Source: a virus (Duplodnaviria; Caudoviricetes). From it: a DNA stretch of 64,000 nucleotides. The notes beneath the pieces are model-generated. The model was given only the letters and a program-made list of their open reading frames with translations, made no database searches and was not told where the DNA came from. How positions within the stretch are numbered: position 1 is the stretch's first letter; each line of letters begins with the position of its first letter. Below, in pieces: positions 1 through 64,000 of the stretch. The translations under genes and the position numbers were made by a program. Location of the stretch: IMG/VR virus record IMGVR_UViG_3300037439_000217, positions 1,779 through 65,778 of that record. One strand, 5' to 3'.

Positions 1-34
1 CATCGCGGACGATCCTAAGTCGCTCGTCACCGCG

Positions 35-706
35 ATGGTCTGGGAGATCGGAGTTACTCGGTTAAAGATCATCAACGACCTATTACACACAATCAACTAC
101 TTCTCACTGTGGTGCGACGGTCTAGGTCAGTACCAGTGCACCCCGTATATCGAGCAGCACGACCGACCGCCGATCTATACCATGCTGACTCCGTTCACGG
201 CCGGCGACATGTCACTCATGTCACCGGACTGGAAAAGAGACCGCGACATCTACGCGATCCCGAACCGCTACGTGATCGTGACAACGGGCAGCGGGGATAC
301 GCCCGCGATGATCGCGGTGGCGATGAACGTGCATCCCGACAGTCCGTTCTCTTACCCGAGTCGAGGGCGTTGGATCACGCAGGTAGCCACCGGGGCGAAC
401 GCGACCGACCAGGACGACCTCGATGCCATGTCCCGACGCGAGCTGACAGCGCTGACGTCGGTGGCGACCACGATCACCGTCAGTCACAGTTATCTACCCG
501 ATCTGATAATGAACCGAGCGGTGAACTTCGTCAACCCGGATGCCGGATTGGACATAGTGTGCATCGTGACGAAGACCACAATACCGCTCGACCCAACCGC
601 ACTGTGTAGCACAGAACTTCGCGAGGCATGCCCGGCGTGGACGTGCGCAGGAGAGGGACTCGACGAGGAAGGTGAGGGAGAAGGGGGAGGAGAGGAGCCG
701 CCGTGA
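35..706 (+). CDS. minor tail protein, C-terminal part (probably starts upstream of the window)
   Basis: The ORF runs from the window edge and overlaps the next gene by GTGA. Content is typical of actinophage minor tail/baseplate proteins; the call is based on position, with no diagnostic motif. Confidence 0.5.
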   Translation: MVWEIGVTRLKIINDLLHTINYFSLWCDGLGQYQCTPYIEQHDRPPIYTMLTPFTAGDMSLMSPDWKRDRDIYAIPNRYVIVTTGSGDTPAMIAVAMNVHPDSPFSYPSRGRWITQVATGANATDQDDLDAMSRRELTALTSVATTITVSHSYLPDLIMNRAVNFVNPDAGLDIVCIVTKTTIPLDPTALCSTELREACPAWTCAGEGLDEEGEGEGGGEEPP

Positions 707-1404
707 CGTTACTTAACCCGGGCGGATCGGGACTGTGGACCACCCTCGACGCAACCCAGGGGGTTCCTGGTGTCTATGACGCCACCGAGATCCTCAAGCG
801 CACCGGCGTCGCCTGGTACTGGGCGACCGTGATCGACACCAACCCGCTGACCATCCAACTCGATGGCACTAACGTTCCGCTCAACCTGATCCCGGAGTCG
901 CTGGTCGATCCCGCACTGCTAACCATTGGATCGCGAGTGTGGTGCCAGCTCCACAGGCATCAGGTAATCGTACTTGGGGTGTCGGGAAACTCACCGTACC
1001 TTACGGCGTCTTGGGACGAGGAGATCGACGGGATCACCACGTCGAGCACCTCGTATACCTTCGGCTCACCGACCTGCGGCGCGGCGTTCATTGCTCCCAT
1101 ATCTGGGATCGTACTCGTCCAGTACACGGCGCAGTGGGAGCCGGCCACTACGAACACGTGCGGCTGCCAGACCGAGGTCAGGGCCGGGACCAGCACGGGC
1201 GGCACGCTTCACCAGGCGGGAGGCACGGCGAGGTACCGAATGCAGACAGGAACGTCTGGTGGGGTAGGCATGTCAAACGGCCAGCTGTTGGTCACTGGGC
1301 TGACTCCAGGCGATCAGTACACTGCTTGGCTCACGCACATCGTTGGTGGCGGGACCGGGCACACCATCTCCGAGCGGCGCATCGTCGTTCGTCCACAACC
1401 GTGA
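703..1404 (+). CDS. minor tail protein
   Basis: N-terminal 'WATVIDTNPLTIQLDG...VWCQL' module followed by a Gly/Thr/Ser-rich beta-rich C-terminal domain, as in actinophage tail-tip proteins. Confidence 0.55.
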   Translation: MTLLNPGGSGLWTTLDATQGVPGVYDATEILKRTGVAWYWATVIDTNPLTIQLDGTNVPLNLIPESLVDPALLTIGSRVWCQLHRHQVIVLGVSGNSPYLTASWDEEIDGITTSSTSYTFGSPTCGAAFIAPISGIVLVQYTAQWEPATTNTCGCQTEVRAGTSTGGTLHQAGGTARYRMQTGTSGGVGMSNGQLLVTGLTPGDQYTAWLTHIVGGGTGHTISERRIVVRPQP

Positions 1405-1414
1405 GGATGCGTGC

Positions 1415-2062
1415 ATGAGCATACCGAAGCTTCTACACTTCATCTGGTCCGGTCCGCCGATGCCGCGATCGCTGGCCGAGAACGTGCACACGTGGCGGCA
1501 GCTGCACCCGACGTGGAAGCTTCGCATCTGGCGTGACGACGATCTCAGGTGGCTCGAACACGTCGACCTCTACGATCGCGCGCCGTTGCTGGTCCCGTTC
1601 GACGCGATCGGTCAGCTTCGGTCGGACATCGCGCGGTACGAGATCCTCGCGAAGTACGGCGGCTTCTACGCCGACTGTGACACGCGACCGCTGCGGCCGA
1701 TCGACCGCGCGCTCAACGGACTCGACGCGTTCGCCGCGTGGGAAGATGCCACGTGGGTCGGCAACACGTATCTAGGCGCCACGCCGTTCCACCCGGTTAT
1801 GCTCGAACTGATCGCCGGGATGCGGGCAAGTATCACGAGCGGTGCGCGAATGCACATGAGACCGAACCGTCTTACAGGCCCGCGGTACCTTACACCGATC
1901 TGGCGGCGTCACAACTGTCACGTCGCGCCGACCAGGCTGTGGTACCCGTTCTCCTTCATGGACGCATACCGCGGTAGGACGCTCGATGAGAGACGGTACC
2001 CGGAGGCGTATGCCGTTCACCAGTGGCGCCACATCCGCAGCGTGAGGACGGCAAGAGCATGA
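1415..2062 (+). CDS. glycosyltransferase, GT32/OCH1-like (DXD sugar-binding)
   Basis: N-terminal IPKLLHFIW, 'RSDIARYEILAKYGGFYADCD' (DxD motif) and a C-terminal YAVHQW are GT32 hallmarks. Start placed at ATG 1415. Confidence 0.85.
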   Translation: MSIPKLLHFIWSGPPMPRSLAENVHTWRQLHPTWKLRIWRDDDLRWLEHVDLYDRAPLLVPFDAIGQLRSDIARYEILAKYGGFYADCDTRPLRPIDRALNGLDAFAAWEDATWVGNTYLGATPFHPVMLELIAGMRASITSGARMHMRPNRLTGPRYLTPIWRRHNCHVAPTRLWYPFSFMDAYRGRTLDERRYPEAYAVHQWRHIRSVRTARA

Positions 2063-2646
2063 TCCGATTCGATGCGGCCGCGTACTGGGATCGACGCTAC
2101 CGCAACGGTCGCACATCAGGCGCCGGTTCCGAGGGAGTGGCTGCCGTTCGCAAGGCGAGGTACGTCAGCGCGCTGATCGAACGTGAGAGCGTTCGGTCAG
2201 TGGTCGACTGGGGCGTCGGCGACGGCACCGTGCTGGAGCACATCAAGCTCGACGGAGTCGGTTACGTCGGCGTGGACGTCTCGCCGACGATCCTAGATAG
2301 GCTTCGCACGCGGTTCGCCGGCGTGGGTGACTTTCTGCTTCCGGACGACACAGCCGGGTGCCGCGCCGAGCTCGCGCTGTCTCTCGATGTGATCTTCCAC
2401 CTCGTTGACGATCGCGAGTACGAGCTCTACATGCGGCAGCTCTTCGACTCGTCAAGTCGCCTTGTGCTGATCTACTCGACGGACCACGACGGCGGTCGAA
2501 CCGCTCGACACGTCTTGTGGCGCCACTGGACGCCGTACGTTCGTCGATCGTTCCCGGAGTGGTCACTCGAGGAGCATCCGACCGACCCCAAGGCGTTCGG
2601 ATTCTACCTGTACAGACGGCTAGAATCATCACAACGACAAGGTTAA
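2059..2646 (+). CDS. class I SAM-dependent methyltransferase
   Basis: YWDRRY...SGAGS, SAM-binding VVDWGVGDG, YVGVDVS and SLDVIFHL; ATGA overlap with the upstream GT. Confidence 0.85.
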   Translation: MIRFDAAAYWDRRYRNGRTSGAGSEGVAAVRKARYVSALIERESVRSVVDWGVGDGTVLEHIKLDGVGYVGVDVSPTILDRLRTRFAGVGDFLLPDDTAGCRAELALSLDVIFHLVDDREYELYMRQLFDSSSRLVLIYSTDHDGGRTARHVLWRHWTPYVRRSFPEWSLEEHPTDPKAFGFYLYRRLESSQRQG

Positions 2647-2656
2647 GGAGAGCATC

Positions 2657-3115
2657 ATGGTTGACACCCCACGATCCCTCAAGCGACGCCCGGGAGAACC
2701 GCTTCGTCGCGTGCTCGGTCAGCCTCGAGGAGGGACCGACGTACCCGTGGAGACGGAGCCTTCGACGGACGAGCACGAGGCGACTCCAGGCGAGCTGCTG
2801 CCGCCGATGCCTGACGACGCGTACGCGCCCGGCGCGGTTGACCTGGAACCGGTCACGGTCGACACCGAGCAGCCCGAGGAGCACGCGGACGAGCCGGTCG
2901 CTACGGAACAACCAGCGGAGGATCTCGAGGCGTCTGAAGCGCCTGAGCCAGAGGCGCCGGAGACGTCGAGGGAGCTCGAACTTGAGAAGCCGATCGACGA
3001 CCACACGGTCTCCGAGCTTCGCGACATCGCCAAGAAGAACGAGATCGACCTCACCGGCGCGCACCTCAAGGACGACATCATCGCGCGGATCGTCGAGTGG
3101 GCATCGGCCGAGTAG
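2657..3115 (+). CDS. acidic protein with C-terminal Rho-N/HeH-like helical domain
   Basis: Glu/Pro-rich linker followed by 'TVSELRDIAKKNEIDLTGAHLKDDIIARI'; SD AAGGAG. Confidence 0.6.
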   Translation: MVDTPRSLKRRPGEPLRRVLGQPRGGTDVPVETEPSTDEHEATPGELLPPMPDDAYAPGAVDLEPVTVDTEQPEEHADEPVATEQPAEDLEASEAPEPEAPETSRELELEKPIDDHTVSELRDIAKKNEIDLTGAHLKDDIIARIVEWASAE

Positions 3116-3744
3116 CCGATCGTGTCTCGGCACACGGCCGTAGCTACCTGATCCGAGCGCCTAACCCGATCGCACACTTCACGCGTCTCGGAGATCCGTA
3201 CGAGCAGCCGCTGCTCGAGCAGATCTATGCGCAAGGTTTCGCCGGAACCGCGGTCGACGTCGGCGCTCACGTCGGCAACCACACGCTCTGGCTGGCTGCG
3301 ATCTGCGGGCTTAAGGTGGATGCGATCGAACCTGTGCTGCACCGCGAGCTTCGAGACAACGTCGAGTTGAACCGACTACAGGACGTCGTGCGTGTACACC
3401 CGTTCGCTCTCGGCGAACGTTCGGGCACGGCGCATCACACCGGTCCGTTCGGACGACTCGCCGTCGGTGACGGTGCGATCGAGGTGCGACGCCTCGATGA
3501 CCTTGATCTGCGCGACGTAAGTGTGATCAAGATCGACGTGGAAGGTATGGAGGCGGCGGTCATCGCCGGCGGCGAGAGGACGATCCGACGCGATGCGCCG
3601 ATGATCTACGCCGAGGAGTGGCTCGAGCCGCAGTGGCACAGTGACATCGCCGCGGTTCTGGAACCGTGGGGCTACCGAATGACATACAAGTTCGAATCAC
3701 CGGAGGCGTGGACGCCGCTGGGACGATGGGAGTGCCATGGTTAG
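3097..3744 (+). CDS. FkbM-family methyltransferase
   Basis: VDVGAHVGNHT, VDAIEP, FALG, IKIDVEGMEAAVIAG and PMIYAE motifs. Confidence 0.85.
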   Translation: MGIGRVADRVSAHGRSYLIRAPNPIAHFTRLGDPYEQPLLEQIYAQGFAGTAVDVGAHVGNHTLWLAAICGLKVDAIEPVLHRELRDNVELNRLQDVVRVHPFALGERSGTAHHTGPFGRLAVGDGAIEVRRLDDLDLRDVSVIKIDVEGMEAAVIAGGERTIRRDAPMIYAEEWLEPQWHSDIAAVLEPWGYRMTYKFESPEAWTPLGRWECHG

Positions 3745-4570
3745 GCTGTCTGCTTCGATCATGGCGCATCCGGTTCGCAGACCGTACGTTGATGAGCTCG
3801 TCGGCTGGCTCGACCGCAAGGTGCCGATCTCGTGGGACAACGAAGGACCGCCGAGTCCGGACCGTCAGCGGCGATGGCGGACCGGCCGACGCGCGTGGGA
3901 GATGCACGATCCCAAGGCCGAGTGGCACATCGTGATCCAGGACGACGCGCTGGTCTGCCGCGATCTTCTCGCAGGTCTCGAGCGTGCGCTTGATCACGTA
4001 CCGGCCGAGGGAGTCGTCCAGCCGTACATCGGTAGCAAGCGACCCGCGCAGCTGACGGTCACGAAGGTCATCCGCGACGCGCGTGACAAGTTCCCGCAGG
4101 CATCGTGGGTCGGAATGCGGTCGATGGGCTGGGGGGTCGCGATCGCCGCTAAGGTGGAGACGATCGCCGATATGATCGACTGGTGCAATAGCAGGGTCAC
4201 GATGCCGTATGACATGCGCATCGGACGGTTTTACCGGGACGCGTTGCGACAGCTAACGTGGCACCCGTTCCCGTCCCTGGTCGATCATCGACAGGGACCG
4301 TCGCTGATCGCGCACTCGGATGCGGGACGACACGCGCATGTGTTCTGGGAGGGATCGGCACTCGACCTTGACTGGAACGGACGCGTGGTTGTGGAACCGA
4401 AGCTTGAGCGGTTCTTCGTCGCTCAACCGCGAGCTATAAGCCCACGCTATGATCTCGGAACGTTAGCTACCGTTGAGGCAGCACAACCGGAGCTGAGGAA
4501 CCCACGATCGCTTAAGCGTCGGCCGGGCGATCCGCTTCACCGCAACCGCCGCGCTAGGATCGACGTATGA
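3737..4570 (+). CDS. putative glycosyltransferase (GT-A-like, actinophage type)
   Basis: IMAHPVR, WHIVIQDDA (DD metal motif), PYDMRIG and PSLVDHR, a pattern seen in actinophage GT25-like enzymes. Confidence 0.65.
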   Translation: MVRLSASIMAHPVRRPYVDELVGWLDRKVPISWDNEGPPSPDRQRRWRTGRRAWEMHDPKAEWHIVIQDDALVCRDLLAGLERALDHVPAEGVVQPYIGSKRPAQLTVTKVIRDARDKFPQASWVGMRSMGWGVAIAAKVETIADMIDWCNSRVTMPYDMRIGRFYRDALRQLTWHPFPSLVDHRQGPSLIAHSDAGRHAHVFWEGSALDLDWNGRVVVEPKLERFFVAQPRAISPRYDLGTLATVEAAQPELRNPRSLKRRPGDPLHRNRRARIDV

Positions 4571-4854
4571 CAAACGCCTTTGAGCGAGAGACCACGATCA
4601 ACGCCTCGGACGGCGATGACCTCGTTCGGATCTGGACGGCGCAGCGAACGGTGATCACTAGACTGCGAAGGCACAAGTCATTCACCGAGGTCAAGTCAGG
4701 TGTCGACACCGACGGCTTCCAGTGGGCGGAGTTCACGATCCCGGCCGACAGGTGGAATCCCGCCACCGGCGCGAAGCGGACGCTCAACCTGACCGAGGAG
4801 CAGAGGGCAGAGCGTGCCGCGCGTCTGCTGCGAGCGCGCGAGGAAGCCGGCTGA
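4567..4854 (+). CDS. hypothetical protein
   Basis: ATGA-coupled 95-aa ORF. Confidence 0.6.
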   Translation: MTNAFERETTINASDGDDLVRIWTAQRTVITRLRRHKSFTEVKSGVDTDGFQWAEFTIPADRWNPATGAKRTLNLTEEQRAERAARLLRAREEAG

Positions 4855-4966
4855 GAACCGGCCCTCTGCGTGTCGAAACCTACGAGACCGTCGATGGTTC
4901 GCGACGACGACGACAAACGGACGTACAAACTGGTCGGCGTGTCACGAGACGCCGCGCTCAGCACGT

Positions 4967-5006
4967 AACAAACCCGCCCGGTGCTGTCCTACCGGGCGGG
5001 TTTGTT
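4967..5006. terminator. bidirectional intrinsic terminator between the convergent arms
   Basis: Perfect 16-bp stem AACAAACCCGCCCGGT / ACCGGGCGGGTTTGTT with an 8-nt loop. Confidence 0.85.
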
Positions 5007-5012
5007 GATGCG

Positions 5013-5474
5013 TCAGTCGTGGATCGTGTGACCACACTTGCGGCACGTCTTGCTTCCCGCCGGGTTGTACGTGTAGTCCCACTCGTCCGGGTAGTCGTGC
5101 TGGCACGCGTCCTGCCGGCGGAGCTCCTGCACACGACGGCGTTCGGCCAGATGCTCCTCGGTCGTCGGCCCGTCCGCCAGGAACGCCTGGATCCACGCGG
5201 GGACCAGCCTCCGCATGTCGACGACCTCGTACCCGATGACCTTCCGATCCTCCTTGTGCCGCACCGTAAGAACCATGTACGAGCTGCCGAGTCCTGCGCC
5301 GCTGGTGACCTCGAACTCGATATCGCCGTTGTCGCCGCTAGCCCACTCCATCTGGAACCCGGCCGGGATCGGCGACTCGACGCGGACCCTCGGCAACTCG
5401 ACCGCGGTCGGCGTGTCGAGCACCGGGTCCATCGTGATCGGACGACCACCCTCCCATGCGCTTACACTTACCAT
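5013..5474 (-). CDS. hypothetical protein with C-terminal Cys/His motif
   Basis: SD GGAGGAG before the ATG; C-terminal CQH...CRKCGH. Confidence 0.55.
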   Translation of the reverse strand: MVSVSAWEGGRPITMDPVLDTPTAVELPRVRVESPIPAGFQMEWASGDNGDIEFEVTSGAGLGSSYMVLTVRHKEDRKVIGYEVVDMRRLVPAWIQAFLADGPTTEEHLAERRRVQELRRQDACQHDYPDEWDYTYNPAGSKTCRKCGHTIHD

Positions 5475-5482
5475 CTCTCCTC

Positions 5483-5941
5483 CTATCCTCCTACCGGCGC
5501 GATCGTCGCGTCGGACGTCTTCTTCTTACGTACCGTACGCCACGAGATGCCACAGACGACGCAGATCTGAACGGGCGTGTCGTCGTCGCTGCCGGCGGGA
5601 ACCGCAACCGGGAGAGGCGTCCTGCACACCGGACAGCGCGACCGCCGACGAGGGCGCAGAAGCGCATCGCGCTGACGTGCTGTCAGGCCGCCTCTGACGC
5701 ACCAGTCACCGCGCCACAGTGCGTCCACCAGGCACTCGCGACGAACGGGACACGAGTCGCAGATCGTCGCCGCTGCCTCAGGCGGGTAGTAGGCGGTGTC
5801 CGGCGCGTCCCACGGATCGTAGTCGCGGGTCGCCTTGCCGTTGCATGCGGAGCGCTCGCGCCAGCTCTGGTCATCGACCGCGGCGGGAGGCGCCACCTGG
5901 ACGCCTCCCCCTACCGCGATCGGACGGTACCAGCCGGACAT
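5483..5941 (-). CDS. whiB: WhiB-family Fe-S transcription factor with C-terminal Zn ribbon
   Basis: WRERSAC...ICDSCPVRREC...VRGGLTARQR (four Cys plus a GxxGG-like turn); extra CPVC...CVVC. Confidence 0.85.
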   Translation of the reverse strand: MSGWYRPIAVGGGVQVAPPAAVDDQSWRERSACNGKATRDYDPWDAPDTAYYPPEAAATICDSCPVRRECLVDALWRGDWCVRGGLTARQRDALLRPRRRSRCPVCRTPLPVAVPAGSDDDTPVQICVVCGISWRTVRKKKTSDATIAPVGG

Positions 5942-5942
5942 C

Positions 5943-6875
5943 TCAGGCCGCCAGCGTCAGCGTCTCGCGGGCGATGCGGTCGAGTGTCTTGTGCGTGCCG
6001 CCGTTCAGCGCGGTCATGAACCGTGCCTCGGTGTTGTCGGGACGCCCCTGACGGTGCCACTCGAGGAACTCACTCGCCGCGTTGACCAGGCCCCAGCCGG
6101 TGTCGTTGTACCCGACGCGGTCCTCGTCGTTGTGCCACAGGTCGACGATCGTGTCCAGAACCTTCGGACGACCCTTGCCTCCGAGGTAGTGAGGTACCGC
6201 GTCCTCAAGGATCGCGCGCGCCCTCTTTTCGGTCGGGTGCACCAGCATCAGCTTCTCGGCGAGCCGGTTGAACGCGGCCGTGTACTTGTCAAGCTGCGAC
6301 ATCGTGAACTGCGCCTCCTTCATCTTGTCGCGCATCGTGGTCGTGTGCGGAATCGACCAGCGCTGCTTGGCTCCCTTGCTGAACGTGCTAAGGGTCAGCT
6401 GGTTCATGCACTTGCCCCGCAGCGACATGATCGAGACCTCGAGGGCGCGGGACCGGTCGTGCGACGTCCGCAGCACGATGAAGAGTTCGTGCTCGTCGCC
6501 GAGCGGCGCGATCTTCACCTCAGGTTCGACGACCATGAACCCCTGGCGTCCGCCGCGCAGCTGGCCGGCGGCGACGAAGCGCGGGCTGATCGCGTCCATG
6601 AAGTCGAACGCCTCGCCGAACTGCAGCGCCTCGTAGTCCTTGCCGACGTACTCGAAAAGCTCCTCGGTGTCATCGCGTACGACGGCAACGCGGTTCTCGG
6701 TCCAGATCGTCTTACCGTCGGCGTCCATGAACCCGGCCGGGCGCTTGCTGACGGTGAAGTCCAGCCCGACCATCTTGGCCGCCTGCGCGGCGGTCTTAGC
6801 CTTCTTCTCGAGCTTGCCGATCTTCATCCAGGGCACCTCGCGGGTGGAGAACTCGGTTGCGATGGTAACGGTCAT
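5943..6875 (-). CDS. DUF932/TIGR03299-type phage/plasmid protein
   Basis: REVPW, YEALQFGEAFDF, AAGQLRGGRQ, RTSHD, CMNQL, HT and GWGLVNAASEFLEW match this family. Confidence 0.8.
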   Translation of the reverse strand: MTVTIATEFSTREVPWMKIGKLEKKAKTAAQAAKMVGLDFTVSKRPAGFMDADGKTIWTENRVAVVRDDTEELFEYVGKDYEALQFGEAFDFMDAISPRFVAAGQLRGGRQGFMVVEPEVKIAPLGDEHELFIVLRTSHDRSRALEVSIMSLRGKCMNQLTLSTFSKGAKQRWSIPHTTTMRDKMKEAQFTMSQLDKYTAAFNRLAEKLMLVHPTEKRARAILEDAVPHYLGGKGRPKVLDTIVDLWHNDEDRVGYNDTGWGLVNAASEFLEWHRQGRPDNTEARFMTALNGGTHKTLDRIARETLTLAA

Positions 6876-6908
6876 TTCTCTTCCTCCTTTGATCTTTCCT
6901 CTTCTGCC

Positions 6909-7514
6909 TCAGCTGAAGCTGAAGTACTGGACGCAGACGGGACCGATTCCGCGTTCGACGGACTCGGCTGCCTTGAGCTTGCGGCCGCAGCGGACGCACT
7001 GGCCGTAGCGGAGGATGAACGCCTTCGCCTCATCCAGGGTCATCTTGCGGGCGGTGCGGACCTGGCGCTTGAGCTCCGGTGAGTATTCCCACTCGCCGTG
7101 CACGTGCTCGCCGGTCGCGTCGACGAGGCGCTCACCGCGAATCTCGACCCAGCGTTTGGTGTAGACGTTGGTCTTGGTGCGGTTCGGCTTGGCCTGAACG
7201 ACGGTGCCGTCCTCGAGGACGTAGACGCCGATCTCGGGCTGCGTGCGCTCGGCGTCGGCGGCGTCGCGCGGCCGGGTCTTCAACCAGTCGATCAGCTGGG
7301 ACAGCTCGCGAGCGGTCGGCTGCCGCGACTCGAGGCGATCGGCCAGCGCGTTCATGCGGCTCATCAGGTCGTGTCCGTACTGCGGGACGAGGCGTTCGCC
7401 GACGAGGGTGAACGCGTAGTCGAGAGCCTTCTCGCTGGGGATGCGGCGGTCCTGAGGGTCGTGGCCCGGGTAGAAGCGATCCCGGTTCGGAGTGGCGGTT
7501 GTGGTGACGGTCAT
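6909..7514 (-). CDS. DUF6011-like zinc-finger protein
   Basis: C-terminal GQCVRCGRKL...SVERGIGPVC. Confidence 0.7.
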   Translation of the reverse strand: MTVTTTATPNRDRFYPGHDPQDRRIPSEKALDYAFTLVGERLVPQYGHDLMSRMNALADRLESRQPTARELSQLIDWLKTRPRDAADAERTQPEIGVYVLEDGTVVQAKPNRTKTNVYTKRWVEIRGERLVDATGEHVHGEWEYSPELKRQVRTARKMTLDEAKAFILRYGQCVRCGRKLKAAESVERGIGPVCVQYFSFS

Positions 7515-7551
7515 GATCTTTCCTCCTCAACGATCGTTCCTCGTAGTGACC

Positions 7552-7580
7552 ACGTTAGCATAAGCGTGATGCTAGTGCAA
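7552..7580 (-). promoter_or_regulatory. class-1 (early) promoter
   Basis: TTGCAC-17 nt (contains TCACGCTTATGC)-TAACGT on the minus strand. Confidence 0.75.
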
Positions 7581-8000
7581 CTACCCGCGATGCGAGATAT
7601 ACTCGACCTTGTCGGGAACCTCGATGTTGATGTCGTGGACCACCAGGTACCGGTCGCTGCCGCCGAGCTTGACCAGCTTGACGCGTCCGTTGTTCGGCAA
7701 CGCGACGACGACGAAGTACGTGTCCGGCTCATACCCGAATTTCGGGTCATACGCCTCCGGCTTCATCGTGACGACGGTGCCTACCTGAACCGGCGGCGCC
7801 TCGGGTGCGGTCGATGTGAACTCGCGGTCGGTCTCGCGCAGTGTGCGCCGATCGTACCGCCAGCGCTTGCCTATCTCGTCCTCAACGACGGCGTTCTTCG
7901 GACCGACGCTGACGATCCTGAGCAGCGTTCCGGTGCGGGTCGCCTCGACGACCTGGCCGGGCCGGTGGTACGGCAGCATCGGGTACTGTGTTGCGGTCAT
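7581..8000 (-). CDS. hypothetical protein
   Basis: SD AGGAGGAAAGATC-ATG. Confidence 0.6.
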   Translation of the reverse strand: MTATQYPMLPYHRPGQVVEATRTGTLLRIVSVGPKNAVVEDEIGKRWRYDRRTLRETDREFTSTAPEAPPVQVGTVVTMKPEAYDPKFGYEPDTYFVVVALPNNGRVKLVKLGGSDRYLVVHDINIEVPDKVEYISHRG

Positions 8001-8011
8001 GATCTTTCCTC

Positions 8012-8611
8012 CTAGTAGTAGCCGCCAGAGCGGCGGCGCTGGCTGCGGAGCAGTTCCTTGCCCCACGATCCCTGCCAACCGGCACGACGTCCGTACCGGC
8101 GGTGAAGCTTGCCCATCCCCTCGAGGTTATCCTCGCAGAGGTCCGGCCAGATGTCGTGCCAGACGACGTCCCACCGGACGCTGGCGGGCCACTTGACCGT
8201 ATACGCGTCGTCGTGGTGAATCACCAGACGCGGGTCGTCGTAGCCCGGAGACACAAGACGGATCACGCGATCGTCAACCTCTACAACGTCCACGTGCTCG
8301 ATGTGCGCACACGCGAGCGTGGCACGCAGGACCATCCCGATGCCCAGTCCGTTGATGAGGACACGGCGTGTCTCCGGCTTGCGGATACGCCAGACCGCCT
8401 CGAGGTGGTCATGCCATTCAGCACTCGTGTCCGACATCACCAGCCGACCGTCGATCTCCAGTCTCGTGTACGTGCCAGGTGACGGCACGCGGGCGCCGTA
8501 GTGGAAGACGCTCATCGCGGATGCCTGCGCGGTGACCTCGAACTTCTCGATCTTGACGCCGTCGAGTTCGCCCTCGGGCAGGTCGACCTTGTGATCGTAC
8601 ATGGTCCTCAT
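8012..8611 (-). CDS. spermidine-synthase-like class I SAM methyltransferase
   Basis: RVLINGLGIG, DVVEVD, HHDDAY and WDVVWHDIW; ATGA overlap at 8608-8611. Confidence 0.7.
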   Translation of the reverse strand: MRTMYDHKVDLPEGELDGVKIEKFEVTAQASAMSVFHYGARVPSPGTYTRLEIDGRLVMSDTSAEWHDHLEAVWRIRKPETRRVLINGLGIGMVLRATLACAHIEHVDVVEVDDRVIRLVSPGYDDPRLVIHHDDAYTVKWPASVRWDVVWHDIWPDLCEDNLEGMGKLHRRYGRRAGWQGSWGKELLRSQRRRSGGYY

Positions 8612-8820
8612 TCCTCGATCCTTTCCCACGCGGTGAAGTTGCCTTTGACGTCCTTTGCGCCGTGCTCGATCGCGGCGTGCTGCTTCGCGTCGTTCACGGC
8701 CAGGTCGCGCTGCACGATGCCGTCCGGCTGGTGTAACCGCTTGCCACATGTGTTACAGAACGCGGCGTGGAACAGGATTGCGTCGCGGTACCAGCTAGCA
8801 ATGATGAACGTGTGAATCAT
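8608..8820 (-). CDS. hypothetical protein
   Basis: Coupled small ORF with CNTCG. Confidence 0.5.
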   Translation of the reverse strand: MIHTFIIASWYRDAILFHAAFCNTCGKRLHQPDGIVQRDLAVNDAKQHAAIEHGAKDVKGNFTAWERIEE

Positions 8821-8824
8821 CGTC

Positions 8825-9004
8825 TTACCTCCAACTTACATTCGCGTTGACCTCACCGTCGCCAAAGACGCCCATGTGAGCGACGCCCTCACCAACGTAC
8901 TCCTTGACATCCTTGCGAATCGCGGCGACGCCTTCCACGCCGAACGTAGTAGTCCACTCGCTCGGATCGTCGAGCTCGACAGTGACAGTGACTGCGATCT
9001 TCAT
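8825..9004 (-). CDS. hypothetical protein (59 aa, not in the ORF track)
   Basis: Read manually: MKIAVTVTVELDDPSEWTTTFG...VSWR*, SD GAGGA. Confidence 0.55.
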   Translation of the reverse strand: MKIAVTVTVELDDPSEWTTTFGVEGVAAIRKDVKEYVGEGVAHMGVFGDGEVNANVSWR

Positions 9005-9027
9005 GTCCTCTTCTCCTCGTGTCCTCG

Positions 9028-9258
9028 TTAGCCTATCTTCTTCGCGTACCTAGGAGTGCGGCCGTGCTCGAGCGCGAACATGAGGCGACGGAGGCAGCTC
9101 TCGGCGGCCTCGAGCGTGTCGTGATCGTGGACGCACTGCCAGTAGGTGATCTCGCTCCAGCCGTCGCCCTTGGGTACGGAGAACTGCGTCTGGGCGTGCC
9201 AGAAGGTCTTGGTGTGGGTCTCGGCGCGCGCGTACACCGCGTTTCCGGTACGGTTCAT
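9028..9258 (-). CDS. hypothetical protein
   Basis: MNRTGNAV... portion of the longer ORF. Confidence 0.45.
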   Translation of the reverse strand: MNRTGNAVYARAETHTKTFWHAQTQFSVPKGDGWSEITYWQCVHDHDTLEAAESCLRRLMFALEHGRTPRYAKKIG

Positions 9259-9263
9259 GATGA

Positions 9264-9656
9264 TCAGCCCCACAGGATGCTGAGCGTCGAGTCGTCGAGC
9301 ATCCCGAGGCCCTTGCCGTAGCGTCCGGCCTCGGCGGCCAGCCGAACGAGCTCGCGGCGGAGGCCCTTGCGCGGCAGCTGCCAGGCGCCGAGGTCGACGC
9401 GAACGTGACGGCCGTCGCGGAGCGTCCCGTAGACGTAGGAGACGTCGAAGAACGGGCAGCCGCGGTCGGTGAGAAGGCGGATGCGGTCGATCCGGATCAG
9501 GTCCGGGTCGGACAGCGGAACGTCGCCCTCGGAGTAGTCGACCGAGTTGTGGTCGTACTCGGCGAACGCGATGTTGTTGTCCTCGTGGACCCCGTACCGG
9601 AAGGCGGTGTCGATCGCGCGGTCCATGGCGGCGAGCTGGTCGGTTGCGGTGGTCAT
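9264..9656 (-). CDS. hypothetical protein (first gene after a class-1 promoter)
   Basis: SD GAGGAG; leader with ACGAGG repeats. Confidence 0.65.
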   Translation of the reverse strand: MTTATDQLAAMDRAIDTAFRYGVHEDNNIAFAEYDHNSVDYSEGDVPLSDPDLIRIDRIRLLTDRGCPFFDVSYVYGTLRDGRHVRVDLGAWQLPRKGLRRELVRLAAEAGRYGKGLGMLDDSTLSILWG

Positions 9657-9697
9657 CTCGGCTCCTCGTGTCCTCGTTCCTCGTCCTTACAACGATG

Positions 9698-9726
9698 ACA
9701 CTAGCATAAACGTGACACGATTGCAA
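9698..9726 (-). promoter_or_regulatory. class-1 (early) promoter
   Basis: TTGCAA-17 nt (TCACGTTTATGC)-TAGTGT on the minus strand. Confidence 0.75.
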
Positions 9727-9757
9727 CCCCGTAGCACGATTATTGTGAGGAACTTTG

Positions 9758-10069
9758 CTACGACTCCAGCATCTCCTCGCTCACCAGCGACTCGACGCGC
9801 GCCGTACCGGCGATCGGCGTTCCGGTCTGCTGCGTCGCGGCGCCGCCCGCCTGGACGCTGTTGTCACGTACGTACGCGACGGTGGAAGACAGCGGGACCA
9901 CCTGTCCCTGCAGGTAGAACGCGACGCCGACCTTGATCGCCGCCATGGCGAGGACCGTCAGGCCGGCGGCCTGCAAACCGATCACCTCTTGAAACGCGGC
10001 ACCGGCGACGATGACATCGAGTCCGGCGAGGATCGACAGCGCGATCAGAACGGGTCGTGGTGTGTTCAT
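9758..10069 (-). CDS. putative holin
   Basis: Two N-terminal hydrophobic helices; lies directly downstream of the endolysin. Confidence 0.65.
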   Translation of the reverse strand: MNTPRPVLIALSILAGLDVIVAGAAFQEVIGLQAAGLTVLAMAAIKVGVAFYLQGQVVPLSSTVAYVRDNSVQAGGAATQQTGTPIAGTARVESLVSEEMLES

Positions 10070-10113
10070 GGGAATCCTCCTTGTGTCTTCAGCACGTGAT
10101 CGCGGATCGCGGA

Positions 10114-11271
10114 CTACTCGACCTCGATCACATCACCGCTGATAGCAATCTTGGTCGGCGTCTTACCTGCCGGCCCTCTGATCTCCTCGGCGTGCGCGGC
10201 CAGCCACCCCTCGACGAACGCCTTGACCTCGGCGTCCGGCGGCTGCACAGCGCTTGGGTTTGCCGTGATCCACGCGGCGACCGCAGCCTGGAGCTGTGCC
10301 GTGGTCGGTGCCGGTCCGGGCGCACCGGGCTTACCAGCATACTTCCTGGAGAAGGCGACCAGCAAGTGCGCGTACACGTACGCGGTGATCGTGTTGCCGT
10401 CTGAGGTTGAGCCGGAGTTGACCGACAGGCTCATCTTCTTGACGGCCGCGGCAGTGGCGGTGTCGTAGGTCGCGCTGCTCTGAACGCCTCCCGCGCGTGG
10501 GAAGCCCGAGTAGCCCAGCATGACCTGCAGGGCCTTGACCCTCTCGCCGGTATTGCCCTTCTTGAGTCCGATCATCGATGCCTCCGGTGTAGTGCTGCCA
10601 CCACCGGTTCCGGTGGCGAGAAGTTGATTGATCTTTGATTGAATGGTCTTCATCACCGCCCACATCTTAGCGCCGGGGCAGGCCTTTGCGCTGACGCATC
10701 GGTGACCGTGGATGCCTCGTGCCGCGGTCTCGGTGATGAACCCGGCCTTGTACATCGTGTAGACGGTGAGGGCGATGATCGACACCACGGCGCTGGTGAC
10801 CGACGTCGACTCCATCCCGCAGAATACGATCGACCGGGCGTTGTAGTTGAGGTTCCACGCGTGTCCAGGCGTCGTGAGATCCCCGCGGTACCCGGGGCAG
10901 GCGGTACCGTGCTTGGTGCACGTGGTGCGCTTCTCGTCGTTGACGGTGTGCGCGCCCCTGCGCCCGACCGGCATGAACTCGTACAGCGCTCCGTTCGGCA
11001 TGACACCGAAGTTGTAGCTGATCCCGGTGTTCGGGAACCGGCTGATGCCGATGCGCTCGATCGCCTGGGCGTGCGCGTCGTTCCCGTTGTAGTTACCGGG
11101 GTTCGTGACCGAGATGTGGATGAAGACCTTCGTGGCCGGGTAAATGACCGGGTTCTCGTCCGTGTACAGCCGCTGGGCGCCCCACTGCGATCGCAGTCGT
11201 ATCGGCGGATGATCTGGGACCGCGTTCCATCGCTCACGTTGCTGTGTGATCGTCGGCGGTCCGTATGCCAT
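10114..11271 (-). CDS. endolysin: N-acetylmuramoyl-L-alanine amidase plus peptidoglycan-binding domain
   Basis: PGRP/Amidase_2 motifs FIHISVT, GISYNF, GAHT and IHGH...ACPG, then LKKGNTGERVKALQ (PG_binding_1-like). Confidence 0.85.
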   Translation of the reverse strand: MAYGPPTITQQRERWNAVPDHPPIRLRSQWGAQRLYTDENPVIYPATKVFIHISVTNPGNYNGNDAHAQAIERIGISRFPNTGISYNFGVMPNGALYEFMPVGRRGAHTVNDEKRTTCTKHGTACPGYRGDLTTPGHAWNLNYNARSIVFCGMESTSVTSAVVSIIALTVYTMYKAGFITETAARGIHGHRCVSAKACPGAKMWAVMKTIQSKINQLLATGTGGGSTTPEASMIGLKKGNTGERVKALQVMLGYSGFPRAGGVQSSATYDTATAAAVKKMSLSVNSGSTSDGNTITAYVYAHLLVAFSRKYAGKPGAPGPAPTTAQLQAAVAAWITANPSAVQPPDAEVKAFVEGWLAAHAEEIRGPAGKTPTKIAISGDVIEVE

Positions 11272-11507
11272 CAGATGTGTCCGATCACTCGAAGTTCCTT
11301 TGCCCTCGGCGCATCGATGATGAGATCGCTGCCATCCGGGTTCAGGTTGGCCTTGCGCCGAGGGTCGCCGTCCTGGTACCGAAGCGGGCAGAACAGGTCG
11401 TCGGGACGCCTATCGTCGCGGTAGTCCGCGGTGTCGACCACGACGAACTGACCCTTGCCCGACCAGTCGACGATGTCGCCCGGCCGCGGGTCGCGAGGCT
11501 CGGTCAC
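11271..11507 (-). CDS. hypothetical protein
   Basis: Coupled to both neighbouring genes. Confidence 0.5.
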   Translation of the reverse strand: MTEPRDPRPGDIVDWSGKGQFVVVDTADYRDDRRPDDLFCPLRYQDGDPRRKANLNPDGSDLIIDAPRAKELRVIGHI

Positions 11508-13159
11508 CCGACTCGCTTCCAGACGTGTCCGCGTCCGGCGACGTGAACGCGGTCGGCGCGTCCGTCGCGACGAAGTCGGTACAGCGAGATGTAGATCAGA
11601 CTCTCTTCCACGTCTGGTACGGCGGCCGCAACCTCGGGGCGTGTCATTCCCTCATCGGTCAGAGCGTTGAAGATCTGCTCATCACGCTTGATTACGTCAT
11701 CCGGACGTGGCCGTCCACGACGCGCCGGCGTGGTCTTCTTTGCCACGGTCTTCTTCGCCGTGGTCTTCTTCGCCGCGGTCTTCTTCGCGGCTGGCTTCGG
11801 CTCGGTCGACTCCTCGGAGACAGGAGCCGGAGCGGGCGATGGAGGCGGAGGTGGAGGCGTCGCCGGCGCCGTCGGTGCTCCCTCGTCGAACGTTGGGTAC
11901 GTCATAAGACTTCCTGTCCTCTGTACGGTGTGTGACGTTGTGATTATATCGGGTTTGCTGCCGTTTGCAGAACGCACCTTGGCTACCGCAATCTCGAACT
12001 CACGATCGCCGATCGACACTCCACGAAGCGACCCCGGTTCGCCGAGGATCGAACGGCGTGCCCAGGTCGCGATCCAGCGTCCGCAGTCGACGGTGATTCC
12101 CTTACCCCAGGTCATCCCAAGACCGCTCGCACTACGGATCGGGTAGATCAGCCAGTCGTCAGGGAACCCCATGATGCGCGCGATCTCGCGATGTGTGAAC
12201 CCGCGCGAGTGATGTGGGTGGACGCCGATGTTTGGTCCCGCACCGGTGACGACGCGTGCGGGTCGTTCCCACGGCCAGCGCACCACCGCGTTGAAGCCGA
12301 AGTCGAAGTTCTTCGCGACCAGCCGCTCCTGCTGTCCTGCCCAGGAGTCCGGCAGCTGTCCATACGTCTCGTAGCACCGACGCGTCTCCTGGGCAACGGT
12401 CCGGCCGGGTTGCCACTGGATCATCTCGGCGAGGTCCGCGAGACGGTGAGCAAACGGGTTCTCCGACCACATGTGACCGTCCACGACTCCGGTCTCCGAG
12501 CGACGCGATGCGGACCAGCGTGTCGCCGGCTCGCGGTATGGCTGCGGCAGCCACGTCCCGTGGAGCGTCTGCAGGTCGCCGATCGCGTCATACAACGTGG
12601 CGGCGAAGGGTAACGTCGGGTGCTCGACCCCGAACTCGACGCGGCTAGCGACCCAGAAGTACCGGCGACGAACCGCAGGGCCACCCAGCGCGTGCGCATC
12701 GTGCTTGACGTGGTACAACGTCCAGCGGGCGCCGGTCAGCTCCTCTAATCGTGCTCTGAGCGCTCGCATCAGTTCGAGGCCCTTGCTGTACGCCGCCTGG
12801 ACGGACTCGAAGATCGCGATGAGTGGCTTGACCCGCGCGGCATACTCGACGAAGTCCCACATGCATCGGTTGATCGGAGAGTCGATCCCGCGGAAGTTCT
12901 TGTGTGACATGCCAGAGAATCCCGAGCACGGCGGGTTCCCGAGCACGAACTCGATCGGTCCGCGTGGCACGCTCCACGCGACCGGGTCGACCGACTCCGC
13001 GTCCCAGCCGTACCCGAGGAGGTGCCGGTTCGCCTCGCAGTTCGCCATGCCGAACCCGGCCGACATCTCGCGCTTGGCGGCTAGCTCGAACCCCGCCTGA
13101 ACGGCGCCGAGTGTGAACCCGCCGGCGAAGCCTTGACAGTCTGCTGCACGCAGTATCAT
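11504..13159 (-). CDS. DNA (cytosine-5) methyltransferase with C-terminal low-complexity/wHTH extension
   Basis: Motif I QGFAGGF, motif IV GNPPCSGFS, motif VI FESV, motif VIII RRRYF, motifs IX/X FTHREIARIMGFP...GKGI. Confidence 0.9.
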   Translation of the reverse strand: MILRAADCQGFAGGFTLGAVQAGFELAAKREMSAGFGMANCEANRHLLGYGWDAESVDPVAWSVPRGPIEFVLGNPPCSGFSGMSHKNFRGIDSPINRCMWDFVEYAARVKPLIAIFESVQAAYSKGLELMRALRARLEELTGARWTLYHVKHDAHALGGPAVRRRYFWVASRVEFGVEHPTLPFAATLYDAIGDLQTLHGTWLPQPYREPATRWSASRRSETGVVDGHMWSENPFAHRLADLAEMIQWQPGRTVAQETRRCYETYGQLPDSWAGQQERLVAKNFDFGFNAVVRWPWERPARVVTGAGPNIGVHPHHSRGFTHREIARIMGFPDDWLIYPIRSASGLGMTWGKGITVDCGRWIATWARRSILGEPGSLRGVSIGDREFEIAVAKVRSANGSKPDIITTSHTVQRTGSLMTYPTFDEGAPTAPATPPPPPPSPAPAPVSEESTEPKPAAKKTAAKKTTAKKTVAKKTTPARRGRPRPDDVIKRDEQIFNALTDEGMTRPEVAAAVPDVEESLIYISLYRLRRDGRADRVHVAGRGHVWKRVG

Positions 13160-13172
13160 ACGATCGACTCTA

Positions 13173-13745
13173 TCAGGAACTCGTACGTCTGTTCGAAGTT
13201 AGTCCTTCGATCAGCTTCGGCGCAAGATACACGCCGCAGCCGAAGCCGAGGCACCGGCCCCAGCCTTCGAGGTGAGGATCACCCTCGACCAGCGCGAACG
13301 CGTTGGGCTCGTCGAGCGCGCGACCGCAGTGCGTGCACTTGGTGGACACACCGTCGTAGCCGTCGCGCTGACGCTGACGGTTGATCTCCTGCTTCTCGTG
13401 GTAGCCGTCCGTCAGCATACGTGCCACGTCGTCGGGCGTGGCATTCGGACAAAGCGCGAGCGCGAGGTTCATGAAGAAGTGCCACGCATCGACCAGCTCG
13501 CCGAACGCCTTGGCACGATTCACATATGTGCCGGTCGCCCACGGCTTCCAGGAGGTCTCGTCGAGCAGTTCAAAGAGCTCTCTGACCGCCGCAAGGGTCA
13601 TGTCCTTGATGTACTCGACGCGCATCTCGAGTCCCATAGATGCGAAGTCATAGCCCATGCTCGCCTGGAACTCGCGCTGCGTCGCGATCATTCGCTCGAG
13701 TCGGCCAAGGTCATGTAGTCCCATCGCTTCTCGCAGTCCCATCAC
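13173..13745 (-). CDS. dimeric all-alpha dUTPase/dCTPase (T4 gp56-like)
   Basis: ELFELLDETSWKPW, GELVDAWHFFMN and YHEKQEINRQRQRDGY. Confidence 0.8.
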   Translation of the reverse strand: MMGLREAMGLHDLGRLERMIATQREFQASMGYDFASMGLEMRVEYIKDMTLAAVRELFELLDETSWKPWATGTYVNRAKAFGELVDAWHFFMNLALALCPNATPDDVARMLTDGYHEKQEINRQRQRDGYDGVSTKCTHCGRALDEPNAFALVEGDPHLEGWGRCLGFGCGVYLAPKLIEGLTSNRRTSS

Positions 13746-13750
13746 TCCTC

Positions 13751-15193
13751 CTACCTCAGTCCGAGCCTACGCTCGATCATGGTCTCGACCCGCCGTTCGT
13801 TCCAGCGCCGCGCCAGCAGGTGACGCTGTGTCTGCACGAGCCACTCCCACGTCTCCGCTCGAGTCGCCGCGTCGAACGCGCGGCCCTGGAACTCCAGCGG
13901 TGTGTCGACCCGCAACCAGCGCGCCAGGTGCAGCTCGTCCTCCGTCCAGTCGTGACGTGCGGACCATAACCCGTCCGCGACCTGCTCGAGACCCTCCGGT
14001 TCGTCCGCGGGCTTGTGACGCACCGGCAGGATCCAGCCCTGGGCGTCGGTGTTACCGAGGAGGAAGCATACGGTGCGTGCGGCGAAGCAGTGCCACGGTT
14101 TGGCGGTCACCCAGCGGGTATCCTGGATCTTGCTCGCCGGCGCGGGAAGCGCGACTGTCACACGCCACGATCCGAGCTGATCTGCGAAGTCGCGCGGCTT
14201 GCCGCGTGTCACCGCGTGGTGCTCCTCGAGGTCCGTCAGCGAGCGGTCGTCCCACTTCCCAAAGAGCTCCGCGTCCGGGAACGCCTCGAGCAGGTAGTTG
14301 CGGACCAGCCAGGACCGGCGCGTCTCCGGTCCGATCTCATTCCAGAACGCGGTCGTCGCGATTCCTGCCTGCTTCCGCTCGTCGAACCCACGACCGCCCC
14401 ATGTGCCCCAGTTCTCGGGCAGCGCGATCAACTCCATCCCGGAGTACACGTACCTGTTGTGCGCGATCCAGAGCTCGCCGTTCCGTGCCGTCTTCGCGTC
14501 AAAACCTACGCCGCACTGGTCAGGTGCACGTGGGTCGCGATACCGCTCGTGCTTGCTTTCACGCTCGAACTCGTACTGCGCCAGGATCTCGTTCGCACCG
14601 GTAGGCCACTTCAGGTCGCGTGGCTTGAGGTAGTTCCGCGGGTCGGCGCAAAGCCAGACGACCGGACGCTGCCCATCCGAGTAGTCTCCGGCGAGGTTCA
14701 GCCCCTCGATCAGGTACCGGCCGTAGTTGCGCGCCCAGGCGTACGTGTTGGTGACGTCCCCGCTGTCCCAGGTCTTATTCGACGGCGGGATCGGGCTGTG
14801 TGTGTTTCCGTGCTGTCCGATGTGCAGGACGAACCCGTCGAGTGTCCCCATCAGTTCGACCACGTACCCTTGGTAGGCCCAGGCGTACCGTCCCTGGTCG
14901 CAGCAATCGAACTGGTGACCGTGAGGTGCGAGCGCCTTGCAGAACGCGCACCGGTGCGCGCCGTCCTTGTGAATGAACGGCGCGCGAGGGACGTCGGGAC
15001 GCCACGCGTTCGTGACGTTCGCCGGCAGGTACGACGCGTCGCCGGTGTTCTTGCCGACGATCACCCACTCGACCTCGGGGTTGCGAAGCGCGAGCCTCTC
15101 GAGAAGCCACGGTGCCTCGCAGTCCCCCTGAAAGCCGAACTTGCCTTGGTTGAACTGGATGTTCCGGCCGAGCTTTGCGTATCCGATCCTCAC
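13751..15193 (-). CDS. GT-B glycosyltransferase, T4 beta-glucosyltransferase-like (DNA base glycosyltransferase 1)
   Basis: MRIGYAKLGRN resembles BGT MKIAIINMGNN; WLCADPR resembles YLFTDIR (catalytic Asp); ELFGKW; WVTAKPWHCFA resembles FITLRVWETMA. Confidence 0.65.
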   Translation of the reverse strand: MRIGYAKLGRNIQFNQGKFGFQGDCEAPWLLERLALRNPEVEWVIVGKNTGDASYLPANVTNAWRPDVPRAPFIHKDGAHRCAFCKALAPHGHQFDCCDQGRYAWAYQGYVVELMGTLDGFVLHIGQHGNTHSPIPPSNKTWDSGDVTNTYAWARNYGRYLIEGLNLAGDYSDGQRPVVWLCADPRNYLKPRDLKWPTGANEILAQYEFERESKHERYRDPRAPDQCGVGFDAKTARNGELWIAHNRYVYSGMELIALPENWGTWGGRGFDERKQAGIATTAFWNEIGPETRRSWLVRNYLLEAFPDAELFGKWDDRSLTDLEEHHAVTRGKPRDFADQLGSWRVTVALPAPASKIQDTRWVTAKPWHCFAARTVCFLLGNTDAQGWILPVRHKPADEPEGLEQVADGLWSARHDWTEDELHLARWLRVDTPLEFQGRAFDAATRAETWEWLVQTQRHLLARRWNERRVETMIERRLGLR

Positions 15194-16293
15194 GTCCCAA
15201 GTACCCTTCTGATCGTACTGACGGTGGCGCTGACGTACGGACGCTCGGCGAACCGCCGCTCGTACATCTTGCGTCCGTACGTCGCAAGATTGCGGTACAC
15301 CTCATCGTATCCTAAGATCGTGTCTAACATCATCGGAGTCGTCTGCAGCGCGGGAGTCAGTCCGTTAGGATCGTAGCCGTTGACGGCGATCGGGACGATC
15401 CCGAAGGCGGCCATCTCCCACGACTTCAGCGTAACGAACTGACGGCAGTGTGTACCGTTCGTGATACTCGGGTAGACGAACGCGGCGCGCCAGTCGCGCG
15501 TCGCCTCGATGAGGTCCTCAACGGGGACCACGTTATCGATGCCGAGGGTGGGCCAGCGGCCAAGTACCTCAACACCTTGTGGAACGCTTCGCACAAGATC
15601 GAGCATGAACTTGCCGACCGCCGGATCGCGCTCTAGCCCGAGAAGACCGATCTTATGCCGTCCCTCGAGGTCAGGTGCCGGGTAGTCGCGCAGTCCGAGC
15701 AGGTCGAGTCCCGCGTACCGATACATATCAGGACCGACCCAGCATCCGGGTGCAGTGTTCGACCAGTCGTACCCGCTTGGAGGATCGAGGTTCGAACCGA
15801 ACCGGTAGGACAGAGCGCCGTTGATCCGCGCCTGCCCGTTCGCCAGTACGCGCCACGGCCACCTGAAGTCGCGCGCCTTGCCGCCGTACCGGACGCCTCG
15901 AGCGTCATCGAGAACCTGGACCGTACGACGCGCGGAGTTGAACGCGCGCGCAGCCTTCGAGAGGTACAGGGATGCGGACTGCAGCGGCTTGACATAGCCT
16001 TCGCCGCGAATGCGCGGTATGTCTTCCAGTCCGATCATCGGCTCCATCGCGTGGAAGACGATCGTCACGTCGAGGTCGCGCGCATCCTCAGGTGTTCCGT
16101 AGTCGAAGCGATCGTCCTCGTTGGTGACGGGTGTCAGGATCGTGATCTTAGCGGCGGATGGCAGCGCGTCGGTCACCTCGTTAAGGAACACGCCGGCGTA
16201 GTCGAGATGCGCCTTGTTCGGGAGCGGCGCGTAGGCTTCCTCCTTGGACGCGCGAAGGCGTCTGATTCCGTACAGCGCGAAACCGATGTTCAC
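15190..16293 (-). CDS. GT-B glycosyltransferase, T4 beta-glucosyltransferase-like (DNA base glycosyltransferase 2)
   Basis: VLDDAR, VEVLGRW and FVTLKSWEMAA (resembles BGT FITLRVWETMA); GTGA-coupled on both sides. Confidence 0.6.
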   Translation of the reverse strand: MNIGFALYGIRRLRASKEEAYAPLPNKAHLDYAGVFLNEVTDALPSAAKITILTPVTNEDDRFDYGTPEDARDLDVTIVFHAMEPMIGLEDIPRIRGEGYVKPLQSASLYLSKAARAFNSARRTVQVLDDARGVRYGGKARDFRWPWRVLANGQARINGALSYRFGSNLDPPSGYDWSNTAPGCWVGPDMYRYAGLDLLGLRDYPAPDLEGRHKIGLLGLERDPAVGKFMLDLVRSVPQGVEVLGRWPTLGIDNVVPVEDLIEATRDWRAAFVYPSITNGTHCRQFVTLKSWEMAAFGIVPIAVNGYDPNGLTPALQTTPMMLDTILGYDEVYRNLATYGRKMYERRFAERPYVSATVSTIRRVLGT

Positions 16294-16982
16294 TGCGGCT
16301 TCCACACCTCGGCAGCGCCGATGTCGTACGTCGATACTGCTACCTGTGCGATGTGTTCGTGCGCGTTGAGCACCGGAGGTCCGATCGGGATCTCGACGGA
16401 CGGCTCGCGGACACCGGTGACAATCCGATGAAGCGCATCATGTGTCGTCTTGACGTGAAGAAGCAGTGGCCCAACCCAGCACAGCACCTCACCGGTCGAC
16501 TCGTCGATGTCGGCCTCCTCGATCGGAACTTTCTCGATCCAGCTAAGAGTTCCATATGCATTACGCCGGAGACGAGTGAAGCGTTCCGCGTCGTGTGGAC
16601 TGACGAGCTGAACGCCGACCGCGGGCTTCGCCTGCGATGCGACCCGCTGCACGTCCGCGAACGTTAACACATTGTCCGCCATGAGCACGAGGACCGTCTG
16701 CTCCTTGACCATCTCGAGTCCGAGCAGCAGCGCGTGACCGGGACCGTGTGCGGTGCGCTGGACCATCAGCTTCGCCGGCTCGTTCTCCAGGACCTGCGAG
16801 ATCGGGAGCGCGTTCTCCGGCGCCACGATGACGATCGGTGTCCGACCGGTCACACGGTGGGCGACCTCGACCGCGTGCCGGATCAGCGGCCTGCCGTTCA
16901 CCACAAGCAGCGGCTTGTGGTACGGCGCGGCGATGCCGTTGAGGCGGGATCCCTTGCCGGCCGCCAGGATCACAGTGTCCAT
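16290..16982 (-). CDS. NDP-sugar pyrophosphorylase / nucleotidyltransferase
   Basis: VILAAGKGSRL...KPLLVVNGRPLI, GPGHAL and VLMADN. Confidence 0.88.
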   Translation of the reverse strand: MDTVILAAGKGSRLNGIAAPYHKPLLVVNGRPLIRHAVEVAHRVTGRTPIVIVAPENALPISQVLENEPAKLMVQRTAHGPGHALLLGLEMVKEQTVLVLMADNVLTFADVQRVASQAKPAVGVQLVSPHDAERFTRLRRNAYGTLSWIEKVPIEEADIDESTGEVLCWVGPLLLHVKTTHDALHRIVTGVREPSVEIPIGPPVLNAHEHIAQVAVSTYDIGAAEVWKPQ

Positions 16983-17503
16983 CTGAACACCTCCACAAGA
17001 AGCTCGTCGCGCGTCATCGTCGACACGTAGTCGATGAACGCGATGCCGGTCGGAAAGTCACCTCGCCGACTTGGTTGATCGTCGATCACGATCGGTCGGA
17101 CACTGATGTCCTTCCAGGCCTGCGCCATCGCCCACCGATCGTGACCGGTCATGCCGTAGTGAATGCGGGTCGGCCGCAGCGAGTAGTGATCGACGATCGC
17201 GTTCACCGCCGCCTTAGATGCGGAGGTCATGATGATCGTCGGTATGCGTCCCTGAAGCCAGCGCAGCGCGTGTCCGCCGGTCAGCAGCGGAACCTCACCG
17301 TCGCGGATCATTGAGACGTAGATCTCATTCTTGACCCGGTGCGCCTTAACACCCTCGGGTGTGTTCGGCATCCACTCGGTGACAGGCTTCCCCCAAAAGT
17401 CGTCGGGCGGAGTGACACCTGCCTCGACGTACGCCTTGAAGACGGCGTCTCGCGAGTCGACGATCACACCGTCACAGTCGAAGACCGTCACGCACGACCG
17501 CAT
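16970..17503 (-). CDS. HAD-superfamily phosphatase
   Basis: VFDCDGVIVDS (DxD motif I), MTS (motif II) and IDDQ (motif IV). Confidence 0.85.
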   Translation of the reverse strand: MRSCVTVFDCDGVIVDSRDAVFKAYVEAGVTPPDDFWGKPVTEWMPNTPEGVKAHRVKNEIYVSMIRDGEVPLLTGGHALRWLQGRIPTIIMTSASKAAVNAIVDHYSLRPTRIHYGMTGHDRWAMAQAWKDISVRPIVIDDQPSRRGDFPTGIAFIDYVSTMTRDELLVEVFRWTL

Positions 17504-18245
17504 CGAACACCTCCAGATACTCGAGCCTCAGCTCCTCGTGGTACGGGATGAGGCGTAGGTAGTGGACCGCACAGAAGTAGTAGGCCGCGACCCGCTCACC
17601 GTCGCCAAGACCGTCGAGGACCAGCTCGACGAGCTCGGGGCAACGGCTGATCTTTCCGTTCTTGATTGCCTCGAACCCGTACAGGGACTGCATGATCTTA
17701 CCGCGATCGGATGCGATCACACCGGGCATCCTGTCGCTGGCCGGGATCGGATCGACCAGCACGATGTCCCCGTTGGAGCGCATTAGTACGTTGTCGATCG
17801 TCGGGTCGCCGTGCACCGCCGCCTCTGCCAGCGCGTCGGGAGATACACGACCGCGAAGCTCCCGGAAGGCGGACTGCATGACGCCATCGGTCGTTGCGCG
17901 GACCAGACGCGAATCGATGTACCGATCGTGGGTCTGCCAGCTGGCGAGGACCGGTGCGCCGTAGTACCAGACGTGCTTCGCCAGGATGCTGACGATCACC
18001 TCAACCAGCGCGGCGACATCGACGACCCGCCACGGCATCTCAAAGAGGCGCTCCATGACATAGCCCGCATCTGTGACGTCGAGTACACGCGGGAACGGTC
18101 CGTGGTACGGCGCGGTGCCGTACCTCTCGAGCCACCGCGCCTGCTCGAGGAGCCGATCGACGACGGCGCGATCGCTGCCTACCTTGTAGGCGTGATCGGA
18201 GGCCACGACAACCGTGGCCCCCGAACTCTGCCGAAGGATGGACAT
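17472..18245 (-). CDS. APH/choline-kinase-like phosphotransferase
   Basis: YVMERL, HGDPTIDNVL (Brenner motif), LVDP and DRGK. True start is ATG 18245; the N-terminal part of the track ORF is a shadow of the upstream gene. Confidence 0.8.
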   Translation of the reverse strand: MSILRQSSGATVVVASDHAYKVGSDRAVVDRLLEQARWLERYGTAPYHGPFPRVLDVTDAGYVMERLFEMPWRVVDVAALVEVIVSILAKHVWYYGAPVLASWQTHDRYIDSRLVRATTDGVMQSAFRELRGRVSPDALAEAAVHGDPTIDNVLMRSNGDIVLVDPIPASDRMPGVIASDRGKIMQSLYGFEAIKNGKISRCPELVELVLDGLGDGERVAAYYFCAVHYLRLIPYHEELRLEYLEVFDAVVRDGLRL

Positions 18246-19201
18246 CAGAAGGACGGCTCTCCGCCCTCGACCGCTCCGGGAGGAGGCGGCGGAGGAGCCG
18301 GTGCCTGCTGAGGCGGAGGCGCCTGCTGGGCCGGTGCCTGAGGCGGCGCCGGCGGAGCACCGGGAATCGGCGGCGCACCGGCGGGCGCAGGTGCTCCCTG
18401 GACAGGCGGTGCAGGCGGCGGCGCGGGAACGTTCGCAACCGGAGGCGCAGGAGGCTGAGCGGGCTGCTGAGGCTGCTGCGCAGGCGGCTGCGGCGGTGCG
18501 GACGGTGACGGCGGTGATGCCGGAGCGGCAGGAGGCGCATACGCCGGCGGAGGAACCACCGTGCTCTGCGGCGGCGCGGGCGGCTGGTACTGCGGCTGCG
18601 GCGGCTGGTACTGCGGCTGCTGATACTGCGGCTGCGGCATCTGCGGCTGCGGCATCTGCGGCTGCTGGTACTGCGGTGCCTGCGGTGCCTGCGGGTAGGC
18701 AGGAGCAGGCGGCTGGTACTGCGGCTGCGCGACCTGAGGAACACCCGGCTGCGGTGCCGCAGGCGAGATTGCACTCGGCTGAATGCCAACCGCCGAGCCC
18801 GCCGGCTTGAAGGTGCTGATCTCGTTCCGCGGTGCGCCGTTCCAGACGCGGTTCCCGACCGTGGCGCGGCAGCGGCGGCCGACCAGGTACTGTCCGACCT
18901 GAGACATCTCTGGCCTGGCCTGCTGGAACCACTCGCGGGTCAGACCGAAGACGTTCATGTGATCGAAGAAGAACGAAAGCGCGTTCGGGCTCTCGGGCGA
19001 GATCACGAAGTTGTTCCACAGGGTACGGCCCGCGTGCGGTCCGGTCTCGATCGTGAACTTGACCTTGACCATCGGCTTGCCGTTCTGCGTCGGCTTCGAG
19101 CCGTCCGCCTCCGTTGCCAGCAGGTCGTAGTCCCCGTCAGGAACGGGATCGAACGAGCCCGCCGAGTCCTGGATCAGTTGATCCCAGTTGATGGTTGTCA
19201 C
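18245..19201 (-). CDS. DUF669-type single-stranded DNA-binding protein with Pro/Gln-rich tail
   Basis: FDPVPDGDY...KVKFTIETGPHAGRTLWNNF...NEIS; about 160-aa P/Q/A tail ending in EPSF. Confidence 0.75.
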   Translation of the reverse strand: MTTINWDQLIQDSAGSFDPVPDGDYDLLATEADGSKPTQNGKPMVKVKFTIETGPHAGRTLWNNFVISPESPNALSFFFDHMNVFGLTREWFQQARPEMSQVGQYLVGRRCRATVGNRVWNGAPRNEISTFKPAGSAVGIQPSAISPAAPQPGVPQVAQPQYQPPAPAYPQAPQAPQYQQPQMPQPQMPQPQYQQPQYQPPQPQYQPPAPPQSTVVPPPAYAPPAAPASPPSPSAPPQPPAQQPQQPAQPPAPPVANVPAPPPAPPVQGAPAPAGAPPIPGAPPAPPQAPAQQAPPPQQAPAPPPPPPGAVEGGEPSF

Positions 19202-19974
19202 TGTACTGCTACCTCCTCGGGGTAGATCGCTTGGAGCATGGTCATAACGTTGGGTCGATCGACGACCGGTGGCAGCCGACCCTGGACGCGCTCACCTGCC
19301 TCATACCGTGGATCCGGCGAGACGAGCATCCGACGCATTAGGTAGCCGTTCGGCTGCCCGTTCGCGTCGAGCTCCTGCTGGGTGAACAGGTATCCTACAA
19401 CGTCCATCCAGTACGGCAAGGACACCTCGATCTGGCCTTGCATGTACGGACGATACTTGCCGTTCTTCTCGCGTGTCTCCGCGATGAACACGACGACCCG
19501 GATCGGGTTGTCCGGGATGAGCGTGATGTCTCGGAACCCGCGGATCGTGCCGTCCATCTGCGCCAGCAAGACGCCCCAGTCCTGGATCTTCATCGCCTCG
19601 CTGCCGACCAGGTTCTGCTTGCACCGTCGCTGGATCTCGGAGATCGAGTCAACGACCAGCGACTTGAAGTCGTGAGGCGCCTGGATGACCCAGGCGTACA
19701 CCTGGGCGACCGTCTGCCAGTCCCGGACCGTTACGACGCATATCTCCCAAGTCCCGTCGTACCGCGGCGGAGGCTCGCGCATCGGGTCCCAGTCTCGCCG
19801 GCGCAGCGGGCGACCGTACATCTCGAGGACGGTGAGCGCGCCGGGCACCCACTTCCACCCGCCCTCCGCATCCAGCGCGAGTATCGGGAGCGGCGCGGTC
19901 GCGGCCAGCGACGTCTTGCCAACCTTCGCGTCAGCGTGGACGAGAAGCGACAGCGTTCGATAGTCGGTGGTCAC
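19198..19974 (-). CDS. AAA_24 / Sak4-like ATPase (recombinase)
   Basis: Walker A ADAKVGKTS, LDAEGG and Walker B LVVDSIS. Confidence 0.8.
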   Translation of the reverse strand: MTTDYRTLSLLVHADAKVGKTSLAATAPLPILALDAEGGWKWVPGALTVLEMYGRPLRRRDWDPMREPPPRYDGTWEICVVTVRDWQTVAQVYAWVIQAPHDFKSLVVDSISEIQRRCKQNLVGSEAMKIQDWGVLLAQMDGTIRGFRDITLIPDNPIRVVVFIAETREKNGKYRPYMQGQIEVSLPYWMDVVGYLFTQQELDANGQPNGYLMRRMLVSPDPRYEAGERVQGRLPPVVDRPNVMTMLQAIYPEEVAVQ

Positions 19975-20286
19975 ATTGCCTCCCAGTACCAGCGCTTGCC
20001 TATTTGCTTCGCTGGATCGTACACGACTGTGACACGTTCGAGTGGTCGATTCTTCAGTGCATCGAGCATGTCGTTCTGCTTGCCTTGTACCCAACCGCGT
20101 GAGTGTACTCGATCATACGCTGCTCTAGCGCAGTCGTAGTGCTCCCAGGTGCCGCGCACGTTTGTGATCTTTGTACCGCCCATTTGCAGGCTGCAGACAC
20201 CGCACGTCTGCGTCAAGTGTCCGATACTGACCGCCCAACTTTCAGGTGGAACGGTCAACCACGTGAACTGTGGTTGGGTCAAGTCC

Positions 20287-21861
20287 TCACTCCTCTTCGG
20301 TCTTGAGGTAGTAGCTGAGCGGGTTCTGCTCGCGGTACCGAGACGCAATCATATCATCGACCCGGCTGCCGTCGTCAAAAAGAGGGCAGATCGCGAAGTG
20401 ATCGCAGTCCCAGCTGCAGTTGCGGTTCGGCGTCGGGTACACGACGGCGAGGGGATCCTTGCCCGCGTCGAGCTGCTCGCGCACACGGACCATCTGCATG
20501 ATCGTGCCAACTAGGCGCTTCTTGAACGACTCCAGCTCGATCGGGTTGTGCCGAACCTCGACCCGTCCGAAGAACGGCGGGTTCGCCCGCATGGTGCGCT
20601 TGACCTTGCGCAGCATGTTGTAGATGGCGCCGTCGCACCGGCCGTCCTCGACGGCCTGGAGCCACTCGATCAGATGGTAGTGCAGCATCTGCTCGTCGAG
20701 GTGCAGCGTCTTGACAGGACTGGTGAGATCGCCCACCGTCTTGTGATCCATGAACAGCCGGACGCCGTCCGACTCGCGGATCAGCCGAACGTCGAGTTTG
20801 CCGATGACCAGCACGCCACGCTCGATCGCCGGGATGTCGAGCTTGGCCTCGACGTAGGTTTCGGGAGCGACGACGCGGAGGCCACGGTCTGCGCCTTCCT
20901 CGGCGAGCCACTCGATGTAGCCTTCCACCATCTTCCGCTCGAGGGCCGTGTCGTCTTGGAACCTCTTCACGACGCCCTCGGGTGGCGCGTCGTATCCTTG
21001 CTCCTTGTACCCGAGCGCCAGCTTCGTCCAGTCGTCGGTGATCGCTCGCTCCAGCGCGTCGCGTGGGTCCTGCGGCGTCTGGCCGGCGGGGACGTAGAGC
21101 GCGCGAAGCGCTCGGTGAACGCGGGCACCGAGGGCGGCGGCACCGACAGGTTCCTCGAACTTCGGAGCCAGGCCACGGTACCACGAAAGCCACCACTTTC
21201 GCCTACAACGCTTGAAGGTCTGCACCTCGCTGTTCGATACGGCAATGGTCCCGTCGAGACGCAGAGGCGTGATCTCGGGCTGCTCGACCGCCGGTACGGG
21301 CGTTTCTGGTTCGACGACGGTCGCCGGACCGGCCTCGATCGGCGGGATTCCCCCGAGATTCTCGAGCGTTTGCGTCGCGTCCACCGATCGCTCGAAGTCG
21401 TACGTAACCGCGGCATCGGACATTGGCGAGTCGTCGAGAACGTCGTTCTCCAGGGCCGCATCGAGGGCGACCAGGTCGCCGTACCCGTGCACCCACGCCT
21501 TGAGATCCATGACCTCGTAGCCTTGCGCGCGAAGCTCCTCAACCGTCTCGATCGACTCATCAACATCGGTTGCCGTGTCGACCGACTCCTCAACTTTCGC
21601 TGCCGGTTTGTTGCCGTGTTGCTCTTGCTTCGCTGGTTCGTCCGGCAGGAAAGCCGCCTGACCGAGCATCGGGTATGCGGCGAGGAGCTTCTCCAGCTCG
21701 CCATCCTTGAGCTCGCGACCCTTCTCGATGTTCGCGATCGCAGAGACGGTTAGGCCGGTCTTCTCGGCCATCGTATTGCGGTTCAGCCTCTTGCCGTTCT
21801 CGTCGCGCTCGCTCTTGCGGATCTGCTCGAGAAGCTGTCCGAGCTTTGGTTGTGTGGTCAC
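20287..21861 (-). CDS. XRE helix-turn-helix fused to PD-(D/E)xK (RecB/Cas4-like) exonuclease
   Basis: LNRNTMAEKTGLTVSAIANIEKG; SNSEVQTFKRCRRKWW, GKLD, DHKT and CSWDCDHFAIC. Confidence 0.8.
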   Translation of the reverse strand: MTTQPKLGQLLEQIRKSERDENGKRLNRNTMAEKTGLTVSAIANIEKGRELKDGELEKLLAAYPMLGQAAFLPDEPAKQEQHGNKPAAKVEESVDTATDVDESIETVEELRAQGYEVMDLKAWVHGYGDLVALDAALENDVLDDSPMSDAAVTYDFERSVDATQTLENLGGIPPIEAGPATVVEPETPVPAVEQPEITPLRLDGTIAVSNSEVQTFKRCRRKWWLSWYRGLAPKFEEPVGAAALGARVHRALRALYVPAGQTPQDPRDALERAITDDWTKLALGYKEQGYDAPPEGVVKRFQDDTALERKMVEGYIEWLAEEGADRGLRVVAPETYVEAKLDIPAIERGVLVIGKLDVRLIRESDGVRLFMDHKTVGDLTSPVKTLHLDEQMLHYHLIEWLQAVEDGRCDGAIYNMLRKVKRTMRANPPFFGRVEVRHNPIELESFKKRLVGTIMQMVRVREQLDAGKDPLAVVYPTPNRNCSWDCDHFAICPLFDDGSRVDDMIASRYREQNPLSYYLKTEEE

Positions 21862-22039
21862 TGTGCTGTCACCCACCCCACGAGCTGAACGATCGCCCAG
21901 ATGACTACGACGACGAACGCGACGGCGAGAACGGCGCCTACCGTCCAAGCCGCACCGATGCGACGACCCATCTTCTCAAACTCGCGGTCGAACCGCTGAC
22001 GCCTACGGCTGAAGTCGTCATCGTGTCTACTCATGTCCC

Positions 22040-23971
22040 TCACTCTCCAAGGTAGCTGTTCGCGATCGTTTCTGCCTCGCGGTCGAGGTCGTCGGTCGCC
22101 AGTCCGGCGGCTGCACGACGTGCGCGGTCGCGCGTGATCTCGTCCAGACGGTCCATCTTAGCACTAAGATTCGCGACCTGGTCCTCTTCAACCGTTCCCT
22201 CCGCTATCAGATCGATGATCAGCACAGAGTCGTGGATCTCTGAGCCGATCCGATGGACCCGATCCTCCCCCTGGAGGTTGTCCACCATCGACCACGACCT
22301 CTGCAGCCGGATCAGCGTATCGGCGCGCGACAGGTCGATCCCGACCCCGCCTGCCTTGTACGTGAACATGATCACAGGTATCTCGCCGGCCTGAAAGCGC
22401 TCGATGTTGCGGGCGCGGACCTTCTCCGGTACGGTACCTGTAATCAGCGCGTGCGGAATGCTCTCCTTCTCGAGCCGGGCTGCGGCGAGTTCGATCAGCT
22501 TGCGGTGTTCGGCGGCTGCGGCGAGCGGCCTACCGTATCCCTCGCGGACGATCTCCACGAGGTCGTCAACCTTGGTGGACGGTTCGATCGGCTCGACGAG
22601 GAACTCGAGGCCGGAGCCGCGGCAGGTCTGACACATCCCGGCCGGGTTCTGCGGGTCGCGCCGATCACCCTTGCACCGGCGGCACGTGATCGTCTCGACC
22701 TCGGCGTACGACGACGCGAGCTGAAGCAGCCGGGTCTGCGCCGGCAGGTTGCCGCGCGCGACAAGAAGCGAGCCGTCCTCGAGGCGCGTCGCCAGCGCGT
22801 CCTCGATCTCCTTGTAGGCCTTCCGCTGCTTCGGCGTCATCTCCACGGTGCGAATCTGACGGATCTTCGGCGGCAGCTGCGGCAGCACGATGTCCTTGGT
22901 CATCCGACGAAAGTGCGGGTCAAAGAACCGGAAGAACTCGTCCCGAGTGTCGGCCCGCAGACCTGTCACATCAAGTCCGCCGTGCGCGTTCCACGACAGC
23001 ATCGCAAAGCGCTCGAGGAACTTACTCTTGACCGGCATCTCGTCAGGAGTCACCGCGTGCATCGCCGACCACAGGTCACCGGGGTGGTTCGCGATCGGCG
23101 TGCCAGTGGCGCCCCAGCGGCGCAACACCGACGGGTCGTGGAACGTCGCCCAGACGGCGCGTGTCTGCTTCGCCTTAGGATCCTTCACCCGGTGCGCCTC
23201 GTCCAGGATGCACGTCTTGAAGCCGAACCCGTTGAGCTCCTTCTTATGCACCTCGCAGCGAGCTGCGGTCAGCTTCGGGTCGCCGTGCTTCTTGTCACAC
23301 TCGCGGCAGCGTGCCAGCGATATGGATCCGTAGCCGGCGAGCCTCGACAGGAGCCGAACCGACTCGATGTTGACGATCACGAGCGCGGTCGGGTCGCTCT
23401 TGGCCTTCTCGAGAATCTTCCGCCGCTCCGGCGTGCTGCCGGCGAGTACGTAAGGCGTCCCCTCGGGAAACCACTCGCGGGTCTTCGCCTCCCAGTGACG
23501 CTTGACGCCGTTCGGGCAGACGACCAACGCGGGCAGCGCGTCCGGGATGATGCGCAGCGCGGCGAGGATCTGAATGGTCTTACCGGTGCCCATCTCGTCG
23601 GCCAGCAGTGCGCTTCCGGCGATGCGCAGAAACTCGCGGCCGACGACCTGGAACGGGTACAGCCGCTTGTCGTGATCGTTCGCGGTCTCGGGTGCAGACG
23701 AGAACGCGGTCGCCTCGCGGATGGACATCACCGGGTCAACGCGGGTGTGCCGCTCGTTCCACGCCCAGGTGTTCAGGCTCGGTCCGACGTCGAGTCCGCT
23801 ACCGAAGATGCCGCGCAGGACGACGCACGTCGCCCATGTCAGCGGAGCGTGCCAGAACTTGCCTTCGCCGTCCCAGTGGCAGCCAGGAAGCTGTTTGATG
23901 AGGTCCTTCTCCTCCCACCGGGTCTGGATCACAACGCGACCTGTATCCGGCGCGATCTCTGCGTATGCCAT
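22040..23971 (-). CDS. SNF2-family helicase
   Basis: LADEMGTGKT, LDEAH, ATGTP, GGVGIDL and QGEDRVHRIG. Confidence 0.92.
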   Translation of the reverse strand: MAYAEIAPDTGRVVIQTRWEEKDLIKQLPGCHWDGEGKFWHAPLTWATCVVLRGIFGSGLDVGPSLNTWAWNERHTRVDPVMSIREATAFSSAPETANDHDKRLYPFQVVGREFLRIAGSALLADEMGTGKTIQILAALRIIPDALPALVVCPNGVKRHWEAKTREWFPEGTPYVLAGSTPERRKILEKAKSDPTALVIVNIESVRLLSRLAGYGSISLARCRECDKKHGDPKLTAARCEVHKKELNGFGFKTCILDEAHRVKDPKAKQTRAVWATFHDPSVLRRWGATGTPIANHPGDLWSAMHAVTPDEMPVKSKFLERFAMLSWNAHGGLDVTGLRADTRDEFFRFFDPHFRRMTKDIVLPQLPPKIRQIRTVEMTPKQRKAYKEIEDALATRLEDGSLLVARGNLPAQTRLLQLASSYAEVETITCRRCKGDRRDPQNPAGMCQTCRGSGLEFLVEPIEPSTKVDDLVEIVREGYGRPLAAAAEHRKLIELAAARLEKESIPHALITGTVPEKVRARNIERFQAGEIPVIMFTYKAGGVGIDLSRADTLIRLQRSWSMVDNLQGEDRVHRIGSEIHDSVLIIDLIAEGTVEEDQVANLSAKMDRLDEITRDRARRAAAGLATDDLDREAETIANSYLGE

Positions 23972-23974
23972 CGG

Positions 23975-24478
23975 TCAGCTCCTCGTATCCTCATCCTCAG
24001 AGTCAACACTAGCATATCGATGGAGAATGTCAAACATCCTTGGCTCGATGCCTTGCAGCGCGAACAGGGCGTGTGCGGCTGCGTGGTTGGCGTGCTCCAT
24101 ACCCGGCTTGTACCACCCGATCGCACGGAGTAGCTGCGGCGGCGCGAGCCTGACCGCGTCCGCCTTGGATTGCAACACGAGGTGCCCGCCTAGCCGCTCG
24201 CACACATCGCGCACGCTGCCGATGACCTCGAGGGCGTCGGTCTGCTGCGTCTTCTTACCGGTCTCCGGCGTGATCACGAAGCGCTCGCAGGCGATCACGA
24301 GGTCTGTCCAGACCTGCAGCCGCCACTCCACCTCTGTGTGCACCTCGTGTCGCCGAAGATGCATGTGCCTAGCGTCGTTGTTGAGCAGGATCTCGCCCTC
24401 GTCCGGGATCGCGATCGTCGCCAGGAACACGCCGGTGGTCTTCCCTGGGTCGATGCCCATCACGTTGCGTATGATCAT
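23975..24478 (-). CDS. RuvC-like Holliday junction resolvase
   Basis: MGIDPGKTTG, IACERF, and a C-terminal HANHAAAH (atypical last acidic site). Confidence 0.6.
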   Translation of the reverse strand: MIIRNVMGIDPGKTTGVFLATIAIPDEGEILLNNDARHMHLRRHEVHTEVEWRLQVWTDLVIACERFVITPETGKKTQQTDALEVIGSVRDVCERLGGHLVLQSKADAVRLAPPQLLRAIGWYKPGMEHANHAAAHALFALQGIEPRMFDILHRYASVDSEDEDTRS

Positions 24479-26331
24479 CCGGTCATCATCTCCAAGGTCA
24501 CGTCCTTCTTCTCGCCCCAGCGCTGGCCGTGCGCGGTTCCTGCCGTGATCGGCACCGAGAGCAGGTTCGCATCGTTCATCACCTGGTGGATCGTGCGGAT
24601 CGCGTCAGGCACCTCCGGGTCCGGGACGTCGAAGATGACCTCATCGTGGACGGGTAGGATCATGTACTCGCCGAGTCCGGCTGCGTCCAGCTCGAGGAGC
24701 TTCATCTTTAGGATCTCGCCGGCCATCCCTTGAATGAGGTAGTTGACCAGCGCGTACTCGCGACCGGGATCGGCGACGTGACGCCGACGGGTCAGCGGGG
24801 ACAGGACGTATGCGTCACCCTCGCGAAGCCGCCGCTCGGTCGCCCGCTCGTCGACCTCCCGCTGGAACCGCTGAACGCCTGGGTAGAGTCGATCAAACAC
24901 GTCGAGGAACGCGTAGCCTTCAGCCGGTGGGATGCCCGCGGTGAGGGCGAACTTCTCAGGCCCCGCGCCGTATGCCTTGGCGTAGCCCGCGTTCTTTGCG
25001 GTCTGCCGGCGTGGGTCCTTCTTCTCGAGGGTGTCGTCGCCGTAGACCTGCCGCGCCATGATCGTGAAAAAGTCCAGGCCGCCGACTGCGTTGAGGAACG
25101 CGTTGATCATTCCCTGATCCTGCGACAGGTGGGCGAACACGCGCATCTCGATCTGGTCGAAGTCAGAGAACAGCAGCGTGTGACCGTCGCGTGCGATGAC
25201 GCAGTTGCGGACCACCTCGGCGAACGGGTTGGATTCGCTGCGTCGCGGCAGATTCTGAAGGTTCGGCGAGTCCATCGACATGCGGCCGGTGCGGACGCCG
25301 TACTCGCCTTCGGACGCGCTTGCCTTCTTGTGCGTGCCACCGATCGAGTTGATGTGTGGATGCAGCAGCCCATCGTACTCGCTGAACTCGAGGAACCGCC
25401 GTAGGTAGGTCGACTGCAGCTTCTGCACGCGTCGCCGGGAGAACACAGCCTGAGCCAACGGGTGGTCGATCGGCCCGAGCACTTCCTTGTCGAGGGCGTA
25501 CGCTCCGCTTGCCGTTCGCTTGTCGAACGTGTAACCGAACTCCTGAAGTCGTGCCACGACGTCGGCGTTAGCGCCTGGCTTGACACCGTACGTATCAACG
25601 CACCAGTGTTCGACGTCCTTGACATACTGCAGGAACTCGTCGGATCGCGCCTGCGTGTACTCGCGGTCGATCCGCGCGCCTCGTCGCTCCATGCGCTCGA
25701 CGACCCAGCCGGCTCCGAGCTCGAGGCTGTATGCGAGCGGCGCCTGCGCCTGGACCTTCGGCCAGTGGACGTCTCGAAGCTGGTAGGTCAAGATCGGGTC
25801 GATCGCGCCGTACTGCCAGTAGATGGCAAGCGGACCTTCGGAGACGATCGGAATGGTCGCCCACGACCACGCGCCTTTCTTATCGAGTGCCTCGTTCAAC
25901 GCGCGCTGCGCCGCCGCGGCGCGACCGTCAACGTGACGACTGGCCTGATTCTTCAAGGCGGTCGATTCGGTCGGTTCGAGGACGTGACCCATCATCCGCG
26001 TGTCGTGGACCTTGTGCCGAGGGATCTTGATGCCCTCCTTCTCGGTCATGGCGCAGTCGAACGGCGCGTTGTGCATGTCGTACTCGCCGTCCCAGCGCCT
26101 GACCAGATCCTCGACGACGCCACCCCAGCGCTCGAAGGGTATCGCCCAGCCGGTCTTATCGTCGGACACCTGGACGAGACGCACCCGGTCTTGCTCAGGA
26201 CTGAGCCCGGTGGTCTCCGTGTCGTACCCAATGCGTCCCTTCTGCGCCGGTCCCTCGCCGAGCCAGCGCATCAACGAGTAGGCCTCGTCGACCGAGTCGA
26301 CCAGATGCAGCTCGATACCGTCGAGGCTCAT
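24475..26331 (-). CDS. polA: DNA polymerase, family A, with 3'-5' exonuclease
   Basis: Exo I DTET, Exo II HNAPFD, Exo III YGAID; TGRMS...PNLQN, motif A DFDQIEMR, motif B KNAGYAKAYG, motif C VHDE. Confidence 0.95.
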   Translation of the reverse strand: MSLDGIELHLVDSVDEAYSLMRWLGEGPAQKGRIGYDTETTGLSPEQDRVRLVQVSDDKTGWAIPFERWGGVVEDLVRRWDGEYDMHNAPFDCAMTEKEGIKIPRHKVHDTRMMGHVLEPTESTALKNQASRHVDGRAAAAQRALNEALDKKGAWSWATIPIVSEGPLAIYWQYGAIDPILTYQLRDVHWPKVQAQAPLAYSLELGAGWVVERMERRGARIDREYTQARSDEFLQYVKDVEHWCVDTYGVKPGANADVVARLQEFGYTFDKRTASGAYALDKEVLGPIDHPLAQAVFSRRRVQKLQSTYLRRFLEFSEYDGLLHPHINSIGGTHKKASASEGEYGVRTGRMSMDSPNLQNLPRRSESNPFAEVVRNCVIARDGHTLLFSDFDQIEMRVFAHLSQDQGMINAFLNAVGGLDFFTIMARQVYGDDTLEKKDPRRQTAKNAGYAKAYGAGPEKFALTAGIPPAEGYAFLDVFDRLYPGVQRFQREVDERATERRLREGDAYVLSPLTRRRHVADPGREYALVNYLIQGMAGEILKMKLLELDAAGLGEYMILPVHDEVIFDVPDPEVPDAIRTIHQVMNDANLLSVPITAGTAHGQRWGEKKDVTLEMMTG

Positions 26332-26374
26332 GAGCAGGACGCGACCCAATCGGTCTTGATGGTTCCGACGGTTG

Positions 26375-26584
26375 TCACGTTCGGATTCCTCTCTCCTCGT
26401 GCCAGCGATGGTACCTTACTCTAGCCTGATGCGCGTCCACGATCCGCGAGATCGCGGTCAGCTCGGAGGGACCGTCTGGTCGGCAGTTGCACGTTACCCA
26501 GAGGGTCATGTCACCGCTACCGTGTGTGACGATCCGAAGTTGATGCGGAAGCATCGGATCGACGATCGGGATCTTCCACCTCAT
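26375..26584 (-). CDS. hypothetical protein
   Basis: Small coupled ORF with H...CNC...H motif. Confidence 0.45.
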   Translation of the reverse strand: MRWKIPIVDPMLPHQLRIVTHGSGDMTLWVTCNCRPDGPSELTAISRIVDAHQARVRYHRWHEERGIRT

Positions 26585-27228
26585 CTAGGCTCCGGAGTGA
26601 GTAGCACCATGTTGACCCCACACGAGGCAAGAAGATCGTAGGACCGCTCCGGCGACCGGTGACTACGATCCTTGAGATCGTCGATCACGACCAGCGTCTT
26701 GAGTCCCGAGTTCGCGATCAGCTTGGCACACGCGTAGCACACGTGACTGGTCACGAAGATCGTGCCGCCCTGCCAGGTCGACCTGTCCGCCGCCACGAGC
26801 GCGTTCGCCTCAGCGTGCAGCGCATAGCAGTCGGAGTAGTCCTGCGCCAGCTGCTCGACCTGCTTGCCGCCGTGCGCGGCGAAGTACGCGTCGGTATCCT
26901 CGATCAGCATCTCCTGACCGTTCGGCGTTCGCTCGTAGACGTTGCCGTCGTGGTACACGAGCTCAGGTATCGGCGGACCGCTTGGGTTCGCGTTACTGAA
27001 GTCGAACTCCCAGGTGCGGTCGACGTTCGCCCGTGGGCACCACTCCTTGCACGGTCGATCGTGGTGCTCGAAGCCACTCGGCGGGTTGTTGTACCCCGTC
27101 GAGACGATGCGGTTGGTGGTGTCGACGATCACCGCTCCGACATGCGCGCGAACGCACAGCGAGCGCTCGGCGATATCTGCGGCGATCTTCGACCAGAGTT
27201 CATCCCAGGTGAGGCGCGATGGCGTCAC
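26581..27228 (-). CDS. dCMP deaminase
   Basis: RSLC...VGAVIV, STGYN, HAEANAL and CYACAKLI zinc motifs. Confidence 0.9.
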   Translation of the reverse strand: MTPSRLTWDELWSKIAADIAERSLCVRAHVGAVIVDTTNRIVSTGYNNPPSGFEHHDRPCKEWCPRANVDRTWEFDFSNANPSGPPIPELVYHDGNVYERTPNGQEMLIEDTDAYFAAHGGKQVEQLAQDYSDCYALHAEANALVAADRSTWQGGTIFVTSHVCYACAKLIANSGLKTLVVIDDLKDRSHRSPERSYDLLASCGVNMVLLTPEPR

Positions 27229-28054
27229 GGTACCACACCTCCGAGTCGGTCATGTACTCCTCGCTGATCTTGCCGCCGCGAAGGAGCCGCAGCGCGATGT
27301 CCTCAATCTTTCCCCAGCTCAGACCGTCGTGGCCGATCCCGGTCGGCAGCCTCGCGGGCGCGCTCGGCTCACCGACACTCAAGATCTTGTCGAGGTCACG
27401 CTCGTACAGATGCAACGACCACGCGGTGTGCCGGTACGCTCCGGGAAGAACGTCGAGAGAGGTGGCGATCGTGAACTGTAGCTGGGTGAATGTGTGCACG
27501 TCGTACGGCCAACCGAGCCACGCGTCATTCGACCGCATCGTCACGTGCATGTCGAGCCGGTCTTCGACGATCGCGAATCCGAGGGCGATCGTGCATGGGA
27601 TGTCGCGCGCCGACTCGTTGTCCTTGATAGGATCCCAGATCGTGGCCACAGCCTGCCGCGTGTCGGGGTCCCGCCTCAGCTTATCCACGACGGCGGGAAG
27701 CTGGCCCCACGTGCGGGGCCCGTACGCGCCGTGGAACGTCCCGTCCTCCTCCTGGAACTGCCGAAAGCCAGGGGCGATACGCGTCAGCAGAGGCGCATTC
27801 ATCGTGCCGGATATGAGCTGCAGAGCTTCCACGGCCGCGATGCCAAGGTTCAGGTTGCGGCCCGTTCCGACCGGCAGCGCGTCCCAGGGTTCCATCACGA
27901 CGGTGGTGTGACCGAGGTCGACGGTTGCCATGCCACGAGGCGCGCGCTTCTTACCGTGGCTCTTGACATAGAGCAGCAGGTCAGAGTACCCAAGCCGACC
28001 GGACGGCACCTCGATCAGCGTTGTGTCCCGGTAGCGGGATGCGAACAGCGTCAC
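27200..28054 (-). CDS. thymidylate-synthase-fold enzyme with dCMP-type specificity (putative dCMP hydroxymethylase)
   Basis: YGPR, DTRQAV, catalytic DIPCT and MRSNDAWLGWPYD. Asp occupies the position of E. coli ThyA Asn177, as in T4 gp42 and MilA. Confidence 0.8.
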   Translation of the reverse strand: MTLFASRYRDTTLIEVPSGRLGYSDLLLYVKSHGKKRAPRGMATVDLGHTTVVMEPWDALPVGTGRNLNLGIAAVEALQLISGTMNAPLLTRIAPGFRQFQEEDGTFHGAYGPRTWGQLPAVVDKLRRDPDTRQAVATIWDPIKDNESARDIPCTIALGFAIVEDRLDMHVTMRSNDAWLGWPYDVHTFTQLQFTIATSLDVLPGAYRHTAWSLHLYERDLDKILSVGEPSAPARLPTGIGHDGLSWGKIEDIALRLLRGGKISEEYMTDSEVWYRDAIAPHLG

Positions 28055-29073
28055 GATCTCACCTTAGCCTTTCTCTTGTCGTTCCACGACCCGGGAGGGC
28101 GGTGTCCGCGAAGATCGTTGCCCCAAGACGCCTCCTCGATGATCCTGGCGTAGTCGCGGGCGTAGCGGTGGAAGAACCGACGCCAGTGCTGCGGATGCGG
28201 TACCGCCCCGACCGTCTTACGGACGTCAGGCGCGGAGGCGAGCTGGTCCTGGACGGTCGCCCACGCGTGCTCGCCGAGGGCGACGGTCCTCGGGTACTCG
28301 AAGATCCGCAGGAGCTCGATGACGTCGCCGCTGTCCGGGTCGTTGACGTTCGCCACGCCTACGTCGCCGTTCTCGAGCCACCGCGACTTGATCGACTCGA
28401 GAAGGTACCGGCCGGACGTCCCGACGTGCGGTCCGAACGCGGGAGGCGGCGAGTCGTTCCGCGTGTCGCCGAGCAGCAGGTACCGCGGAAGCGCGGGACC
28501 GGCGTACGACGGGTTGACCGCATACGTCCTGGCGCCTACACCGTCGGTCGTACGCGCGATGCGGACGACCTCGACGGGGTCGTGGTAGCCGGTGCGGGTC
28601 GCGTACTTCGGCAGCCTGGTCCGCGCGAACGCGCGCCGGAACCGTGCCCGCTGCGTTGACACCCGGAACTCGTAGTCGAGGACCGTCTCCTTGTCGCGCT
28701 TGTGAAGCACGTCGAGCAGGGTGTCATAGCCGGCGTCAACGTGAACGGCGAGCGCGCCGCGTGAGGCCAAAAACATCTCGAGGTACGCGAACCCGACCCG
28801 GTCGAGAGCGAGAGACGACCTGCTGAGCATTCCCGGGTAGACCAGCTCGCCGAGGTGCCAGCGGTCGCAGATCACGTGCCGGTCGCCACCGGGACGGTAG
28901 TCCAGCAGAGGATCCATGTACTCGGTGAGGATCGTCGCGCCCTCGGCGGGCGGACCCTTGTGGAGTATCTCAACGGTGGCATCGCGGGTCGACTGACGGA
29001 CGATCTCGTCGGACAGGGACTCCGCAAGCGTCGACTTGCCGGCGCCGTCCGGCCCCTCAAGAATGATCAGCAT
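28051..29073 (-). CDS. dNMP (thymidylate-type) kinase fused to a uracil-DNA-glycosylase-like domain
   Basis: ILEGPDGAGKST and ICDRWHLGELVY; C-terminal LLLGDTRN...SGRYL...VALG...VPHP. Confidence 0.75.
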   Translation of the reverse strand: MLIILEGPDGAGKSTLAESLSDEIVRQSTRDATVEILHKGPPAEGATILTEYMDPLLDYRPGGDRHVICDRWHLGELVYPGMLSRSSLALDRVGFAYLEMFLASRGALAVHVDAGYDTLLDVLHKRDKETVLDYEFRVSTQRARFRRAFARTRLPKYATRTGYHDPVEVVRIARTTDGVGARTYAVNPSYAGPALPRYLLLGDTRNDSPPPAFGPHVGTSGRYLLESIKSRWLENGDVGVANVNDPDSGDVIELLRIFEYPRTVALGEHAWATVQDQLASAPDVRKTVGAVPHPQHWRRFFHRYARDYARIIEEASWGNDLRGHRPPGSWNDKRKAKVRS

Positions 29074-29420
29074 GGTGTCTCCGTTCGTCGTGACATAGTG
29101 CCCACCGCCAGGTCTTCAGGTATCTACGGACCGACTCGCCGACGTTCTTAGCGATCGACTCAGGCGACTGATGCTGCACCTGCTTCGCAGAGACGGTGAT
29201 CGTTATCGTCATCGTCTCGTTGTCGTCGAACACAGAGATCCTCACAGCAGGCTCCACAGGTACAAGACGCCGAGCAGCAGCACGAGCAGGATCGCGACGA
29301 TGAACGCCAAGACCACACCGACCAGTAAGGTCACGAACACGTATCCTACCAGCCGGGCGATCGGTCCAGGTTCACGCCGGCGGAACGGGTTCGGCGGGCT
29401 AGGAAGGGTCGAGTGCTCGT

Positions 29421-29789
29421 TCACATCAGCCTCTGGATCGTGGTCCACGCCTCGTTGCCGGCCGCGTCGAGCTGGTCGCGCAGCGGGATCATCTCGTCTG
29501 ACAACAGCTGCTCGTTGATCACGTCGCGGTAGTCGTTGTGCACCTCGCCGATGTGCGTCTCGATGCCGATCATCTGCAGGATGATCACCGGCGGAACCTC
29601 GATCCACGGTATCTCGTGATCGGCGACCGCACGTGCCGCGTCGGCGATACTGGCGACGGCGCCGCACCTGTCGGTCAGCCGCTCGCGTCCCTGCTCTTCA
29701 CACCTGCGGTCCACCCCCTCAAAGAGAGCGCGCAGGAACGCGCCAAGCGTGCTGCCGGTCCGCTGCAGGAGTCCGGAGTCGTCGCTCAT
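29421..29789 (-). CDS. hypothetical protein
   Basis: SD GGAGGA; coupled to its neighbour. Confidence 0.5.
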   Translation of the reverse strand: MSDDSGLLQRTGSTLGAFLRALFEGVDRRCEEQGRERLTDRCGAVASIADAARAVADHEIPWIEVPPVIILQMIGIETHIGEVHNDYRDVINEQLLSDEMIPLRDQLDAAGNEAWTTIQRLM

Positions 29790-30292
29790 GTCCTCGTATC
29801 CTCCTTCATCGAGACGTCAATCGTAGCGCCTCCGACGTCCTCCCAGGGCGTAAAGCGAACCTTGACCAACCGCCGAACGGGAACGATCTCGTCGCCGCCG
29901 TGCCCGATCCGACGGCACGTGGCAGCGCGCGCCATCGCGTCGTCGAGCGTGCCGTACACCGGGTGCGGATCGTGAGAGCCGTTCTTGGGGCACCGCACGG
30001 AGAACTCCTCGTACTGCTCGGACGGCTCGGCGCGGGCGTCGCGTGTCATCACGGCCTCCCGGGCCGGTGCTCGCGGCACGTCGGCAACTTGCCGTCGCGC
30101 CTCTGGCCGCAGAGCGGGATCCTGCAGACGCCAAGGCTCTTGGAGAGCCGCTCGTGCTCGTCCCAGGCCAGCTCCTCGTCCTCGTCGGTGCCGGTTGCGC
30201 GTACCCTGCGCCAGGCCTCCGCCGCCGACCTGAGGTCGGCGACGGAGCTCGTGGTCGTATCGTTCATCCTCTTCTCCTCGTGTTCGCCGTTC

Positions 30293-31129
30293 CTAGTGCG
30301 GCGTCGGGAACTTGTCGGGGTTGGCGCCGCCCGGCTTGAACCGCAGGATCCGCAGCTCCTTGCCGTCGCGGTACGCGTTCCACGCCTTGATGAACCACGC
30401 CAGTACGACGCGGTCGTTGAGGCGACCGACGGTAGGCTGCCGCTGGGCGTTCTGCAGCTGCTTCCGCAGCGTCAGGATCGGGCTGCCGTCCGGCAGGTCG
30501 GCGCCGTCAGTGAACCGCGCGAAGAAGGTCTCCGCGTCGCTCACGGCGTCCTCGTCCCCGAGCCGCGCGAACACCCACATGCACAGTGCGATGATCGACT
30601 GCGGGGCAAGCTTGCCGCCGGTCCGGTAGACGGCCTCGGACACGTCGCGGATCGAGCGAAGCTCCGGGTACCTCTGCAGCACCGCGTCCAGCTGCGGCGT
30701 CGTCGCGTACGGGTTCCGGCGGTCGGGCGTCTCGTTGGTGTTCTCCTTCTCCCACATCCAGACGCGCTTGACCAGCGCCGCGAGGCTGATCACCTCGTGC
30801 TCGCCGCGGAGGGCGAGGGTGTCGGCGTACGACCGCCGCATGCCGGTGTCGATCGTCGACTGCGCGTCGTCGGGCACCCCGTATGCGACCAGCATCTCGA
30901 CGGGAATGTCCGCCTGGACGATCGCCCAGAGGCGGTGCTGCCCGTCCTTGAGCCTCCCGTCGAGACCGAACTTGATCGTCTCGCCGTTGAGCCCGTTCCA
31001 CGCGTCGTTCCGCATGTCCTCGGCGAACGCCTCGACGGTGCGGTCACGCAGGTGCCGGTTGATCTCGTTCCGCTCGAGAAGCTCGGCGGCGCGCTTCGGC
31101 GTGATCTTCTCTGTGACAACGTGGACCAC
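30293..31129 (-). CDS. ParB-N/DGQHR-domain protein
   Basis: ITPKRAAELLERN..NR...NGETIKF...LKDGQHRLWA...IDTG; SD GGAGGA. Confidence 0.7.
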   Translation of the reverse strand: MVHVVTEKITPKRAAELLERNEINRHLRDRTVEAFAEDMRNDAWNGLNGETIKFGLDGRLKDGQHRLWAIVQADIPVEMLVAYGVPDDAQSTIDTGMRRSYADTLALRGEHEVISLAALVKRVWMWEKENTNETPDRRNPYATTPQLDAVLQRYPELRSIRDVSEAVYRTGGKLAPQSIIALCMWVFARLGDEDAVSDAETFFARFTDGADLPDGSPILTLRKQLQNAQRQPTVGRLNDRVVLAWFIKAWNAYRDGKELRILRFKPGGANPDKFPTPH

Positions 31130-31202
31130 GTGATCATCCTCCTGAGTCGTTTCCTCGTGGTCTGACGATCGCACTATATCAGGCGATGCGACATAAGCGT
31201 GG

Positions 31203-31658
31203 CTAACCCTCCTCGGCGTCCCAGCGGGCGAACACCTCGTCGAGGGCGGGGTCCCGCTCGGAGGCCTCCTCGAGGGCGTCCGCGTTGGGCTGCGGCAGCT
31301 CGAGACGGTCCGGGTCGCCGCCGACGTTCCGAGGCGGTTTGATCAGCAGGGTGTCGAGCACGCCCTCCGCGGATGCGGTCCAGACGGTCTTCACGCGGTC
31401 GGTCTCGCCCGGCAGGACGGACCTCCCGATCATGCTGATCACGTACTGCCTGTCATCCGCGGACCAGAAGATCTTGGTCTCCGTCCAGCGGCAGCCCGAG
31501 CACCGGACGCCGGGAGCGGGCGGCCTGTCGGGCGGGTGCAGGTGGCCGTCGCGCCGGCTCGTCCCCGACCCGAGCAGCGCACCGACGAACGTCTGTGTGG
31601 CGCGGTGCGTGGTCCGGACGGTCACCGGCGAGTACGTAGCCGTCGTCGGTTCCGTCAT
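31203..31658 (-). CDS. hypothetical protein
   Basis: SD AGGAGGA; CSGCRWTE motif. Confidence 0.6.
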   Translation of the reverse strand: MTEPTTATYSPVTVRTTHRATQTFVGALLGSGTSRRDGHLHPPDRPPAPGVRCSGCRWTETKIFWSADDRQYVISMIGRSVLPGETDRVKTVWTASAEGVLDTLLIKPPRNVGGDPDRLELPQPNADALEEASERDPALDEVFARWDAEEG

Positions 31659-31797
31659 CGTTCCTCCTGTCGTCAAGGTCGTTCGGCGAACGGCGCCCCG
31701 GCCTAGGCCAGGTTGATTGAATAGTACCACGTCCTACGAGGAACCGAGGAGGGAAGCCGTGATTCCACGACCAAGTCGGCCCGCCGGACGCCGCTAG

Positions 31798-34389
31798 ATG
31801 TCGGGCGCGTACGCGCACGCCGCGAAGGCGTACAACGATCGGCACTGGCCCGCTCCGCTGCCGATCCGGGACAAGAAGGACCCGAGCAAGGCCGGCAAGA
31901 ACGTCCCGCCGAAGGGCTACTCCGGGCGCCACGGCGAGGACCCGTCCCGGCTGCAGATCGAGCAGTGGGCGGAGGAGCTCGGCCACCTCAACATAGGACT
32001 AAGGCTGCCGCGCGGTGTCATCGGCATCGACGTGGACGCCCGGGACGGCGGCGGCGACACCCTCGACGAGCTGATCGCCGTCGTGCTCGCGACCGCCGAT
32101 CCGGGTGAGGACGGCAGGCTGCCGGAGACCTACATCTCGACCGCCCGCACGGACGGCGTGTCCGGGATCAGGCTCTTCAGGGTGGACCCGAACCTGACGT
32201 GGCGGGACCCGGGACCGGGCGTCCAGATCATCCGGCACGACCACCGGTTCGCCGTCGTCTGGCCGTCGATCCACCCGGAGCTCGCCCGACGCTACGAGTG
32301 GTACCTCGGGCGGGACCCGGTGCCCGGCACGATGCTGATGCCGGGACCGTCCGGCGCGCTGGACATACCGGACCTCGAGGAGATACCGTGGCTGCCCAAC
32401 CCCTGGGTGAGCGTGCTGCAGACCGCGGCGGCGACGCGGCGACTAAAGCGATCGCGCGACGACGACGACAGGGTGGGGGAGCGAGCCGCAGACGGCACGC
32501 ACGTCGACCGCGACAAGATCGTCGCCGGTGACACGTCGGACTACTCCTGCCAGCGGGACGCGCTAATCTCGCTGATGGCGTCCCTCTGGGCGGCCAACAC
32601 GCCGATCGACGAGGTCAAGGAGACGTGCTGGACCGCGGCGCAGAGATTTCGCGAGCTCCGCCACGACGACCCCTGGCGGCGCCACCACATCGAGGAGCTC
32701 GTGGACGACTGGACCGGCAGGCACAGGCCGGGGTCGTCGCCGCGCGAGCCAGAGAGCTCGGACCTCCAGGACTGGGCCAAGCAGCAGGCGGCGAACGTCA
32801 AGGAGGCGAATGCCAAGGAGGCGAAGGTCCGCGAGATCCGGCCCGGCGCGCAGAGTCAGCCTCCCGTCGAGCAGCGACCGGCGCCGCCAGACGTCACGCC
32901 AGAGCACGACGACGGTGACGCCGGTAGGCAACCACCGACCGCGGACGTGGTCGTCGTCAGGGGTCCTGAGGAGCTTCGCGAGCTCCGGACGGACCTGGGC
33001 AACGCGCAGCGCCTGGCGCGCGTCCTGGATGTCCGCCACGTGAAGGGCCTCGGGTGGTTCGTCCCGCTCGGCGACGGCACCTACGAGTTCGACTCGCGGG
33101 ACCGGATCGTCGACCTGTTCAAGACCGTGATCCTGGACATCCGGCACCACGCGCAGACGGTGACGGACACCGACGAGCGAGACCGCTGGGCGCGGTGGGC
33201 GATCGAGTGCGAGAGCGCCGGCCGCATCGACGCGGCGATCAGGCTCTCCCGCGCGGAGCCCGGGGTCGCGATCACCGTGGACGACCTCAACACGAACCCG
33301 CTGCTGCTGGCCACCCGGTCCGGGATCGTCGACCTGACCACCCGGGGGCTCGCCAGGGACGTGACGGACGTCTGCACACAGCGGGCGGGCGTCGCGTTCG
33401 ACCCCGCCGCGGGGTGCCCGGCCTGGCTGCAGCACATCGCGTTCGTGTCGACCCGGTCGGACGGGCAGCCGGACCCGGCGCTCGCCGCGTACCTGCAGCG
33501 CTGGGCGGGGTACACGATCACCGGGCTGGTCTCCGAGCAGAAGTTCGCCTTCCTGTATGGCGGCGGCAGCAACGGGAAGAACGTCTTCGTCGAGACGATC
33601 ATGAAGGTGCTCGGCACGTACGCGCGGTACGGCTCGGCGCAGCTGCTCAGCGGCAGGGGCAACGAGCACGAGACCATCATCGCGGACCTGGCCGGACCGC
33701 GCATGGTCTTCATAGACGAGACGCCGTCGGGCCGGGTCAACGAGGCCCGCCTGAAGAAGCTCACCGGCACCGGCAAGGTCACCGCCCGACGGATCGCCCG
33801 GGACCCGTTCGAGTTCACCGTCCGCTGCAAGATCTGGATCGCCGGGAACAATAAGCCACGCATCGCGGAGACCAGCGACGGCATGTGGCGCCGGCTGGCG
33901 CTGGTCCCGTTCGACAACGTGATCCCGGCGGACAGGCGGGTCCGGGACTACGCGGACGTGCTGGTCGCAACGGAGGGACCGGGCATCCTCAACTGGTGCC
34001 TGGAGGGCGTCCGCGGGTACCTCGAGCTGAACGACCTCGGCGCGCCGGACCGGGTCACGGCCGCCACGGACGTGTACCGGGTGGAGGAAGATCCGTTCGG
34101 GATGTTCGCCGCGGAGACGTTCGCGGTCGGCTCGTCCGAGCGGGCGTGGCACCCCAACAAGCTGATCATCGGCGCGTACCGAGAGTGGTGCCAGGAGAAC
34201 GGCCTGGACCACCCGAAGGGGATGCGGTCGATCACCAACGACCTGCACCGGCTCGGGTTCGATCGGGACGACACACCGCGGCGAGTGCTCTGGTACATGC
34301 AGGGTTCGAAGATCGAGCGTGGGTGGTTCGGGCCGCCGCTGCTCGCCGAGGCGCCGGTGCAGCTGCAGTGGTCGGCGCCGTCAGTGTAA
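31798..34389 (+). CDS. primase-polymerase (bifunctional Prim-Pol) fused to D5-like SF3 helicase
   Basis: NIGLRL...IGIDVD, helical PriCT-like region, TDLGNAQRL, Walker A GGGSNGKN, Walker B VFIDE, and WRRL. Confidence 0.92.
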   Translation: MSGAYAHAAKAYNDRHWPAPLPIRDKKDPSKAGKNVPPKGYSGRHGEDPSRLQIEQWAEELGHLNIGLRLPRGVIGIDVDARDGGGDTLDELIAVVLATADPGEDGRLPETYISTARTDGVSGIRLFRVDPNLTWRDPGPGVQIIRHDHRFAVVWPSIHPELARRYEWYLGRDPVPGTMLMPGPSGALDIPDLEEIPWLPNPWVSVLQTAAATRRLKRSRDDDDRVGERAADGTHVDRDKIVAGDTSDYSCQRDALISLMASLWAANTPIDEVKETCWTAAQRFRELRHDDPWRRHHIEELVDDWTGRHRPGSSPREPESSDLQDWAKQQAANVKEANAKEAKVREIRPGAQSQPPVEQRPAPPDVTPEHDDGDAGRQPPTADVVVVRGPEELRELRTDLGNAQRLARVLDVRHVKGLGWFVPLGDGTYEFDSRDRIVDLFKTVILDIRHHAQTVTDTDERDRWARWAIECESAGRIDAAIRLSRAEPGVAITVDDLNTNPLLLATRSGIVDLTTRGLARDVTDVCTQRAGVAFDPAAGCPAWLQHIAFVSTRSDGQPDPALAAYLQRWAGYTITGLVSEQKFAFLYGGGSNGKNVFVETIMKVLGTYARYGSAQLLSGRGNEHETIIADLAGPRMVFIDETPSGRVNEARLKKLTGTGKVTARRIARDPFEFTVRCKIWIAGNNKPRIAETSDGMWRRLALVPFDNVIPADRRVRDYADVLVATEGPGILNWCLEGVRGYLELNDLGAPDRVTAATDVYRVEEDPFGMFAAETFAVGSSERAWHPNKLIIGAYREWCQENGLDHPKGMRSITNDLHRLGFDRDDTPRRVLWYMQGSKIERGWFGPPLLAEAPVQLQWSAPSV

Positions 34390-34696
34390 CTCTGTAACGG
34401 GTTGTGTAACGCCTTGTGTAACAGGAAAGTCGCAGGTCAGAGACTATAACGATGATCAATGTTACAATGTTACAGTAGTTTTGTGGTTACGCGCGTACAG
34501 ATAGAGAAACGAACGCGACGCACCGCGTGCGTTTCCTTGATCGTCAAACGATCGAACAGACGTACACAGCCCTCGCGCGCGCAGGAGGGAATACCACAGT
34601 GATTGTAACAAGTGTAACACGATCAAGGAAGCAGCGCCCTGACCTGCGACTTCGCCGTTACAATTCGAGTTACGGTCGCGAGGCCCAAAGTGTAAC
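34385..34696. repeat. TGTAAC/GTTACA iteron-like cluster with a 14-bp inverted repeat; candidate replication origin
   Basis: About 10 TGTAAC/GTTACA copies; AAGTCGCAGGTCAG (34427-34440) is inverted with CTGACCTGCGACTT (34639-34652). Confidence 0.6.
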
Positions 34697-34844
34697 AACC
34701 GCCCAGCCTCGTGGCGGAACCCGCCCCGGAAACTCCTCGCCCGGGGTACAAAAGCGACAAAAGCGACGCACGGGGGACCTGTGTGTCCTTCCCAGGAGGA
34801 AAAAAGCGTTGCATATGCAACGATGACTTTGCCTTTACACGCCT

Positions 34845-35186
34845 GTGAGGCTCACGGTTGACTTCTGAGCGTGAGGCTCACGTGAGGCTCACGGTTACCT
34901 CGTGAGGCTCACGGTTGGAGCCGTGAGGCTCACGGTTACCTCAACACGCCTGTGAGGCTCACGGTTACCTCGTGAGGCAACGTGAGGCTCACGGTTACCT
35001 CGTGAGGCTCACGGCGAGGCGATGCGGCGTGAGGCTCACGGTTCCCCTGGGTGGAGACAACGTGAGGCTCACGGTCTCACACGGGTGTGAGGCTCACGGT
35101 CAATGTTAGTGACCCAACGTGAGGCTCACGGTCGTGCGGCGTGAGGCTCACGGCGAAGCAGCGTGAGGCTCACGGTTGGCCTCACG
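34845..35186. repeat. array of 14 near-palindromic GTGAGGCTCAC units with irregular short spacers
   Basis: Copies at 34845, 34871, 34882, 34902, 34923, 34952, 34982, 35002, 35029, 35062, 35087, 35119, 35141 and 35163. Confidence 0.95.
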
Positions 35187-35271
35187 AGATGATTCGTGGA
35201 CAAACCGAACATTAGTCACATGTGATATAATGGACGTAGAAGTCGCAACCCGGACAGAGGAGGATAAGAGG

Positions 35272-35487
35272 ATGAAGATGGCCTACGACAGCGAGCGGGT
35301 GCTCGCGAACGCGCACGACCGCGGGCACGGCTGGGCGACCACGACCGTCGAGCTGAAGGACGGGGAGACGGCCTGGAACCCGGCCAGCACCAAGTCCGCG
35401 ATCACCGGTCCCGCCCACCTGGAGTACGACATCGCGCCGGACGGCGGCGTCGTTCTTACGATTGACGCTCCTCGGATCGGCGTCTGA
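35272..35487 (+). CDS. hypothetical protein
   Basis: TGA-TATAAT at 35223-35231 and SD GAGGA upstream; sits between the two repeat arrays. Confidence 0.6.
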   Translation: MKMAYDSERVLANAHDRGHGWATTTVELKDGETAWNPASTKSAITGPAHLEYDIAPDGGVVLTIDAPRIGV

Positions 35488-35501
35488 CCGGTCTGCCTCA
35501 C

Positions 35502-35605
35502 GGGCACCTCGGGCACCTCGGGCACCTGGGTACCTCGGGCACCTCGGGCACCTGGGTACCTCGGGCACCTCGGGCACCTGGGTACCTCGGGCACCTGGGT
35601 ACCTC
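35502..35605. repeat. tandem array of 12 GGG(C/T)ACCT(C) units with a 26-bp higher-order period
   Basis: GGGCACCTC-GGGCACCT-GGGTACCTC x3 at 35511-35588, plus flanking units. Confidence 0.95.
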
Positions 35606-35664
35606 ACGTGATCGTATGCTATCGTGGTCCGCGACCCAAGACTCTCGATGAGATGAGGAAGCTA

Positions 35665-35823
35665 ATGTATGAAGGTGCAGCGGTGCCTACAGGCGTTGCA
35701 GCAGGTGTCGCCGTCGGTTACGAGCTCGGTGCGACGTGGTTGGTGGCGGGCGGTATCGCGGTTGTTTTGCTCACTGTCTTAGGTGTGCGGATCTGGAAGC
35801 GGCTGCAGCATCGTGCAGCGTAA
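35665..35823 (+). CDS. small single-pass membrane peptide
   Basis: MYEGAAVPTG...WLVAGGIAVVLLTVLGVRIWKR; overlaps the GT2 start. Confidence 0.55.
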   Translation: MYEGAAVPTGVAAGVAVGYELGATWLVAGGIAVVLLTVLGVRIWKRLQHRAA

Positions 35824-37096
35824 TAGGCACGCACACATCGCAATCCTGGCTGCCGTTCTGGCAGCACTCGCCATTGTCACGACGGTTGTGCACGTATTCG
35901 CACGTAGTCCCGTACTGATCGGTTACTGGTGGGTCGGCGCTTTGGTGATCGCGATCTGTCTTATCACATTCGTCAAGGGGCGCAGGTACACGCACTTGCC
36001 GCCGGCGCAGGGACGCGTACTGGCGATCATCCCGGCGTACAACGAGGATCCGGAGGCACTGCGGATCTGCGTTCAGTCCATGCTGGATCAGACGCGGCCG
36101 CCTGATGCGATCATTGTCGTGGACGACGGTTCGGCCGTTCCGGTGATCCCCTCGATCGACGACGAACGTGTGCACTGGATCTACCAGGAGAACACGGGTA
36201 AGCGTGGTGCCCAGGTCGCGGCGCTGCGCCTCGCTCACCGCGACGATTGGGAGTTCATCCTCACCGTGGACAGCGATTCAGAGCTGCTGCCGACCGCGCT
36301 GGAGGAGCTGCTGCGGGCGATGTCCGTTTCCACGGTGCACGCCGCCACCGGTATGATCTATGTGCGGAACTACACGGACAACCTGCTGGTCCGCGCGGCC
36401 GACATCGACATCGGCTCCAGCTGCGTGATGATGCGTGCTTCGAGGTCGATGCTCGGTGCGCTGGAGACGACCTCGGGTGCGCTGGCCCTTTACCGCAGTG
36501 CTCTGCTGTTCGATCATCTCGACGCCTACGCCGTCGAATGCGGTACCGGCGATGACCGTTGGCTCGCGCTGCGTGCGCTCGAGCGCGGTGAGGTCGTCGC
36601 GGTCGCCGAGGCGCTGGTCCGCACGGACATGCCGACGACCGTCCGCGGTACATTCAAGCAGCGGCTGCGCTGGTCGCGGTCGTGGTTCTGGATGATCCCT
36701 TATGTACTGACCCGGCTGTCGGGCAAGCAGATCATTTCGCCCGTTCTCGGTATGATCCAGCTTGTCGTGACACCGCTGCTTGTGGGGTGGCTCGCACTGG
36801 TGACGGCCCTTGATCCCGGCGCACGGCTCGCGCGTTGGCACGTACTTGTGCTGTATGTCGGTGCCTACCTCGTCGTGCGGTTCGCGGTTGCAGGCATGTA
36901 CCTGGTCGATCGGGTTGACATGCCGCGTCGTCAGAAGCTGATCTCTTGGCTGATCGGTACCCCGGCGTCGATCCTCCTTAACGTGGGGCTGTTGACGCCG
37001 ACACGGTACTACTCGCTCACCCAGCTTGGGAATACACAGTGGGCGAACCGCGATGTGGGATTGAGACGTGGGCGGTACAAGGTCATGTCGACCTAG
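35813..37096 (+). CDS. processive membrane GT2 (hyaluronan/chitin synthase, NodC-like)
   Basis: IIPAYNE, VDDGS, VDSDS, GDDRWL and QRLRW (D,D,D,QxxRW), with flanking transmembrane helices. Confidence 0.9.
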   Translation: MQRNRHAHIAILAAVLAALAIVTTVVHVFARSPVLIGYWWVGALVIAICLITFVKGRRYTHLPPAQGRVLAIIPAYNEDPEALRICVQSMLDQTRPPDAIIVVDDGSAVPVIPSIDDERVHWIYQENTGKRGAQVAALRLAHRDDWEFILTVDSDSELLPTALEELLRAMSVSTVHAATGMIYVRNYTDNLLVRAADIDIGSSCVMMRASRSMLGALETTSGALALYRSALLFDHLDAYAVECGTGDDRWLALRALERGEVVAVAEALVRTDMPTTVRGTFKQRLRWSRSWFWMIPYVLTRLSGKQIISPVLGMIQLVVTPLLVGWLALVTALDPGARLARWHVLVLYVGAYLVVRFAVAGMYLVDRVDMPRRQKLISWLIGTPASILLNVGLLTPTRYYSLTQLGNTQWANRDVGLRRGRYKVMST

Positions 37097-37193
37097 TGCG
37101 GCGCTAGGCTCGTCTCCTGATCCTACCTCGATAGCACCGCCGGTGTGCTATGCTGATCGTAAGAAGGGCGGGCGAGGGATAGGGGGCCGGACA

Positions 37194-37718
37194 ATGACGA
37201 ACGCAGATCCCACTCGGTCCAACATCCCGATTCCCGACCCGACGCTGCTGACCACCGCGGCGCTCGACCGCGAGATCTCGCACCTCCGCGAGCTTGTGAT
37301 GACGGAGCACCAGGCCGATGTCCGGTCGCTCAAGGATGCCGAGGCGCAGCACAAGCGCACCCACGAGGCCGAGGAGCGCCTACGCGACACGCAGCACGAC
37401 GCGTTGCTTCAGCAGCTGGCGTCGCTGAAGGAGCTGCTCAAGGAGGCGCTGGCCGCGCGGGACGCGGCCCTCGCCTCGGCCCTCGCCACGAGCAAGGAGG
37501 CGACCGGCAAGGCGGAGGACGCGCTGGCTAAGCAGCTCGATGCGATCAACAAGCGGTCCGAGGTAGAGCTAGGCGCGCTCCGGGATGCCCTCGGCGACCT
37601 CAAGACGAACGCCGGCACAACCGGCGGCCGGATCGCAGGCAAGGAATACGTCTGGGGCGTGGTGATCGTCCTTGCGGCCCTGACGCTCTCGGTCATCGGC
37701 ATCATCTTTACCCGCTAA
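37194..37718 (+). CDS. coiled-coil protein with C-terminal transmembrane helix
   Basis: Heptad-rich helix, then VWGVVIVLAALTLSVIGIIF. Confidence 0.6.
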   Translation: MTNADPTRSNIPIPDPTLLTTAALDREISHLRELVMTEHQADVRSLKDAEAQHKRTHEAEERLRDTQHDALLQQLASLKELLKEALAARDAALASALATSKEATGKAEDALAKQLDAINKRSEVELGALRDALGDLKTNAGTTGGRIAGKEYVWGVVIVLAALTLSVIGIIFTR

Positions 37719-38386
37719 CCCCAGGCGTGGTCGACCGTGTGCGCTAGGCTGTACTCGGTTGGGAACCTAGTGCGTCAACGGACAGGGAGCGCACCGGCCC
37801 GCAGGTGAGGGTTTAGGCGGGCGATCGACAACCGATAGGAGGACACGATGTTCGGAAGTCCGACACAGGGGTCGCCGTTGCCCGACACACCGGGCGACAA
37901 GCTGCCGCCGCCCAAGCCCGCACCGCCGCCGCCCAAGCCCCAGCAGGGAGGCGGACCGCGGTGAGACGTCGTGATAGTGGCGAGGTCATCACCCCCGAGA
38001 ACTGCTGCACACGCGGGCTGGTGATTTTTATGCTGGTCGCGCTGGCCGTACTCGGTGACTGGCATCTCGGCGTGTTCCTGGCCGGGAGCCTCGACCAGGG
38101 CGGTGCCCGGTGACGATCCTGGAGAGGATACGTGCCGGCGAGATCGTCGTCGTGGACGGTACGGACGACCTGCCCGACACACCGTCCGACCGGTTCATTC
38201 CGATCGCACGCGTGCACGGCGAGCTCGAGTTCATCGAGCGCTTCGGCCGGGACGGCGTATGACGCTGCGGCGGCAGGTCGAGAGGCTGGCCGCCGCACTT
38301 CTACCGGTTGTCCGCGACCTGGCGATCCGGTGGTCCGTCGCTCGCGACGTCCGCCACCTGCCCGACCACAAGAGGAGGCAACACTA

Positions 38387-38668
38387 GTGCCGATCATTCA
38401 CCTGATCCTAGACGGCGACAACGCCTGGCCCGAGCTCGCCGCTCCGGACTCCGGCGTCGTCCACCTGCCCGACGCCCCCTGGGGTCTGGCCGCGATCGAG
38501 GGCGGCATGGCCAGCGGGCTGCCGTCGCTGGCGCTGCGGCTGGACCTGTCGGACGGCCGTGTCGTGGTCGCCGAGACCTCGCTGGCCGCCTGGGTGGCGG
38601 CGACGGTCGCGCTACGGGCGCGGTTCCCCGGCTCCTTCGCCGGCACGCCGCTGGAGGGATCATCGTGA
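38387..38668 (+). CDS. hypothetical protein
   Basis: SD GAGGAGG. Confidence 0.6.
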   Translation: MPIIHLILDGDNAWPELAAPDSGVVHLPDAPWGLAAIEGGMASGLPSLALRLDLSDGRVVVAETSLAAWVAATVALRARFPGSFAGTPLEGSS

Positions 38669-39066
38669 CCGGACGCCTGGACACCAGCCTCGTTCCCGAG
38701 CCGTCGCACCGGTGCGACCCGCCGTCCGACGGCCACCCGTTCTTCTGGACGTCCCAGCCGGCCGGCGCGCGGTTTCACTGCGCGTGCGGGCGCGTCTGGA
38801 TCGTGCGCTGGGTGGAGGGCCGCGACTTCGGCACCCAGCGGCAGGTGGGCCACCTCGAGTGGTTTCCGGAGTCGCGGCGCGAGCGTCGCGCTCGACTCCG
38901 GTCCGTCTCGGTCTACGCCGACGCGTCGATCCAGGTCGGTCCTCACGAGTACGCGCCGCTGTCCTGGATCACCTCGCTGCTCTCGCATCGCGGCAGGTGC
39001 GCACGCTGCTACCTGGCACGCGACGAGCACCCGACCACCGGCTACACGCAGGCTCGGCCTCTCTGA
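38665..39066 (+). CDS. hypothetical protein (Cys/His motifs)
   Basis: GTGA-coupled; CACG and CARC motifs. Confidence 0.5.
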   Translation: MTGRLDTSLVPEPSHRCDPPSDGHPFFWTSQPAGARFHCACGRVWIVRWVEGRDFGTQRQVGHLEWFPESRRERRARLRSVSVYADASIQVGPHEYAPLSWITSLLSHRGRCARCYLARDEHPTTGYTQARPL

Positions 39067-39120
39067 TTCACGACGTGTAGTATCGTGGATACCTAGAGGA
39101 CACGAGAAAAGGAGCTGACA

Positions 39121-39411
39121 ATGATCCAGCTGACGGTGACAGAGCAGGCCGAGCCGCACGGGCGCTACTTCCAGTCCGGCTTCGACAAGATGGTCGGCCG
39201 GGAGAAGCTGACGGTGTCGGTCGACGGGCGGGAGCCGATCGAGTTCACGCTGACCGCGGCCGTCGTCGCCGACGAGTACGGCACGCCGCGTCCCGAGGGC
39301 AAGTACGTCACGCTGACCCTGATCGCGCCCGACGACCTGCTTGCCCACTTCAGCTACGAGTGGGGAAGCCTGGGTCGCGGACGCGGCGACCTGAGGGAGG
39401 TGACGACATGA
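39121..39411 (+). CDS. hypothetical protein
   Basis: SD AAGGAG. Confidence 0.55.
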   Translation: MIQLTVTEQAEPHGRYFQSGFDKMVGREKLTVSVDGREPIEFTLTAAVVADEYGTPRPEGKYVTLTLIAPDDLLAHFSYEWGSLGRGRGDLREVTT

Positions 39412-39661
39412 CAAGAGCGCTCGAGACGGTGGAGGTGCCCCGCACCAACCACCGGCTGCATCGCCGGCTGACCCTGCTGACCGCAGGCGGCTGGGGGATC
39501 GTCTGGATCATCCTGGCGATCGTGTACAGGGGGCAGACCCGCACGATCACACGGAAGGAGCGGCGCCAGGCGCGCGCCTTCGTGGGAGTCGGGCTGTGAT
39601 CTCTAACCCGTGTGCTACAGTGTTCGCACACCCAGCACACACATCAACGGGAGGAGGAAAG

Positions 39662-39850
39662 ATGAGGACCGGAGTCTGGACCAAGAGCACGTTCAGCAAC
39701 CCGAACGGCAACTGTGTCGAGGTGCGGCGCAACGCCGACGGCACCACCGACGTCCGCGACGGCAAGCACCCGGACGCGGCGCGCCACCGGTACACCAGCG
39801 CCGAGTGGGACGCGTTCCTGGCAGGAGCCAGGGCCGGACAGTTCGACTAG
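39662..39850 (+). CDS. DUF397-domain protein
   Basis: WTKSTFSNPNGNCVEV...VRDGKHP...YTSAEWDAFLAGARAG is the canonical DUF397 signature. Confidence 0.9.
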   Translation: MRTGVWTKSTFSNPNGNCVEVRRNADGTTDVRDGKHPDAARHRYTSAEWDAFLAGARAGQFD

Positions 39851-39984
39851 GACCGGGCGGACCCGGGAACGGCGTCAAACTCCCGCTGCAGTGATCTAGG
39901 ATCGGGTTAAGGCGGGGGAGCGCGACCGACCCAGTCGCACTGCGAAGATCCCGCCTGCGCTCGCCCCGGGTCCGCTCACTAGAG

Positions 39985-40236
39985 ATGGGTACCCTAGTGC
40001 GACAGCTTCTGCCGTGGCTACTGTCCGCGAACACACTCACGCTGATGTGGCTGGTCGGCAACCGTAGGATCCTGGGCTGGTGGCTCGGCGTTGCGGGGCA
40101 AGGTGGCTGGGCCGTCTTCATCGTGATGTACGAGTTGTGGGGGCTCGCGCCGATGTGGTTCGGCCTGGCGATCGCCTACACACGCAACCTGGTGAAGTGG
40201 CGTCGAGAACGGCGCGAGGCCGACGGTGTGCGCTAG
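39985..40236 (+). CDS. small PnuC-like multi-pass membrane protein
   Basis: Three hydrophobic segments; GWWLGVAGQ...W; YTRNLVKW. Confidence 0.5.
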   Translation: MGTLVRQLLPWLLSANTLTLMWLVGNRRILGWWLGVAGQGGWAVFIVMYELWGLAPMWFGLAIAYTRNLVKWRRERREADGVR

Positions 40237-40382
40237 GCTGGTCCGCAAGGAGAGTCGGGTGCCCCGTCGCGGCGGGGGTTCGAGGATAGCGGCCGACCCA
40301 ATGTTGCTGGCGGTGGCCGGCGTACAAGGCATAACCGGCCCGGCTCTCCCCTCCCACCTCATCTCACCCGCAGGAGGAAACC

Positions 40383-40970
40383 GTGAGACGCACTCGCATC
40401 ACATCCGCGCTGGCCGCGCTGCTGACCGCGCTGGCGCTGCTCGCCGGCCTCGGCCTGGCGTCGACGGCCGCAGCCCAGGAGGAGCCGCCGATCTACGAGG
40501 ATCCGGAGGAGGTGGTCGAGGAGGCGACCTGCGGAGGCGGCGAGCTCGAGTTCGCCGACTCGACCGAGACCTCGCAGCTCTGCGCCGCGACCGAGTACAC
40601 GTACACCACGACCAAGAGGAAGTACTACGCCGGCGACCACTCGACGATCACGGTGACCTTCAAGGCCAGCTGGAAGGCCAACCCGTACAGCGGGTACGAG
40701 AAGGTGTACGTCAACTGGATGCAGACCTGCGTGTCCGGGGACTACCGCAACTTCCGGTCGCCTCGCATCTACAACGTCGGGTTCTCGATCTGGCGGTGGC
40801 CGTCCGGTGGGAGGCAGTACTACCTCGGTGGCCAGAGCAGCGACTCGTGCGTCACGTGGTCGGTGTACAGGCTGGTGTACGACGATCTCCAGCTCCGGTG
40901 GAGCGCGACGATCAACCGCCGCTGGGCCACCGACCTCAACACCAGCTGGAGCCGGATCGCGTACGGCTAG
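40383..40970 (+). CDS. secreted protein with signal peptide
   Basis: MRRTR, a hydrophobic stretch and an AAA|QEE cleavage site; SD AGGAGG. Confidence 0.7.
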   Translation: MRRTRITSALAALLTALALLAGLGLASTAAAQEEPPIYEDPEEVVEEATCGGGELEFADSTETSQLCAATEYTYTTTKRKYYAGDHSTITVTFKASWKANPYSGYEKVYVNWMQTCVSGDYRNFRSPRIYNVGFSIWRWPSGGRQYYLGGQSSDSCVTWSVYRLVYDDLQLRWSATINRRWATDLNTSWSRIAYG

Positions 40971-41321
40971 CTTCGACCACGGTGCGGCGATCGGCGTCAC
41001 CGGTGCGATAGGATAGTCGCATGCTAGCACTACTGTCGCTGATCGCCGCGCTGGTCTGCTTCGTCGTGACCGCCCTCCAGGAGGCGAACCTGATCGCCTT
41101 GGGGCTCGCGTTCGTCGCGCTGGCGCTGCTCTTCAACCACAAGCTGGTGGCCGGCAGGGTTCCGTGACCGTCGAGGCGCCGCCGCGCTGCGAGACCCGCG
41201 ACCCCTGGCACAACCGGCGCTGCGAGCGCGACGCCGGTCACGAGGGCTACCACATGACCGGGCTGGCTCCCGGGTCCAACCTGATCCACGGCTGGGGCGA
41301 CGTTCGTGACAAGGAGGACAA

Positions 41322-41990
41322 GTGACCACCGAGTACAGCCTTGGGCGGCTCTACATTCCCGACCCGCAGGACGCACAGTACCCCATGTCGGCGGTCGTCC
41401 CGCCGCTGTCCGAGGTCGACCGGCGATACCGCTACTGGTACTCGAGCAGCTGGTGGGGCGACCAGAACCCGCACCCGTGGTGCGTCGCGTACTCGTGGCT
41501 GCACCTGCTCGCGGACTCCCCGAGCCTGCTGCGCCCGCTGCCGAAGCTGGACCCGCGGTGGTTCTACTGCGAGTGCCAGAGGCGCGACCCCTGGGCCGGC
41601 GACTGCGAGGACCACCGCTACGACGGCTCCTCGGTCCGGGCGGGGGCAAAGGTGCTTCAGGAGCTGGGGCACATCGGCACGTACCGCTGGGCACAGAGCG
41701 TCGAGGAGGTCGTGTCGGCGATCCTCACGGTCGGGCCAGTGGTCGCGGGCACCGTCTGGACGAACGGGATGTTCCGTCCCGACGAGAGCGGCCGCATCAG
41801 GCCGACCGGCGCGGTCGCGGGCGGGCACGCGTACGAGCTAGGAGGGGCCAGCCTCAACACCGAACTGATCCGGATCAAGAACTCGTGGGGCCGGGGCTGG
41901 GGCCGGCGAGGCTTCGCGTACATCGGCTTCGAGGACTTCGACAGGCTGCTTCGGGACCAGGGCGAGGCGTGCATGGTGGGGCGGCCATGA
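41322..41990 (+). CDS. papain-like cysteine peptidase (family C1)
   Basis: DQNPHPWCVAYS (oxyanion Gln, catalytic Cys), GGHAY (His) and IKNSWGRGWG (Asn). Confidence 0.85.
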   Translation: MTTEYSLGRLYIPDPQDAQYPMSAVVPPLSEVDRRYRYWYSSSWWGDQNPHPWCVAYSWLHLLADSPSLLRPLPKLDPRWFYCECQRRDPWAGDCEDHRYDGSSVRAGAKVLQELGHIGTYRWAQSVEEVVSAILTVGPVVAGTVWTNGMFRPDESGRIRPTGAVAGGHAYELGGASLNTELIRIKNSWGRGWGRRGFAYIGFEDFDRLLRDQGEACMVGRP

Positions 41991-42754
41991 CCGACGAGTC
42001 GCGACCCGACCAGCCCGACCGTCCCGAGCCGGTCGACCGGCCGACACGAGACGCCATGTTCGCCGCGATGCTGAGTGTCTGGCACGCCCGCCAGAGCACG
42101 TCTGCGTACCCGCAGGAGCACGTCGAGGCGCTGCTGGACGCAGCCCTCGGGGAGCTCGCGCTCGCGTACGAGCGTGCCGGTATGGTCACGAACTCCGGGC
42201 AGCCCTACCGCAAGAAGCAGTCCGCCCACGCCCTGGGCCAGGAGCTCCGGGCGATCACCGGCGAGCTGGACATCTCCCCCTGGGACGCGCTGCTCCTCGA
42301 GGTTCGGCGCACCTGCTACCGGGTCGCCTGGGTCGATCAGCGCGTCGAGGCCGAGCTCGAGCGGGAGCGGCAGCTCGAGCCGGACGCCGGCCACTTCCAC
42401 GAGGACGTGGTGATGGTCCGCACCGAGATGAAGCGCTGGATGGCGGAGTCCCGCAACGAGCGGCGCCACCTGGCCCGCGTGGCAAAGGCGGCGATCGACG
42501 CCGGCATCGCCGCGCACATCGTGCGGAACGCCGAGCTCGAGGCGCGCACGATCGCCTGGGTGCTCGGCCAGTCGCTGGACGTCTTGGAGCTCGACGACGA
42601 CGCTCGTGGGCGCGCCGCCCTCGCTCTCCGCCGTGCCCTCGAGGACGTCTCGACGGAGCGCCGGGGTCGTGTGATCCAGGGCGAGCTGGTGACCGGACAC
42701 CCGGACCTGAACGGGGGACCGGGCGACCGCGACGGGGACGGGGATCGGCCGTGA
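41987..42754 (+). CDS. putative terminase small subunit (actinophage helical type)
   Basis: 'PWDALLLEV...ERRHLARVAKAAIDAGI...ELEARTIAWVL' resembles the C-terminal half of actinophage TerS-like proteins; recalled, not verified. Confidence 0.45.
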   Translation: MTDESRPDQPDRPEPVDRPTRDAMFAAMLSVWHARQSTSAYPQEHVEALLDAALGELALAYERAGMVTNSGQPYRKKQSAHALGQELRAITGELDISPWDALLLEVRRTCYRVAWVDQRVEAELERERQLEPDAGHFHEDVVMVRTEMKRWMAESRNERRHLARVAKAAIDAGIAAHIVRNAELEARTIAWVLGQSLDVLELDDDARGRAALALRRALEDVSTERRGRVIQGELVTGHPDLNGGPGDRDGDGDRP

Positions 42755-43350
42755 GCGGGTACGTGTACGAGCGCGGGCGCACGCTGCTGGTCGGGCTCGG
42801 GTTCATCACACCGCTCGACGAGCGCGGTGAGCCGGTCATCTCCGAGCGAGTGTCTCTCGGTGAGGTTCAGCTGGTCGTGGAGGACCTCGGGCCGGACCCG
42901 GAGCTCGCCCGCTTCGGCGAGGAGGCCGTTCGTCGTATCGGCGTCGCCTTAGGCGTACCGCCGGAGCTCCTTGGTGGACCCGGTTGCTGCGATCTGCACG
43001 GTCGCCGTTGCGAGCCTGGCGAGCTGTGCTGCGACGACTGCACGGAGGCGGCTCACCCAGCGCACTCGGACGGCTCGGTGTGCAGCTCGCCGGACCTCAC
43101 TGCGGTGGCGGCGGGTGGGTGGTGCGCTCCGTCGGAGGTCGTGTACGACATCGCCAGCGTGCTCGAGACGACCGTCACCGGCGAACCGGTCGAGCACCCG
43201 CCGCCTCGCGAGCCGACCCAGGCCGAGATGGTCGCCTCGATCGCCGAGACGGTCGACCGCGCGGACGCGGCGATCGCCGACTGGGACAGCTGGAAGGACG
43301 CGGCCGTCTGGGTGCCCGGCATGGAGGGGGACGGGACGTGGGAGGACTAA
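42751..43350 (+). CDS. hypothetical mosaic protein
   Basis: Coupled ORF with a Cys-rich middle and AAGGWCAPSEVVYD. Confidence 0.5.
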   Translation: MSGYVYERGRTLLVGLGFITPLDERGEPVISERVSLGEVQLVVEDLGPDPELARFGEEAVRRIGVALGVPPELLGGPGCCDLHGRRCEPGELCCDDCTEAAHPAHSDGSVCSSPDLTAVAAGGWCAPSEVVYDIASVLETTVTGEPVEHPPPREPTQAEMVASIAETVDRADAAIADWDSWKDAAVWVPGMEGDGTWED

Positions 43351-43775
43351 CGCTCGTAGACCGAGCACCGGCGACCTCGCACACCGACGACAACGACGAC
43401 AGCTGGCTCGACCACTGGTACTGCTGCGACCCCCGTGTGGCACTGTGCGGCGCAGCGATCGTCGAGTGGGACGACGACGAGGTGTGTCCCGAGCACGAGT
43501 GCGTGGTCTGCCGCGACCTGCTCGAGGTGCCGTGTTCGCCGAGGTGCGACTATGTGCCGTGACGACCCGCGCTGCCCGGGCGAGCCGGTGCAGGACTCGC
43601 AGAAGTGGTGCGACGCCCGGTTCTTCCTGGAGGAGTACCTGGCGGTCCAGATCATCGCACGCGAGCTGGGCGCGCGGTTGGACGCGAGGCGGCGCGACGC
43701 GGAGCGCGTGGTGATCGGCTGCGAGCGGTAGCCGTTCGCCTGGTAGTGTAGTCACGTCAAAGTTTTCTCTCCGGG

Positions 43776-44069
43776 ATGGAGGGCGAGATGCCCAAGGAAA
43801 CGATCTCATACAAGGATGCGAAGCAGGCCGGCGATCCGCGCGAGCTGCTGCTCGCCGAGTGGTGGTCGATGGGCGACAAGGTGGTGATCCGCGCCGAGCA
43901 CGTCTTCGAGAACGCGCCTGGCACGGTCGCCGATCCGCCACGGCCGATCGTCGAGTTCGACCTCAACCGCTTCCAGGTGAACTACCTGATCAAGACGCTG
44001 CGGCGCGCTCGTGCCAAGGCGTTCGGCAGCGACCGCGACGCGGACGAGGGGCCGATCGGGAACGACTAA
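43776..44069 (+). CDS. hypothetical protein
   Basis: Phage-like codon usage; SD-like GGAGG before ATG 43788. Confidence 0.5.
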   Translation: MEGEMPKETISYKDAKQAGDPRELLLAEWWSMGDKVVIRAEHVFENAPGTVADPPRPIVEFDLNRFQVNYLIKTLRRARAKAFGSDRDADEGPIGND

Positions 44070-45613
44070 GGAGGAATCCTCACGTGCTCGAGATGCTCGG
44101 ACGGCTGCTGCATCTGCTGACGTCTCGTCATCAGCTGATGAGCAAGGACGGCGTCGGCGAGGTGCTGGTGTGCTATCATTGGCTCCTCGGCCGGCGGCGG
44201 TATCACACGTTCTTCCGCACCGGACCCGACGAGGAGTGGCGCGAGGTCGACGAGACCGAGCTGGACGAGATCATGAGGAGCGAGCTGTGAGCGCGCTTAT
44301 ATGGGTGGCGAACGCGTGCGGCCTGGTCGGTGTGTTCGCGTTCGCTCGCGCCTACTGGCGCGCCGACAACAACTGGCTCTTTGTGTCCCTCATCTCGTTC
44401 TGGATGTGGGGCGTGTTCCTGCTCGTGTGGGCGATTAAGACGTGAGCGCCTACGTCTGTCCCGTGTGCGGCGCGTGCTGGGCCAGCGCCGCCACGGGGCG
44501 CCTCGTGCGGCAGCACCGACTCGCGGTGGTTGAGGACGGTATCGCCAGGGGCCGGATCGCCGTGCCTCGCGCGCCGGGGCGTGTGTGCGGCGACTGCCAG
44601 CGCGAGCCTCCTCGGCACCGCGACCTCGGGGCGTGGTGGGTGTGAGGATCGAGATCACACGCCGAGAGCGCCGTCAGATCATGCTGCTGTGTACGGTCGG
44701 GGCCGGGATCGCGTTCGTGATCGCACTGGTCCTCTTCGACCGCTGGTCACCATACGGGTTCGTGCCACTCGTGCTGATCTGGCTGATGCTGTACCCGATC
44801 CCCTGGGTCTTCGACCGGGTGCTGCGGCTGCACACGTGGCTGCGCCCGGACCTCGGCGAGGCGTCTCCGACCGACGCGTACCTCGACCTCGACGACGCCC
44901 AGCGGGAGACGGTGGATCGCTCGCTGCGGCACTTTGATGCGGCGCGCGTTCGCGAGTGGAGGTGGCGGTTGTGTGGCTGCTGATCGGCCTGGTGATCGGA
45001 GCCGGCGTATGCTACCTCGGGATGATGTGGTACCTGGTCCGGGGCTGGCGCTGGTGATCGAGGGCGGTGCGGTCAGCGTGATCGGGACGGTACTTGGCTT
45101 CGTGGTCGCGCTGCTCATGCTGGTCGGCAGCCTCTCCGCGATGTTCGGGTCGCCGCACAAGACACGCCGGTTGCTGCGGGATGCGGTCGAGCGCCAGACG
45201 CACCGCGTGGTGGAGGACGCGCGCCGGCTGGCGCCGCGCGACCGGGGGCGGCTGCTGTCGTCGATCGGCGACCGCGTGCTCTGGCGTAAGGCCAACGGCG
45301 AGCCGGCGATCGTCCACATTCCCGGACCGATTCGCCACGAGGACTCTCTCGCCTACGAGCTCGGGTTCCCGGCGGACGTCGAGTGGCGTGACATGCTTCC
45401 GATCCAGCTTGACCCGCTCCTTGTGACGAATGTTGAGCCCGAGGAGGCGATCGCCCGCGTCCGCGAGATGTTCGGCGGCTGCGCGCACCGCGGCGAGGTC
45501 GAGGTCAGCCTCTCGGCAACCGGCGAGACCGTCGCCTGGTGGTGCCCGGACTGCGACGGCAGGCGGTACGCGGCAGGCTGGTAAAGAATCTTGAGGACAA
45601 CATCATAATTGGG

Positions 45614-45642
45614 TTGACTCGCGTTCACGCTTATGCTAGAGT
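45614..45642 (+). promoter_or_regulatory. class-1 (early) promoter
   Basis: TTGACT-17 nt (TTCACGCTTATGC)-TAGAGT. Confidence 0.8.
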
Positions 45643-45683
45643 TGTTCGTAGAACGACGAGGAACGAGGAACGAGGAGCCCAAG

Positions 45684-46025
45684 ATGACCTTCACGATCAA
45701 GAACATCGACGTCCGCGACTTCCCGCAGGACACCGCCTACCAGGCCGAGCTCAACGACGGCGCCGTCTTCACCGGCCGCTGGACCGGGCTGGTCGCCGGC
45801 GAGGCGCTGGTCTTCGATCACGTGGACACCGGCTTCCGCCTCCACCTGGCCGACTCCAACGTCCGCTGGTTCATGCCGCTCGAGTGGGTCCGTCCCGACG
45901 ACCCGAACACCGTGGACGACCGGGTGGTCGCGATGGACCGCAAGGAGTCCGAGCCCTGCCAGGCCGGAACCCCCGGCTGCTGCATCAACCACGACGAGGA
46001 CCACGGGTCCTGCGAGACCTGGTAG
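45684..46025 (+). CDS. hypothetical early protein
   Basis: First gene after the promoter; SD GAGGAG. Confidence 0.65.
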   Translation: MTFTIKNIDVRDFPQDTAYQAELNDGAVFTGRWTGLVAGEALVFDHVDTGFRLHLADSNVRWFMPLEWVRPDDPNTVDDRVVAMDRKESEPCQAGTPGCCINHDEDHGSCETW

Positions 46026-46035
46026 GAGAAAGATC

Positions 46036-46263
46036 ATGGCCTTCACGCACAAGATCAAGGGTGAGCCCGACCACAAGCACGACACGGTCGCCGAGGCCCG
46101 CGACTGCCTGGACGAGTACGAGGAGCACCGCTGGGAGGCGGAGTCGGAGCTGGCCGCGGAGCGCGCCGCCGAACGCTTCTATGAGGAAGGCACCTACGCG
46201 GACCAGATGGCCTACCGCAACGAGCTGGACATGGAGGCCCGCGCGCTGGGCCTCTTCGGATGA
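46036..46263 (+). CDS. acidic hypothetical early protein
   Basis: SD AGGAG; Glu-rich. Confidence 0.6.
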   Translation: MAFTHKIKGEPDHKHDTVAEARDCLDEYEEHRWEAESELAAERAAERFYEEGTYADQMAYRNELDMEARALGLFG

Positions 46264-46466
46264 TAGGAGGAACGAGGATGAACAAGCAGCTTCGCTTTGC
46301 GGAGACCGGCACCATGACGCTGGTCACCGGCGAGATCTTCTACGACGTGAAGATCGTCGAGGCGACCAACACGCACGTCCGGATCGAGCAGCGGCACCGT
46401 ACCCACACCGATCGCCGCACGATCCACCGCGCGAACGTCCGCGAGTTCCGCTGAGGAGATGAGGAC

Positions 46467-46817
46467 ATGAGCTTCGCAGAGAGCTTCAAGCAGGAGCTGA
46501 AGCTGGCCGTCCGTCAGGCGGTGGTCCAGCTCGGCACCGTCGTGCAGGAGCATCCGACCACCTTCGGCTGGGAGGACTGGGAGACCACCCTGGCGCGTGG
46601 CGCCCGGGGTCGTGCGCTGGACGCGCTCAGGGCCGACGATCCGCTCGAGGACGTCGACTGGATGGAGTGGATGGGCACCTTCGACGACGACCGGCGCGCG
46701 TACGGCGTGCAGGTCACTGTCACGCTGAACGATCACAACGTGCCGTCCCGCCGCACTAGGCAGACCTGGCGGTACGAGGGCAAGCTCGGCGATCTCATCA
46801 CCGAGATCTTGAGGTAA
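46467..46817 (+). CDS. hypothetical early protein
   Basis: SD GAGGA. Confidence 0.6.
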   Translation: MSFAESFKQELKLAVRQAVVQLGTVVQEHPTTFGWEDWETTLARGARGRALDALRADDPLEDVDWMEWMGTFDDDRRAYGVQVTVTLNDHNVPSRRTRQTWRYEGKLGDLITEILR

Positions 46818-46830
46818 AGGAGGAACGAGG

Positions 46831-47211
46831 ATGAGCACGAACGAGAGGACCTGGCAGGAGGAGCTGGCCGAGGCACTGAAGGACGTCGGCGCGGAGGTCG
46901 CGTCCGGACAGACCAACGGCGATCTGGCCGACGCCTGGGTGACCGTCCCGGTCGGGTACCACACGGCCGTTGAGGTCGAGGAGTGCAGCAACGGCTGGGA
47001 GCTGGTCTTCCGCGAGTGGGGCGACATGGAGCATGGCCTCCTCGAGGAGCGTTCGCTGGCCGAGGTCTACGACCGGCGCGGCGTCGAGCCGCTGGTCCGC
47101 GCTTATGTCGAGATGGCGACCCAGGCCGAGGACCCCGAGCTCGACGGCGGGGTCCACCCGATGGAGTGGAACGGCGACCACGCCGCATTCGAGATGAGGG
47201 GTCGGGAGTGA
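46831..47211 (+). CDS. acidic hypothetical early protein
   Basis: SD AAGGAGG; very Glu/Asp-rich. Confidence 0.65.
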   Translation: MSTNERTWQEELAEALKDVGAEVASGQTNGDLADAWVTVPVGYHTAVEVEECSNGWELVFREWGDMEHGLLEERSLAEVYDRRGVEPLVRAYVEMATQAEDPELDGGVHPMEWNGDHAAFEMRGRE

Positions 47212-47446
47212 GTAACATGATCACTGTAGGCACCAGCAACCGCCTGGACACCTGGGCGGGAGCAGGGCACGGCTGGTCCGCGTACCGCAACTTGCTGTCG
47301 GGCGCGCGCACGCTGATCATCGAGACCCGCGACGGGTCCAAGGCAGCGGCGTACTTCGACGCGCCGGCCAAGCGCTGGATCGTCTGGACGGACGACGGGG
47401 AGGAGGGCGCCGAAGGCTAGCTGAGGCGCACCAGACGCCCGCCAGA

Positions 47447-47480
47447 CGGCGCGTACCCCGCAACCCGGTGGTACGCGCCG
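47447..47480 (+). terminator. hairpin terminator ending the early cassette
   Basis: CGGCGCGTACC / GGTACGCGCCG, 11-bp stem. Confidence 0.6.
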
Positions 47481-47553
47481 CGGCGCTGTTATACGATGCT
47501 ATCTCGTGCCACAATCAGATGGACACGTCTAGCCTACACGAGGAAGGACGATC

Positions 47554-48288
47554 GTGACCAAGCTCAACCAGCTCCTGGCGATCGAGAAGGGCGCGCGGCA
47601 GCATCACACCGCGGCCGTGACCGACGCCTACCATTCGCTGCAGAAGGGCGCGCTGCTCGACGGCATCTCCCGGACCTACCGGCCCAAGGACGACGAGGGC
47701 GATCGGCTGCCGCCCGAGTCGAAGCGCGTGCAGCTGACCGTTCGGGACGCGCTGGCCGGTGTCCGCGAGCCGTGGGGTCGCCTGATGGATGTCAACCTGG
47801 AGAAGGACGACACCAACACGCGCGCCCGCGCCGACGTGGTCGTGGACGGCGAGACGCTGCTTCAGGACGTGCCGGCGACGTACCTGCTCTTCCTGGAGAA
47901 GCAGCTCACCGACCTGCACACGCTGGTCTCGAAGCTGCCGCGGCTGGACCCGGCCGAGACCTGGCACTGGGATCCGAACGCCGGCGCGTACGCGACCGAG
48001 TCCGTCGAAACCCACCGCTCGGTCAAGGTGCCGCGGGCGCACGTCCTCTACGAGGCGACGCGCGAGCACCCCGCGCAGGTCCGGGCGTACGAGGAGACCG
48101 AGGTCGTCGGGTACTGGACCCAGGTCAAGTTCTCCGGTGCGGTCCCGGCCGACGAGGCCGACGCCATGCTGGACCGCGTGCGTCGGCTGCGGGACGCCGT
48201 GAAGCAGGCGCGTGAGCAGGCGAACCTCGCCGAGGTCGCTCCGCATCGCGGCACCGGTGCCACGATTCTCGACTACGTCCTCGGCTGA
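47554..48288 (+). CDS. conserved bacterial hypothetical protein (MTKLNQLLAIEK family)
   Basis: KLNQLLAIEKG, VPATYLLFLEKQL, LYEAT..HPAQV and AREQAN; recognised as a widespread uncharacterised family. Confidence 0.7.
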   Translation: MTKLNQLLAIEKGARQHHTAAVTDAYHSLQKGALLDGISRTYRPKDDEGDRLPPESKRVQLTVRDALAGVREPWGRLMDVNLEKDDTNTRARADVVVDGETLLQDVPATYLLFLEKQLTDLHTLVSKLPRLDPAETWHWDPNAGAYATESVETHRSVKVPRAHVLYEATREHPAQVRAYEETEVVGYWTQVKFSGAVPADEADAMLDRVRRLRDAVKQAREQANLAEVAPHRGTGATILDYVLG

Positions 48289-48371
48289 CCTGGTAGGGTA
48301 GTCGCCGAGGGTTCGACGCAGGGGACCTTCCGTTCCTCCCGGGGTGATGAGCCTCGGGAGGAACACCCCCG

Positions 48372-48581
48372 ATGAGAGATGAGGATCTAATGATCAAGCG
48401 TCTGATCGCCGCCACCGCACTCGTGCTCGTCACCTTCGGTGGCGCCGCACCCATCGCCGCCGCCGACCCAGTCTTCGGTCCCGGAGCGGGACAAGGAGGC
48501 GGCAACAACGAGCCTCATGAGAACTCTGGCACGAGGTGTCACCCGCCGGGCCAGACCAGCGAATCGCCCGAATGCAAGTAG
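48372..48581 (+). CDS. small secreted peptide
   Basis: Signal peptide ending AAA|DP; two Cys in the mature part. Confidence 0.55.
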   Translation: MRDEDLMIKRLIAATALVLVTFGGAAPIAAADPVFGPGAGQGGGNNEPHENSGTRCHPPGQTSESPECK

Positions 48582-48783
48582 GGCGTCACAAGACCACAAC
48601 TCCATAGAGATCACGCGACGCAAAGCTCCCACCGCGTTCTCGATCGGCGAGGGCACCGGCCCCGTCGGGTCTTCGTGCCCCCCACGATGACCTGGCGCTT
48701 TCGCCGGCTCCTTTTCTTCCCCCCGAAGTGAGTGAGTTACACGAGGCGCGGTGGGCCAAGGCTCCCCACAGGGGAGAGGGCAC

Positions 48784-48926
48784 AAGCTGAAGCTGAGTCT
48801 TAACCTGACGCGTGAGATGACAGTGCGGGTTCGATCCCCGCCCCCGGCTCCACGTGCCGGGGTAGCCCAACACGGTAGAGGCACATTCCCGCACTCAAGG
48901 TGAGATCTCTCGCCCCAGTCTGAGCC
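48784..48926 (+). ncRNA. circularly permuted tRNA-like RNA 1 (YrlA-like)
   Basis: T arm GCGGG-TTCGATC-CCCGC (48825-48841), acceptor hairpin CCCCGGC-TCCACGT-GCCGGGG (48842-48862), then D arm TAGCCCAACACGGTAGAGGC; the flanks form an interrupted helix. Ends are approximate. Confidence 0.7.
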
Positions 48927-48936
48927 TGATACGTTC

Positions 48937-49077
48937 GGTCGCCGGATCAACCGGTCGCGATCGCGTTTCCGAAGACGTAGGTTCGAATCCTTCCGGCGCC
49001 TCCACGTGGCGCCGTGGTGCAGCGGCAGCACGTCGGGACTAAGATCATTAGACGCGACCTTAAACGCCGTCGGCGAC
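48937..49077 (+). ncRNA. circularly permuted tRNA-like RNA 2 (YrlA-like)
   Basis: T arm GTAGG-TTCGAAT-CCTTC (48977-48993), acceptor hairpin CGGCGCC-TCCACGT-GGCGCCG (48994-49014), D arm GTGC-AGCGGCA-GCAC; closing helices TCCGA/TCGGG, GGTCGCG/CGCGACC and GTCGCCG/CGGCGAC. Confidence 0.75.
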
Positions 49078-49089
49078 GTCGGGACGACC

Positions 49090-49183
49090 TACACGGTTTG
49101 CCTAGCTTGGCCTAAGGCGCAACCCTTCAGAGGTTGTGGCCGGCTCGCGCCGGCCATCCCGGGTTCGAATCCCGGTCGTGTGA
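49090..49183 (+). tRNA. type II tRNA with UCA anticodon (opal suppressor / allo-tRNA-like)
   Basis: D arm GCCT-AGCTTGGCCTA-AGGC, anticodon arm CAACC-CTTCAGA-GGTTG, 8-bp variable stem, T arm CCGGG-TTCGAAT-CCCGG, acceptor TACACGG/TCGTGTG, A73, no encoded CCA. Confidence 0.7.
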
Positions 49184-49188
49184 TCACA

Positions 49189-49221
49189 GGAGGGGCTCAC
49201 CAGGGTAGGTGGGCCCCTCCG
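49189..49221 (+). terminator. hairpin closing the ncRNA cluster
   Basis: GGAGGGGCTCACC / GGTGGGCCCCTCC, 13-bp stem with one G-U pair. Confidence 0.6.
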
Positions 49222-49300
49222 CTTGTGTAAGGACAAAGTCGCAGGTAGACGGGTTGTGCTATCGTCTTTGCATCTCTTGTCCATAGGAGGAAGGACGATC

Positions 49301-50035
49301 ATGTACCAGCCCCGACATCGCAGGACGGTTCGCCGTCACACCTGGGGCCGCCGCGCGGCACAGTCCGCGCTCGGCGGCCTCGTGCTCGTCGTGGGACTCG
49401 CAACGGTCGCGAACGCGCACACCAACTACACGGTGAGGCCGGGCGACACGCTCTCCGAGATCGCCGCCGCGAACGGGACCACGTGGCAGCAGGTCTACGA
49501 GCTGAACAAGGACATCATCGACGATCCGAACCTGATCTTCCCGGACCAGGTGCTGGTGACCAGCTTGGAGGGGTCCGAGCCCGCGCGCTCCGGTTCGAAG
49601 GCGGATCGCTCGGGCGGAAGCAGGCAGCAGGTCGACTCGATCGCTGCGGCGCGCGGCGGCATCACGCGCCCTGCCACCGGCTCGGTGACGAGCCACTACG
49701 GGTACCGCACTCACCCGATCACCGGCGTGTACAAGCTGCACACCGGCACGGACTTCTCATACGGCAACGGCAACGCGTACGCCGCGGCGGCCGGGCGCGT
49801 CTCGATCGAGCACCCCGAGTGGGCCGGCAACCTGGTGATCGTCGATCACGGTGGCGGGGTCCAGACGCGGTACGCGCACCTGGCCAGCGTGTCCGTGTCA
49901 AGCGGACAGCAGGTCGACTCCGGCGATGTCGTGGGACGGATCGGTGAGCGCGGACTCGCGACCGGACCGCACCTGCACTTCGAGGTCCTGCTGAGCGGCG
50001 ACTTCAGCGACCCGCTCGCGTGGCTCGGCGGGTAG
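49301..50035 (+). CDS. secreted LysM plus M23 metallo-endopeptidase
   Basis: Signal/TM segment, YTVRPGDTLSEIA...IFPDQVL (LysM), HTGTDF (HxxxD), TRYAHL and GPHLHFEV (HxH). Confidence 0.9.
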   Translation: MYQPRHRRTVRRHTWGRRAAQSALGGLVLVVGLATVANAHTNYTVRPGDTLSEIAAANGTTWQQVYELNKDIIDDPNLIFPDQVLVTSLEGSEPARSGSKADRSGGSRQQVDSIAAARGGITRPATGSVTSHYGYRTHPITGVYKLHTGTDFSYGNGNAYAAAAGRVSIEHPEWAGNLVIVDHGGGVQTRYAHLASVSVSSGQQVDSGDVVGRIGERGLATGPHLHFEVLLSGDFSDPLAWLGG

Positions 50036-50362
50036 CCGGGGCAATCGTACGCGGGCGTAGGTAGACGTGCGTCTCGCGTGTGCTCGATGACGGATCACGC
50101 TATCCCTGTGGTATCGTGGTATCGAGTCGGAGGACGATCTCCGGAGACGGCGCTCTTCCCCCGGGTGATGGTGTTCCACTGTGGTACCGCTGGACCCGCC
50201 AACGCGAGGGCAGCCCGGGAGCCGTTGAGACTCGCGAGGTAGGAGTCGTCTCACGGCTCGGTGGCCTAGGCAAGGTCGGGGAGTTGAATCCCTGAACCTA
50301 CCTAGGCCACGTCAACCTGATATAGTGAACGTCATCAGGAGGAACGAGGATAGGAGAGACGG

Positions 50363-50764
50363 ATGAATCCCGTCGAGAGGCTGGCACGCGAGCTCAAGAA
50401 GGCGGGCGATGACGAGTCGCTGGCGATCCAGTTCACCATGAACTACTGGCGCGGCGTCGCACGGCGGATGATGGACGCCGAGGTCAACGTTCGCGCGATG
50501 ACGGCACCCGACATGAGTGGCCGCATCGAGGACATTGACGATCCCGTGCACCTGTACGCGCGGGTCGGTTACCGCATCTACCTGTCGTGGATCAACGGTC
50601 AGGACCCGGGCAAGCTGTACCGGGGCTACATGAACACCGAGCTGCACCGGGTCGCCGTGCTTCGCGAGGAGGTCGCGCCGGCGTGGACCACCGAGGTCAG
50701 GCCGCCGGGCGAGATCGACACCGACCACGCGATCGCCCGGGATGAGGACGAAGGCGGCAAGTAA
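50363..50764 (+). CDS. hypothetical protein
   Basis: TGA-TATAGT at 50318-50326 and SD AGGAG upstream. Confidence 0.6.
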   Translation: MNPVERLARELKKAGDDESLAIQFTMNYWRGVARRMMDAEVNVRAMTAPDMSGRIEDIDDPVHLYARVGYRIYLSWINGQDPGKLYRGYMNTELHRVAVLREEVAPAWTTEVRPPGEIDTDHAIARDEDEGGK

Positions 50765-51393
50765 TGAACCTCACGATCGACGCCGAGCAGATCGCCGACG
50801 CGATCGAGATTCCGGTCGACCGCTGGTTGAACCGGTGCCACGAGGTGTCGCTGGCCGCGGTCCGCTCCGGTCTGCTCGGCGAGCCGGGTCCGTCCTGCCG
50901 CGTCGTGCGGGGGTTCACATCCGGATACGGGATCTTCGGGCAGCACTCGTGGATCGCCCTCGGCCGTCCGTTCGACCCGGACACGACGATCGTCGACCTG
51001 ACCGCGCAGGCGTGGCACAGGGTCGAGGACGTGGTCGTGTCAACCGTCGGGATGGCGTACGCTGGCGGCAACCGTGACGCGCGTATGCATGTCGCCCACG
51101 GGTACCTGCCCGGATCCATCTGGGAGTTCGGTCGTCCGGATCCCGGCGACGGCGCGTTTCTCGAATTGGACCGGACCGGCCTGCTGTCTTACGAGGCCGA
51201 TAGCTTTCTGGATACCCTCGGCCCGATGTGCGCGAGCTCCTGGATCGCGCTTGTGACATACCCGCACGGCGGCTGGCCGGCACACGAGGTCTGCGAGATG
51301 ATCGTCGAGCAGGTGCCGCGTGCCAAGGTCATGTTGCCGATCGACGTCGTGGCACACACGACGGATCGCAACCCGGAAGGACTGTACTGGTGA
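50764..51393 (+). CDS. hypothetical protein (Cys...HSW, transglutaminase-like triad candidate)
   Basis: NRCHEVS...GQHSWIAL...IVDLT. Confidence 0.5.
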   Translation: MNLTIDAEQIADAIEIPVDRWLNRCHEVSLAAVRSGLLGEPGPSCRVVRGFTSGYGIFGQHSWIALGRPFDPDTTIVDLTAQAWHRVEDVVVSTVGMAYAGGNRDARMHVAHGYLPGSIWEFGRPDPGDGAFLELDRTGLLSYEADSFLDTLGPMCASSWIALVTYPHGGWPAHEVCEMIVEQVPRAKVMLPIDVVAHTTDRNPEGLYW

Positions 51394-51820
51394 CCAACAC
51401 GGAGACCTGCCAGGCCACGCACAACCCCGGTGACTGGCCGTACATCGCACGCTGCGCCTTTGACGCGGGTCATAACGGTCCGCACCGCGATATGCACGGC
51501 CGCGAGTGGGTCGAGGAGCCGCACGACGACCCGAGTAAGCTGCGCATGGTCGCCGACTGGTTCGACCGGTTCGACGAGATCATGCGCCCGATGTTCGAGC
51601 AGCGCGGTGTGGTAGGAGGCGACGAGGTTCAGGTCGACCTGCGCCGGATCGCGGACGGCCTCGAGAAGGTCGTGTCACTGCTTCGTGACATGGATCGTCA
51701 GCAGACGGAGACCGACGAGGAGGGCGGTCGCGAGGTCGCCTGGTACTACTCGAGAAATGACGTGGAGGACGCGCTCGGTCTCGAGCGCGGCACGCTCCGC
51801 GCCGACACTGAGGAGGACAC

Positions 51821-52168
51821 GTGAGTGATCTGACCAAGTCCCAGACCGCAAAGCTGATCTGGGGCACCGTAGCCGTGATCGCCTTGCTGGCCGTACTCGC
51901 CGTCGGCGTGTGGCAGCTGGGGTGGTTCGTTGAGGAGGAGAACGTCGAGCAGCGCACACGCATCGACAACACGCGCACCGGCGTTCAGCGTCCCATCATG
52001 GAGGAGGCAAGACGTACCGTAGGCGACATCGCGGTGACGTCCGAAGACAACACGGCGGCGCGCAACGCGCTGACGCGGCAGGCGTGCGAGCTGATCGCGC
52101 GGCTGACCGACGAGTTCCGCGAGCAGGCAGATGACCTGGTCGCATTCGAGAAGGAGAACTGCCAGTGA
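51821..52168 (+). CDS. membrane-anchored protein
   Basis: N-terminal transmembrane helix. Confidence 0.6.
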   Translation: MSDLTKSQTAKLIWGTVAVIALLAVLAVGVWQLGWFVEEENVEQRTRIDNTRTGVQRPIMEEARRTVGDIAVTSEDNTAARNALTRQACELIARLTDEFREQADDLVAFEKENCQ

Positions 52169-52806
52169 TGAAGAAGATCGCCGCCGCCGTGGCGGCGCTG
52201 GTCGCGGTCGTGTTGATCGCGGCGGCCTGCACCAGCGAGAGCCAGCGGCAGGCGTCCGAGAACGCGTCCCAGGAGCAGCGGGTGATCGCCGCCGTCCTGA
52301 AGGATCTGCTGGACTCCCAGCCGATCCCGGCCATCCCGTGGTCGCAGGAGCGTCAGACGCTCAACGACATACTGGCGCTGCGCGCGCTCGGCTCGACCAG
52401 TACCACCATGTTCTTCCTGGAGGGCGTCGGCATGGTGTTCTGGTGCCCGTCGCTCGGAGCGCCGGTACCGAGTACCTACGAGGTGACCGCATCGCAGCAG
52501 TGGATACGGGTTGGACCGGAGGGTGCGCGGGACAACGGCCAGGTCGATCAGATGGAGCCGACCGGGGTCTACACCGGCGAGTCGGCGGCGACCTGGACGC
52601 TGTGCCTGGACGATGCGGGTAAGAAGTTCGGGGTCTACTGGGAGGCACCGGTCTCGTCGGTCTCCGGAACGATGCGGATCGCCGACGCGCCGCGGCTGCG
52701 TCCGAGTGATGTGACGTTCCAGTTCACCAACGAGGGCGAGGAGCCGTTCTACCCGACGGTCGACCCGGACGCGGTTCCGGCAGAAGACGACGACACGGAG
52801 GAGTGA
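52168..52806 (+). CDS. lipoprotein
   Basis: MKK, a hydrophobic stretch and lipobox IAAA|C. Confidence 0.7.
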   Translation: MKKIAAAVAALVAVVLIAAACTSESQRQASENASQEQRVIAAVLKDLLDSQPIPAIPWSQERQTLNDILALRALGSTSTTMFFLEGVGMVFWCPSLGAPVPSTYEVTASQQWIRVGPEGARDNGQVDQMEPTGVYTGESAATWTLCLDDAGKKFGVYWEAPVSSVSGTMRIADAPRLRPSDVTFQFTNEGEEPFYPTVDPDAVPAEDDDTEE

Positions 52807-53396
52807 TGACCGGCGCGGCCGATACGCCGTACGTCGCGGAGGCGACGCGGACGATCCTGGAGGACGTCGTGCGTCTGTTCGACGAACACGCGTATCGGCC
52901 GCGCGGCAACACGAGAGAGGCGCCTGGTCTCGAGGCGGCCTGCGCCTGCGGGCGCTGGGCCAGTCCGGTGGCGACCTTCAACGGCGCGCATGTGCACCAC
53001 AGGCGCCACGTTGCCGATGTGCTACTCGAGGTGGGTCTGCTGTCCGACGTCCGGTGTCATCACTGCGGCGGATCCGGTATCAGTCCGACGCTGCCGCGTA
53101 CGATCGACCTTTCGGCGACACTTGACCCGAGTGTGAGATGTCCTCGCTGCAGCGGCTGGGGACTGCAGCTTCGGTGGATTCCGGGCTTCGGAGAGGGAGG
53201 ATGAGATGCTGGCCGACTATCAACGCGTTCAGATCGTGCGTCACGAGTGGGTACTGCGGGTGCCGGTGCACGTGGCCGACGCCGCCGCGGCGATCGAAGC
53301 TGCGAAGAATGAGCAACTCGAGCGAGGCGTCAAGACCGACATCATGATCACGGGTGACAGCGACAGACTGGTCGTGTACTGGCAGGAGGAGACCAC

Positions 53397-53765
53397 GTGA
53401 AGATCTACCTGAGCGGTCCGGTGTCAGGACTCGACTACGGGGAGGCGGTGAATCGGTTTGCGCACGCCGAACGGCTGATCAGAGGGCTGGGACATGATCC
53501 GGTCAATCCGCTCGTGATCGAGCCCGGCTGTCTGGGATGCAACCCGAACGGCGACGGTAAGCCGCATACATACGAATGCTACATGAAGTGGGACCTGATC
53601 GCGCTCCTTCGCTGCGACGCGATCGTGATGCTCGACGGTTGGGCCAGGAGCCGAGGATCGCTTCACGAGCTCGCCACCGCCGCGATCAGCGGTCTCGTGG
53701 TGTTCATAAGTGTCGATCACGTGTGGAATGTGTCGGCTACGATGGCATCTGAGCAGAGAGGATAA
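53397..53765 (+). CDS. DUF4406 / nucleoside 2-deoxyribosyltransferase-like protein
   Basis: KIYLSGPVSG...NP...CDAIVMLDGWARSRGSLHE. Confidence 0.8.
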   Translation: MKIYLSGPVSGLDYGEAVNRFAHAERLIRGLGHDPVNPLVIEPGCLGCNPNGDGKPHTYECYMKWDLIALLRCDAIVMLDGWARSRGSLHELATAAISGLVVFISVDHVWNVSATMASEQRG

Positions 53766-54868
53766 GACGTGGACAACGACATCGAGCGCCTCGGTGAGGT
53801 CGTGCAAGGCGAGATCGTGGAGGACGGCGACGGCGTGCTGACGCTCAACGACTTCGGCGTCGTGTACGCCGGAGACGCCCTGTGGACGACGATCCCCGTG
53901 TCGGTGCGGACGCGTCAGCAGGCGTATCGGCTCGCCGCCTACGTCAAGAACATGGGCGAGGTGCTGCCCGATGAGACACGCGCCTCGACGTGGGAAGAGG
54001 TCGAGGGGGCGGTGCAGAATGCCTGACGATCCGTTCACGATCGTTGACACGGGCGAGAGCGACGAGCCGCGCCGGCCTAACCGGCGCGAGCGTCGCGCGA
54101 TCGCCGCGGTCGGTAGGCGCGCCGGTCGGAAGATCCGGCGCATTAAGGCCGACATCGTTACGGCGCACTGGCGGCGCCAGTGACGCCTGAGGAGGATCGC
54201 GAGTGGCGGGAGCACCCGCCGCACCTGCACGGTCACTCGGTGCCCGGACGCAACGGACCGGTGTTCGTCATCGACCCGCCTGCCCTGCTGCCGACGCTGA
54301 CCGCACGCTGGCGCCGGCGCCGTGAGTGCCGGTTGAAGGGCGGGCACTGGTGGCATCCCGCTGGGATGATCGACTGGTTCTGCTGCTACTGCGGTACGAG
54401 TACCGACGGTCCGGCGCCTCGTGACGGGACACGCGGATGAGTACACCTCACAACTTCGGTGCGCCCGAGGTTGACCTCTACACGCTGGCCGCCCGCAACC
54501 GCGCGCTGCACGAGCTTCACGAGCGTGCGCTTGCCGCCCGCGTTCGCGCCGCCACCGGGCTCTCCAGCGCAACCGCGAGAAGCTCGAGATACGGTCGAGA
54601 GCACGCATTACAGCCGTCCTGGTATCGTCGCGTATGGATGACCTTACGAGGACTGACGAGGAGGACACGAGGTGTCAGGTAAGATGCCGCCCGTTGAGCC
54701 GAGCAGCGCGATGCGCCAGATGGCGCACCTGCTGCGCGAGATGCACGTGGCTATGCTTCGCGAAGGCTTCACCTTCGCCGAGGCGATGGAGATCACCAGC
54801 AACGCGCTGTCCACGATCATCAAGGAAGCCATGGATGATCAGCGCCGGAAGCAGCAGGGGGACGGTAC

Positions 54869-55369
54869 GTGAAACTCGGTATCACCGCGACGCGGCAGCT
54901 TCTGGCTCGTCGGCAGTATCTCGAACTGGCGCGCTTCATTCTGAGTCTCGACGTCGATGAGGTGCACCACGGCGACTGCGTCGGCGGCGACGAGACGGCT
55001 CACGTACTGGCGGCTCACGCCGGCCGGCGTATCGTGATCCACCCGCCGACCGATCGCAAGCTGCGTGCGTTCTGCGATCTGATCGTGTACCCGAGTGAGT
55101 CGCACATCGTATCCGAGGTGACGGTGCTGGGTGAGAGGCCGTACCTCGATCGCGATCACGACATCGTGGACGACACCGATCTTCTGGTCGGCGTGCCGAG
55201 TGGTCCTGAACGGCAGCGGTCGGGTACGTGGGCGACGATCCGGTACGCGCGCAAGATCGGTCGTCCGGTCGCGATCCTCATGCCCGGTCACACGCTGTAC
55301 GAGCGCGACTGGCGCGGGTTCCGGCTGCCGACGTTCGCCGAACTGCCGCCCGGTCTTGTGAATGTGTGA
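54869..55369 (+). CDS. SLOG-fold (DprA/YspA-like) nucleotide-binding protein
   Basis: GITATR, HHGDCVGGD, IHPP, YLDRDHDIVD and SGTWATIRYA. Confidence 0.75.
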   Translation: MKLGITATRQLLARRQYLELARFILSLDVDEVHHGDCVGGDETAHVLAAHAGRRIVIHPPTDRKLRAFCDLIVYPSESHIVSEVTVLGERPYLDRDHDIVDDTDLLVGVPSGPERQRSGTWATIRYARKIGRPVAILMPGHTLYERDWRGFRLPTFAELPPGLVNV

Positions 55370-55765
55370 TATAGTGACGTATCGGCCTAGTCCGATCGGT
55401 ACGCCGAGCCGAGCGGCGACTCACGTAGCTCCCGCTCGGTTCGGCGGCCGCAAGATACGACGATGAACGAGGAGACGACCTTTGCCCACTAGGCAGAAGT
55501 CCTCGGCGAACCCCGCCGGGCACCGCATGATGAACGAGAGCCGTAAGGCGCGTCGCTCGCTGTCGCGGCGTCGCGGCGAGAAGCGCAAGGAGGAACGGCG
55601 CCAGGCGCAGGCAGAGCGCGAAGCGGTCAACCGCGAGTTGCGGAAGAAGAACCGGCCGACGCCCTGGGAGATCACGAAGATCGGCCGGCGCAACCGGCGC
55701 GACAGCAACCCGCGCGTACGGAAGCGCCGGCGGGAGCTGATCGCCGAGACCTTAGGAGGAAAGAC

Positions 55766-56332
55766 GTGAGTGACTCGAGAATCGACGACCTGGAGAAGGT
55801 GTGTAACCACTGCGGTCGTATCGGGAAGCGGCAGTTCGACGTCAGCGATAGCGGCTTCTGGATCTGCAGCAACGCCGACGCGTGCAGGCGTCGCGCCGAA
55901 CAGCGCGAGACGACGGTCGAGACGTCGGAAACGAAGGACGAGACGCACGCTGAGGACGACCCCGTCGTCGACTTCGCGACCTTGGAGACGCGGCTGCTCA
56001 GTGACACCGAGGTTCGCGCCCTCGAGGCTCTTAGGAGCATCGACCCGCAGTACATCAGAGGCAGCGTGACCGGTCGCCTGTACCATCATCACACCCCGCT
56101 CGACGCGCCGATCGTCGAGATCGACCGCGACCTGCCGCTCCTCTGCTACGAGGAGGTCGACGAGAGGTTCCGGCGCCGGCACGGAGTGCCGTTCGAGGAC
56201 GCGCTGATCGCGTTTCATGCTGACCTCACGCTGTTCCGCAACACGCCTCTGCTGCGGCGTGGGACGTTCGTTCCCAAGGTTCCGTTGAAGATCCGTGCCA
56301 AGCGGACAATCATGAACCTCCTGCCGAACTGA
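55766..56332 (+). CDS. hypothetical protein with N-terminal Zn-ribbon-like Cys motifs
   Basis: CNHCG...CSNADAC; SD AGGAGG. Confidence 0.55.
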   Translation: MSDSRIDDLEKVCNHCGRIGKRQFDVSDSGFWICSNADACRRRAEQRETTVETSETKDETHAEDDPVVDFATLETRLLSDTEVRALEALRSIDPQYIRGSVTGRLYHHHTPLDAPIVEIDRDLPLLCYEEVDERFRRRHGVPFEDALIAFHADLTLFRNTPLLRRGTFVPKVPLKIRAKRTIMNLLPN

Positions 56333-56352
56333 ACCGAAGGAGACGTGCACAG

Positions 56353-57108
56353 GTGACCACCACACCGATGGAAGACTCCGAGATCGACCGGATCGAGGAG
56401 ACGCTCAGGGAGTACCGGGGGCGCGACGGTGCCCTCGGGCCCTGGGATCAGGGTCTTAGGCTGATCGCCGAACTGCGGCGTGTTCGCTCCGCGTCTGTCG
56501 ACACGATCGACAAGCTTCACACGGATCTACGCGCGTCAACGCATGAGCTCCTCGAGGCGCGTTCGCGTCTGTCCGCGTTCCGCGCCGTACTCCACGACGA
56601 TCCACTGCCGTTGATCGCGCTGTACGACAATGCGATTCGGCAGCGTGATGATGCGCGGCAGTTGACCGCCGATCTGGTGCGGCGGTATCCGCATGCATTC
56701 CACGACGTGCCGCCGATTGTCTGCCTGTGTGGCAGCACGCGGTTCTACGACGCCTTTCAGACGTGGAATTACAACCTCACGATGGCGGGGAGGATCGTAC
56801 TTTCGGTCGGGTTCTACTCGCACGTCAGCGAACGTGCGCACGGCGAGTCGATCGGTGCGACACCGGAGCAGAAGATCGCACTCGACGAGCTGCACAAGCG
56901 TAAGATCGACATCGCGGACCGCGTGCTAGTCCTCAATGTGAACGGGTACGTCGGCGAGTCGACGCGCTCAGAGATCGCATACGCGTGGCGCCGCGGTAAG
57001 CCGGTCGACTACCTCGAGCGGACCGGCGACGCGCACGACCACGACTGCAACGCATACGTCCTGTATGCGCGCTGTTTGATCTGCGGAGCGGAGGTAACAA
57101 CAACGTGA
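56353..57108 (+). CDS. coiled-coil plus nucleoside-deoxyribosyltransferase-like domain
   Basis: VCLCGSTRF...HKRKIDIADRVLVLNVNGYVGESTRSEIAYA. Confidence 0.7.
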   Translation: MTTTPMEDSEIDRIEETLREYRGRDGALGPWDQGLRLIAELRRVRSASVDTIDKLHTDLRASTHELLEARSRLSAFRAVLHDDPLPLIALYDNAIRQRDDARQLTADLVRRYPHAFHDVPPIVCLCGSTRFYDAFQTWNYNLTMAGRIVLSVGFYSHVSERAHGESIGATPEQKIALDELHKRKIDIADRVLVLNVNGYVGESTRSEIAYAWRRGKPVDYLERTGDAHDHDCNAYVLYARCLICGAEVTTT

Positions 57109-57380
57109 AGATCGGTGACGTCGTTCACTACGTCAGCTACGGCACCCCGGGTGGCGAGTACCCGTCCGTGTGCAGGGCGGCGATCATTACCGAGGTGATG
57201 CCGGTAGGCACGATCGCGGCGACGCCGTTCGACGACGTGCGACCCGACACGGTCGGGCTGTGCGTCCTCAACCCGACTGGCGTGTTCTTCAACCGAAGCG
57301 TTCCGCACGGGGACGCGACGCACAGACCGTCTGGGACTTGGCACGATGCGTCCCTTTGCTCGATCGGAGGTGGACCGTAG
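57105..57380 (+). CDS. conserved small phage protein
   Basis: IGDVVHYV...RAAIIT...VGLCVLNPTGVFF...GTWH. Confidence 0.65.
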   Translation: MKIGDVVHYVSYGTPGGEYPSVCRAAIITEVMPVGTIAATPFDDVRPDTVGLCVLNPTGVFFNRSVPHGDATHRPSGTWHDASLCSIGGGP

Positions 57381-57520
57381 TGGATCACAGGACTCGTAAG
57401 CAGGTGCTCGTGGCCGTGTTGATCGGAGCACTCGGCGCCGTTCTCATCGCCGTAGCTTTGGTGGGAGTACTGGCGCCTTAGCCCAACGGTGCGTCACGCA
57501 AACTTAGCATCATAACGGGG

Positions 57521-57549
57521 TTGACGTAGGTTCACGCTTATGCTATCGT
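57521..57549 (+). promoter_or_regulatory. class-1 (early) promoter
   Basis: TTGACG-17 nt (TTCACGCTTATGC)-TATCGT. Confidence 0.8.
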
Positions 57550-57583
57550 GGTACGTACGAGGAACGAACCACGAGGAGTCGAA

Positions 57584-58060
57584 ATGAACACCACCGAACT
57601 CGTAGCCGCGATCAAGGCCTACGCACTCAAGCACTACGAAGACGGCGGCTGGGACGTCGTCATCGAAGCCTGGACCGATGAGCAGATCGCAGAGACGATC
57701 GGCAAGGCGTCCACCCTCCGCGGAGCGATCTGGAAGATGAACCGCATCGTCGCCGTCTACGCCGACCGCCAGGCAGACGCCCGCAACTCGTCCGGCGAGA
57801 GCACGGTGAAGATCACCGACACCAGCCGCGAACTGTTCGCCGAACTCGCCGCCGACGCCGGCAACTGGGGCGGCACCCCGCTCCTCGACGGCAACGTCGG
57901 AACCGACCGCCACACGCGCGGTAACCTGACCCAGCTCAAGAAGGCCGGACTGATCAGCACCTTCACCGACGAGGACCGTAACACGTTCGTCGAGTTCACT
58001 CACGCCGGCGCCGAGTACGCCGACATCCTCGGCTTCGACCTCCACCGCTGGGCGGTGTGA
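57584..58060 (+). CDS. hypothetical early protein with C-terminal wHTH-like segment
   Basis: SD GAGGAG; RGNLTQLKKAGLIST...VEFT. Confidence 0.65.
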   Translation: MNTTELVAAIKAYALKHYEDGGWDVVIEAWTDEQIAETIGKASTLRGAIWKMNRIVAVYADRQADARNSSGESTVKITDTSRELFAELAADAGNWGGTPLLDGNVGTDRHTRGNLTQLKKAGLISTFTDEDRNTFVEFTHAGAEYADILGFDLHRWAV

Positions 58061-58065
58061 TCGAG

Positions 58066-58197
58066 ATGGCGACGAACCGCGAACGCAAGGTCCGCCAGGT
58101 CCAGGAGCTGCGCCGCTCGAACGCGGCGCAGCCCCACCGGAACCGGAGCCGGTACACGCGGAAGATCAAGCACCGCGCGACGAGGAACGAGGACTGA
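58066..58197 (+). CDS. small basic protein (43 aa, not in the ORF track)
   Basis: MATNRERKVRQVQELRRSNAAQPHRNRSRYTRKIKH... Confidence 0.55.
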   Translation: MATNRERKVRQVQELRRSNAAQPHRNRSRYTRKIKHRATRNED

Positions 58198-58198
58198 C

Positions 58199-58912
58199 AT
58201 GGCCGAGAAAGGCTATGACAGGTACTGCGGACCGGCGGTCGTCTCCGCCGTCCTGGACATCAGCCGCGATGACGCTGCCGCCAGGCTCAAGGCGATCGAG
58301 CGCAAGAACCGGACCCGCAACCGCGCCTCCACGCGCATCGACTCGCTGGTTCACGTGTTCGAGCGCGCCGGCCTCAAGAGCGACACGGTCTGCGTTCGCT
58401 CCACGACCTACGAGTACGACTTACACGGCTTTCAGCGCGTCAAGTCATTAGCACCGACGGTCGCCCGGTACATCGCCGAGCACCGGACCGGCACCTACGT
58501 CTTGCTGGCCTCCCACCACTACGTCGCCGTGCACAACGGCGAGGTGATCGAGGACAACGGTCGGACGCCGTGGCGGGCACCCGTCGGCTGGGTGATCACC
58601 GCCGAGGGCGCGACGCCCAGGAAGAGCGAAAGGCAGCGGGTCGATGAGCTCTTCGGTTCGGACACGCTCTCGCTGCAGATCCCGGTTAAGCAGCGGACGA
58701 TCATACTCCTCGGGGTGAGGACCGGTCAGGAGCACATCGGCTTTAGCCTGGTCCGGCTTCGCACCGCCGACCGGATGTGGAGTCGCCGCGCGATCGCCGA
58801 CGCAACCAAGCTGACCGAGGCCAAGATCTGGCGCATCGAACAGGGCCGCGCACGCGACGACGAGATGATCGTTGTGGCCCACTTCCTGCAGAGCATCGGA
58901 CGTTGGACGTGA
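58199..58912 (+). CDS. hypothetical protein: YCGP...H(Y)VAV domain plus C-terminal XRE-like HTH
   Basis: YCGPAVVSAV, HHYVAV and SRRAIADATKLTEAKIWRIEQG. Confidence 0.55.
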   Translation: MAEKGYDRYCGPAVVSAVLDISRDDAAARLKAIERKNRTRNRASTRIDSLVHVFERAGLKSDTVCVRSTTYEYDLHGFQRVKSLAPTVARYIAEHRTGTYVLLASHHYVAVHNGEVIEDNGRTPWRAPVGWVITAEGATPRKSERQRVDELFGSDTLSLQIPVKQRTIILLGVRTGQEHIGFSLVRLRTADRMWSRRAIADATKLTEAKIWRIEQGRARDDEMIVVAHFLQSIGRWT

Positions 58913-59099
58913 CATTTCCGTCCTGCGAGGCGTCGAAACGTGATGGCTTTCGCCCCGTGGTATATAGCACGAGAATGACCGCAGACGGTTGCGCCCTTGA
59001 GGCGTGGACAACGACCCGCGACTTTTTCGTTCGTGCGATCTCGCGGAAATGACCAGGTAGTGGGCGTGACCGAAGATCTCGAAAACTGGAAGATCGTCG

Positions 59100-60719
59100 T
59101 TGCCACTCGCGGTCATCGCGTACACTAGACCCGTGGTAAGTCAGCCGGCGAATCACCCGGGTCAGGTGGACCCCTGGGCGCTTGCGGTCGACGAGCTCGA
59201 CGGCGTCGGGTACCCAGCATCGGACAAGGCGCGGTGGCTCGCCGACCCGGTTGTCTGGGCACACGAGCGCTGCAGTGTCGCCGAACTCTGGCTTAAGCAG
59301 CGTGAGGCGCTTCGCGCTGTCCGCGATCATCGACGAGTGGCCGTGCACTCGTGTCACAGCACCGGCAAGACGTTCGATGCGGGCGTGATCACCGCGTGGT
59401 GGATCGACGCGCATCCGCCCGGGCAGGCGTTCGTAGTGACCACAGCACCGACCGGTCACCAGGTGAAGGCGCAGCTGTGGCGTGAGATCAACCGACTGCA
59501 CACACGCGGCGAGTTGCCCGGCCGGACCAACCTCACCGAGTGGTACCTGGGCGGAGAGCTGGTCGCCTTCGGCCGCAAGCCCTCGGAGTACAACGAGTCG
59601 GCCTTCCAAGGTACGCACGCTCGGTACATCCTTGTGGTCCTGGACGAGGCGTGCGGTATCCCGTCGTCCCTTTGGGTCGCCGCCGAGTCGATCGCGTCCG
59701 CGAAGAACGGCCACATCCTGGCGATCGGCAACCCGGACATCAACGACGGCGACTTTGCCAACGTGTGCGCGGAGGACTCGTCGTGGCACGTGATCCACGT
59801 CGGGTACGAGCACGTGCGCGACGACCCGGACATCTCGGACGAGCTGCGCGAGGTCTTGATCTCGGAGCGCTGGGTCGAGGAGCGCCGCGATGACTGGGGC
59901 GAGGACTCGGCGCTGTTCCAGTCCAAGTGCCTCGGGCTGTTCCCACGTCCGGAGACCGATCCCTGGACGGTGGTCCCGCTGGCGATGGCCACCCGCTGTC
60001 GATACAACGAGCTGGCCGCCGGCGACGACGACCCGCACGAGGGTGGGATCGACATCGGCGCCGGCGGTGACCGCACGGTGCTTGTCGAGCGCCACGGGCC
60101 ACGTGCCGGACGGATCGAGGCGTTTCAGAACCCGGACCCGATGGAGACTGTCGGGCAGCTCATCCGCGCGATCAACGAGTGGGATCTCATGCGCGTCAAG
60201 ATCGACGTGATCGGCGTCGGCTGGGGTCTGTACGGTCGACTCAAGGAGCTAAGCGCGGCGCACAACCCGACCGGCGAGTGTGAGCACCTTGCCGAGGTCG
60301 TGCCGGTGGACTTCCGTCGGCGGTCCAGCAACCCAAGGCGGTTCATTAACCTGCGCGCCGAGGTGTGGTGGAACGTCGGACGCGAGCGATCGCGACTCGG
60401 CACGTGGAACCTCGCCACCCTGGACGACGCGGCGATCGGCGAGCTCACGACGCCGCGGTACGTGATCATGGACTCGCGCGGGCAGATCAAGATCGAGGCC
60501 AAGGACGAGGTGATCAAGCGTCTCAAGCGTTCGCCCGACGTCGCGGACGCACTGCTGCTCGCCTTCTACGACGGTGCGTCCGCGCGTCCGGTGAACACCG
60601 ATGCGGTCGAGACGTTCGCCGGGGCGAACATCATGGGAGGCACGGACCGAGGTCTGTCGCCGTTCGGCAGCGGGCAGCGCTTCAGCGGAGGCGGCGGGAC
60701 CGTCTTCGGATCACGCTAA
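59100..60719 (+). CDS. terL: terminase large subunit
   Basis: Walker A CHSTGKT, Walker B VVLDEA, AIGNP, RNase H-type GIDIG..GD and SPDVADALLLAF; exact start uncertain. Confidence 0.92.
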   Translation: MPLAVIAYTRPVVSQPANHPGQVDPWALAVDELDGVGYPASDKARWLADPVVWAHERCSVAELWLKQREALRAVRDHRRVAVHSCHSTGKTFDAGVITAWWIDAHPPGQAFVVTTAPTGHQVKAQLWREINRLHTRGELPGRTNLTEWYLGGELVAFGRKPSEYNESAFQGTHARYILVVLDEACGIPSSLWVAAESIASAKNGHILAIGNPDINDGDFANVCAEDSSWHVIHVGYEHVRDDPDISDELREVLISERWVEERRDDWGEDSALFQSKCLGLFPRPETDPWTVVPLAMATRCRYNELAAGDDDPHEGGIDIGAGGDRTVLVERHGPRAGRIEAFQNPDPMETVGQLIRAINEWDLMRVKIDVIGVGWGLYGRLKELSAAHNPTGECEHLAEVVPVDFRRRSSNPRRFINLRAEVWWNVGRERSRLGTWNLATLDDAAIGELTTPRYVIMDSRGQIKIEAKDEVIKRLKRSPDVADALLLAFYDGASARPVNTDAVETFAGANIMGGTDRGLSPFGSGQRFSGGGGTVFGSR

Positions 60720-60748
60720 AGAATCTTGTGATTAACACGGGTACGGGG

Positions 60749-60777
60749 TTGCAAACGGTTCACGCTTATGCTATCGT
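60749..60777 (+). promoter_or_regulatory. class-1 (early) promoter
   Basis: TTGCAA-17 nt (TTCACGCTTATGC)-TATCGT. Confidence 0.8.
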
Positions 60778-60818
60778 GGTTGCTAGCACGACGAGGAACG
60801 AACCACGAGGAGCCCGAC

Positions 60819-61088
60819 ATGACATTCGAGAACCTGCCTCCCAAGGCCAGCACCATCCTGCAGGCTGCGGCCACACTTGGCCTGACGGTCACCGAGGTCG
60901 ACAACAAGTGGCCCCGCGTTCGTACCTTCGAGATCACTCGCGACGGCGGCCGCAAGCTGATCGTCAACGTTGGCAAGACCCCGCGCAGCTGGACCGTCAA
61001 CTGCTATGACACCGCACGCGGACACACCTTCATCGACGGCGAGCTCATCGCCACCAAGTACGCCATCCCCACGCTCCGCACGTTCTAA
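60819..61088 (+). CDS. hypothetical early protein
   Basis: SD GAGGAG. Confidence 0.6.
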   Translation: MTFENLPPKASTILQAAATLGLTVTEVDNKWPRVRTFEITRDGGRKLIVNVGKTPRSWTVNCYDTARGHTFIDGELIATKYAIPTLRTF

Positions 61089-61106
61089 GAGGAAAGAGGA
61101 ACCGAC

Positions 61107-61592
61107 ATGACCACCATCGCACTCTCCAAGGACAACCTGAACGACCTCACGCTCACCGTGGGCGACATCAAGGTCACCGCCCGCCGGCGCCACTACACCG
61201 AGCGGAACATCGACAAGGCAACTCGCGTGTACGGCGCGATCGACGCGCTGTCATCGCCTGGACTGCTCGCCGAGCAGGAGAGGTGGACCTCTCCCGCCGT
61301 CACTGCCGAAATGCAGCGCAACGATCCCGACGAGGCAAAGCGGATCATGAAGGGCTACCGCAAGGCGACCCGTGCCCTCACGACCGACGTGACCGCCAAG
61401 CTGAACGAGCTGCTGACCACGGTGGGCGAGCTGCTCAACGACCGCCCGCGGACCCCGCAGGTCAAGCGCTTCTCGGTCTACGCCGGCTGCAGCTGCCCTT
61501 GCTCTCCCGGCTTCGTCCTGGACGACACGGTCCGCGTTGACTACCGTCCGGTCGACCTCTTCGTCCAGCGCGTCGCCGACGACGCCGAGTGA
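61107..61592 (+). CDS. hypothetical early protein (AGCSCPCSPGF motif)
   Basis: SD GAGGA; C-terminal FSVYAGCSCPCSPGF. Confidence 0.65.
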   Translation: MTTIALSKDNLNDLTLTVGDIKVTARRRHYTERNIDKATRVYGAIDALSSPGLLAEQERWTSPAVTAEMQRNDPDEAKRIMKGYRKATRALTTDVTAKLNELLTTVGELLNDRPRTPQVKRFSVYAGCSCPCSPGFVLDDTVRVDYRPVDLFVQRVADDAE

Positions 61593-61604
61593 CTAACCCG
61601 AACC

Positions 61605-61633
61605 GACGCCCCGCGACATGCTCGCGGGGCGTC
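61605..61633 (+). terminator. hairpin terminator
   Basis: GACGCCCCGCGA / TCGCGGGGCGTC, 12-bp stem. Confidence 0.65.
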
Positions 61634-61742
61634 AGGCTGTGCGCGGCCTCCCCGCGTAGGTCAGCCCGGCCGCGGTAGAGGTTGTGCTCTCGATGGCGCG
61701 TCGTGCCACAATAAAGAATCTTGTGATTGCACCATAATTGGG

Positions 61743-61771
61743 TTGACTCCAGTTCACGCTTATGCTATCGT
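61743..61771 (+). promoter_or_regulatory. class-1 (early) promoter
   Basis: TTGACT-17 nt (TTCACGCTTATGC)-TATCGT. Confidence 0.8.
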
Positions 61772-61814
61772 GGTACACGTAAGGACGAGGACACGAGGAA
61801 CGAGGAGCACGATC

Positions 61815-62015
61815 ATGAAGAAGGACATCAAGAACCTCCACCGTAAACTCGAGGCGCAAGGCTGGATGCTAAAGCCGACCCGCAACGGACACGTCATGGC
61901 CTTCCCGCCCGACAAGTCCAAGTCGCCGGTCACGATGCCCAGCACCCCCAGCGACCATCGCTCGCTCAAGAACACACTCGCCGACCTCCGCCGCTCCGGA
62001 TTCCAGGACAGGTGA
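61815..62015 (+). CDS. HicA-like (dsRBD-fold) mRNA interferase homologue
   Basis: LEAQGW...NGHVMAF...VTMPSTPSD...KNTLADLRRSG. Confidence 0.65.
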   Translation: MKKDIKNLHRKLEAQGWMLKPTRNGHVMAFPPDKSKSPVTMPSTPSDHRSLKNTLADLRRSGFQDR

Positions 62016-62237
62016 TCAAGATGACCACGGTCACCGTCATCAACCTGGATGGTCACAAGGTGCTTCGCGCCGAACGTCACGGCACGCTGGTCACGAACCC
62101 CGCCGGCAAGGACGGGTACTTCCCGTCGGTCGACGCGCTGGCACGCGCGCTCGAACGCGAGGGTCTCGACCTCGCCGATGTCAAGATCAAGGAGGATTAG
62201 TTGATATGATGATCCTGAGAATGAGAGGACTGCGGAT

Positions 62238-62573
62238 ATGACGAGCTGCACCTGGGAGGTCTACCTGCGGCTGCGCTCGATGCGGGCGCGGCACGTCACC
62301 GCGGACGACGCTGAAGATCCGCAGATGTTGGACCTTATGGCGCGCGTCGGCGACGTGCGCGCGTCGCTCGAGGAGCCGTACCGCGCGGCCGTGTCGTTCG
62401 GCGACGGCTGGATCGCCGCGCAGGCGTACGTGGAGGGCGGCACCGCGGACGGCGCGATCGCCGAGGTCAAGTACGCCCTGTGGTACGCCGCGCAGGAGCA
62501 CGGGCTGGCGCCCGTCCTCAACGTCCTCGAAGCGCACGCGGAGGAGTGGCGCGATGATCCGAAAGAATCATAA
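62238..62573 (+). CDS. hypothetical protein
   Basis: SD GAGGA. Confidence 0.5.
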   Translation: MTSCTWEVYLRLRSMRARHVTADDAEDPQMLDLMARVGDVRASLEEPYRAAVSFGDGWIAAQAYVEGGTADGAIAEVKYALWYAAQEHGLAPVLNVLEAHAEEWRDDPKES

Positions 62574-62578
62574 TTGGG

Positions 62579-62607
62579 TTGCATCTACTTCACGCTTATG
62601 CTAGAGT
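62579..62607 (+). promoter_or_regulatory. class-1 (early) promoter
   Basis: TTGCAT-17 nt (TTCACGCTTATGC)-TAGAGT. Confidence 0.8.
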
Positions 62608-62643
62608 CGTCGTTGTAAGGATGAGGAACGAGGAGGAAAGATC

Positions 62644-62910
62644 ATGATTCTTGGCAACGTCCACGACGACCACAAGGGCCGCAAGGTCGTCCTGATCCGC
62701 ACCCGCCGCGTCCTCGCGGTTGACTTTCCCGGCTACCACGCCAAGAACTACGCCGACTTCATCGTCGACCGCGAGCCCGGCCTGACCGGCACGGTTACGC
62801 ACGTCGAGTCACACGGCGCGAACCCCTGGACCCGTTACACGGTCCGCTTCGACGACGGCACCCGCGCGTCTGGCTTGGTCCCGGGTCACGACTTTGACTG
62901 GAGGAACTGA
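62644..62910 (+). CDS. hypothetical early protein (SH3-like fold candidate)
   Basis: SD GGAGGAAAGATC-ATG; TGTVTHV...YTVRFDDG. Confidence 0.6.
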   Translation: MILGNVHDDHKGRKVVLIRTRRVLAVDFPGYHAKNYADFIVDREPGLTGTVTHVESHGANPWTRYTVRFDDGTRASGLVPGHDFDWRN

Positions 62911-62912
62911 TC

Positions 62913-63047
62913 ATGACCCGCAAGATGACCCGCCTCGAAGATGGGACTTACCGCTTCACCGGTGATGGCGAGCCTACCGTCGAGATCGACCCGACGTTTG
63001 GGATCGACGACGACGACGACGACAACGAGGAGGACGAGGAAAGATGA
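62913..63047 (+). CDS. small acidic protein (44 aa, not in the ORF track)
   Basis: MTRKMTRLEDG...GIDDDDDDNEEDEER*; SD GGAGGA; ATGA-coupled. Confidence 0.55.
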   Translation: MTRKMTRLEDGTYRFTGDGEPTVEIDPTFGIDDDDDDNEEDEER

Positions 63048-63448
63048 GCAGGACACCGACCGTCGCCGATTGGGCCAAGCTCAAGGAACACGGGTACAGG
63101 GTTCAGAGGGTTCACGGCAGTCGCGATAGTTGGATGCTGTTCGACTCGGACGGCAGCTCGCTGATGATCGGCGATCACGGCTGCGTCGCGCCGACGCGGT
63201 ACGAGGCGGTCGCCGAGGCGCTGCGGCGGATCGACGAGGATGAGCGCTTCGCACGCGAGGTGGCGCTTAGCTGGGAGGACAAGCTGCGCGCCGCGATCGA
63301 TGAGGCAATGACCAGCGCTCGCGTTGATCTGCAGGAGGCGGTTGGTCCCAGTTTCACGATCACTGACGAGCTGCTTCGCTCTGCGGTCGGTAGCGTTGCG
63401 GTTCCTCACGTCTGGCCGGACGGCTCGCGCATCGTCGTCGAGGCGTAA
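63044..63448 (+). CDS. hypothetical protein
   Basis: Coupled ORF. Confidence 0.55.
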   Translation: MSRTPTVADWAKLKEHGYRVQRVHGSRDSWMLFDSDGSSLMIGDHGCVAPTRYEAVAEALRRIDEDERFAREVALSWEDKLRAAIDEAMTSARVDLQEAVGPSFTITDELLRSAVGSVAVPHVWPDGSRIVVEA

Positions 63449-63453
63449 AGGCT

Positions 63454-63490
63454 CACGAGGTCCCGTCTGCCGGGGAGACGGGGCCTCGTG
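63454..63490 (+). terminator. hairpin terminator
   Basis: CACGAGGTCCCGTCT / AGACGGGGCCTCGTG. Confidence 0.6.
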
Positions 63491-63503
63491 GTATGCTGTC
63501 ATC

Positions 63504-63836
63504 GTGATCTCTGACTGGTTGCTTATCCTACTGATTGCCCTCGCGACCTACTACCTGACGTACGTGGTCGTGGACAGTCGCCTGCTGCTCGAGCCGCGCT
63601 GGCGCGTCCAAGAGTGGTCCGAGGCGGGCTGGACGCGGCGGAACAACGTCGTGGACGAGTCGGACGAGTGGCGCGCCCCGATCGCCTACCTGCTGTCCTG
63701 CTACTGGTGTGCCTCCTTCTACGTCGGCGGCGCGGTCGTACTGATCGCCGATCTGGCCCTCGGTGTACCGGCTCCTGTTCTCGTGTGGTTCGCCGTTGCC
63801 GGTGCCACCGGACTTACGGCTCACGTCACGAAATGA
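63504..63836 (+). CDS. DUF1360-family membrane protein
   Basis: LATYYLTYVVVDS...YLLSCYWCASFY. TGG-TATGCT lies about 7 nt upstream of the GTG, suggesting a leaderless transcript. Confidence 0.7.
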   Translation: MISDWLLILLIALATYYLTYVVVDSRLLLEPRWRVQEWSEAGWTRRNNVVDESDEWRAPIAYLLSCYWCASFYVGGAVVLIADLALGVPAPVLVWFAVAGATGLTAHVTK

Positions 63837-64000
63837 CACGCTCGCGCACGAGCGTAGGCACCTACGGGACGTTGTACCAGAACGGCGTGAGCGTGCGCGA
63901 GACCGCGGGTCGAGATGCGATCGTGCCCGATTCCGTGCTACTTCGTTGTACGATCGTCACGATTCCGGGGCTGTCTGAACGGAGGAGCCGCGATGACATC

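Follow-up and report, generated by a model that had tools for sequence, protein, structure and literature searches.

We find that this uncultured phage carries, in a single compact operon, the genes of a pathway by which it probably swaps cytosine for 5-hydroxymethylcytosine (5hmC) before replication and then glycosylates its DNA with a sugar nucleotide of its own making. The window (the whole stretch of 64,000 nucleotides that was analyzed) belongs to an IMG/VR virus record of 65.8 kb that is 87% complete, and because this viral record encodes a WhiB gene, the label "actinophage", with an actinobacterial host group, is reasonable. A first-pass annotation had read pre-replicative 5hmC synthesis followed by glycosylation from six genes (a dCTPase/dUTPase-like gene, two glycosyltransferases (GTs), a dCMP deaminase, a thymidylate synthase (TS) homologue and a dNMP kinase), a proposal that sequence, fold and comparative genomics now support. 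All six were recovered from the ORF list on the minus strand at the coordinates it had given, and family and motif matches bear out the assignments of the pyrophosphatase, the deaminase and the P-loop kinase (Table 1). The genes of the module overlap or lie at most 25 nt apart, except in two places, where the gaps measure 91 and 192 nt. The evidence set out below establishes the identities of the genes, their folds, the signature residues and the co-occurrence.

Table 1. Genes of the putative cytosine modification module and its neighbors, with positions in the window.
Feature	Position	Strand	Evidence
C5-cytosine DNA methyltransferase (MTase)-like protein	11504..13159	-	PF00145 E 1.7e-17; basic AKKT-repeat tail
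dUTPase/dCTPase-family all-alpha pyrophosphatase, proposed dCTPase	13173..13745	-	PF08761 (dUTPase_2) E 5e-12; phrog_18650 E 2e-29
GT_A, conserved BGT-fold glycosyltransferase, proposed 5hmC-DNA glycosyltransferase	13751..15193	-	
GT_B, second BGT-fold glycosyltransferase, paralogue of GT_A	15190..16305	-	
Sugar-1-phosphate nucleotidyltransferase	16290..16982	-	PF12804 E 1.4e-17; PF00483 E 1.6e-12; GKGSR motif
Putative HAD-family phosphatase	16970..17503	-	FDCDGV (DxD) motif
Putative APH-fold sugar kinase	17472..18245	-	HGDPTIDN (HxDxxxxN) motif
Family A DNA polymerase (PolA)	24475..26349	-	PF00476 E 4.5e-61
dCMP deaminase	26581..27228	-	PF00383 E 4e-15; phrog_174 E 6e-40; HAE and CxxC zinc motifs
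TS homologue, predicted dCMP hydroxymethylase (5hm-dCMP synthase)	27200..28054	-	PF00303 E 6e-21
Thymidylate-kinase (Tmk)-like P-loop kinase, proposed 5hm-dCMP kinase	28051..29073	-	phrog_761 thymidylate kinase E 3e-14

The identity of the base hinges on the TS homologue, the only one in the record, whose top PDB match is the CMP hydroxymethylase MilA (5b6d, E 4.5e-19). Based on an alignment with E. coli ThyA, T4 gp42 and RB69 gp48 (ThyA numbering), we identified aspartate at position 143 (L143D, in a DIPC motif with the catalytic Cys146; Asp also in gp42, where the motif is DFMC, and in MilA), aspartate at position 169 (D169, retained) and aspartate at position 177 (N177D, PYD opposite PFN in ThyA and RND in gp42, kept in all relatives). 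The latter two lie in an MRSND...PYD motif at 27500-27538 that matches T4 gp42, which upholds the earlier assignment of a TS fold with an Asp at the dUMP/dCMP specificity site, placed at 27482-27538. In published work, D169N marked every 5-hydroxycytosine (5hoC) synthase tested, an acidic side chain at position 143 lets water in and so leads to a hydroxymethyl rather than a methyl product, and a bulky hydrophobic residue there is linked to methyl products (PMC13326640). Asn169 was absent from the window protein (MRSND, compared with MRSQN in RB69), from the whole set of 30 TS homologues in related loci and from the five whole-record homologues; the gp42-type signature was found in 30 of the 30 and in all five complete genomes with GT_A, two of which have a rearranged gene order. 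Because the D143/D169/D177 signature is that of T4 gp42 and MilA and lacks the RB69-type D169N, the product is predicted from these residues to be 5hmC. The first-pass annotation had left the base as 5hmC, 5-hydroxy-C or 5-methyl-C; the first of these is favored by the signature residues and the other two are not. [quoted passage not shown]

The pyrophosphatase shares with T4 gp56 a C-terminal stretch, ELVDxxHF...RQxxGY (E 1e-5), and gp56 itself falls in PF08761 (E 2e-5), making the window protein a candidate dCTPase, whose specificity for dCTP or dUTP is not readable from sequence. The Tmk-like kinase consists of an N-terminal kinase part of about 170 aa, with weak PDB matches to YorR and Tmk and a pairwise match to RB69 gp45 (E 2e-4), and a C-terminal extension of about 165 aa, for which the lone Atlas lead is to the UDG fold. 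Its gene shares 4 nt with that of the TS homologue, and the pair recurs in 26 related loci. PolA would have to accept 5hm-dCTP.

Structure comparison, which the first-pass annotation had suggested for both GTs, returned T4 beta-glucosyltransferase (BGT) as the closest solved match to GT_A and to GT_B, 2.7-3.7 Z units ahead of the next matches. Relatives of GT_A made up most of the alignment behind the GT_B model, whose fold match is therefore not an independent one. T4 alpha-glucosyltransferase (AGT) and the HY126 DNA arabinosyltransferase were also among the matches, and the BFVD match at rank 2 is annotated "DNA beta-glucosyltransferase". Identity to BGT is 11-14%, the N-terminal acceptor domain aligns without confidence, and neither GT matched PF09198 in Pfam at E 0.01 (T4 BGT itself, E 9e-98). 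A profile-profile match to the BGT family (95.5%) covers the C-terminal domain only; within its confident part K365 falls on Arg269 and R293 on Arg195, which with Arg191 are the phosphate-binding arginines of BGT, and the invariant D184 falls on the catalytic Asp100 in a low-confidence global alignment only. GT_B retains the counterparts D134 and K294. The earlier description of a BGT-like pair thus stands as to fold, T4 BGT being the best structural match of both, but the relation, as judged from the modeled folds and the C-terminal-domain profile match, is remote. The family is virus-only, no relatives having been found in cellular genomes, and no cultured phage carrying GT_A was found.

The genes for the putative sugar kinase, the putative HAD phosphatase and the nucleotidyltransferase are placed with the GTs on one side and the replication genes on the other. 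The kinase reaches Pfam APH only under the cut-off (E 0.014) and resembles the kinase portion of RB69 gp52 (pairwise E 2e-6); the phosphatase matches Pfam Hydrolase at E 3e-4 and TIGR01509 at E 7.5e-5, neither of which passes its cut-off, and has no significant similarity to RB69 gp51; the nucleotidyltransferase matches the N-terminal domains of GlmU, AglF and MurU in NCBIfam. The kinase and nucleotidyltransferase genes are separated by the HAD gene in the window and fused in three relatives (L011, L006 and L031). We found neither a SIS domain nor a sugar isomerase in the 87%-complete record; L006 has a weakly matching SIS domain and L011 a cupin in its place.

GT_A and its synteny are common to 69 IMG/VR contigs, among which GT_B occurs in this phage only. 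The gene order in these loci is Tmk-TS-Cd-PolA-...-DUF669-GT-[sugar genes]-dUTPase_2-MTase, and the sugar genes are interchangeable (RGP and epimerase in some, in others a fused nucleotidyltransferase-kinase that may be accompanied by HAD, SIS or cupin genes). The GT family co-occurs with a gp42-signature TS homologue even in rearranged genomes, such as the compact cluster of L031 (MTase-TS-Tmk-HAD-GT-NTPtransferase/kinase-PolA) and the dispersed arrangement of L036, this co-occurrence coming mostly from one syntenic phage clade, so that the loci do not count as independent. The MTase-like gene lies next to the module in 54 of 71 loci, in rearranged L031 and on a contig of the nearest relative of GT_B. 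Its product retains the catalytic PPC, RxR and C-terminal motifs, and departs from the standard in motif I (GFAGGF, one residue shorter than the canonical FxGxGG) and motif VI (ESV instead of ENV), both variants being conserved in 52 relatives. If it were a plain methylase, it would argue against complete replacement in the manner of T4, because such an enzyme needs an unsubstituted C5.

Which substrate each enzyme takes, the sequence of reactions, the nature of the sugar and how far cytosine is replaced are all inferred from these genes. The gp56-family pyrophosphatase would convert dCTP to dCMP, which the TS homologue would hydroxymethylate to 5hm-dCMP; the fused Tmk-like kinase would yield 5hm-dCDP, a host NDP kinase the triphosphate, and the phage PolA would incorporate it. 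The deaminase would divert part of the dCMP to dUMP, with dTTP synthesis then falling to a host enzyme. In parallel, the APH-like kinase, the HAD phosphatase and the nucleotidyltransferase may turn a host sugar phosphate (heptose, pentose and hexosamine are candidates) into an NDP-sugar, either through a sugar-1,n-bisphosphate and sugar-1-phosphate or with the phosphatase acting first and an anomeric kinase next. The clade-conserved GT_A would attach the first sugar to 5hmC, and GT_B, whose donor-side residues are retained and whose acceptor domain has diverged, would most likely add a second sugar, less likely a second parallel linkage akin to that of alpha- and beta-glucosyltransferase in T4.

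Other explanations of the same genes are less probable. That the phage makes 5hmC, but that the GTs and the sugar trio serve an envelope polymer, a virion protein or a small molecule, leaving the DNA with bare or otherwise modified 5hmC, is quite improbable: BGT, a DNA enzyme, tops the matches of both GTs by the Z margin given above, the GT genes are embedded in the operon for replication and nucleotide metabolism, with DUF669 on one side and the dCTPase-like gene on the other, and they accompany the TS homologue even where gene order is rearranged. There is a slim chance that the TS homologue instead makes 5-hydroxy-dCMP, as in RB69 and DLP3, or 5-methyl-dCMP, as in XP12-type phages, and the gene set is indeed like the 5hoC arabinosylation cluster of RB69 and DLP3, with a SIS isomerase and AfhE-like fusions in some relatives; however, the retention of D169 in the window and all relatives speaks against the former product, and Asp143 against the latter.

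We regard it as very unlikely that the MTase-like enzyme further processes 5hmC or leftover cytosine into mixed or differently derivatized bases. Its place beside the module, its catalytic Cys and the conservation of its non-standard motifs would fit such a role, but no TET/JBP dioxygenase was found in the record, the altered motifs may still permit the protein to bind SAM, phages often carry stand-alone anti-restriction methylases, and the adjacency mostly reflects synteny within the clade. An ordinary nucleotide supply, with a TS homologue that forms dTMP, a pyrophosphatase that acts as a dUTPase and DNA free of modification, agrees with the database labels "thymidylate synthase" and "thymidylate kinase" on relatives; it is nevertheless extremely unlikely, given that N177D, L143D and H147T are unlike every dTMP-forming ThyA aligned and that the NCBIfam ThyA equivalog scores are far under the cut-offs.

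The preferred reading, glycosylated pre-replicative 5hmC, follows the logic of the T4 glucosyl-5hmC pathway (gp56 dCTPase, gp42 hydroxymethylase, gp1 kinase, Cd and alpha-/beta-glucosyltransferase), with the same families for pyrophosphatase, hydroxymethylase (identical MRSND..D) and deaminase and with T4 BGT as the nearest solved GT structure. The window differs from T4 in its Tmk-like rather than gp1-type kinase, in GTs that are paralogous to each other (those of T4, AGT and BGT, show no sequence relationship) and only remotely related to BGT, in its own sugar-nucleotide pathway in place of host UDP-glucose, and in its MTase-like neighbor, actinobacterial host and family A polymerase. Work on metaviromes has already reconstituted BGT-fold GTs that come with their own kinase, HAD and nucleotidyltransferase genes; there, "subclass III" contig 53 (a HAD/APH bifunctional protein, a cytidylyltransferase and a BGT-fold GT-B) gave mono- and di-heptosyl-5hmC in E. 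coli, the 5hmC of this subclass arising post-replicatively through a C5-MTase and a TET dioxygenase (bioRxiv 10.1101/2023.12.21.572611). This precedent qualifies the earlier annotation, whose author was not aware of a characterized equivalent in actinophages. The window shares with contig 53 the predicted activities of the sugar trio beside a GT-B resembling T4 BGT (GT53/66/94 are likened by description), di-saccharide products being made there, and 5hmC in DNA as the (here predicted) acceptor, but it lacks TET, its 5hmC is predicted to arise before replication through the TS homologue, its kinase and HAD are separate genes, and it has two GT paralogues instead of one. The arabinosyl-5-hydroxycytosine systems of RB69, DLP3 and HY126 comprise a 5hodCMP synthase, a Tmk-like kinase, Aat GTs, the AfhE nucleotidyltransferase-kinase, the AfhF HAD phosphatase and an arabinose-5-P isomerase (PMC13326640). 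The window resembles them in its parts list, in the TS homologue adjoining a Tmk-like kinase, in GTs predicted to act in sequence and in a putative AfhE/AfhF-like trio that would lead to a private NDP-sugar, a route whose classical counterpart is the kinase/GmhB/nucleotidyltransferase heptose route. Unlike the RB69 5hoC synthase, however, its TS homologue keeps D169.

No 4-bp palindrome is strongly avoided, with hundreds of GATC, CCGG, CGCG and GGCC sites left, which we count in favor of a modified-DNA pathway; against it we count a mild depletion of GGCC (observed/expected 0.77) and likewise of ATCGAT and TGGCCA. A more elaborate reading, which we consider unlikely, is a two-layer modification in which the pair of BGT-fold enzymes assembles a disaccharide, or two different linkages, on pre-replicative 5hmC, using a non-glucose sugar (heptose or pentose) that the phage activates itself, and the MTase-like enzyme, with its altered motifs I and VI, goes beyond plain methylation and might act on 5hmC or mark unreplaced cytosines. 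If true, such a base composition would be previously undescribed. Glycosylated pre-replicative 5hmC would in itself make the kit a variant of a known anti-nuclease DNA modification, predicted here from its genes.

All genes of the predicted modification kit lie on the minus strand, in one chain that runs from ~29.7 kb to 10.1 kb and in which starts and stops mostly overlap. In transcription order, the chain encodes a Tmk-like kinase, a thymidylate synthase (TS) homologue, a dCMP deaminase, a 69-aa ORF, PolA, a 167-aa protein, an SNF2 helicase, an HTH-PD-(D/E)XK nuclease, an AAA_24 ATPase, a DUF669 protein, an APH-like kinase, a HAD phosphatase, a nucleotidyltransferase, the paralogous glycosyltransferases GT_B and GT_A, a dUTPase_2 pyrophosphatase, a C5-methyltransferase (C5-MTase)-like protein, a small ORF and an amidase. 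Megablast of this region against 50,697 phage records returned no match. The source record is an IMG/VR virus of 65,778 bp, estimated to be 87% complete, of which the window covers 64 kb with a G+C content of 62-70%. Because a WhiB-family gene is present in the record and in relatives of the phage, and because, among named phages, the TS gene is closest to those of an Actinomycetia phage and a Gordonia phage, the label 'actinophage' is reasonable.

Coordinates of the kit and of comparison features in related records
Feature	Record	Position	Strand	Remark
WhiB-family gene	window	5483-5941	-	E 3e-11; main actinobacterial-host marker
C5-MTase-like protein	window	11504-13159	-	
dUTPase_2 pyrophosphatase	window	13173-13745	-	
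GT_A	window	13751-15193	-	
GT_B	window	15190-16305	-	
Nucleotidyltransferase	window	16290-16982	-	
HAD	window	16970-17503	-	
APH-like kinase	window	17472-18245	-	
dCMP deaminase	window	26581-27228	-	
TS homologue	window	27200-28054	-	
Tmk-like kinase	window	28051-29073	-	
C-terminal extension of Tmk-like kinase	window	28054-28551	-	~165 aa
RGP + NAD-dependent epimerase	L002	11353-13445		in place of kinase/HAD/nucleotidyltransferase trio
Compact kit	L031	6757-14642		C5-MTase, TS homologue, Tmk-like kinase, HAD, GT_A relative, nucleotidyltransferase/kinase fusion, PolA
Cupin	L011	8082-8474		mannose-6-phosphate-isomerase type; relative with 46% GT identity
TS homologue, Gordonia phage Sixama (gp179)	L079	9013-9861		annotated 'thymidylate synthase'; D143, D169, D177
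TS homologue, Actinomycetia phage DSL-LC01 (metagenome-assembled)	L009	8983-9843		annotated 'thymidylate synthase'; D143, D169, D177

The nature of the modified base is indicated by the TS homologue, whose best solved relative is the CMP hydroxymethylase MilA (E 4.5e-19). We aligned the window protein with E. coli ThyA, the T4 dCMP hydroxymethylase gp42 and RB69 gp48, using sequences from public records, and found the motifs ARDIPCT and MRSNDAWLGWPYD in the window protein at the places occupied by MSDFMCT and MRSNDVVFGFRND in gp42 and by TLEYPCT and MRSQNCAVVMQLD in gp48. In ThyA numbering, the window enzyme thus carries D143, C146, D169 and D177, as do gp42 and MilA. Cytosine specificity is set by N177D, an acidic residue at position 143 accompanies hydroxymethyl rather than methyl products, and D169N is present in every 5-hydroxy-dCMP synthase tested (Lee et al., 2026; PMC13326640). 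As the window enzyme keeps the aspartate at position 169, we rejected 5-hydroxycytosine as the base, leaving 5-hydroxymethylcytosine (5hmC) as the predicted product. Neither a second TS homologue nor ThyX is encoded in the whole record. The three aspartates recur in all 30 TS homologues recovered from related loci, and also in those of Sixama and DSL-LC01, whose current labels, judged by these residues, are probably misannotations.

The Tmk-like kinase ends in an extension with GD...FGPHVGTSGRYL and HPQH stretches that are reminiscent of family-4 uracil-DNA glycosylases (UDGs). In the Atlas, this extension resembles UDG-containing clusters (feature score 0.88; TM 0.65 to a type-4 UDG model), and sequence searches against Pfam and the PDB gave no UDG-like match. 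We regard a UDG fold, suggested by the model comparison, as a lead only.

Neither GT_A nor GT_B could be assigned to a family in Pfam, PHROGs or NCBIfam, and PDB sequence searches with both returned noise only. A single T4 beta-glucosyltransferase (BGT) sequence did not match the GT_A profile significantly (11%), but a profile of 27 BGT relatives matched it at 95.5% (E 1.5e-8) across the entire C-terminal donor-binding domain, with Arg269 and Arg195 of BGT aligned to the invariant K365 and to R293 of GT_A, respectively. In a forced global alignment, the catalytic Asp100 falls on the invariant D184 of GT_A (motif DPRNY), a correspondence of low confidence. At the sequence level, GT_A and BGT are only remotely related. 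The N-terminal domain of GT_A also contains, at residues ~75-105, a Cys/His-rich insertion (HRCAFCK...HGHQFDCCD) that may be a metal site; it is modelled less confidently (pLDDT 73-84) and is not kept in the family consensus.

Relatives of GT_A are encoded in 69 IMG/VR loci. None was found in 185,579 cellular genomes, and tblastn with GT_A and GT_B against the phage collection returned nothing, placing the GT_A family outside the cultured phages. Two candidate members, the glycosyltransferase of DSL-LC01 and a 559-aa protein of Sixama, were rejected as lying outside the family. At the equivalent position, DSL-LC01 encodes an unrelated glycosyltransferase together with a UDP-galactopyranose mutase, and Sixama has no recognisable glycosyltransferase there. 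Since phmmer detected a second BGT-fold paralogue in none of the 69 loci, the two-transferase arrangement is, by this sequence criterion, particular to the window phage. On another contig, genes for a dUTPase_2 protein and a C5-MTase flank the nearest relative of GT_B.

Upstream of the transferases lie three genes, for a kinase, a HAD phosphatase and a nucleotidyltransferase, whose products show the catalytic motifs expected of them (HGDPTIDN, FDCDGV and GKGSR, respectively), and the kinase bears a weak but specific similarity to the kinase part of the RB69 enzyme (E 2e-6). Experimental precedents for such a private route to the sugar come from two systems. In RB69, DLP3 and HY126, the nucleotidyltransferase-kinase fusion AfhE and the HAD phosphatase AfhF convert arabinose-5-P to UDP-arabinose for DNA glycosylation (PMC13326640), and the metavirome 'contig 53' yields mono- and di-heptosyl-5hmC in E. 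coli only when its HAD/APH enzyme, its cytidylyltransferase and its BGT-fold GT-B enzyme are all present (bioRxiv 10.1101/2023.12.21.572611). Because no SIS isomerase is encoded in the whole, 87% complete record, the starting sugar phosphate must be supplied by the host. The sugar genes vary among the 69 GT_A loci. About 19 encode a nucleotidyltransferase, often fused to an APH kinase and accompanied by HAD, at times also by an SIS or cupin isomerase; one close relative (L011) shows a further variant, in which the HAD gene is separated from the nucleotidyltransferase-kinase fusion by genes for a cupin and for a 296-aa protein of unknown function. In 34 of the 69, an RGP-family protein (PF03214, the UDP-arabinopyranose mutase/GT75 family), mostly with an NAD-dependent epimerase, takes the place of the kinase/HAD/nucleotidyltransferase trio, which points to a donor with a furanose or pentose sugar in these phages.

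The C5-MTase-like gene follows the pyrophosphatase gene in 54 of 71 loci and remains beside the hmC genes also where the genome has been rearranged. Its product, which contains AKKT repeats, a linker rich in proline and a helical domain at the C-terminus, retains the catalytic PPC, RxR and C-terminal motifs. It departs from the standard in motif I, where GFAGGF replaces FxGxGG and is shorter by one residue, and in motif VI, where ESV stands for ENV; both departures are kept in 52 relatives. Since complete replacement of cytosine would leave a plain C5-methylase without substrate, either the replacement is partial or this enzyme does something else. The whole record encodes no TET/JBP dioxygenase. 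Restriction-site counts (all 4-mer palindromes abundant, GGCC mildly depleted at 0.77, two 6-mers rare) do not settle the question of modification.

Searches with the window proteins by phmmer revealed a near-constant gene order, Tmk-TS-Cd-PolA-SNF2-nuclease-AAA_24-DUF669-GT_A-[sugar genes]-dUTPase_2-MTase. Given this synteny within the clade, the loci cannot be counted as independent of one another. Useful in this respect are two rearranged genomes, both complete: in one, a 66-kb phage (L031), the genes are gathered into a compact kit, and in the other (L036) the transferase lies beside head genes and the TS homologue, which keeps the three aspartates, lies 15 kb away.

The overall logic of the kit is that of T4. 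Phage GT-B-type transferases accompany TS homologues more often than TET enzymes, according to HMM mining (bioRxiv 10.1101/2023.12.21.572611). What is new here is the actinophage clade, this BGT-related family, the second paralogue, the split kinase/HAD/nucleotidyltransferase trio and the constant MTase-like partner. We found nothing relevant in the literature on hydroxymethylcytosine in actinophages, and the DSL-LC01 paper is silent on the subject. To our knowledge, chemically characterised glycosylated 5hmC is confined to T-even phages and reconstituted TET-type metavirome clusters. We predict glycosylated 5hmC in soil actinophages of a large clade that is represented in viral sequence only, uses a new BGT-related transferase family and exchanges its sugar-supply genes between lineages. 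Because Sixama is cultured, on G. terrae 3612, it offers a direct experimental handle. Actinobacteria are rich in methylation-dependent restriction. If confirmed, our findings would bring actinobacterial phages into the range of cytosine hypermodification, would add to the DNA glycosyltransferases and sugar donors available for labelling 5hmC, and could account for the difficulty of cutting or cloning such phages.

What the first reader, a model, noticed from the sequence alone, without database searches (positions are those of the whole stretch)
48784..49077. Two tandem circularly permuted tRNA mimics (T arm, closed acceptor stem, D arm) sharing a UCCACGU loop
Seen: in both modules the T arm comes first, followed by a perfect 7-bp acceptor stem closed by the identical loop TCCACGT (discriminator + CCA + CGT), then a canonical D arm. 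The anticodon arm is replaced by a long interrupted helix formed from the flanks. The two stems differ in sequence yet both pair perfectly, which supports selection on structure. Established: bacterial YrlA Y RNAs have this permuted architecture. Inference: these are phage-encoded tRNA decoys, with CCA retained in the loop so that one cut could expose an aminoacylatable end. They could absorb anticodon nucleases or tRNA-sensing defences, or hijack Ro60/PNPase.
Basis: partly seen in the sequence, partly recalled or inferred. Interest (0 to 1): 0.9.

Follow-up and report, generated by a model that had tools for sequence, protein, structure and literature searches.

The report
Twin tRNA-mimic RNA beside DUF7873
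The two back-to-front tRNA look-alikes are real and belong to a conserved folded RNA that follows one unknown protein gene (DUF7873) in many phages and bacteria, so it resembles the Ro60/Y-RNA system but is not encoded beside Ro60, and I found no paper on it.

Summary
Observation confirmed. Two modules lie at 48786-48925 and 48933-49086. Each has a T arm, a perfect 7-bp acceptor stem closed by UCCACGU, a D arm, and a long interrupted helix in place of the anticodon arm.

They are not chance. The same tandem pair, about 148 nt apart, follows a DUF7873 gene (window 47554-48288) in 76 of 80 bacterial loci from several phyla, in 11 IMG/VR phage loci, and in cultured Gordonia, Klebsiella, Ralstonia and cyanobacterial phages. 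On 40 sequences, 90% of cells pair (about 40% when slid) and 67 of 82 pairs show compensatory changes.

The architecture is YrlA-like, but Rfam YrlA scores are sub-threshold and no Ro60/TROVE gene is in this record. Five complete phage genomes and two bacterial genomes carry the cassette without Ro60. DUF7873 and Ro60 do co-occur genome-wide in Actinomycetes (5/7 vs 13/144), so host Ro60 use is not excluded.

The anticodon-nuclease decoy idea is unlikely: there is no anticodon loop, and the cassette is chromosomal in bacteria. Function, expression and protein binding are untested. This scan found the same cassette earlier in at least 36 other genomes. I found no paper on it.

The parts
47554..48288 (+). 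DUF7873 protein gene (244 aa), the conserved upstream partner of the RNA
   Evidence: Pfam PF25283 full length, E 1e-100. It is 52% identical to Gordonia phage GodonK gp152, which sits directly before the same RNA pair. The gene-RNA linkage was seen in 14 of 17 phage records and 76 of 80 bacterial loci.
48372..48581 (+). Small ORF (69 aa, signal-peptide-like) inserted between the DUF7873 gene and the RNA. Not part of the conserved cassette.
   Evidence: ORF list. In relatives the RNA starts about 90 nt after the DUF7873 stop codon.
48692..48717 (+). Terminator-like hairpin plus a T-rich tail upstream of the RNA locus
   Evidence: Consensus scan: one site found against 0.7 expected, so this is weak.
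48769..48783 (+). Short 5' hairpin (CUCCCC-ACA-GGGGAG) preceding module 1. It corresponds to the hairpin that precedes AAGCUGA in relatives.
   Evidence: Alignment A3. Local hairpins at this place covary among loci when read from the alignment. Helix 2 is only 72% paired, so support is moderate.
48786..48925 (+). Module 1: a tRNA-like domain closed by a flank helix (48786-48808 with 48901-48925)
   Evidence: Window coordinates of each pair are. The flank helices are 79-88% paired across 40 sequences (helices 3-5). CM R1 scores 73.7 bits, but this sequence was in the training set.
48825..48841 (+). Module 1 T arm
   Evidence: 99.5% of cells paired, and 4 of 5 pairs show double changes (helix 6). 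G53, T54, Psi55, C56, A58 and C61 are invariant, partly because of how the rows were selected.
48842..48862 (+). Module 1 acceptor stem (7 bp) closed by the loop UCCACGU
   Evidence: All 7 pairs show compensatory changes among relatives (helix 7). The rows were selected for 7/7 pairing.
48865..48882 (+). Module 1 D arm (GCCC...GGUAGAGGC)
   Evidence: Nearly invariant in 40 relatives (helix 8). U8, A14 and G19 are invariant; G18 is G in 51 of 54.
48933..49086 (+). Module 2: a tRNA-like domain on a long basal stem. An internal loop carries AUCAAC (family consensus AUCGAC) opposite CUUAAACG.
   Evidence: Rfam YrlA full-length match 48954-49061, 29.9 bits. Basal helices 10, 12 and 13 have double changes at all 22 pairs.
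48977..48993 (+). Module 2 T arm (one U-U mismatch)
   Evidence: Helix 14.
48994..49014 (+). Module 2 acceptor stem (7 bp) closed by the loop UCCACGU
   Evidence: Helix 15 has double changes at all 7 pairs.
49017..49031 (+). Module 2 D arm. It has G15, matched by C48 upstream of the T arm.
   Evidence: The Levitt pair is A15:U48 in module 1 and G15:C48 in module 2. Across the family it is A:U in 47, G:C in 5 and mismatched in 2.
49090..49183 (+). tRNA with a UCA anticodon and a long variable arm, the last element of the RNA cluster
   Evidence: ARAGORN and Rfam tRNA, 33.4 bits. Treated in earlier finding e1-5873495.

Best explanation
The two modules are the two tRNA-like domains of a conserved structured non-coding RNA locus of about 300-340 nt. 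The locus belongs to a widespread cassette: a DUF7873 gene followed on the same strand by this RNA. The cassette is found in phages, often in or beside their tRNA arrays, and in bacterial chromosomes.

Each domain keeps the tRNA elbow and core (T loop, D loop GG, U8, A14, Levitt pair) and a 7-bp acceptor stem. The acceptor end is closed by a loop that starts with the discriminator and C74, here the full UCCA. The anticodon arm is replaced by a long bulged stem with a conserved internal loop. This is the build of a YrlA-type Y RNA.

Most likely mechanism (inferred):
- The RNA is a scaffold that presents two tRNA-shaped heads to proteins that recognise tRNA shape, such as RNase P, the CCA-adding enzyme and modification enzymes.
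- Its stems bind a dedicated protein. DUF7873 is the prime candidate, and host Ro60 is a possible second partner.
- The 7-bp stem, and here U at -1 and G at +1 (in bacterial copies -1 is U mainly in module 2), make RNase P cleavage in the loop plausible. Cleavage would give a two-piece molecule with a CCA 3' end, as shown for M. smegmatis YrlA.

Shown: the structure, its conservation, and the gene linkage.
Inferred: expression, processing, protein binding and any role in infection.
For: Structure:
- Both modules are present.
- RNAalifold on 40 loci gives 47 pairs, 41 with compensatory changes.
- For an 82-pair structure, 90% of cells pair against 39-48% when slid. The covariation score is 0.453 against about 0.10, and 0 of 500 shuffles reach it.
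- The basal stems of module 2 were not used to select the rows, and they covary at every pair.
- The tRNA core nucleotides are invariant (G18 nearly so) and the Levitt pair covaries.

Linkage:
- The window's DUF7873 gene lies upstream.
- A DUF7873 gene is present in 14 of 17 phage records that hold such modules, and adjacent wherever positions could be compared.
- The tandem pair follows DUF7873 in 76 of 80 bacterial loci of Actinomycetota, Chloroflexota, Myxococcota, Armatimonadota, Planctomycetota, Acidobacteriota and Deinococcales.
- The pair is also seen in Gordonia GodonK and Keelan, Klebsiella KpLz-2_45, Ralstonia RSL1 and Pseudanabaena PA-SR01.
- No other gene is conserved around the cassette in 68 bacterial loci.

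Ro60:
- No TROVE gene in this record, in GodonK or in four IMG/VR records rated 100% complete, or in two whole bacterial genomes that carry the cassette.
- In two other bacterial chromosomes the TROVE genes lie 0.6 Mb or more from the cassette.

Processing:
- Precedent (PMC4201824).
- The loop begins with N-C in 46/57 (module 1) and 57/57 (module 2) bacterial copies. In module 2, -1 is U in 43/57 and +1 is G in 49/57.
Against: - No transcript, end-mapping, binding or processing datum exists for this RNA.
- DUF7873 is mildly acidic (median pI 6.0).
- Its confident AlphaFold model (pLDDT 92) matches no known RNA-binding or enzymatic fold. Binding rests on synteny alone.
- In this window the gene and the RNA are separated by about 500 nt holding another small ORF and a terminator-like hairpin.
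- Three Herpetosiphon loci have DUF7873 without the RNA.
- The Vibrio and Rhizobium phage loci give only a weak or a single match.
- A later check recorded in this scan (e1-2703945) priced the 'Ro60-independent RNP' reading at 22/100. One pattern-based census there found the RNA next to only 17.8% of DUF7873 genes.
- Rows used for covariation were selected for perfect acceptor stems, which inflates those two helices.
Confidence: 0.5

Rival explanations
1. They are ordinary YrlA/YrlB-type Y RNAs that work with Ro60 (Rsr). The phage supplies only the RNAs and uses the host's Ro60, and through it PNPase. DUF7873 is a neighbour with a separate or accessory job.
For: - The architecture is the same as YrlA, and Rfam YrlA gives the best non-tRNA matches (29.9 and 22.7 bits; GodonK 38.2 bits).
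- A Ro60-adjacent tandem pair (L093) scores in the same sub-threshold range (40.9 and 32.8 bits).
- Two phage contigs carry a TROVE gene 2.4-4.2 kb upstream of the DUF7873 cassette on the same strand.
- In 151 sampled Actinomycetes genomes, TROVE is present in 5 of 7 with DUF7873 against 13 of 144 without (odds ratio 25, Fisher p 2.5e-4).
- A phage Ro60 with two Y-like RNAs that recruits host PNPase has been published (PMC12135203).
Against: - No TROVE gene in this 65.8-kb record, which is rated 87% complete, in GodonK, or in four IMG/VR records with the cassette rated 100% complete.
- None within 6 kb of 80 bacterial cassettes by tblastn.
- Nocardia CA-145437, Kutzneria CA-103260 and one sampled genome searched with the same model (G071) have the cassette and no TROVE. 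For the seventh DUF7873-positive sampled genome (G165) no TROVE match was listed.
- The internal-loop motif is AUCGAC in the family and AUCAAC here, not the CGAA motif of Ro60 sites.
Confidence: 0.2
2. They are phage tRNA decoys. The CCA-bearing acceptor mimics soak up host defence enzymes that attack or sense tRNA, protecting the real tRNA pool.
For: - In phages the cassette lies inside or next to tRNA arrays.
- Both loops here encode the full NCCA.
- Acceptor-end mimicry could in principle titrate enzymes that act on the tRNA 3' end. This is inference from general knowledge and was not tested.
Against: - There is no anticodon stem-loop, so anticodon nucleases have no target.
- The same cassette is chromosomal in several bacterial phyla with variable, non-phage neighbours.
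- The closed loop hides the 3' end unless the RNA is processed.
- A conserved dedicated protein gene and long covarying stems are more than a decoy needs.
- DUF7873 matches no PADLOC model.
Confidence: 0.1
3. They are cis-acting processing or stability elements. The tRNA-shaped structures direct RNase P cleavage to define the 3' end of the DUF7873 mRNA, or the 5' end of the downstream tRNA transcript, as mascRNA does for MALAT1. They have no role of their own in trans.
For: - The RNA always lies immediately downstream of DUF7873 on the same strand.
- In phages it is followed by tRNAs.
- The 7-bp stems with N-C and, in module 2, U at -1 fit RNase P substrates.
Against: - In this window another ORF and a terminator-like hairpin separate the gene from the RNA.
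- Two domains, long basal stems that covary at every pair, and conserved internal-loop sequences are not needed for a cleavage signal.
- The D arm and Levitt pair are kept.
Confidence: 0.08
4. They are circularly permuted genes for a working tRNA or a two-piece tmRNA-like molecule. After excision of the loop the molecule would be charged and used on the ribosome.
For: - The permuted order with an encoded CCA resembles permuted tmRNA genes.
- GodonK module 1 gives a weak match to Rfam tmRNA_permuted (19.3 bits, E 0.078) and has G3:U70 with A73.
Against: - No anticodon arm and no tag reading frame.
- ARAGORN, which detects permuted tmRNA, finds none.
- G3:U70 occurs in 1 of 40 module 1 copies and not in this window (pair 155/172).
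- A full D stem is present, unlike tmRNA.
Confidence: 0.03
5. Chance or decay: remnants of two adjacent tRNA genes, whose junction merely looks like a closed acceptor stem.
For: Tightly packed phage tRNA genes are often joined by CCA-CAU/CGU-G, the same letters as these loops. About 100 of 129 pattern hits in IMG/VR were such junctions.
Against: - At true junctions the two acceptor strands do not pair (5 or fewer of 7). Here both pair 7/7.
- No upstream 5' half or downstream 3' half of a tRNA exists.
- The element is conserved with covariation across phyla.
- There were no matches in 100 shuffles.
Confidence: 0.01

Closest known systems
YrlA (Y RNA-like A; Rfam RF02553), the Ro60/Rsr-bound Y RNA of bacteria and mycobacteriophages (Chen et al. 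2014, PMC4201824)
   Same: - T arm, stem-loop in the place of the acceptor stem, and D arm in that permuted order.
- tRNA tertiary nucleotides and Levitt-pair covariation are kept.
- The anticodon arm is replaced by a long 5'/3' stem with an internal loop.
- Often two RNAs in tandem (YrlA and YrlB).
- Present in phages.
   Different: - Not encoded beside Ro60. It is linked instead to a DUF7873 gene.
- Scores are far below the Rfam gathering score.
- The internal-loop motif is AUCGAC (here AUCAAC) rather than GNCGAA/CGAA.
- Both heads are full tRNA-like domains at a fixed spacing of about 148 nt.
Mycobacterium smegmatis YrlA/YrlB (PMC4201824, section read)
   Same: - A 7-bp acceptor-like stem.
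- Tandem RNAs from one precursor.
- The loop starts like a tRNA 3' end.
- RNase P cuts before G+1 and CCA is completed on the 5' half. This is the precedent for the 'one cut exposes CCA' idea.
   Different: - It lies directly upstream of rsr and is bound by Rsr.
- CCA is completed after transcription, whereas this phage encodes the full UCCA in both loops.
Thermus phage phiLo Ro60 with Yrl1/Yrl2 (PMC12135203)
   Same: Two phage-encoded Y-like RNAs in tandem that, according to the paper, recruit host PNPase. This shows that phages use such RNAs.
   Different: - The phage encodes its own Ro60.
- The RNAs were recognised by a CGAA bulge. tRNA is mentioned only twice in that paper.
- No DUF7873 link was reported in what I read.
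Two-piece (circularly permuted) tmRNA genes (Rfam RF04321)
   Same: The gene order is T arm, acceptor 3' strand, CCA, an excised segment, then the acceptor 5' strand.
   Different: - No tag frame, pseudoknots or alanine identity.
- A true D stem is present.
- Not detected by ARAGORN.
Allo-tRNAs and polycistrons of irregular tRNAs (Mukai et al. 2017, PMC5389517)
   Same: Clusters of non-canonical tRNA-shaped RNAs, some in phages. This is relevant to the tRNA(UCA) that ends this cluster.
   Different: Those RNAs keep the normal order and an anticodon arm. The terms 'permuted' and 'Y RNA' do not occur in the paper.

Membership tests
YrlA (Rfam RF02553; Chen et al. 2014) | tRNA-like domain in the order T arm, closed 'acceptor' stem-loop, D arm | tested here: met
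   Both modules qualify.
YrlA (Rfam RF02553; Chen et al. 2014) | Conserved tRNA tertiary nucleotides and a covarying Levitt pair (G15:C48 or A15:U48) | tested here: met
   U8, A14, G19, G53 and C61 are invariant and G18 is G in 51 of 54. The Levitt pair is A:U in 47, G:C in 5 and mismatched in 2. In the window, module 1 has A:U and module 2 has G:C.
YrlA (Rfam RF02553; Chen et al. 2014) | 5' and 3' ends form a long stem with an internal loop | tested here: met
   Helices 9-13 of module 2 covary strongly. Helices 3-5 of module 1 are weaker, at 79-88% paired.
YrlA (Rfam RF02553; Chen et al. 2014) | Ro60-binding motif GNCGAAN0-1G / CGAA in the 5' strand of that stem | tested here: inconclusive
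   The family consensus at the internal loop is AUCGAC. The window has AUCAAC. This is a near-match only, and binding cannot be read from sequence.
YrlA (Rfam RF02553; Chen et al. 2014) | Score at or above the Rfam gathering score (69 bits) | tested here: not met
   29.9 and 22.7 bits. Eleven bacterial cassette loci also give no hit at the gathering score. A Ro60-adjacent control pair also fails (40.9 and 32.8 bits), so this test has little power.
YrlA (Rfam RF02553; Chen et al. 2014) | Encoded within about 4 kb of a Ro60/TROVE gene on the same strand | tested here: not met
   No TROVE match in the 65.8-kb record at E <= 1. The record is rated 87% complete, so a gene on the missing part cannot be excluded.
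YrlA (Rfam RF02553; Chen et al. 2014) | Bound by Ro60/Rsr; carries Psi55 and dihydrouridine; cut by RNase P | not testable with these tools
   Needs immunoprecipitation, modification mapping and cleavage assays.
   In the window the gap is about 500 nt rather than about 90 nt.
   152 nt between T loops. Relatives are 143-157 nt apart.
   Alignment A3. The window has the D arm, the AAGCUGA...UGAGCC flanks, AUCAAC and CUUAAACG.
Canonical or circularly permuted tRNA gene | Anticodon stem-loop with a 7-nt loop | tested here: not met
   ARAGORN finds only the tRNA at 49090-49183. The consensus structure has a long stem instead.
Two-piece tmRNA | G3:U70 alanine identity, tag reading frame, pseudoknots | tested here: not met
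   The 3:70 pair is C:G in both window modules. No tmRNA was found by ARAGORN.

The most novel reading that the evidence does not exclude
DUF7873 and the double tRNA-mimic RNA form a self-contained, horizontally mobile ribonucleoprotein that does not need Ro60. RNase P opens both acceptor loops, giving two-piece, CCA-ended (possibly aminoacylated) tRNA-shaped heads on a protein-bound scaffold. Phages carry the particle to control or tap the host's tRNA-processing or aminoacyl-tRNA machinery during infection.
Probability: 0.2. Interest if true: 0.9.

Novelty: new variant of a known kind. Interest (0 to 1): 0.72.

Why it matters
tRNA-shaped Y RNAs have so far been understood as partners of Ro60. 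Here the same RNA design travels with a different, highly conserved protein: DUF7873 is 50-60% identical between phages and bacteria of different phyla.

The cassette is found in several bacterial phyla and in phages of Gordonia, Arthrobacter, Klebsiella, Ralstonia and cyanobacteria. It is often placed in phage tRNA gene clusters, and it is not annotated in the GenBank records I checked.

If the pair is a particle, it would be a second, unstudied family of tRNA-mimic RNPs. It could be tested in cultured actinophages and could be relevant to how phages manage host RNA processing. At minimum, annotators are missing a conserved RNA gene of about 300 nt.

Tried and rejected
- Single-sequence folding gave no signal: z -0.62 and -0.39.
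- Rfam at gathering scores returned only the tRNA.
- Expression: no RNA holder is listed among public runs.
- DUF7873 function:
  - No PDB sequence match.
  - No Foldseek PDB match with E <= 0.001.
  - The VIA-align wide search gave only helical-hairpin look-alikes and 3kdq at Z 8.0 with rmsd 8.0 A.
  - The ESM Atlas search gave scores of 0.80 only.
  - There were no PHROG, PADLOC or NCBIfam matches.
- A search for a third conserved gene around 68 bacterial cassettes found none.
- tblastn with two phage TROVE proteins found nothing within 6 kb of the bacterial cassettes. This has limited sensitivity and was backed by HMM searches of whole genomes.
- Papers not held: Burroughs and Aravind 2016 and the two Sim/Wolin reviews.
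- No paper mentions DUF7873 or PF25283.
- One miscounted pattern gave 0 matches and was corrected.
- Complex prediction was not used, because it cannot take RNA.
Full report
**What is in the window.** The window is most of a 65.8-kb IMG/VR virus record rated 87% complete. It is G+C-rich.

Between a small ORF that ends at 48581 and a LysM/M23 peptidase gene that starts at 49301 lies a 720-nt gap. The gap holds three RNA-like elements.

Module 1 has these parts:
- T arm 48825-48841.
- A 7-bp stem, CCCCGGC/GCCGGGG, closed by UCCACGU (48842-48862).
- D arm 48865-48882.

Module 2 has these parts:
- T arm 48977-48993.
- A 7-bp stem, CGGCGCC/GGCGCCG, closed by the same UCCACGU (48994-49014).
- D arm 49017-49031.

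A tRNA with anticodon UCA and a long variable arm follows at 49090-49183. The motif from the T loop through UCCACGUG occurs exactly twice in 64 kb and never in 100 shuffles.

Two small corrections apply. The module 2 T stem has a U-U mismatch, and the module 1 D stem carries an extra nucleotide. Folding energies of the single sequences are no better than shuffles, so thermodynamics alone proves nothing here.

**Relatives found through the RNA.** BLAST found the core of module 1 in Gordonia phages GodonK and Phendrix. Reading that locus showed the same two modules about 151 nt apart. They are unannotated, lie inside the phage tRNA array, and have loops ACCACAU and UCCACGU.

A pattern scan of IMG/VR returned two kinds of hit:
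- About 100 junctions between closely packed tRNA genes. At these the two acceptor strands do not pair.
- 28 closed stems with 7 of 7 pairs.

A looser scan showed a second closed module 144-152 nt away in 11 phage loci besides the window, counting GodonK. ARAGORN calls no tRNA over these modules. They are therefore neither tRNA genes nor tRNA junctions.

**The protein link.** The ORF upstream of the window's RNA (47554-48288) is a full-length DUF7873 (E 1e-100). It is 52% identical to the GodonK gene that directly precedes its RNA pair.

A DUF7873 gene is present in 14 of 17 phage records with such modules. It lies immediately upstream wherever coordinates could be compared.

I then started from the protein instead of the RNA:
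- DUF7873 has more than 5,600 cluster representatives.
- A scan of one genome per species returned 585 confirmed loci, and the best 80 were kept.
- A simple structural scan found both modules just after the stop codon in 57 of these, and at least one in 70.
- A covariance model of the module core (R1) raised this to 76 of 80.
- The exceptions are one short contig and three Herpetosiphon loci. In the one examined (L171) an ADP-ribosylglycohydrolase gene follows instead.

The organisms span Actinomycetota, Chloroflexota, Myxococcota, Armatimonadota, Planctomycetota, Acidobacteriota and Deinococcales.

DUF7873 also occurs in 75 cultured phage records, none from Mycobacterium. The RNA pair follows it in Gordonia Keelan, Klebsiella KpLz-2_45, Ralstonia RSL1 and Pseudanabaena PA-SR01. 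There is one copy in a Rhizobium phage and only a weak match in a Vibrio phage.

No other gene is conserved around 68 bacterial cassettes. The unit is therefore the protein gene plus the RNA.

**Structure and covariation.** An alignment of 40 loci (A3) shows a conserved RNA locus with these parts in order:
- A short 5' hairpin.
- Module 1, enclosed by a helix between CUGA-rich and UCAG-rich flanks.
- A short linker.
- Module 2 on a long basal stem, with an internal loop AUCGAC opposite CUUAAACG.
- In bacteria, a G+C-rich run (GGGGCCCCGG-type) that looks like the start of a terminator hairpin.

RNAalifold predicts 47 pairs, 41 of them with compensatory changes.

For an 82-pair structure, the counts are:
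- 90% of cells form pairs, against 39-48% when partners are slid.
- The covariation score is 0.453 against about 0.10.
- No shuffle of 500 reaches the observed values.

The rows were chosen for perfect acceptor stems, so those two helices are inflated by selection. The basal stems of module 2 were not used for selection, and all 22 pairs in helices 10, 12 and 13 show double changes. The module 1 flank helix is weaker, at 79-88% paired.

The tRNA core is kept: U8, A14, G19, G53 and C61 are invariant, and G18 is G in 51 of 54. The Levitt pair covaries: A15:U48 in 47 modules, G15:C48 in 5, mismatched in 2. The window's two modules differ by exactly this double change.

**The loops.** The shared UCCACGU loop is not a family feature. 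In protein-ascertained bacterial copies:

| Feature | Module 1 | Module 2 |
|---|---|---|
| Discriminator | A in 56/57 | U in 40/57 |
| Next base is C | 46/57 | 57/57 |
| Full NCCA | 17/57 | 21/57 |
| Position -1 | C 28, U 15, G 11, A 3 | U in 43/57 |
| Position +1 is G | 57/57 | 49/57 |

This is what a tRNA 3' end followed by a short RNase P leader looks like.

It matches the published result for M. smegmatis YrlA. That RNA has a 7-bp stem, is cut by RNase P in the loop, and has CA added to give CCA.

**Relation to Ro60.** There is no TROVE gene in the following:
- This record.
- GodonK and four IMG/VR records with the cassette rated 100% complete.
- Any of the 80 bacterial cassettes, within 6 kb.
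- The whole genomes of Nocardia CA-145437 and Kutzneria CA-103260.

In Dactylosporangium and Embleya the TROVE genes are 0.6 Mb or more from the cassette.

Three observations keep Ro60 in play:
- Two phage contigs have a TROVE gene 2.4-4.2 kb upstream of the cassette.
- In 151 sampled Actinomycetes genomes, TROVE is present in 5 of 7 with DUF7873 against 13 of 144 without (odds ratio 25, p 2.5e-4). This is not corrected for genome size or relatedness.
- A Ro60-adjacent tandem pair (L093) has the same module design.

Rfam's YrlA model scores the window modules at 29.9 and 22.7 bits against a cut-off of 69. It misses 11 bacterial cassettes at that cut-off. It also scores the Ro60-adjacent control at only 40.9 and 32.8 bits. 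Failing this cut-off therefore says little.

**The protein.** AlphaFold gives a confident model (pLDDT 92) of long helical hairpins packed on a beta sheet. No convincing match exists in the PDB by Foldseek or VIA-align, nor in the PHROGs, PADLOC or NCBIfam libraries. The protein is mildly acidic (median pI 6.0). Nothing but synteny argues that it binds the RNA.

**Reading.** The solid part is this: the finding is a member of a conserved structured RNA family with two YrlA-like tRNA mimics, genetically linked to DUF7873.

The mechanism is inferred. I think it most likely that the RNA is a scaffold. Its two tRNA-shaped heads would be recognised by tRNA-handling enzymes, and its stems would bind DUF7873 and perhaps host Ro60. 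I give that 0.5.

The rivals, in order:
- A plain Ro60-dependent Y RNA using host Ro60, 0.2.
- A decoy for defences that act on the tRNA acceptor end, 0.1. Anticodon nucleases are excluded because there is no anticodon loop, and the bacterial chromosomal distribution argues against a purely anti-defence origin.
- A cis-acting processing element, 0.08.
- A permuted tRNA or tmRNA, 0.03.
- Chance, 0.01.

**Novelty and earlier notes.** I found no paper naming DUF7873 and no Rfam family for the RNA beyond sub-threshold YrlA matches.

After reaching the DUF7873 link myself, I searched this scan's notes. The same cassette had been reported in at least 36 other genomes.

A later check there accepted the observation but priced the Ro60-independent particle at 22/100. 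It cited a pattern census that found the RNA beside only 17.8% of DUF7873 genes, and a 2016 paper by Burroughs and Aravind that I could not obtain. My 76 of 80 refers to the 80 loci most similar to the query. More distant loci (Herpetosiphon, Vibrio, Rhizobium) are less clear.

Three things are particular to this window:
- A small ORF and a terminator-like hairpin are inserted between gene and RNA.
- Both loops carry the full UCCA.
- A UCA-anticodon tRNA follows directly.

Expression could not be examined: no RNA run is listed.

Noticed in passing
window 49090-49183 (+): A tRNA with anticodon UCA (reads UGA) and a long variable arm. ARAGORN calls it tRNA-SeC and Rfam tRNA scores it at 33.4 bits. 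It directly follows module 2 and ends the RNA cluster. An earlier finding (e1-5873495) covers it.
   Followed up: partly
L098 3295-3363; L029 1705-1773; L103 2705-2774 (-); L003 3376-3451; L205 3187-3261: In other phages the cassette is also followed by unusual tRNAs. Examples are a 69-nt tRNA with a CUA anticodon (called 'Pyl'), a 70-nt 'Tyr(GUA)', and 75-76-nt 'Leu(UAG)' tRNAs that lack the long arm normal for Leu and Tyr tRNAs.
   Followed up: no
L003 3003-3062 (Gordonia phage GodonK module 1): This copy has G3:U70 and discriminator A73 with an encoded CCA, which is the alanine identity set. It is the only one of 40 module 1 copies to have it.
   Followed up: partly
window 48372-48581 and 48692-48717 (+): A 69-aa ORF with a signal-peptide-like N-terminus and a terminator-like hairpin sit between the DUF7873 gene and the RNA. 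Relatives have only about 90 nt there.
   Followed up: partly
L171 6828-7823 (Herpetosiphon aurantiacus); also L184, L185: In Herpetosiphon aurantiacus (L171), DUF7873 is followed by an ADP-ribosylglycohydrolase gene (Pfam E 2.6e-71) instead of the RNA pair. The covariance model finds no module in any of the three Herpetosiphon loci.
   Followed up: partly
L093 4666-5020 (-), with the TROVE gene immediately downstream: A different, Ro60-adjacent tandem pair of closed-acceptor modules with T loops 270 nt apart. It lies in a record rated 100% complete that has no DUF7873. This is the classical YrlA/YrlB arrangement.
   Followed up: partly
IMG/VR loci L004-L119: Many phage tRNA arrays join consecutive tRNA genes with exactly three bases, CAU or CGU, between CCA and G+1. 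These are the same letters as the loops of the closed modules.
   Followed up: no
Genomes G017-G165: DUF7873 was found in 7 of 151 sampled Actinomycetes genomes, all 7-13 Mb and single-copy. It co-occurs with TROVE far more often than expected, but where both lay on one contig or chromosome they were 68 kb or more apart.
   Followed up: partly
window 49301-50035 (+): A LysM plus peptidase M23 protein (likely a lysis or cell-wall enzyme) starts right after the RNA cluster.
   Followed up: no

What the first reader, a model, noticed from the sequence alone, without database searches (positions are those of the whole stretch)
49090..49183. tRNA with UCA anticodon and long variable arm that is not a canonical tRNA-Sec
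Seen: anticodon loop CT-TCA-GA (reads UGA), 4-bp D stem with an 11-nt loop, 8-bp variable stem and A73. It folds either as 7/5 with a 3-nt connector or as 8/4. Established: bacterial tRNA-Sec is 8/5 with a 6-bp D stem and G73, whereas 8/4 long-arm tRNAs have been described as allo-tRNAs, and A73 with a long arm suggests Leu or Tyr charging. Many genes here end in TGA within ATGA/GTGA overlaps, so UGA is not reassigned. Inference: an opal suppressor for regulated read-through, or a decoy tRNA. The acceptor stem has 2-3 G-U pairs, so decay is possible.
Basis: partly seen in the sequence, partly recalled or inferred. Interest (0 to 1): 0.8.

Follow-up and report, generated by a model that had tools for sequence, protein, structure and literature searches.

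The report
Opal-anticodon tRNA in phage tRNA-mimic operon
A soil phage that uses UGA as its normal stop codon carries an intact, long-armed tRNA gene whose anticodon reads UGA; the gene is the last element of a conserved cluster of tRNA look-alike RNAs, so it is probably a specialised RNA of that cluster, or at most a weak stop-codon suppressor, not a selenocysteine tRNA or a sign of an altered genetic code.

Summary
Window 49090-49183 (+) is a 94-nt class II cloverleaf with anticodon UCA (ARAGORN; Rfam tRNA 33.4 bits, cut-off 29). A second metagenome contig is identical over 611 nt, so an anticodon sequencing error is unlikely.

It is not tRNA-Sec. Real actinobacterial selC genes score 77-86 bits and have a 6-bp D stem with a tetraloop; this element has neither. 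It fits the allo-tRNA definition only partly.

UGA is not reassigned: 74 of 109 predicted genes end in TGA, 31 of them in ATGA/GTGA overlaps.

The new point is context. The tRNA is the last RNA of a conserved unit: DUF7873 gene, two circularly permuted YrlA-like tRNA mimics, a cloverleaf, and a hairpin with a GGGTA loop. The unit occurs in many actinophages and in a Streptosporangium chromosome, and no Ro60 was found in six phage records searched. In relatives the cloverleaf slot holds different elements. Anticodon triplets vary on conserved scaffolds, some have only a 4-bp acceptor stem, and one unrelated class II element (L148) also carries UCA.

Best reading: a specialised tRNA-shaped cargo of this operon, at most a weak opal suppressor. 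Charging and decoding are untested.

The scan has not reported this tRNA type on other DNA.

The parts
49090..49183 (+). Class II tRNA-shaped gene, anticodon UCA, discriminator A, no encoded CCA
   Evidence: ARAGORN; Rfam RF00005 at 33.4 bits; identical in a second contig
49127..49129 (+). Anticodon TCA within the 7-nt loop CTTCAGA (49125-49131)
   Evidence: Sequence; ARAGORN anticodon at position 38
49137..49158 (+). Long variable arm: 7-8 bp GC-rich stem with 4-nt loop UCGC; not a copy of an anticodon hairpin
   Evidence: Sequence and ARAGORN drawing
49189..49220 (+). 13-bp GC hairpin with loop CCAGGGTAGG that closes the RNA unit; hairpins with a GGGTA loop found in 26 of 94 DUF7873 loci (at least 24 convincing)
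   Evidence: Hairpin search
48954..49061 (+). YrlA-like circularly permuted tRNA mimic, module 2 (T arm, 3' acceptor strand, U-CCA, CGU linker, 5' acceptor strand, D arm)
   Evidence: Rfam RF02553 at 29.9 bits, below gathering 69, full model length; same layout in relatives
48784..48900 (+).
47554..48288 (+). DUF7873 protein gene that heads the unit in every related locus
   Evidence: Pfam PF25283, E 1e-100; synteny in phages and a bacterium
48390..48581 (+). Small ORF with a signal-peptide-like N-terminus between DUF7873 and the RNAs, followed by a terminator-like hairpin at 48692-48707; not found in relatives
   Evidence: ORF list; gene called on L254; terminator scan

Best explanation
This is a real, intact tRNA-shaped gene with a Ser-type class II core and anticodon UCA. 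It is neither tRNA-Sec nor a marker of a changed genetic code. It is the last RNA of a conserved operon-like unit: DUF7873 gene, two circularly permuted YrlA-like tRNA mimics, a cloverleaf, and a GGGTA-loop hairpin. Shown here: the anatomy, the synteny, the variable content of the cloverleaf slot, and the use of UGA as the main stop codon. Inferred: the unit is transcribed as one RNA, and RNase P, 3' trimming and CCA addition release the cloverleaf. I read it as a specialised cargo RNA of this tRNA-mimic system whose anticodon triplet is the variable, specificity-giving part. It is not a housekeeping decoder. Unlike several relatives it has a full 7-8 bp acceptor stem, so it may be charged; Ser fits the core best, and Leu is possible through A73. 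If charged, it would cause only low-level UGA read-through. My odds: about 0.45 that it does not decode (mimic, decoy or substrate acting with DUF7873 and the Y-like RNAs), about 0.35-0.4 that it is a weak functional opal suppressor, and about 0.15 that it is a neutral relic.
For: The tRNA is real and reproducible. The order DUF7873, then a YrlA-like RNA (27-39 bits), then a cloverleaf recurs in IMG/VR contigs L002, L003, L004, L006 and L148 and in Logan contigs L061, L062 and L064. In isolates GodonK, Racecar and NiceHouse and in a Streptosporangium chromosome (L068) the unit has no cloverleaf before its closing hairpin. The GGGTA-loop hairpin closes the unit in at least 24 loci. Slot cloverleafs keep C32-U33 and R37-A38, and within a scaffold the anticodon stem is identical, but the triplet differs: ATT/GCT/TAA/GCG on one scaffold and TGT/GTG/CTT on another. 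The second scaffold has a conserved 4-bp acceptor stem that could not act as a normal acceptor end. A second class II element, unrelated in sequence, with UCA, A73, an 8-bp acceptor stem and a UU connector sits in the same slot in L148. It is the only stop anticodon among the 222 ARAGORN tRNAs found in those 80 loci. TGA ends 74 of 109 genes here and 20 of 35 in the L148 phage. Read-through would add a median of 27 codons, and the next stop would again be TGA in 56 cases. No gene needs read-through: the four in-frame TGA junctions are adjacent genes, belonging to different PHROG families where they have any match.
Against: No expression, processing or charging data exist. All YrlA hits are below Rfam's gathering score. 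Many relatives carry apparently ordinary tRNAs in or near the slot, such as Lys-UUU at 71.7 bits in L062. The simplest reading is therefore 'a phage tRNA gene parked in a tRNA-like cluster', which favours real decoding. This element has every core tRNA feature and a full acceptor stem. It has no sequence homolog, so there is no covariation support. Given that the window was picked for its UCA, one more UCA among about 11 slot elements has a chance probability of roughly 0.05-0.16. The contig lacks most structural genes, so a late gene with an in-frame UGA cannot be excluded. DUF7873 has no recognisable fold or known function.
Confidence: 0.5

Rival explanations
1. It is a bona fide opal suppressor. 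The RNA is processed, charged (Ser or Leu) and delivered by EF-Tu, and it inserts an amino acid at UGA at low efficiency. This would give regulated C-terminal extensions of phage or host proteins, or disturb host termination.
For: All core tRNA positions are intact and the acceptor stem is 7-8 bp. It passes Rfam's tRNA threshold. The slot holds ordinary tRNAs in some relatives. UCA recurs in L148. Allo-tRNAs with odd acceptor/T geometry were active suppressors in E. coli (PMC5389517). The anticodon is reproducible.
Against: UGA is the stop codon of 68% of the phage's genes, extensions would be long, and the next stop is usually UGA too. I found no read-through target. Identity elements are mixed: a Ser-type core without G1-C72, G2-C71 or G73, and A73 without a Leu-type D arm. 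U1.G72 is an unusual end pair. The analogous L148 element has G33 and a non-canonical T loop, which are poor for decoding.
Confidence: 0.35
2. It is a decaying or neutral remnant of a phage tRNA-Ser gene (for example Ser-UGA, one base away) whose anticodon and acceptor end have mutated, with no present function.
For: The D arm and loop context are Ser-type. The acceptor stem has 2-3 G.U pairs and a non-Ser discriminator. The Rfam score (33.4 bits) is at the low end compared with 36-54 bits for class II tRNAs in related phages. No sequence homolog was found in IMG/VR, INPHARED or metagenome pattern scans.
Against: U8, A14, G15-C48, G18G19, A21, G26, U33, R37, G53-C61 and the TTCGAAT loop are all intact, and the variable stem is a perfect 7 bp. 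An independent UCA class II element occupies the same slot in L148. TCA and TTA codons are rare in this phage (2.5 and 0.8 per 1000), so there is no obvious parental need.
Confidence: 0.13
3. It is a selenocysteine tRNA (selC-like), or the decoder of a TGA-recoded phage genome.
For: ARAGORN labels it tRNA-SeC. It has a UCA anticodon, a long variable arm and a possible 8-bp acceptor stem. tRNA-Sec is common in Actinomycetota.
Against: The acceptor branch is 12 bp, not 13. The D stem is 4 bp with an 11-nt loop, not 6 bp with a tetraloop. It has A73, and it scores below 33.4 bits on the Sec model (gathering 47), against 77-86 bits for real actinobacterial selC genes. TGA ends 74 of 109 genes and the ORFs are not fragmented. 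The variable arm is not an anticodon-hairpin copy like those reported for recoded gut phages.
Confidence: 0.02

Closest known systems
Allo-tRNAs, (8/4) phage tRNA-Ser and 'polycistrons of irregular tRNAs' (Mukai et al., NAR 2017, PMC5389517)
   Same: Long variable arm. Anticodons do not match the body, stop anticodons included. A 12-bp acceptor branch that can be drawn as 8/4. Found in phages and mobile contexts. Anticodons are diverse on a conserved scaffold. Some members are translationally active and others inactive or 'charged but not used'.
   Different: The D arm is an ordinary class II type (4 bp, 11-nt loop), not Sec-like. The discriminator is A73, not G73/U73. The 7/5 fold is the more stable one. 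The genomic partner is DUF7873 plus YrlA-like RNAs, not a toxin-antitoxin system. The host phylum is probably Actinomycetota.
YrlA / bacterial Y RNA loci (Chen et al., RNA 2014, PMC4201824; Rfam RF02553)
   Same: The two RNAs upstream have the YrlA tRNA-like layout (T arm, closed acceptor-like stem, D arm), lie in tandem on one strand next to a protein gene, and occur in actinobacteria and their phages.
   Different: YrlA was defined by its adjacency to Ro60 (TROVE). No TROVE gene was found in this contig or in five related phage records; the neighbour is DUF7873 instead. All hits are below the Rfam gathering score. The passages of that paper I searched mention no cloverleaf with an anticodon arm in YrlA loci.
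Suppressor tRNA(UCA) of TGA-recoded phages
   Same: A phage-encoded tRNA with UCA anticodon and a class II-like outline.
   Different: Those phages have many in-frame TGA codons, and per those unchecked notes the extra arm copies the Trp anticodon hairpin. Here TGA is the main stop codon and the variable arm has a 4-nt loop.
Bacterial tRNA-Sec (Rfam RF01852)
   Same: UCA anticodon and a long variable arm.
   Different: It fails the 13-bp branch, the D-arm type, G73 and the score threshold.
Phage tRNAs that replace host tRNAs cut by anticodon nucleases (van den Berg et al., eLife 2023, PMC10264068)
   Same: One or a few tRNA genes in actinophages, with variation centred on the anticodon loop. 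Mycobacterial VapC toxins are reported there to cut Ser tRNAs at GA in the anticodon.
   Different: A UCA anticodon replaces no sense decoder. This link is only a lead for a decoy role.

Membership tests
Canonical tRNA (Rfam RF00005) | Score at or above the gathering threshold of 29 bits, with a full-length cloverleaf | tested here: met
   33.4 bits, model positions 1-71; ARAGORN call
Canonical tRNA (Rfam RF00005) | Conserved core positions: U8, A14, G18G19, A21, U33, purine 37, G53-C61 and a T-loop of the TTCRANN type | tested here: met
   Read from the sequence. U8 fits only in the 8/4 register; the 7/5 register has a 3-nt connector
Bacterial tRNA-Sec (RF01852) | 13-bp acceptor branch (8/5) | tested here: not met
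   12 bp in either register, 7/5 or 8/4
Bacterial tRNA-Sec (RF01852) | 6-bp D stem with a 4-nt loop | tested here: not met
   4-bp stem with an 11-nt loop. The 25 real actinobacterial selC genes I retrieved all have the long stem and tetraloop (5 of the 25 come from unpublished genomes, and the result holds for the other 20)
Bacterial tRNA-Sec (RF01852) | Score at or above the gathering threshold of 47 bits; G73 | tested here: not met
   No Sec-model hit outranked the 33.4-bit tRNA hit, against 77-86 bits for real selC. The discriminator is A in the two best registers
Allo-tRNA (Mukai et al. 2017) | 12-bp acceptor branch arranged as 8/4 or 9/3 | tested here: inconclusive
   8/4 is possible and gives a normal UU connector, as in L148, but it is 4 kcal/mol less stable than 7/5
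Allo-tRNA (Mukai et al. 2017) | Sec-like D arm (long stem, tetraloop) | tested here: not met
   Ser-type D arm; definition taken from PMC5389517
Allo-tRNA (Mukai et al. 2017) | Long variable arm with discriminator G73 or U73 | tested here: not met
   The long arm is present, but the discriminator is A73 in the two best registers
tRNA-Ser | Class II core with a Ser-type D arm and a long variable arm | tested here: met
   The D-arm pattern falls in tRNA-Ser genes of Chloroflexota; alignment. This comparison is partly circular, because those genes were fetched by the D-arm pattern
tRNA-Ser | Acceptor identity: G73 and G-C pairs at 1-72 and 2-71 (established for E. coli SerRS; from memory) | tested here: not met
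   U1.G72, A2-U71, A73
tRNA-Leu (bacterial) | A73 with a Leu-type D arm and A15-U48 tertiary pair (from memory) | tested here: inconclusive
   A73 is present, but the D arm is Ser-like and 15-48 is G-C. No isotype-specific model was available
Decoder tRNA of a stop-codon-recoded phage | Many in-frame copies of the cognate stop codon in phage genes | tested here: not met
   TGA ends 74 of 109 genes. The only 4 in-frame junctions are separate adjacent genes. Caveat: most structural genes are absent from the contig
DUF7873 / YrlA-like RNA unit (defined here by synteny) | Same strand, downstream of DUF7873 and the permuted tRNA mimics, upstream of the GGGTA-loop hairpin | tested here: met
   Window layout; the same order in L002, L003, L006, L061, L064 and L148
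YrlA (RF02553) locus in the strict sense | Adjacent Ro60/TROVE gene; score at or above 69 bits | tested here: not met
   No TROVE match in the contig or in 5 related phage records; scores are 22.7-39.4 bits

The most novel reading that the evidence does not exclude
The DUF7873 / Y-like RNA unit is a widespread tRNA-directed system of phages and actinobacteria that works without Ro60. Its last slot carries a tRNA-shaped RNA with an exchangeable anticodon triplet as its specificity element. The UCA versions, found here and in L148, would target UGA decoding or tRNA-Sec-type partners, for example by competing with RF2 at the host's main stop codon or by acting as decoys for an anticodon-reading nuclease or enzyme, and not by ordinary suppression.
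Probability: 0.2. Interest if true: 0.85.

Novelty: new variant of a known kind. Interest (0 to 1): 0.6.

Why it matters
Stop-anticodon tRNAs in phages are mostly discussed as tools of genetic-code switching. This one sits in an actinophage that plainly keeps UGA as its main stop codon. It is physically tied to a conserved set of tRNA mimics and a large protein family of unknown function (more than 5,600 homologs) that is not linked to Ro60. If the cloverleaf slot carries anticodon-programmable tRNA-like RNAs, that would point to a new way for phages to act on, or hide from, tRNA-reading machinery. It would also give DUF7873 and the Ro60-less Y-like RNAs a testable function. If the RNA is simply a weak suppressor, it would be an example of tolerated opal suppression in a phage and host that use UGA heavily.

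Tried and rejected
1. Searches for sequence homologs of the tRNA found none. These were an exact anticodon-arm 23-mer in IMG/VR, D-arm plus UCA (three hits, all inside a coding sequence), a degenerate D-arm in IMG/VR, the exact D-arm in metagenomes, and blastn against INPHARED (T-arm matches only).

2. The D-arm pattern in 185,579 species genomes found mostly non-tRNA chance matches plus Chloroflexota tRNA-Ser genes.

3. BLAST of the tRNA against a Mycobacterium and a Streptomyces genome gave only short chance matches.

4. The downstream LysM-M23 peptidase found no close phage relative in IMG/VR.

The three hits next to DUF7873 were artefacts of Y-like module 1.

6. Eighty metagenome DUF7873 loci held no stop-anticodon tRNA.

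7. ARAGORN calls of long 'tRNAs' in L107, L196 and L215 are false positives built on Y-like module 1, and those in L102 and L087 are doubtful, so I did not count them.

8. The DUF7873 fold gave no informative match. Foldseek found nothing at E of 0.001 or below, and VIA-align found only helical-bundle matches at background Z of 6-8.6. No paper mentions DUF7873.

9. The sigma-70 promoter scan found nothing in 48200-49400. This is not informative for an actinobacterial host.

10. The 'variable arm copies an anticodon hairpin' model from this scan's notes on recoded gut phages does not fit the window, whose variable-arm loop is 4 nt.

11. PHROG annotation of in-frame TGA gene pairs in the window and in the L148 phage gave no sign of a fused product.

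I redid it from coordinates.

Full report
**The observation.** ARAGORN finds exactly one tRNA in the window, at 49090-49183 on the + strand, with anticodon tca, and labels it tRNA-SeC. Rfam's general tRNA model matches 49091-49182 at 33.4 bits, above its 29-bit gathering score. The sequence and ARAGORN's drawing show these features:
- a 7-bp acceptor stem with U1.G72 and G7.U66;
- a 3-nt connector;
- a 4-bp D stem with an 11-nt loop containing GG;
- a 5-6 bp anticodon stem with loop CU-UCA-GA;
- a variable arm with a perfect 7-bp GC stem (8 bp with a U-A pair) and loop UCGC;
- a 5-bp T stem with loop TTCGAAT;
- discriminator A, and no encoded CCA.

An 8/4 register is possible and restores a normal 2-nt UU connector. 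A second contig, JGI Ga0395786_0015558 (L254), is 100% identical over window 48700-49310, including the anticodon. A sequencing error at the anticodon is therefore unlikely.

**What kind of genome this is.** The window is bases 1779-65778 of a 65.8-kb IMG/VR viral contig that CheckV estimates to be 87% complete. GC content is 65%. It encodes a primase-polymerase, DNA polymerase, helicase, exonuclease, large terminase and a LysM-M23 peptidase. The nearest isolates by the DUF7873 gene are Gordonia, Arthrobacter and Rhodococcus phages, so the host is probably an actinobacterium. The contig begins inside a tail gene and ends shortly after the terminase, so most structural genes are missing.

**It is not tRNA-Sec.** I retrieved tRNA-Sec genes from 151 Actinomycetota genomes. 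The 25 best hits (77-86 bits on RF01852) are all UCA tRNAs of 92-96 nt with an 8-bp acceptor stem, a 6-bp D stem with a tetraloop, and a CU-UCA-AA loop. Five of these 25 loci come from genomes flagged as unpublished (G123, G004, G085, G021, G051). The statement holds for the other 20, and I give no sequence from the flagged ones. The phage element has a 12-bp branch, a Ser-type D arm, A73 and G37, and no Sec-model hit outranked its 33.4-bit tRNA hit.

**It fits the allo-tRNA definition only in part.** The definition in PMC5389517 requires an 8/4 or 9/3 branch, a Sec-like D arm and G73/U73. Here the long arm and the non-cognate anticodon fit, the 8/4 branch is possible but not preferred, and the D arm and discriminator do not fit.

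**Body type.** The D arm, the UU connector, G15-C48 and the loop context CU-NNN-GA match tRNA-Ser genes. The clearest match is to Chloroflexota tRNA-Ser(GGA), but this comparison is partly circular because those genes were fetched by the D-arm pattern. The acceptor end (U1.G72, A2-U71, A73) lacks what is known of Ser identity; this is from memory of the E. coli SerRS literature. The amino-acid identity therefore stays open: Ser by the core, or Leu through A73. Tyr is unlikely because C35 replaces the U35 that TyrRS reads (from memory).

**Genetic code.** A codon-usage gene call gives 109 genes with stops TGA 74, TAG 20 and TAA 15. Four TGA-terminated genes run in frame into a coding ORF. In each case the downstream ORF is the next gene, and where PHROG matches exist the two belong to different families. 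If UGA were read through, the 74 genes would gain a median of 27 codons, and the next stop would again be TGA in 56 cases. An efficient suppressor would therefore be costly. TCA and TTA codons are rare (2.5 and 0.8 per 1000), so a Ser-UGA or Leu-UAA ancestor is not obviously needed either.

**The context.** A sensitive Rfam scan of 48500-49500 gave two sub-threshold YrlA (Y RNA-like) hits just upstream: 48954-49061 (29.9 bits, full model) and 48824-48882 (22.7 bits). By eye both are circularly permuted tRNA mimics. Each has a T arm, a 3' acceptor strand, U-CCA, a CGU linker, a 5' acceptor strand and a D arm. The gene upstream (47554-48288) belongs to DUF7873 (PF25283, E 1e-100).

The order 'DUF7873, then a gene-free gap of roughly 250-950 nt holding YrlA-like RNAs' recurs in several places:
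- Gordonia phages GodonK and Keelan, Arthrobacter phage Racecar and Rhodococcus phage NiceHouse, where the gene sits in or beside tRNA arrays;
- IMG/VR contigs L002-L006;
- the closest relatives at about 60% protein identity, on Logan contigs L061, L062 and L064;
- a Streptosporangium subroseum chromosome, L068.

DUF7873 has more than 5,600 homologs at E of 1e-10 or better. No TROVE/Ro60 gene was found in this contig or in five related phage records, although YrlA was defined by adjacency to Ro60 (PMC4201824). An AlphaFold model of DUF7873 is confident (pLDDT 88.7) but has no informative structural match. No paper mentions the family.

**The slot.** A GC hairpin with a GGGTA-type loop closes the unit (window 49189-49220) and was found in 26 of 94 DUF7873 loci, at least 24 of them convincing. 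Between Y-like module 2 and this hairpin there is either nothing (L068, L074, L078, L118 and others) or one cloverleaf. GodonK, Racecar and NiceHouse also lack a cloverleaf there, but their closing hairpins have a different loop. The cloverleafs are not the same gene from locus to locus:
- One scaffold (L002, L003, L006) has a conserved 4-bp acceptor stem, GTCG/CGAC, whose outer three positions never pair. It carries the anticodons TGT, GTG and CTT.
- A second scaffold (L061, L064, L070, L121) keeps an identical anticodon stem, TCGGT/ACCGA, but carries ATT, GCT, TAA and GCG.
- Loop positions 32, 33, 37 and 38 stay conserved while the triplet changes.
- L062 holds a canonical tRNA-Lys(UUU) at 71.7 bits.

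Among 222 ARAGORN tRNAs in 80 further IMG/VR DUF7873 loci, only one has a stop anticodon, and it sits in this slot. It is L148 3170-3260, 91 nt, class II, with an 8-bp acceptor stem, UU connector, A73 and UCA, and it scores 39 bits on Rfam's tRNA model. It is unrelated in sequence to the window's tRNA. It has G33 and an odd T loop, and its variable arm carries a 7-nt loop, CUUGAAA, that looks like a Ser(UGA) anticodon loop. The L148 phage also uses TGA as its main stop codon, in 20 of 35 genes.

Because the window was chosen for its UCA, the chance of one more UCA among about 11 other slot elements is roughly 0.16 under uniform anticodons, or about 0.05 using the empirical rarity of stop anticodons. 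That is suggestive and not decisive.

**Interpretation.** Anatomy, reproducibility, synteny and code usage are shown here. Co-transcription with the Y-like RNAs is inferred from the shared strand, a terminator-like hairpin upstream at 48692-48707 and the closing hairpin downstream. Release by RNase P, 3' trimming and CCA addition is also inferred.

I read the element as a specialised tRNA-shaped cargo of the DUF7873 / Y-like RNA unit, in which the anticodon triplet is the variable part. Unlike the relatives with a 4-bp acceptor stem, it has a full acceptor stem and may be charged, in which case it would be a weak opal suppressor. My odds are:
- about 0.45 for a non-decoding role (mimic, decoy or substrate);
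- about 0.35-0.4 for a weak functional suppressor;
- about 0.15 for a neutral relic of a tRNA-Ser;
- about 0.02 for tRNA-Sec or recoding.

The report that mycobacterial VapC toxins cut Ser tRNAs at GA in the anticodon (PMC10264068) is only a lead for a decoy role.

**Novelty and limits.** The tRNA is a new variant of known kinds: allo-like or irregular phage tRNAs, and suppressor-type tRNAs. The context may be more novel: a Y-like RNA unit found without Ro60 where I looked, linked to DUF7873, with a cloverleaf slot of variable anticodon.

There are no expression or charging data. The element has no sequence homolog, so covariation cannot be tested. All YrlA hits are below Rfam's threshold. The contig lacks its structural genes. 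Isotype-specific tRNA models were not available.

Noticed in passing
L002 3692-3757; L003 5300-5375; L006 5755-5829; L061 5153-5226; L064 5523-5594; L070 about 3530-3600; L121 about 3597-3675: Cloverleafs in the slot before the GGGTA hairpin share scaffolds (identical anticodon stems, conserved loop positions 32, 33, 37 and 38) but differ in the anticodon triplet: TGT/GTG/CTT on one scaffold and ATT/GCT/TAA/GCG on another. The first scaffold has a conserved 4-bp acceptor stem that cannot be a normal acceptor end.
   Followed up: partly
L148 3170-3260: A second UCA class II element sits in the same slot. It has an 8/5 branch, A73, G33 instead of U33 and T loop UGCAAAU, and its variable arm has a 7-nt loop, CUUGAAA, that resembles a Ser(UGA) anticodon loop.
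   Followed up: partly
window 49189-49220; L002, L003, L061, L064, L068, L070, L078, L118, L141, L148 and others: A GC-rich hairpin of 12-14 bp whose loop contains GGGTA closes the RNA unit in at least 24 DUF7873 loci, in phages and in a bacterium. A conserved loop suggests it is more than a plain terminator.
   Followed up: partly
L068 6736-7380 (Streptosporangium subroseum chromosome, CP109068): DUF7873 followed by two permuted tRNA mimics and the GGGTA hairpin occurs in a bacterial chromosome with no phage genes in the 12.7-kb locus. Module 1 carries an insert of about 100 nt in its acceptor-like loop.
   Followed up: no
L007 3340-3420 (Gordonia phage GodonK, Y-like module 1): The closed acceptor-like stem reads G1-C72, C2-G71, G3.U70, followed by A73-CCA. 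That is the alanine identity set, placed inside a hairpin that has no free 3' end.
   Followed up: no
L007 3735-3810; L008 4187-4261; L064 5086-5159: tRNAs annotated Leu(tag) are only 74-76 nt long and have no long variable arm. This anticodon-body mismatch is shared by several phages that carry DUF7873.
   Followed up: no
L107, L196, L215 (just downstream of DUF7873): ARAGORN reports long 'tRNAs' (Ser-tga, Phe-gaa, Leu-gag) that are false positives built on the T arm and acceptor of Y-like module 1. Automatic annotation of these loci will mislabel them.
   Followed up: yes
window 48390-48581: A small ORF with a signal-peptide-like N-terminus and a Cys-containing tail lies between DUF7873 and the RNA cluster, followed by a terminator-like hairpin at 48692-48707. 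It is called as a gene on L254 and was not seen in relatives.
   Followed up: no
window 49031-49040 and 49076-49085: A direct 10-nt repeat, ACGTCGGGAC, flanks the 3' strand of Y-like module 2 just before the tRNA.
   Followed up: no
window 23975-24478 and 22040-23971 (- strand): A 167-aa gene (phrog_1981) ends in TGA one codon before, and in frame with, the start of a 643-aa helicase gene. This is probably chance, but it is the cleanest place in the window to look for a read-through fusion.
   Followed up: partly
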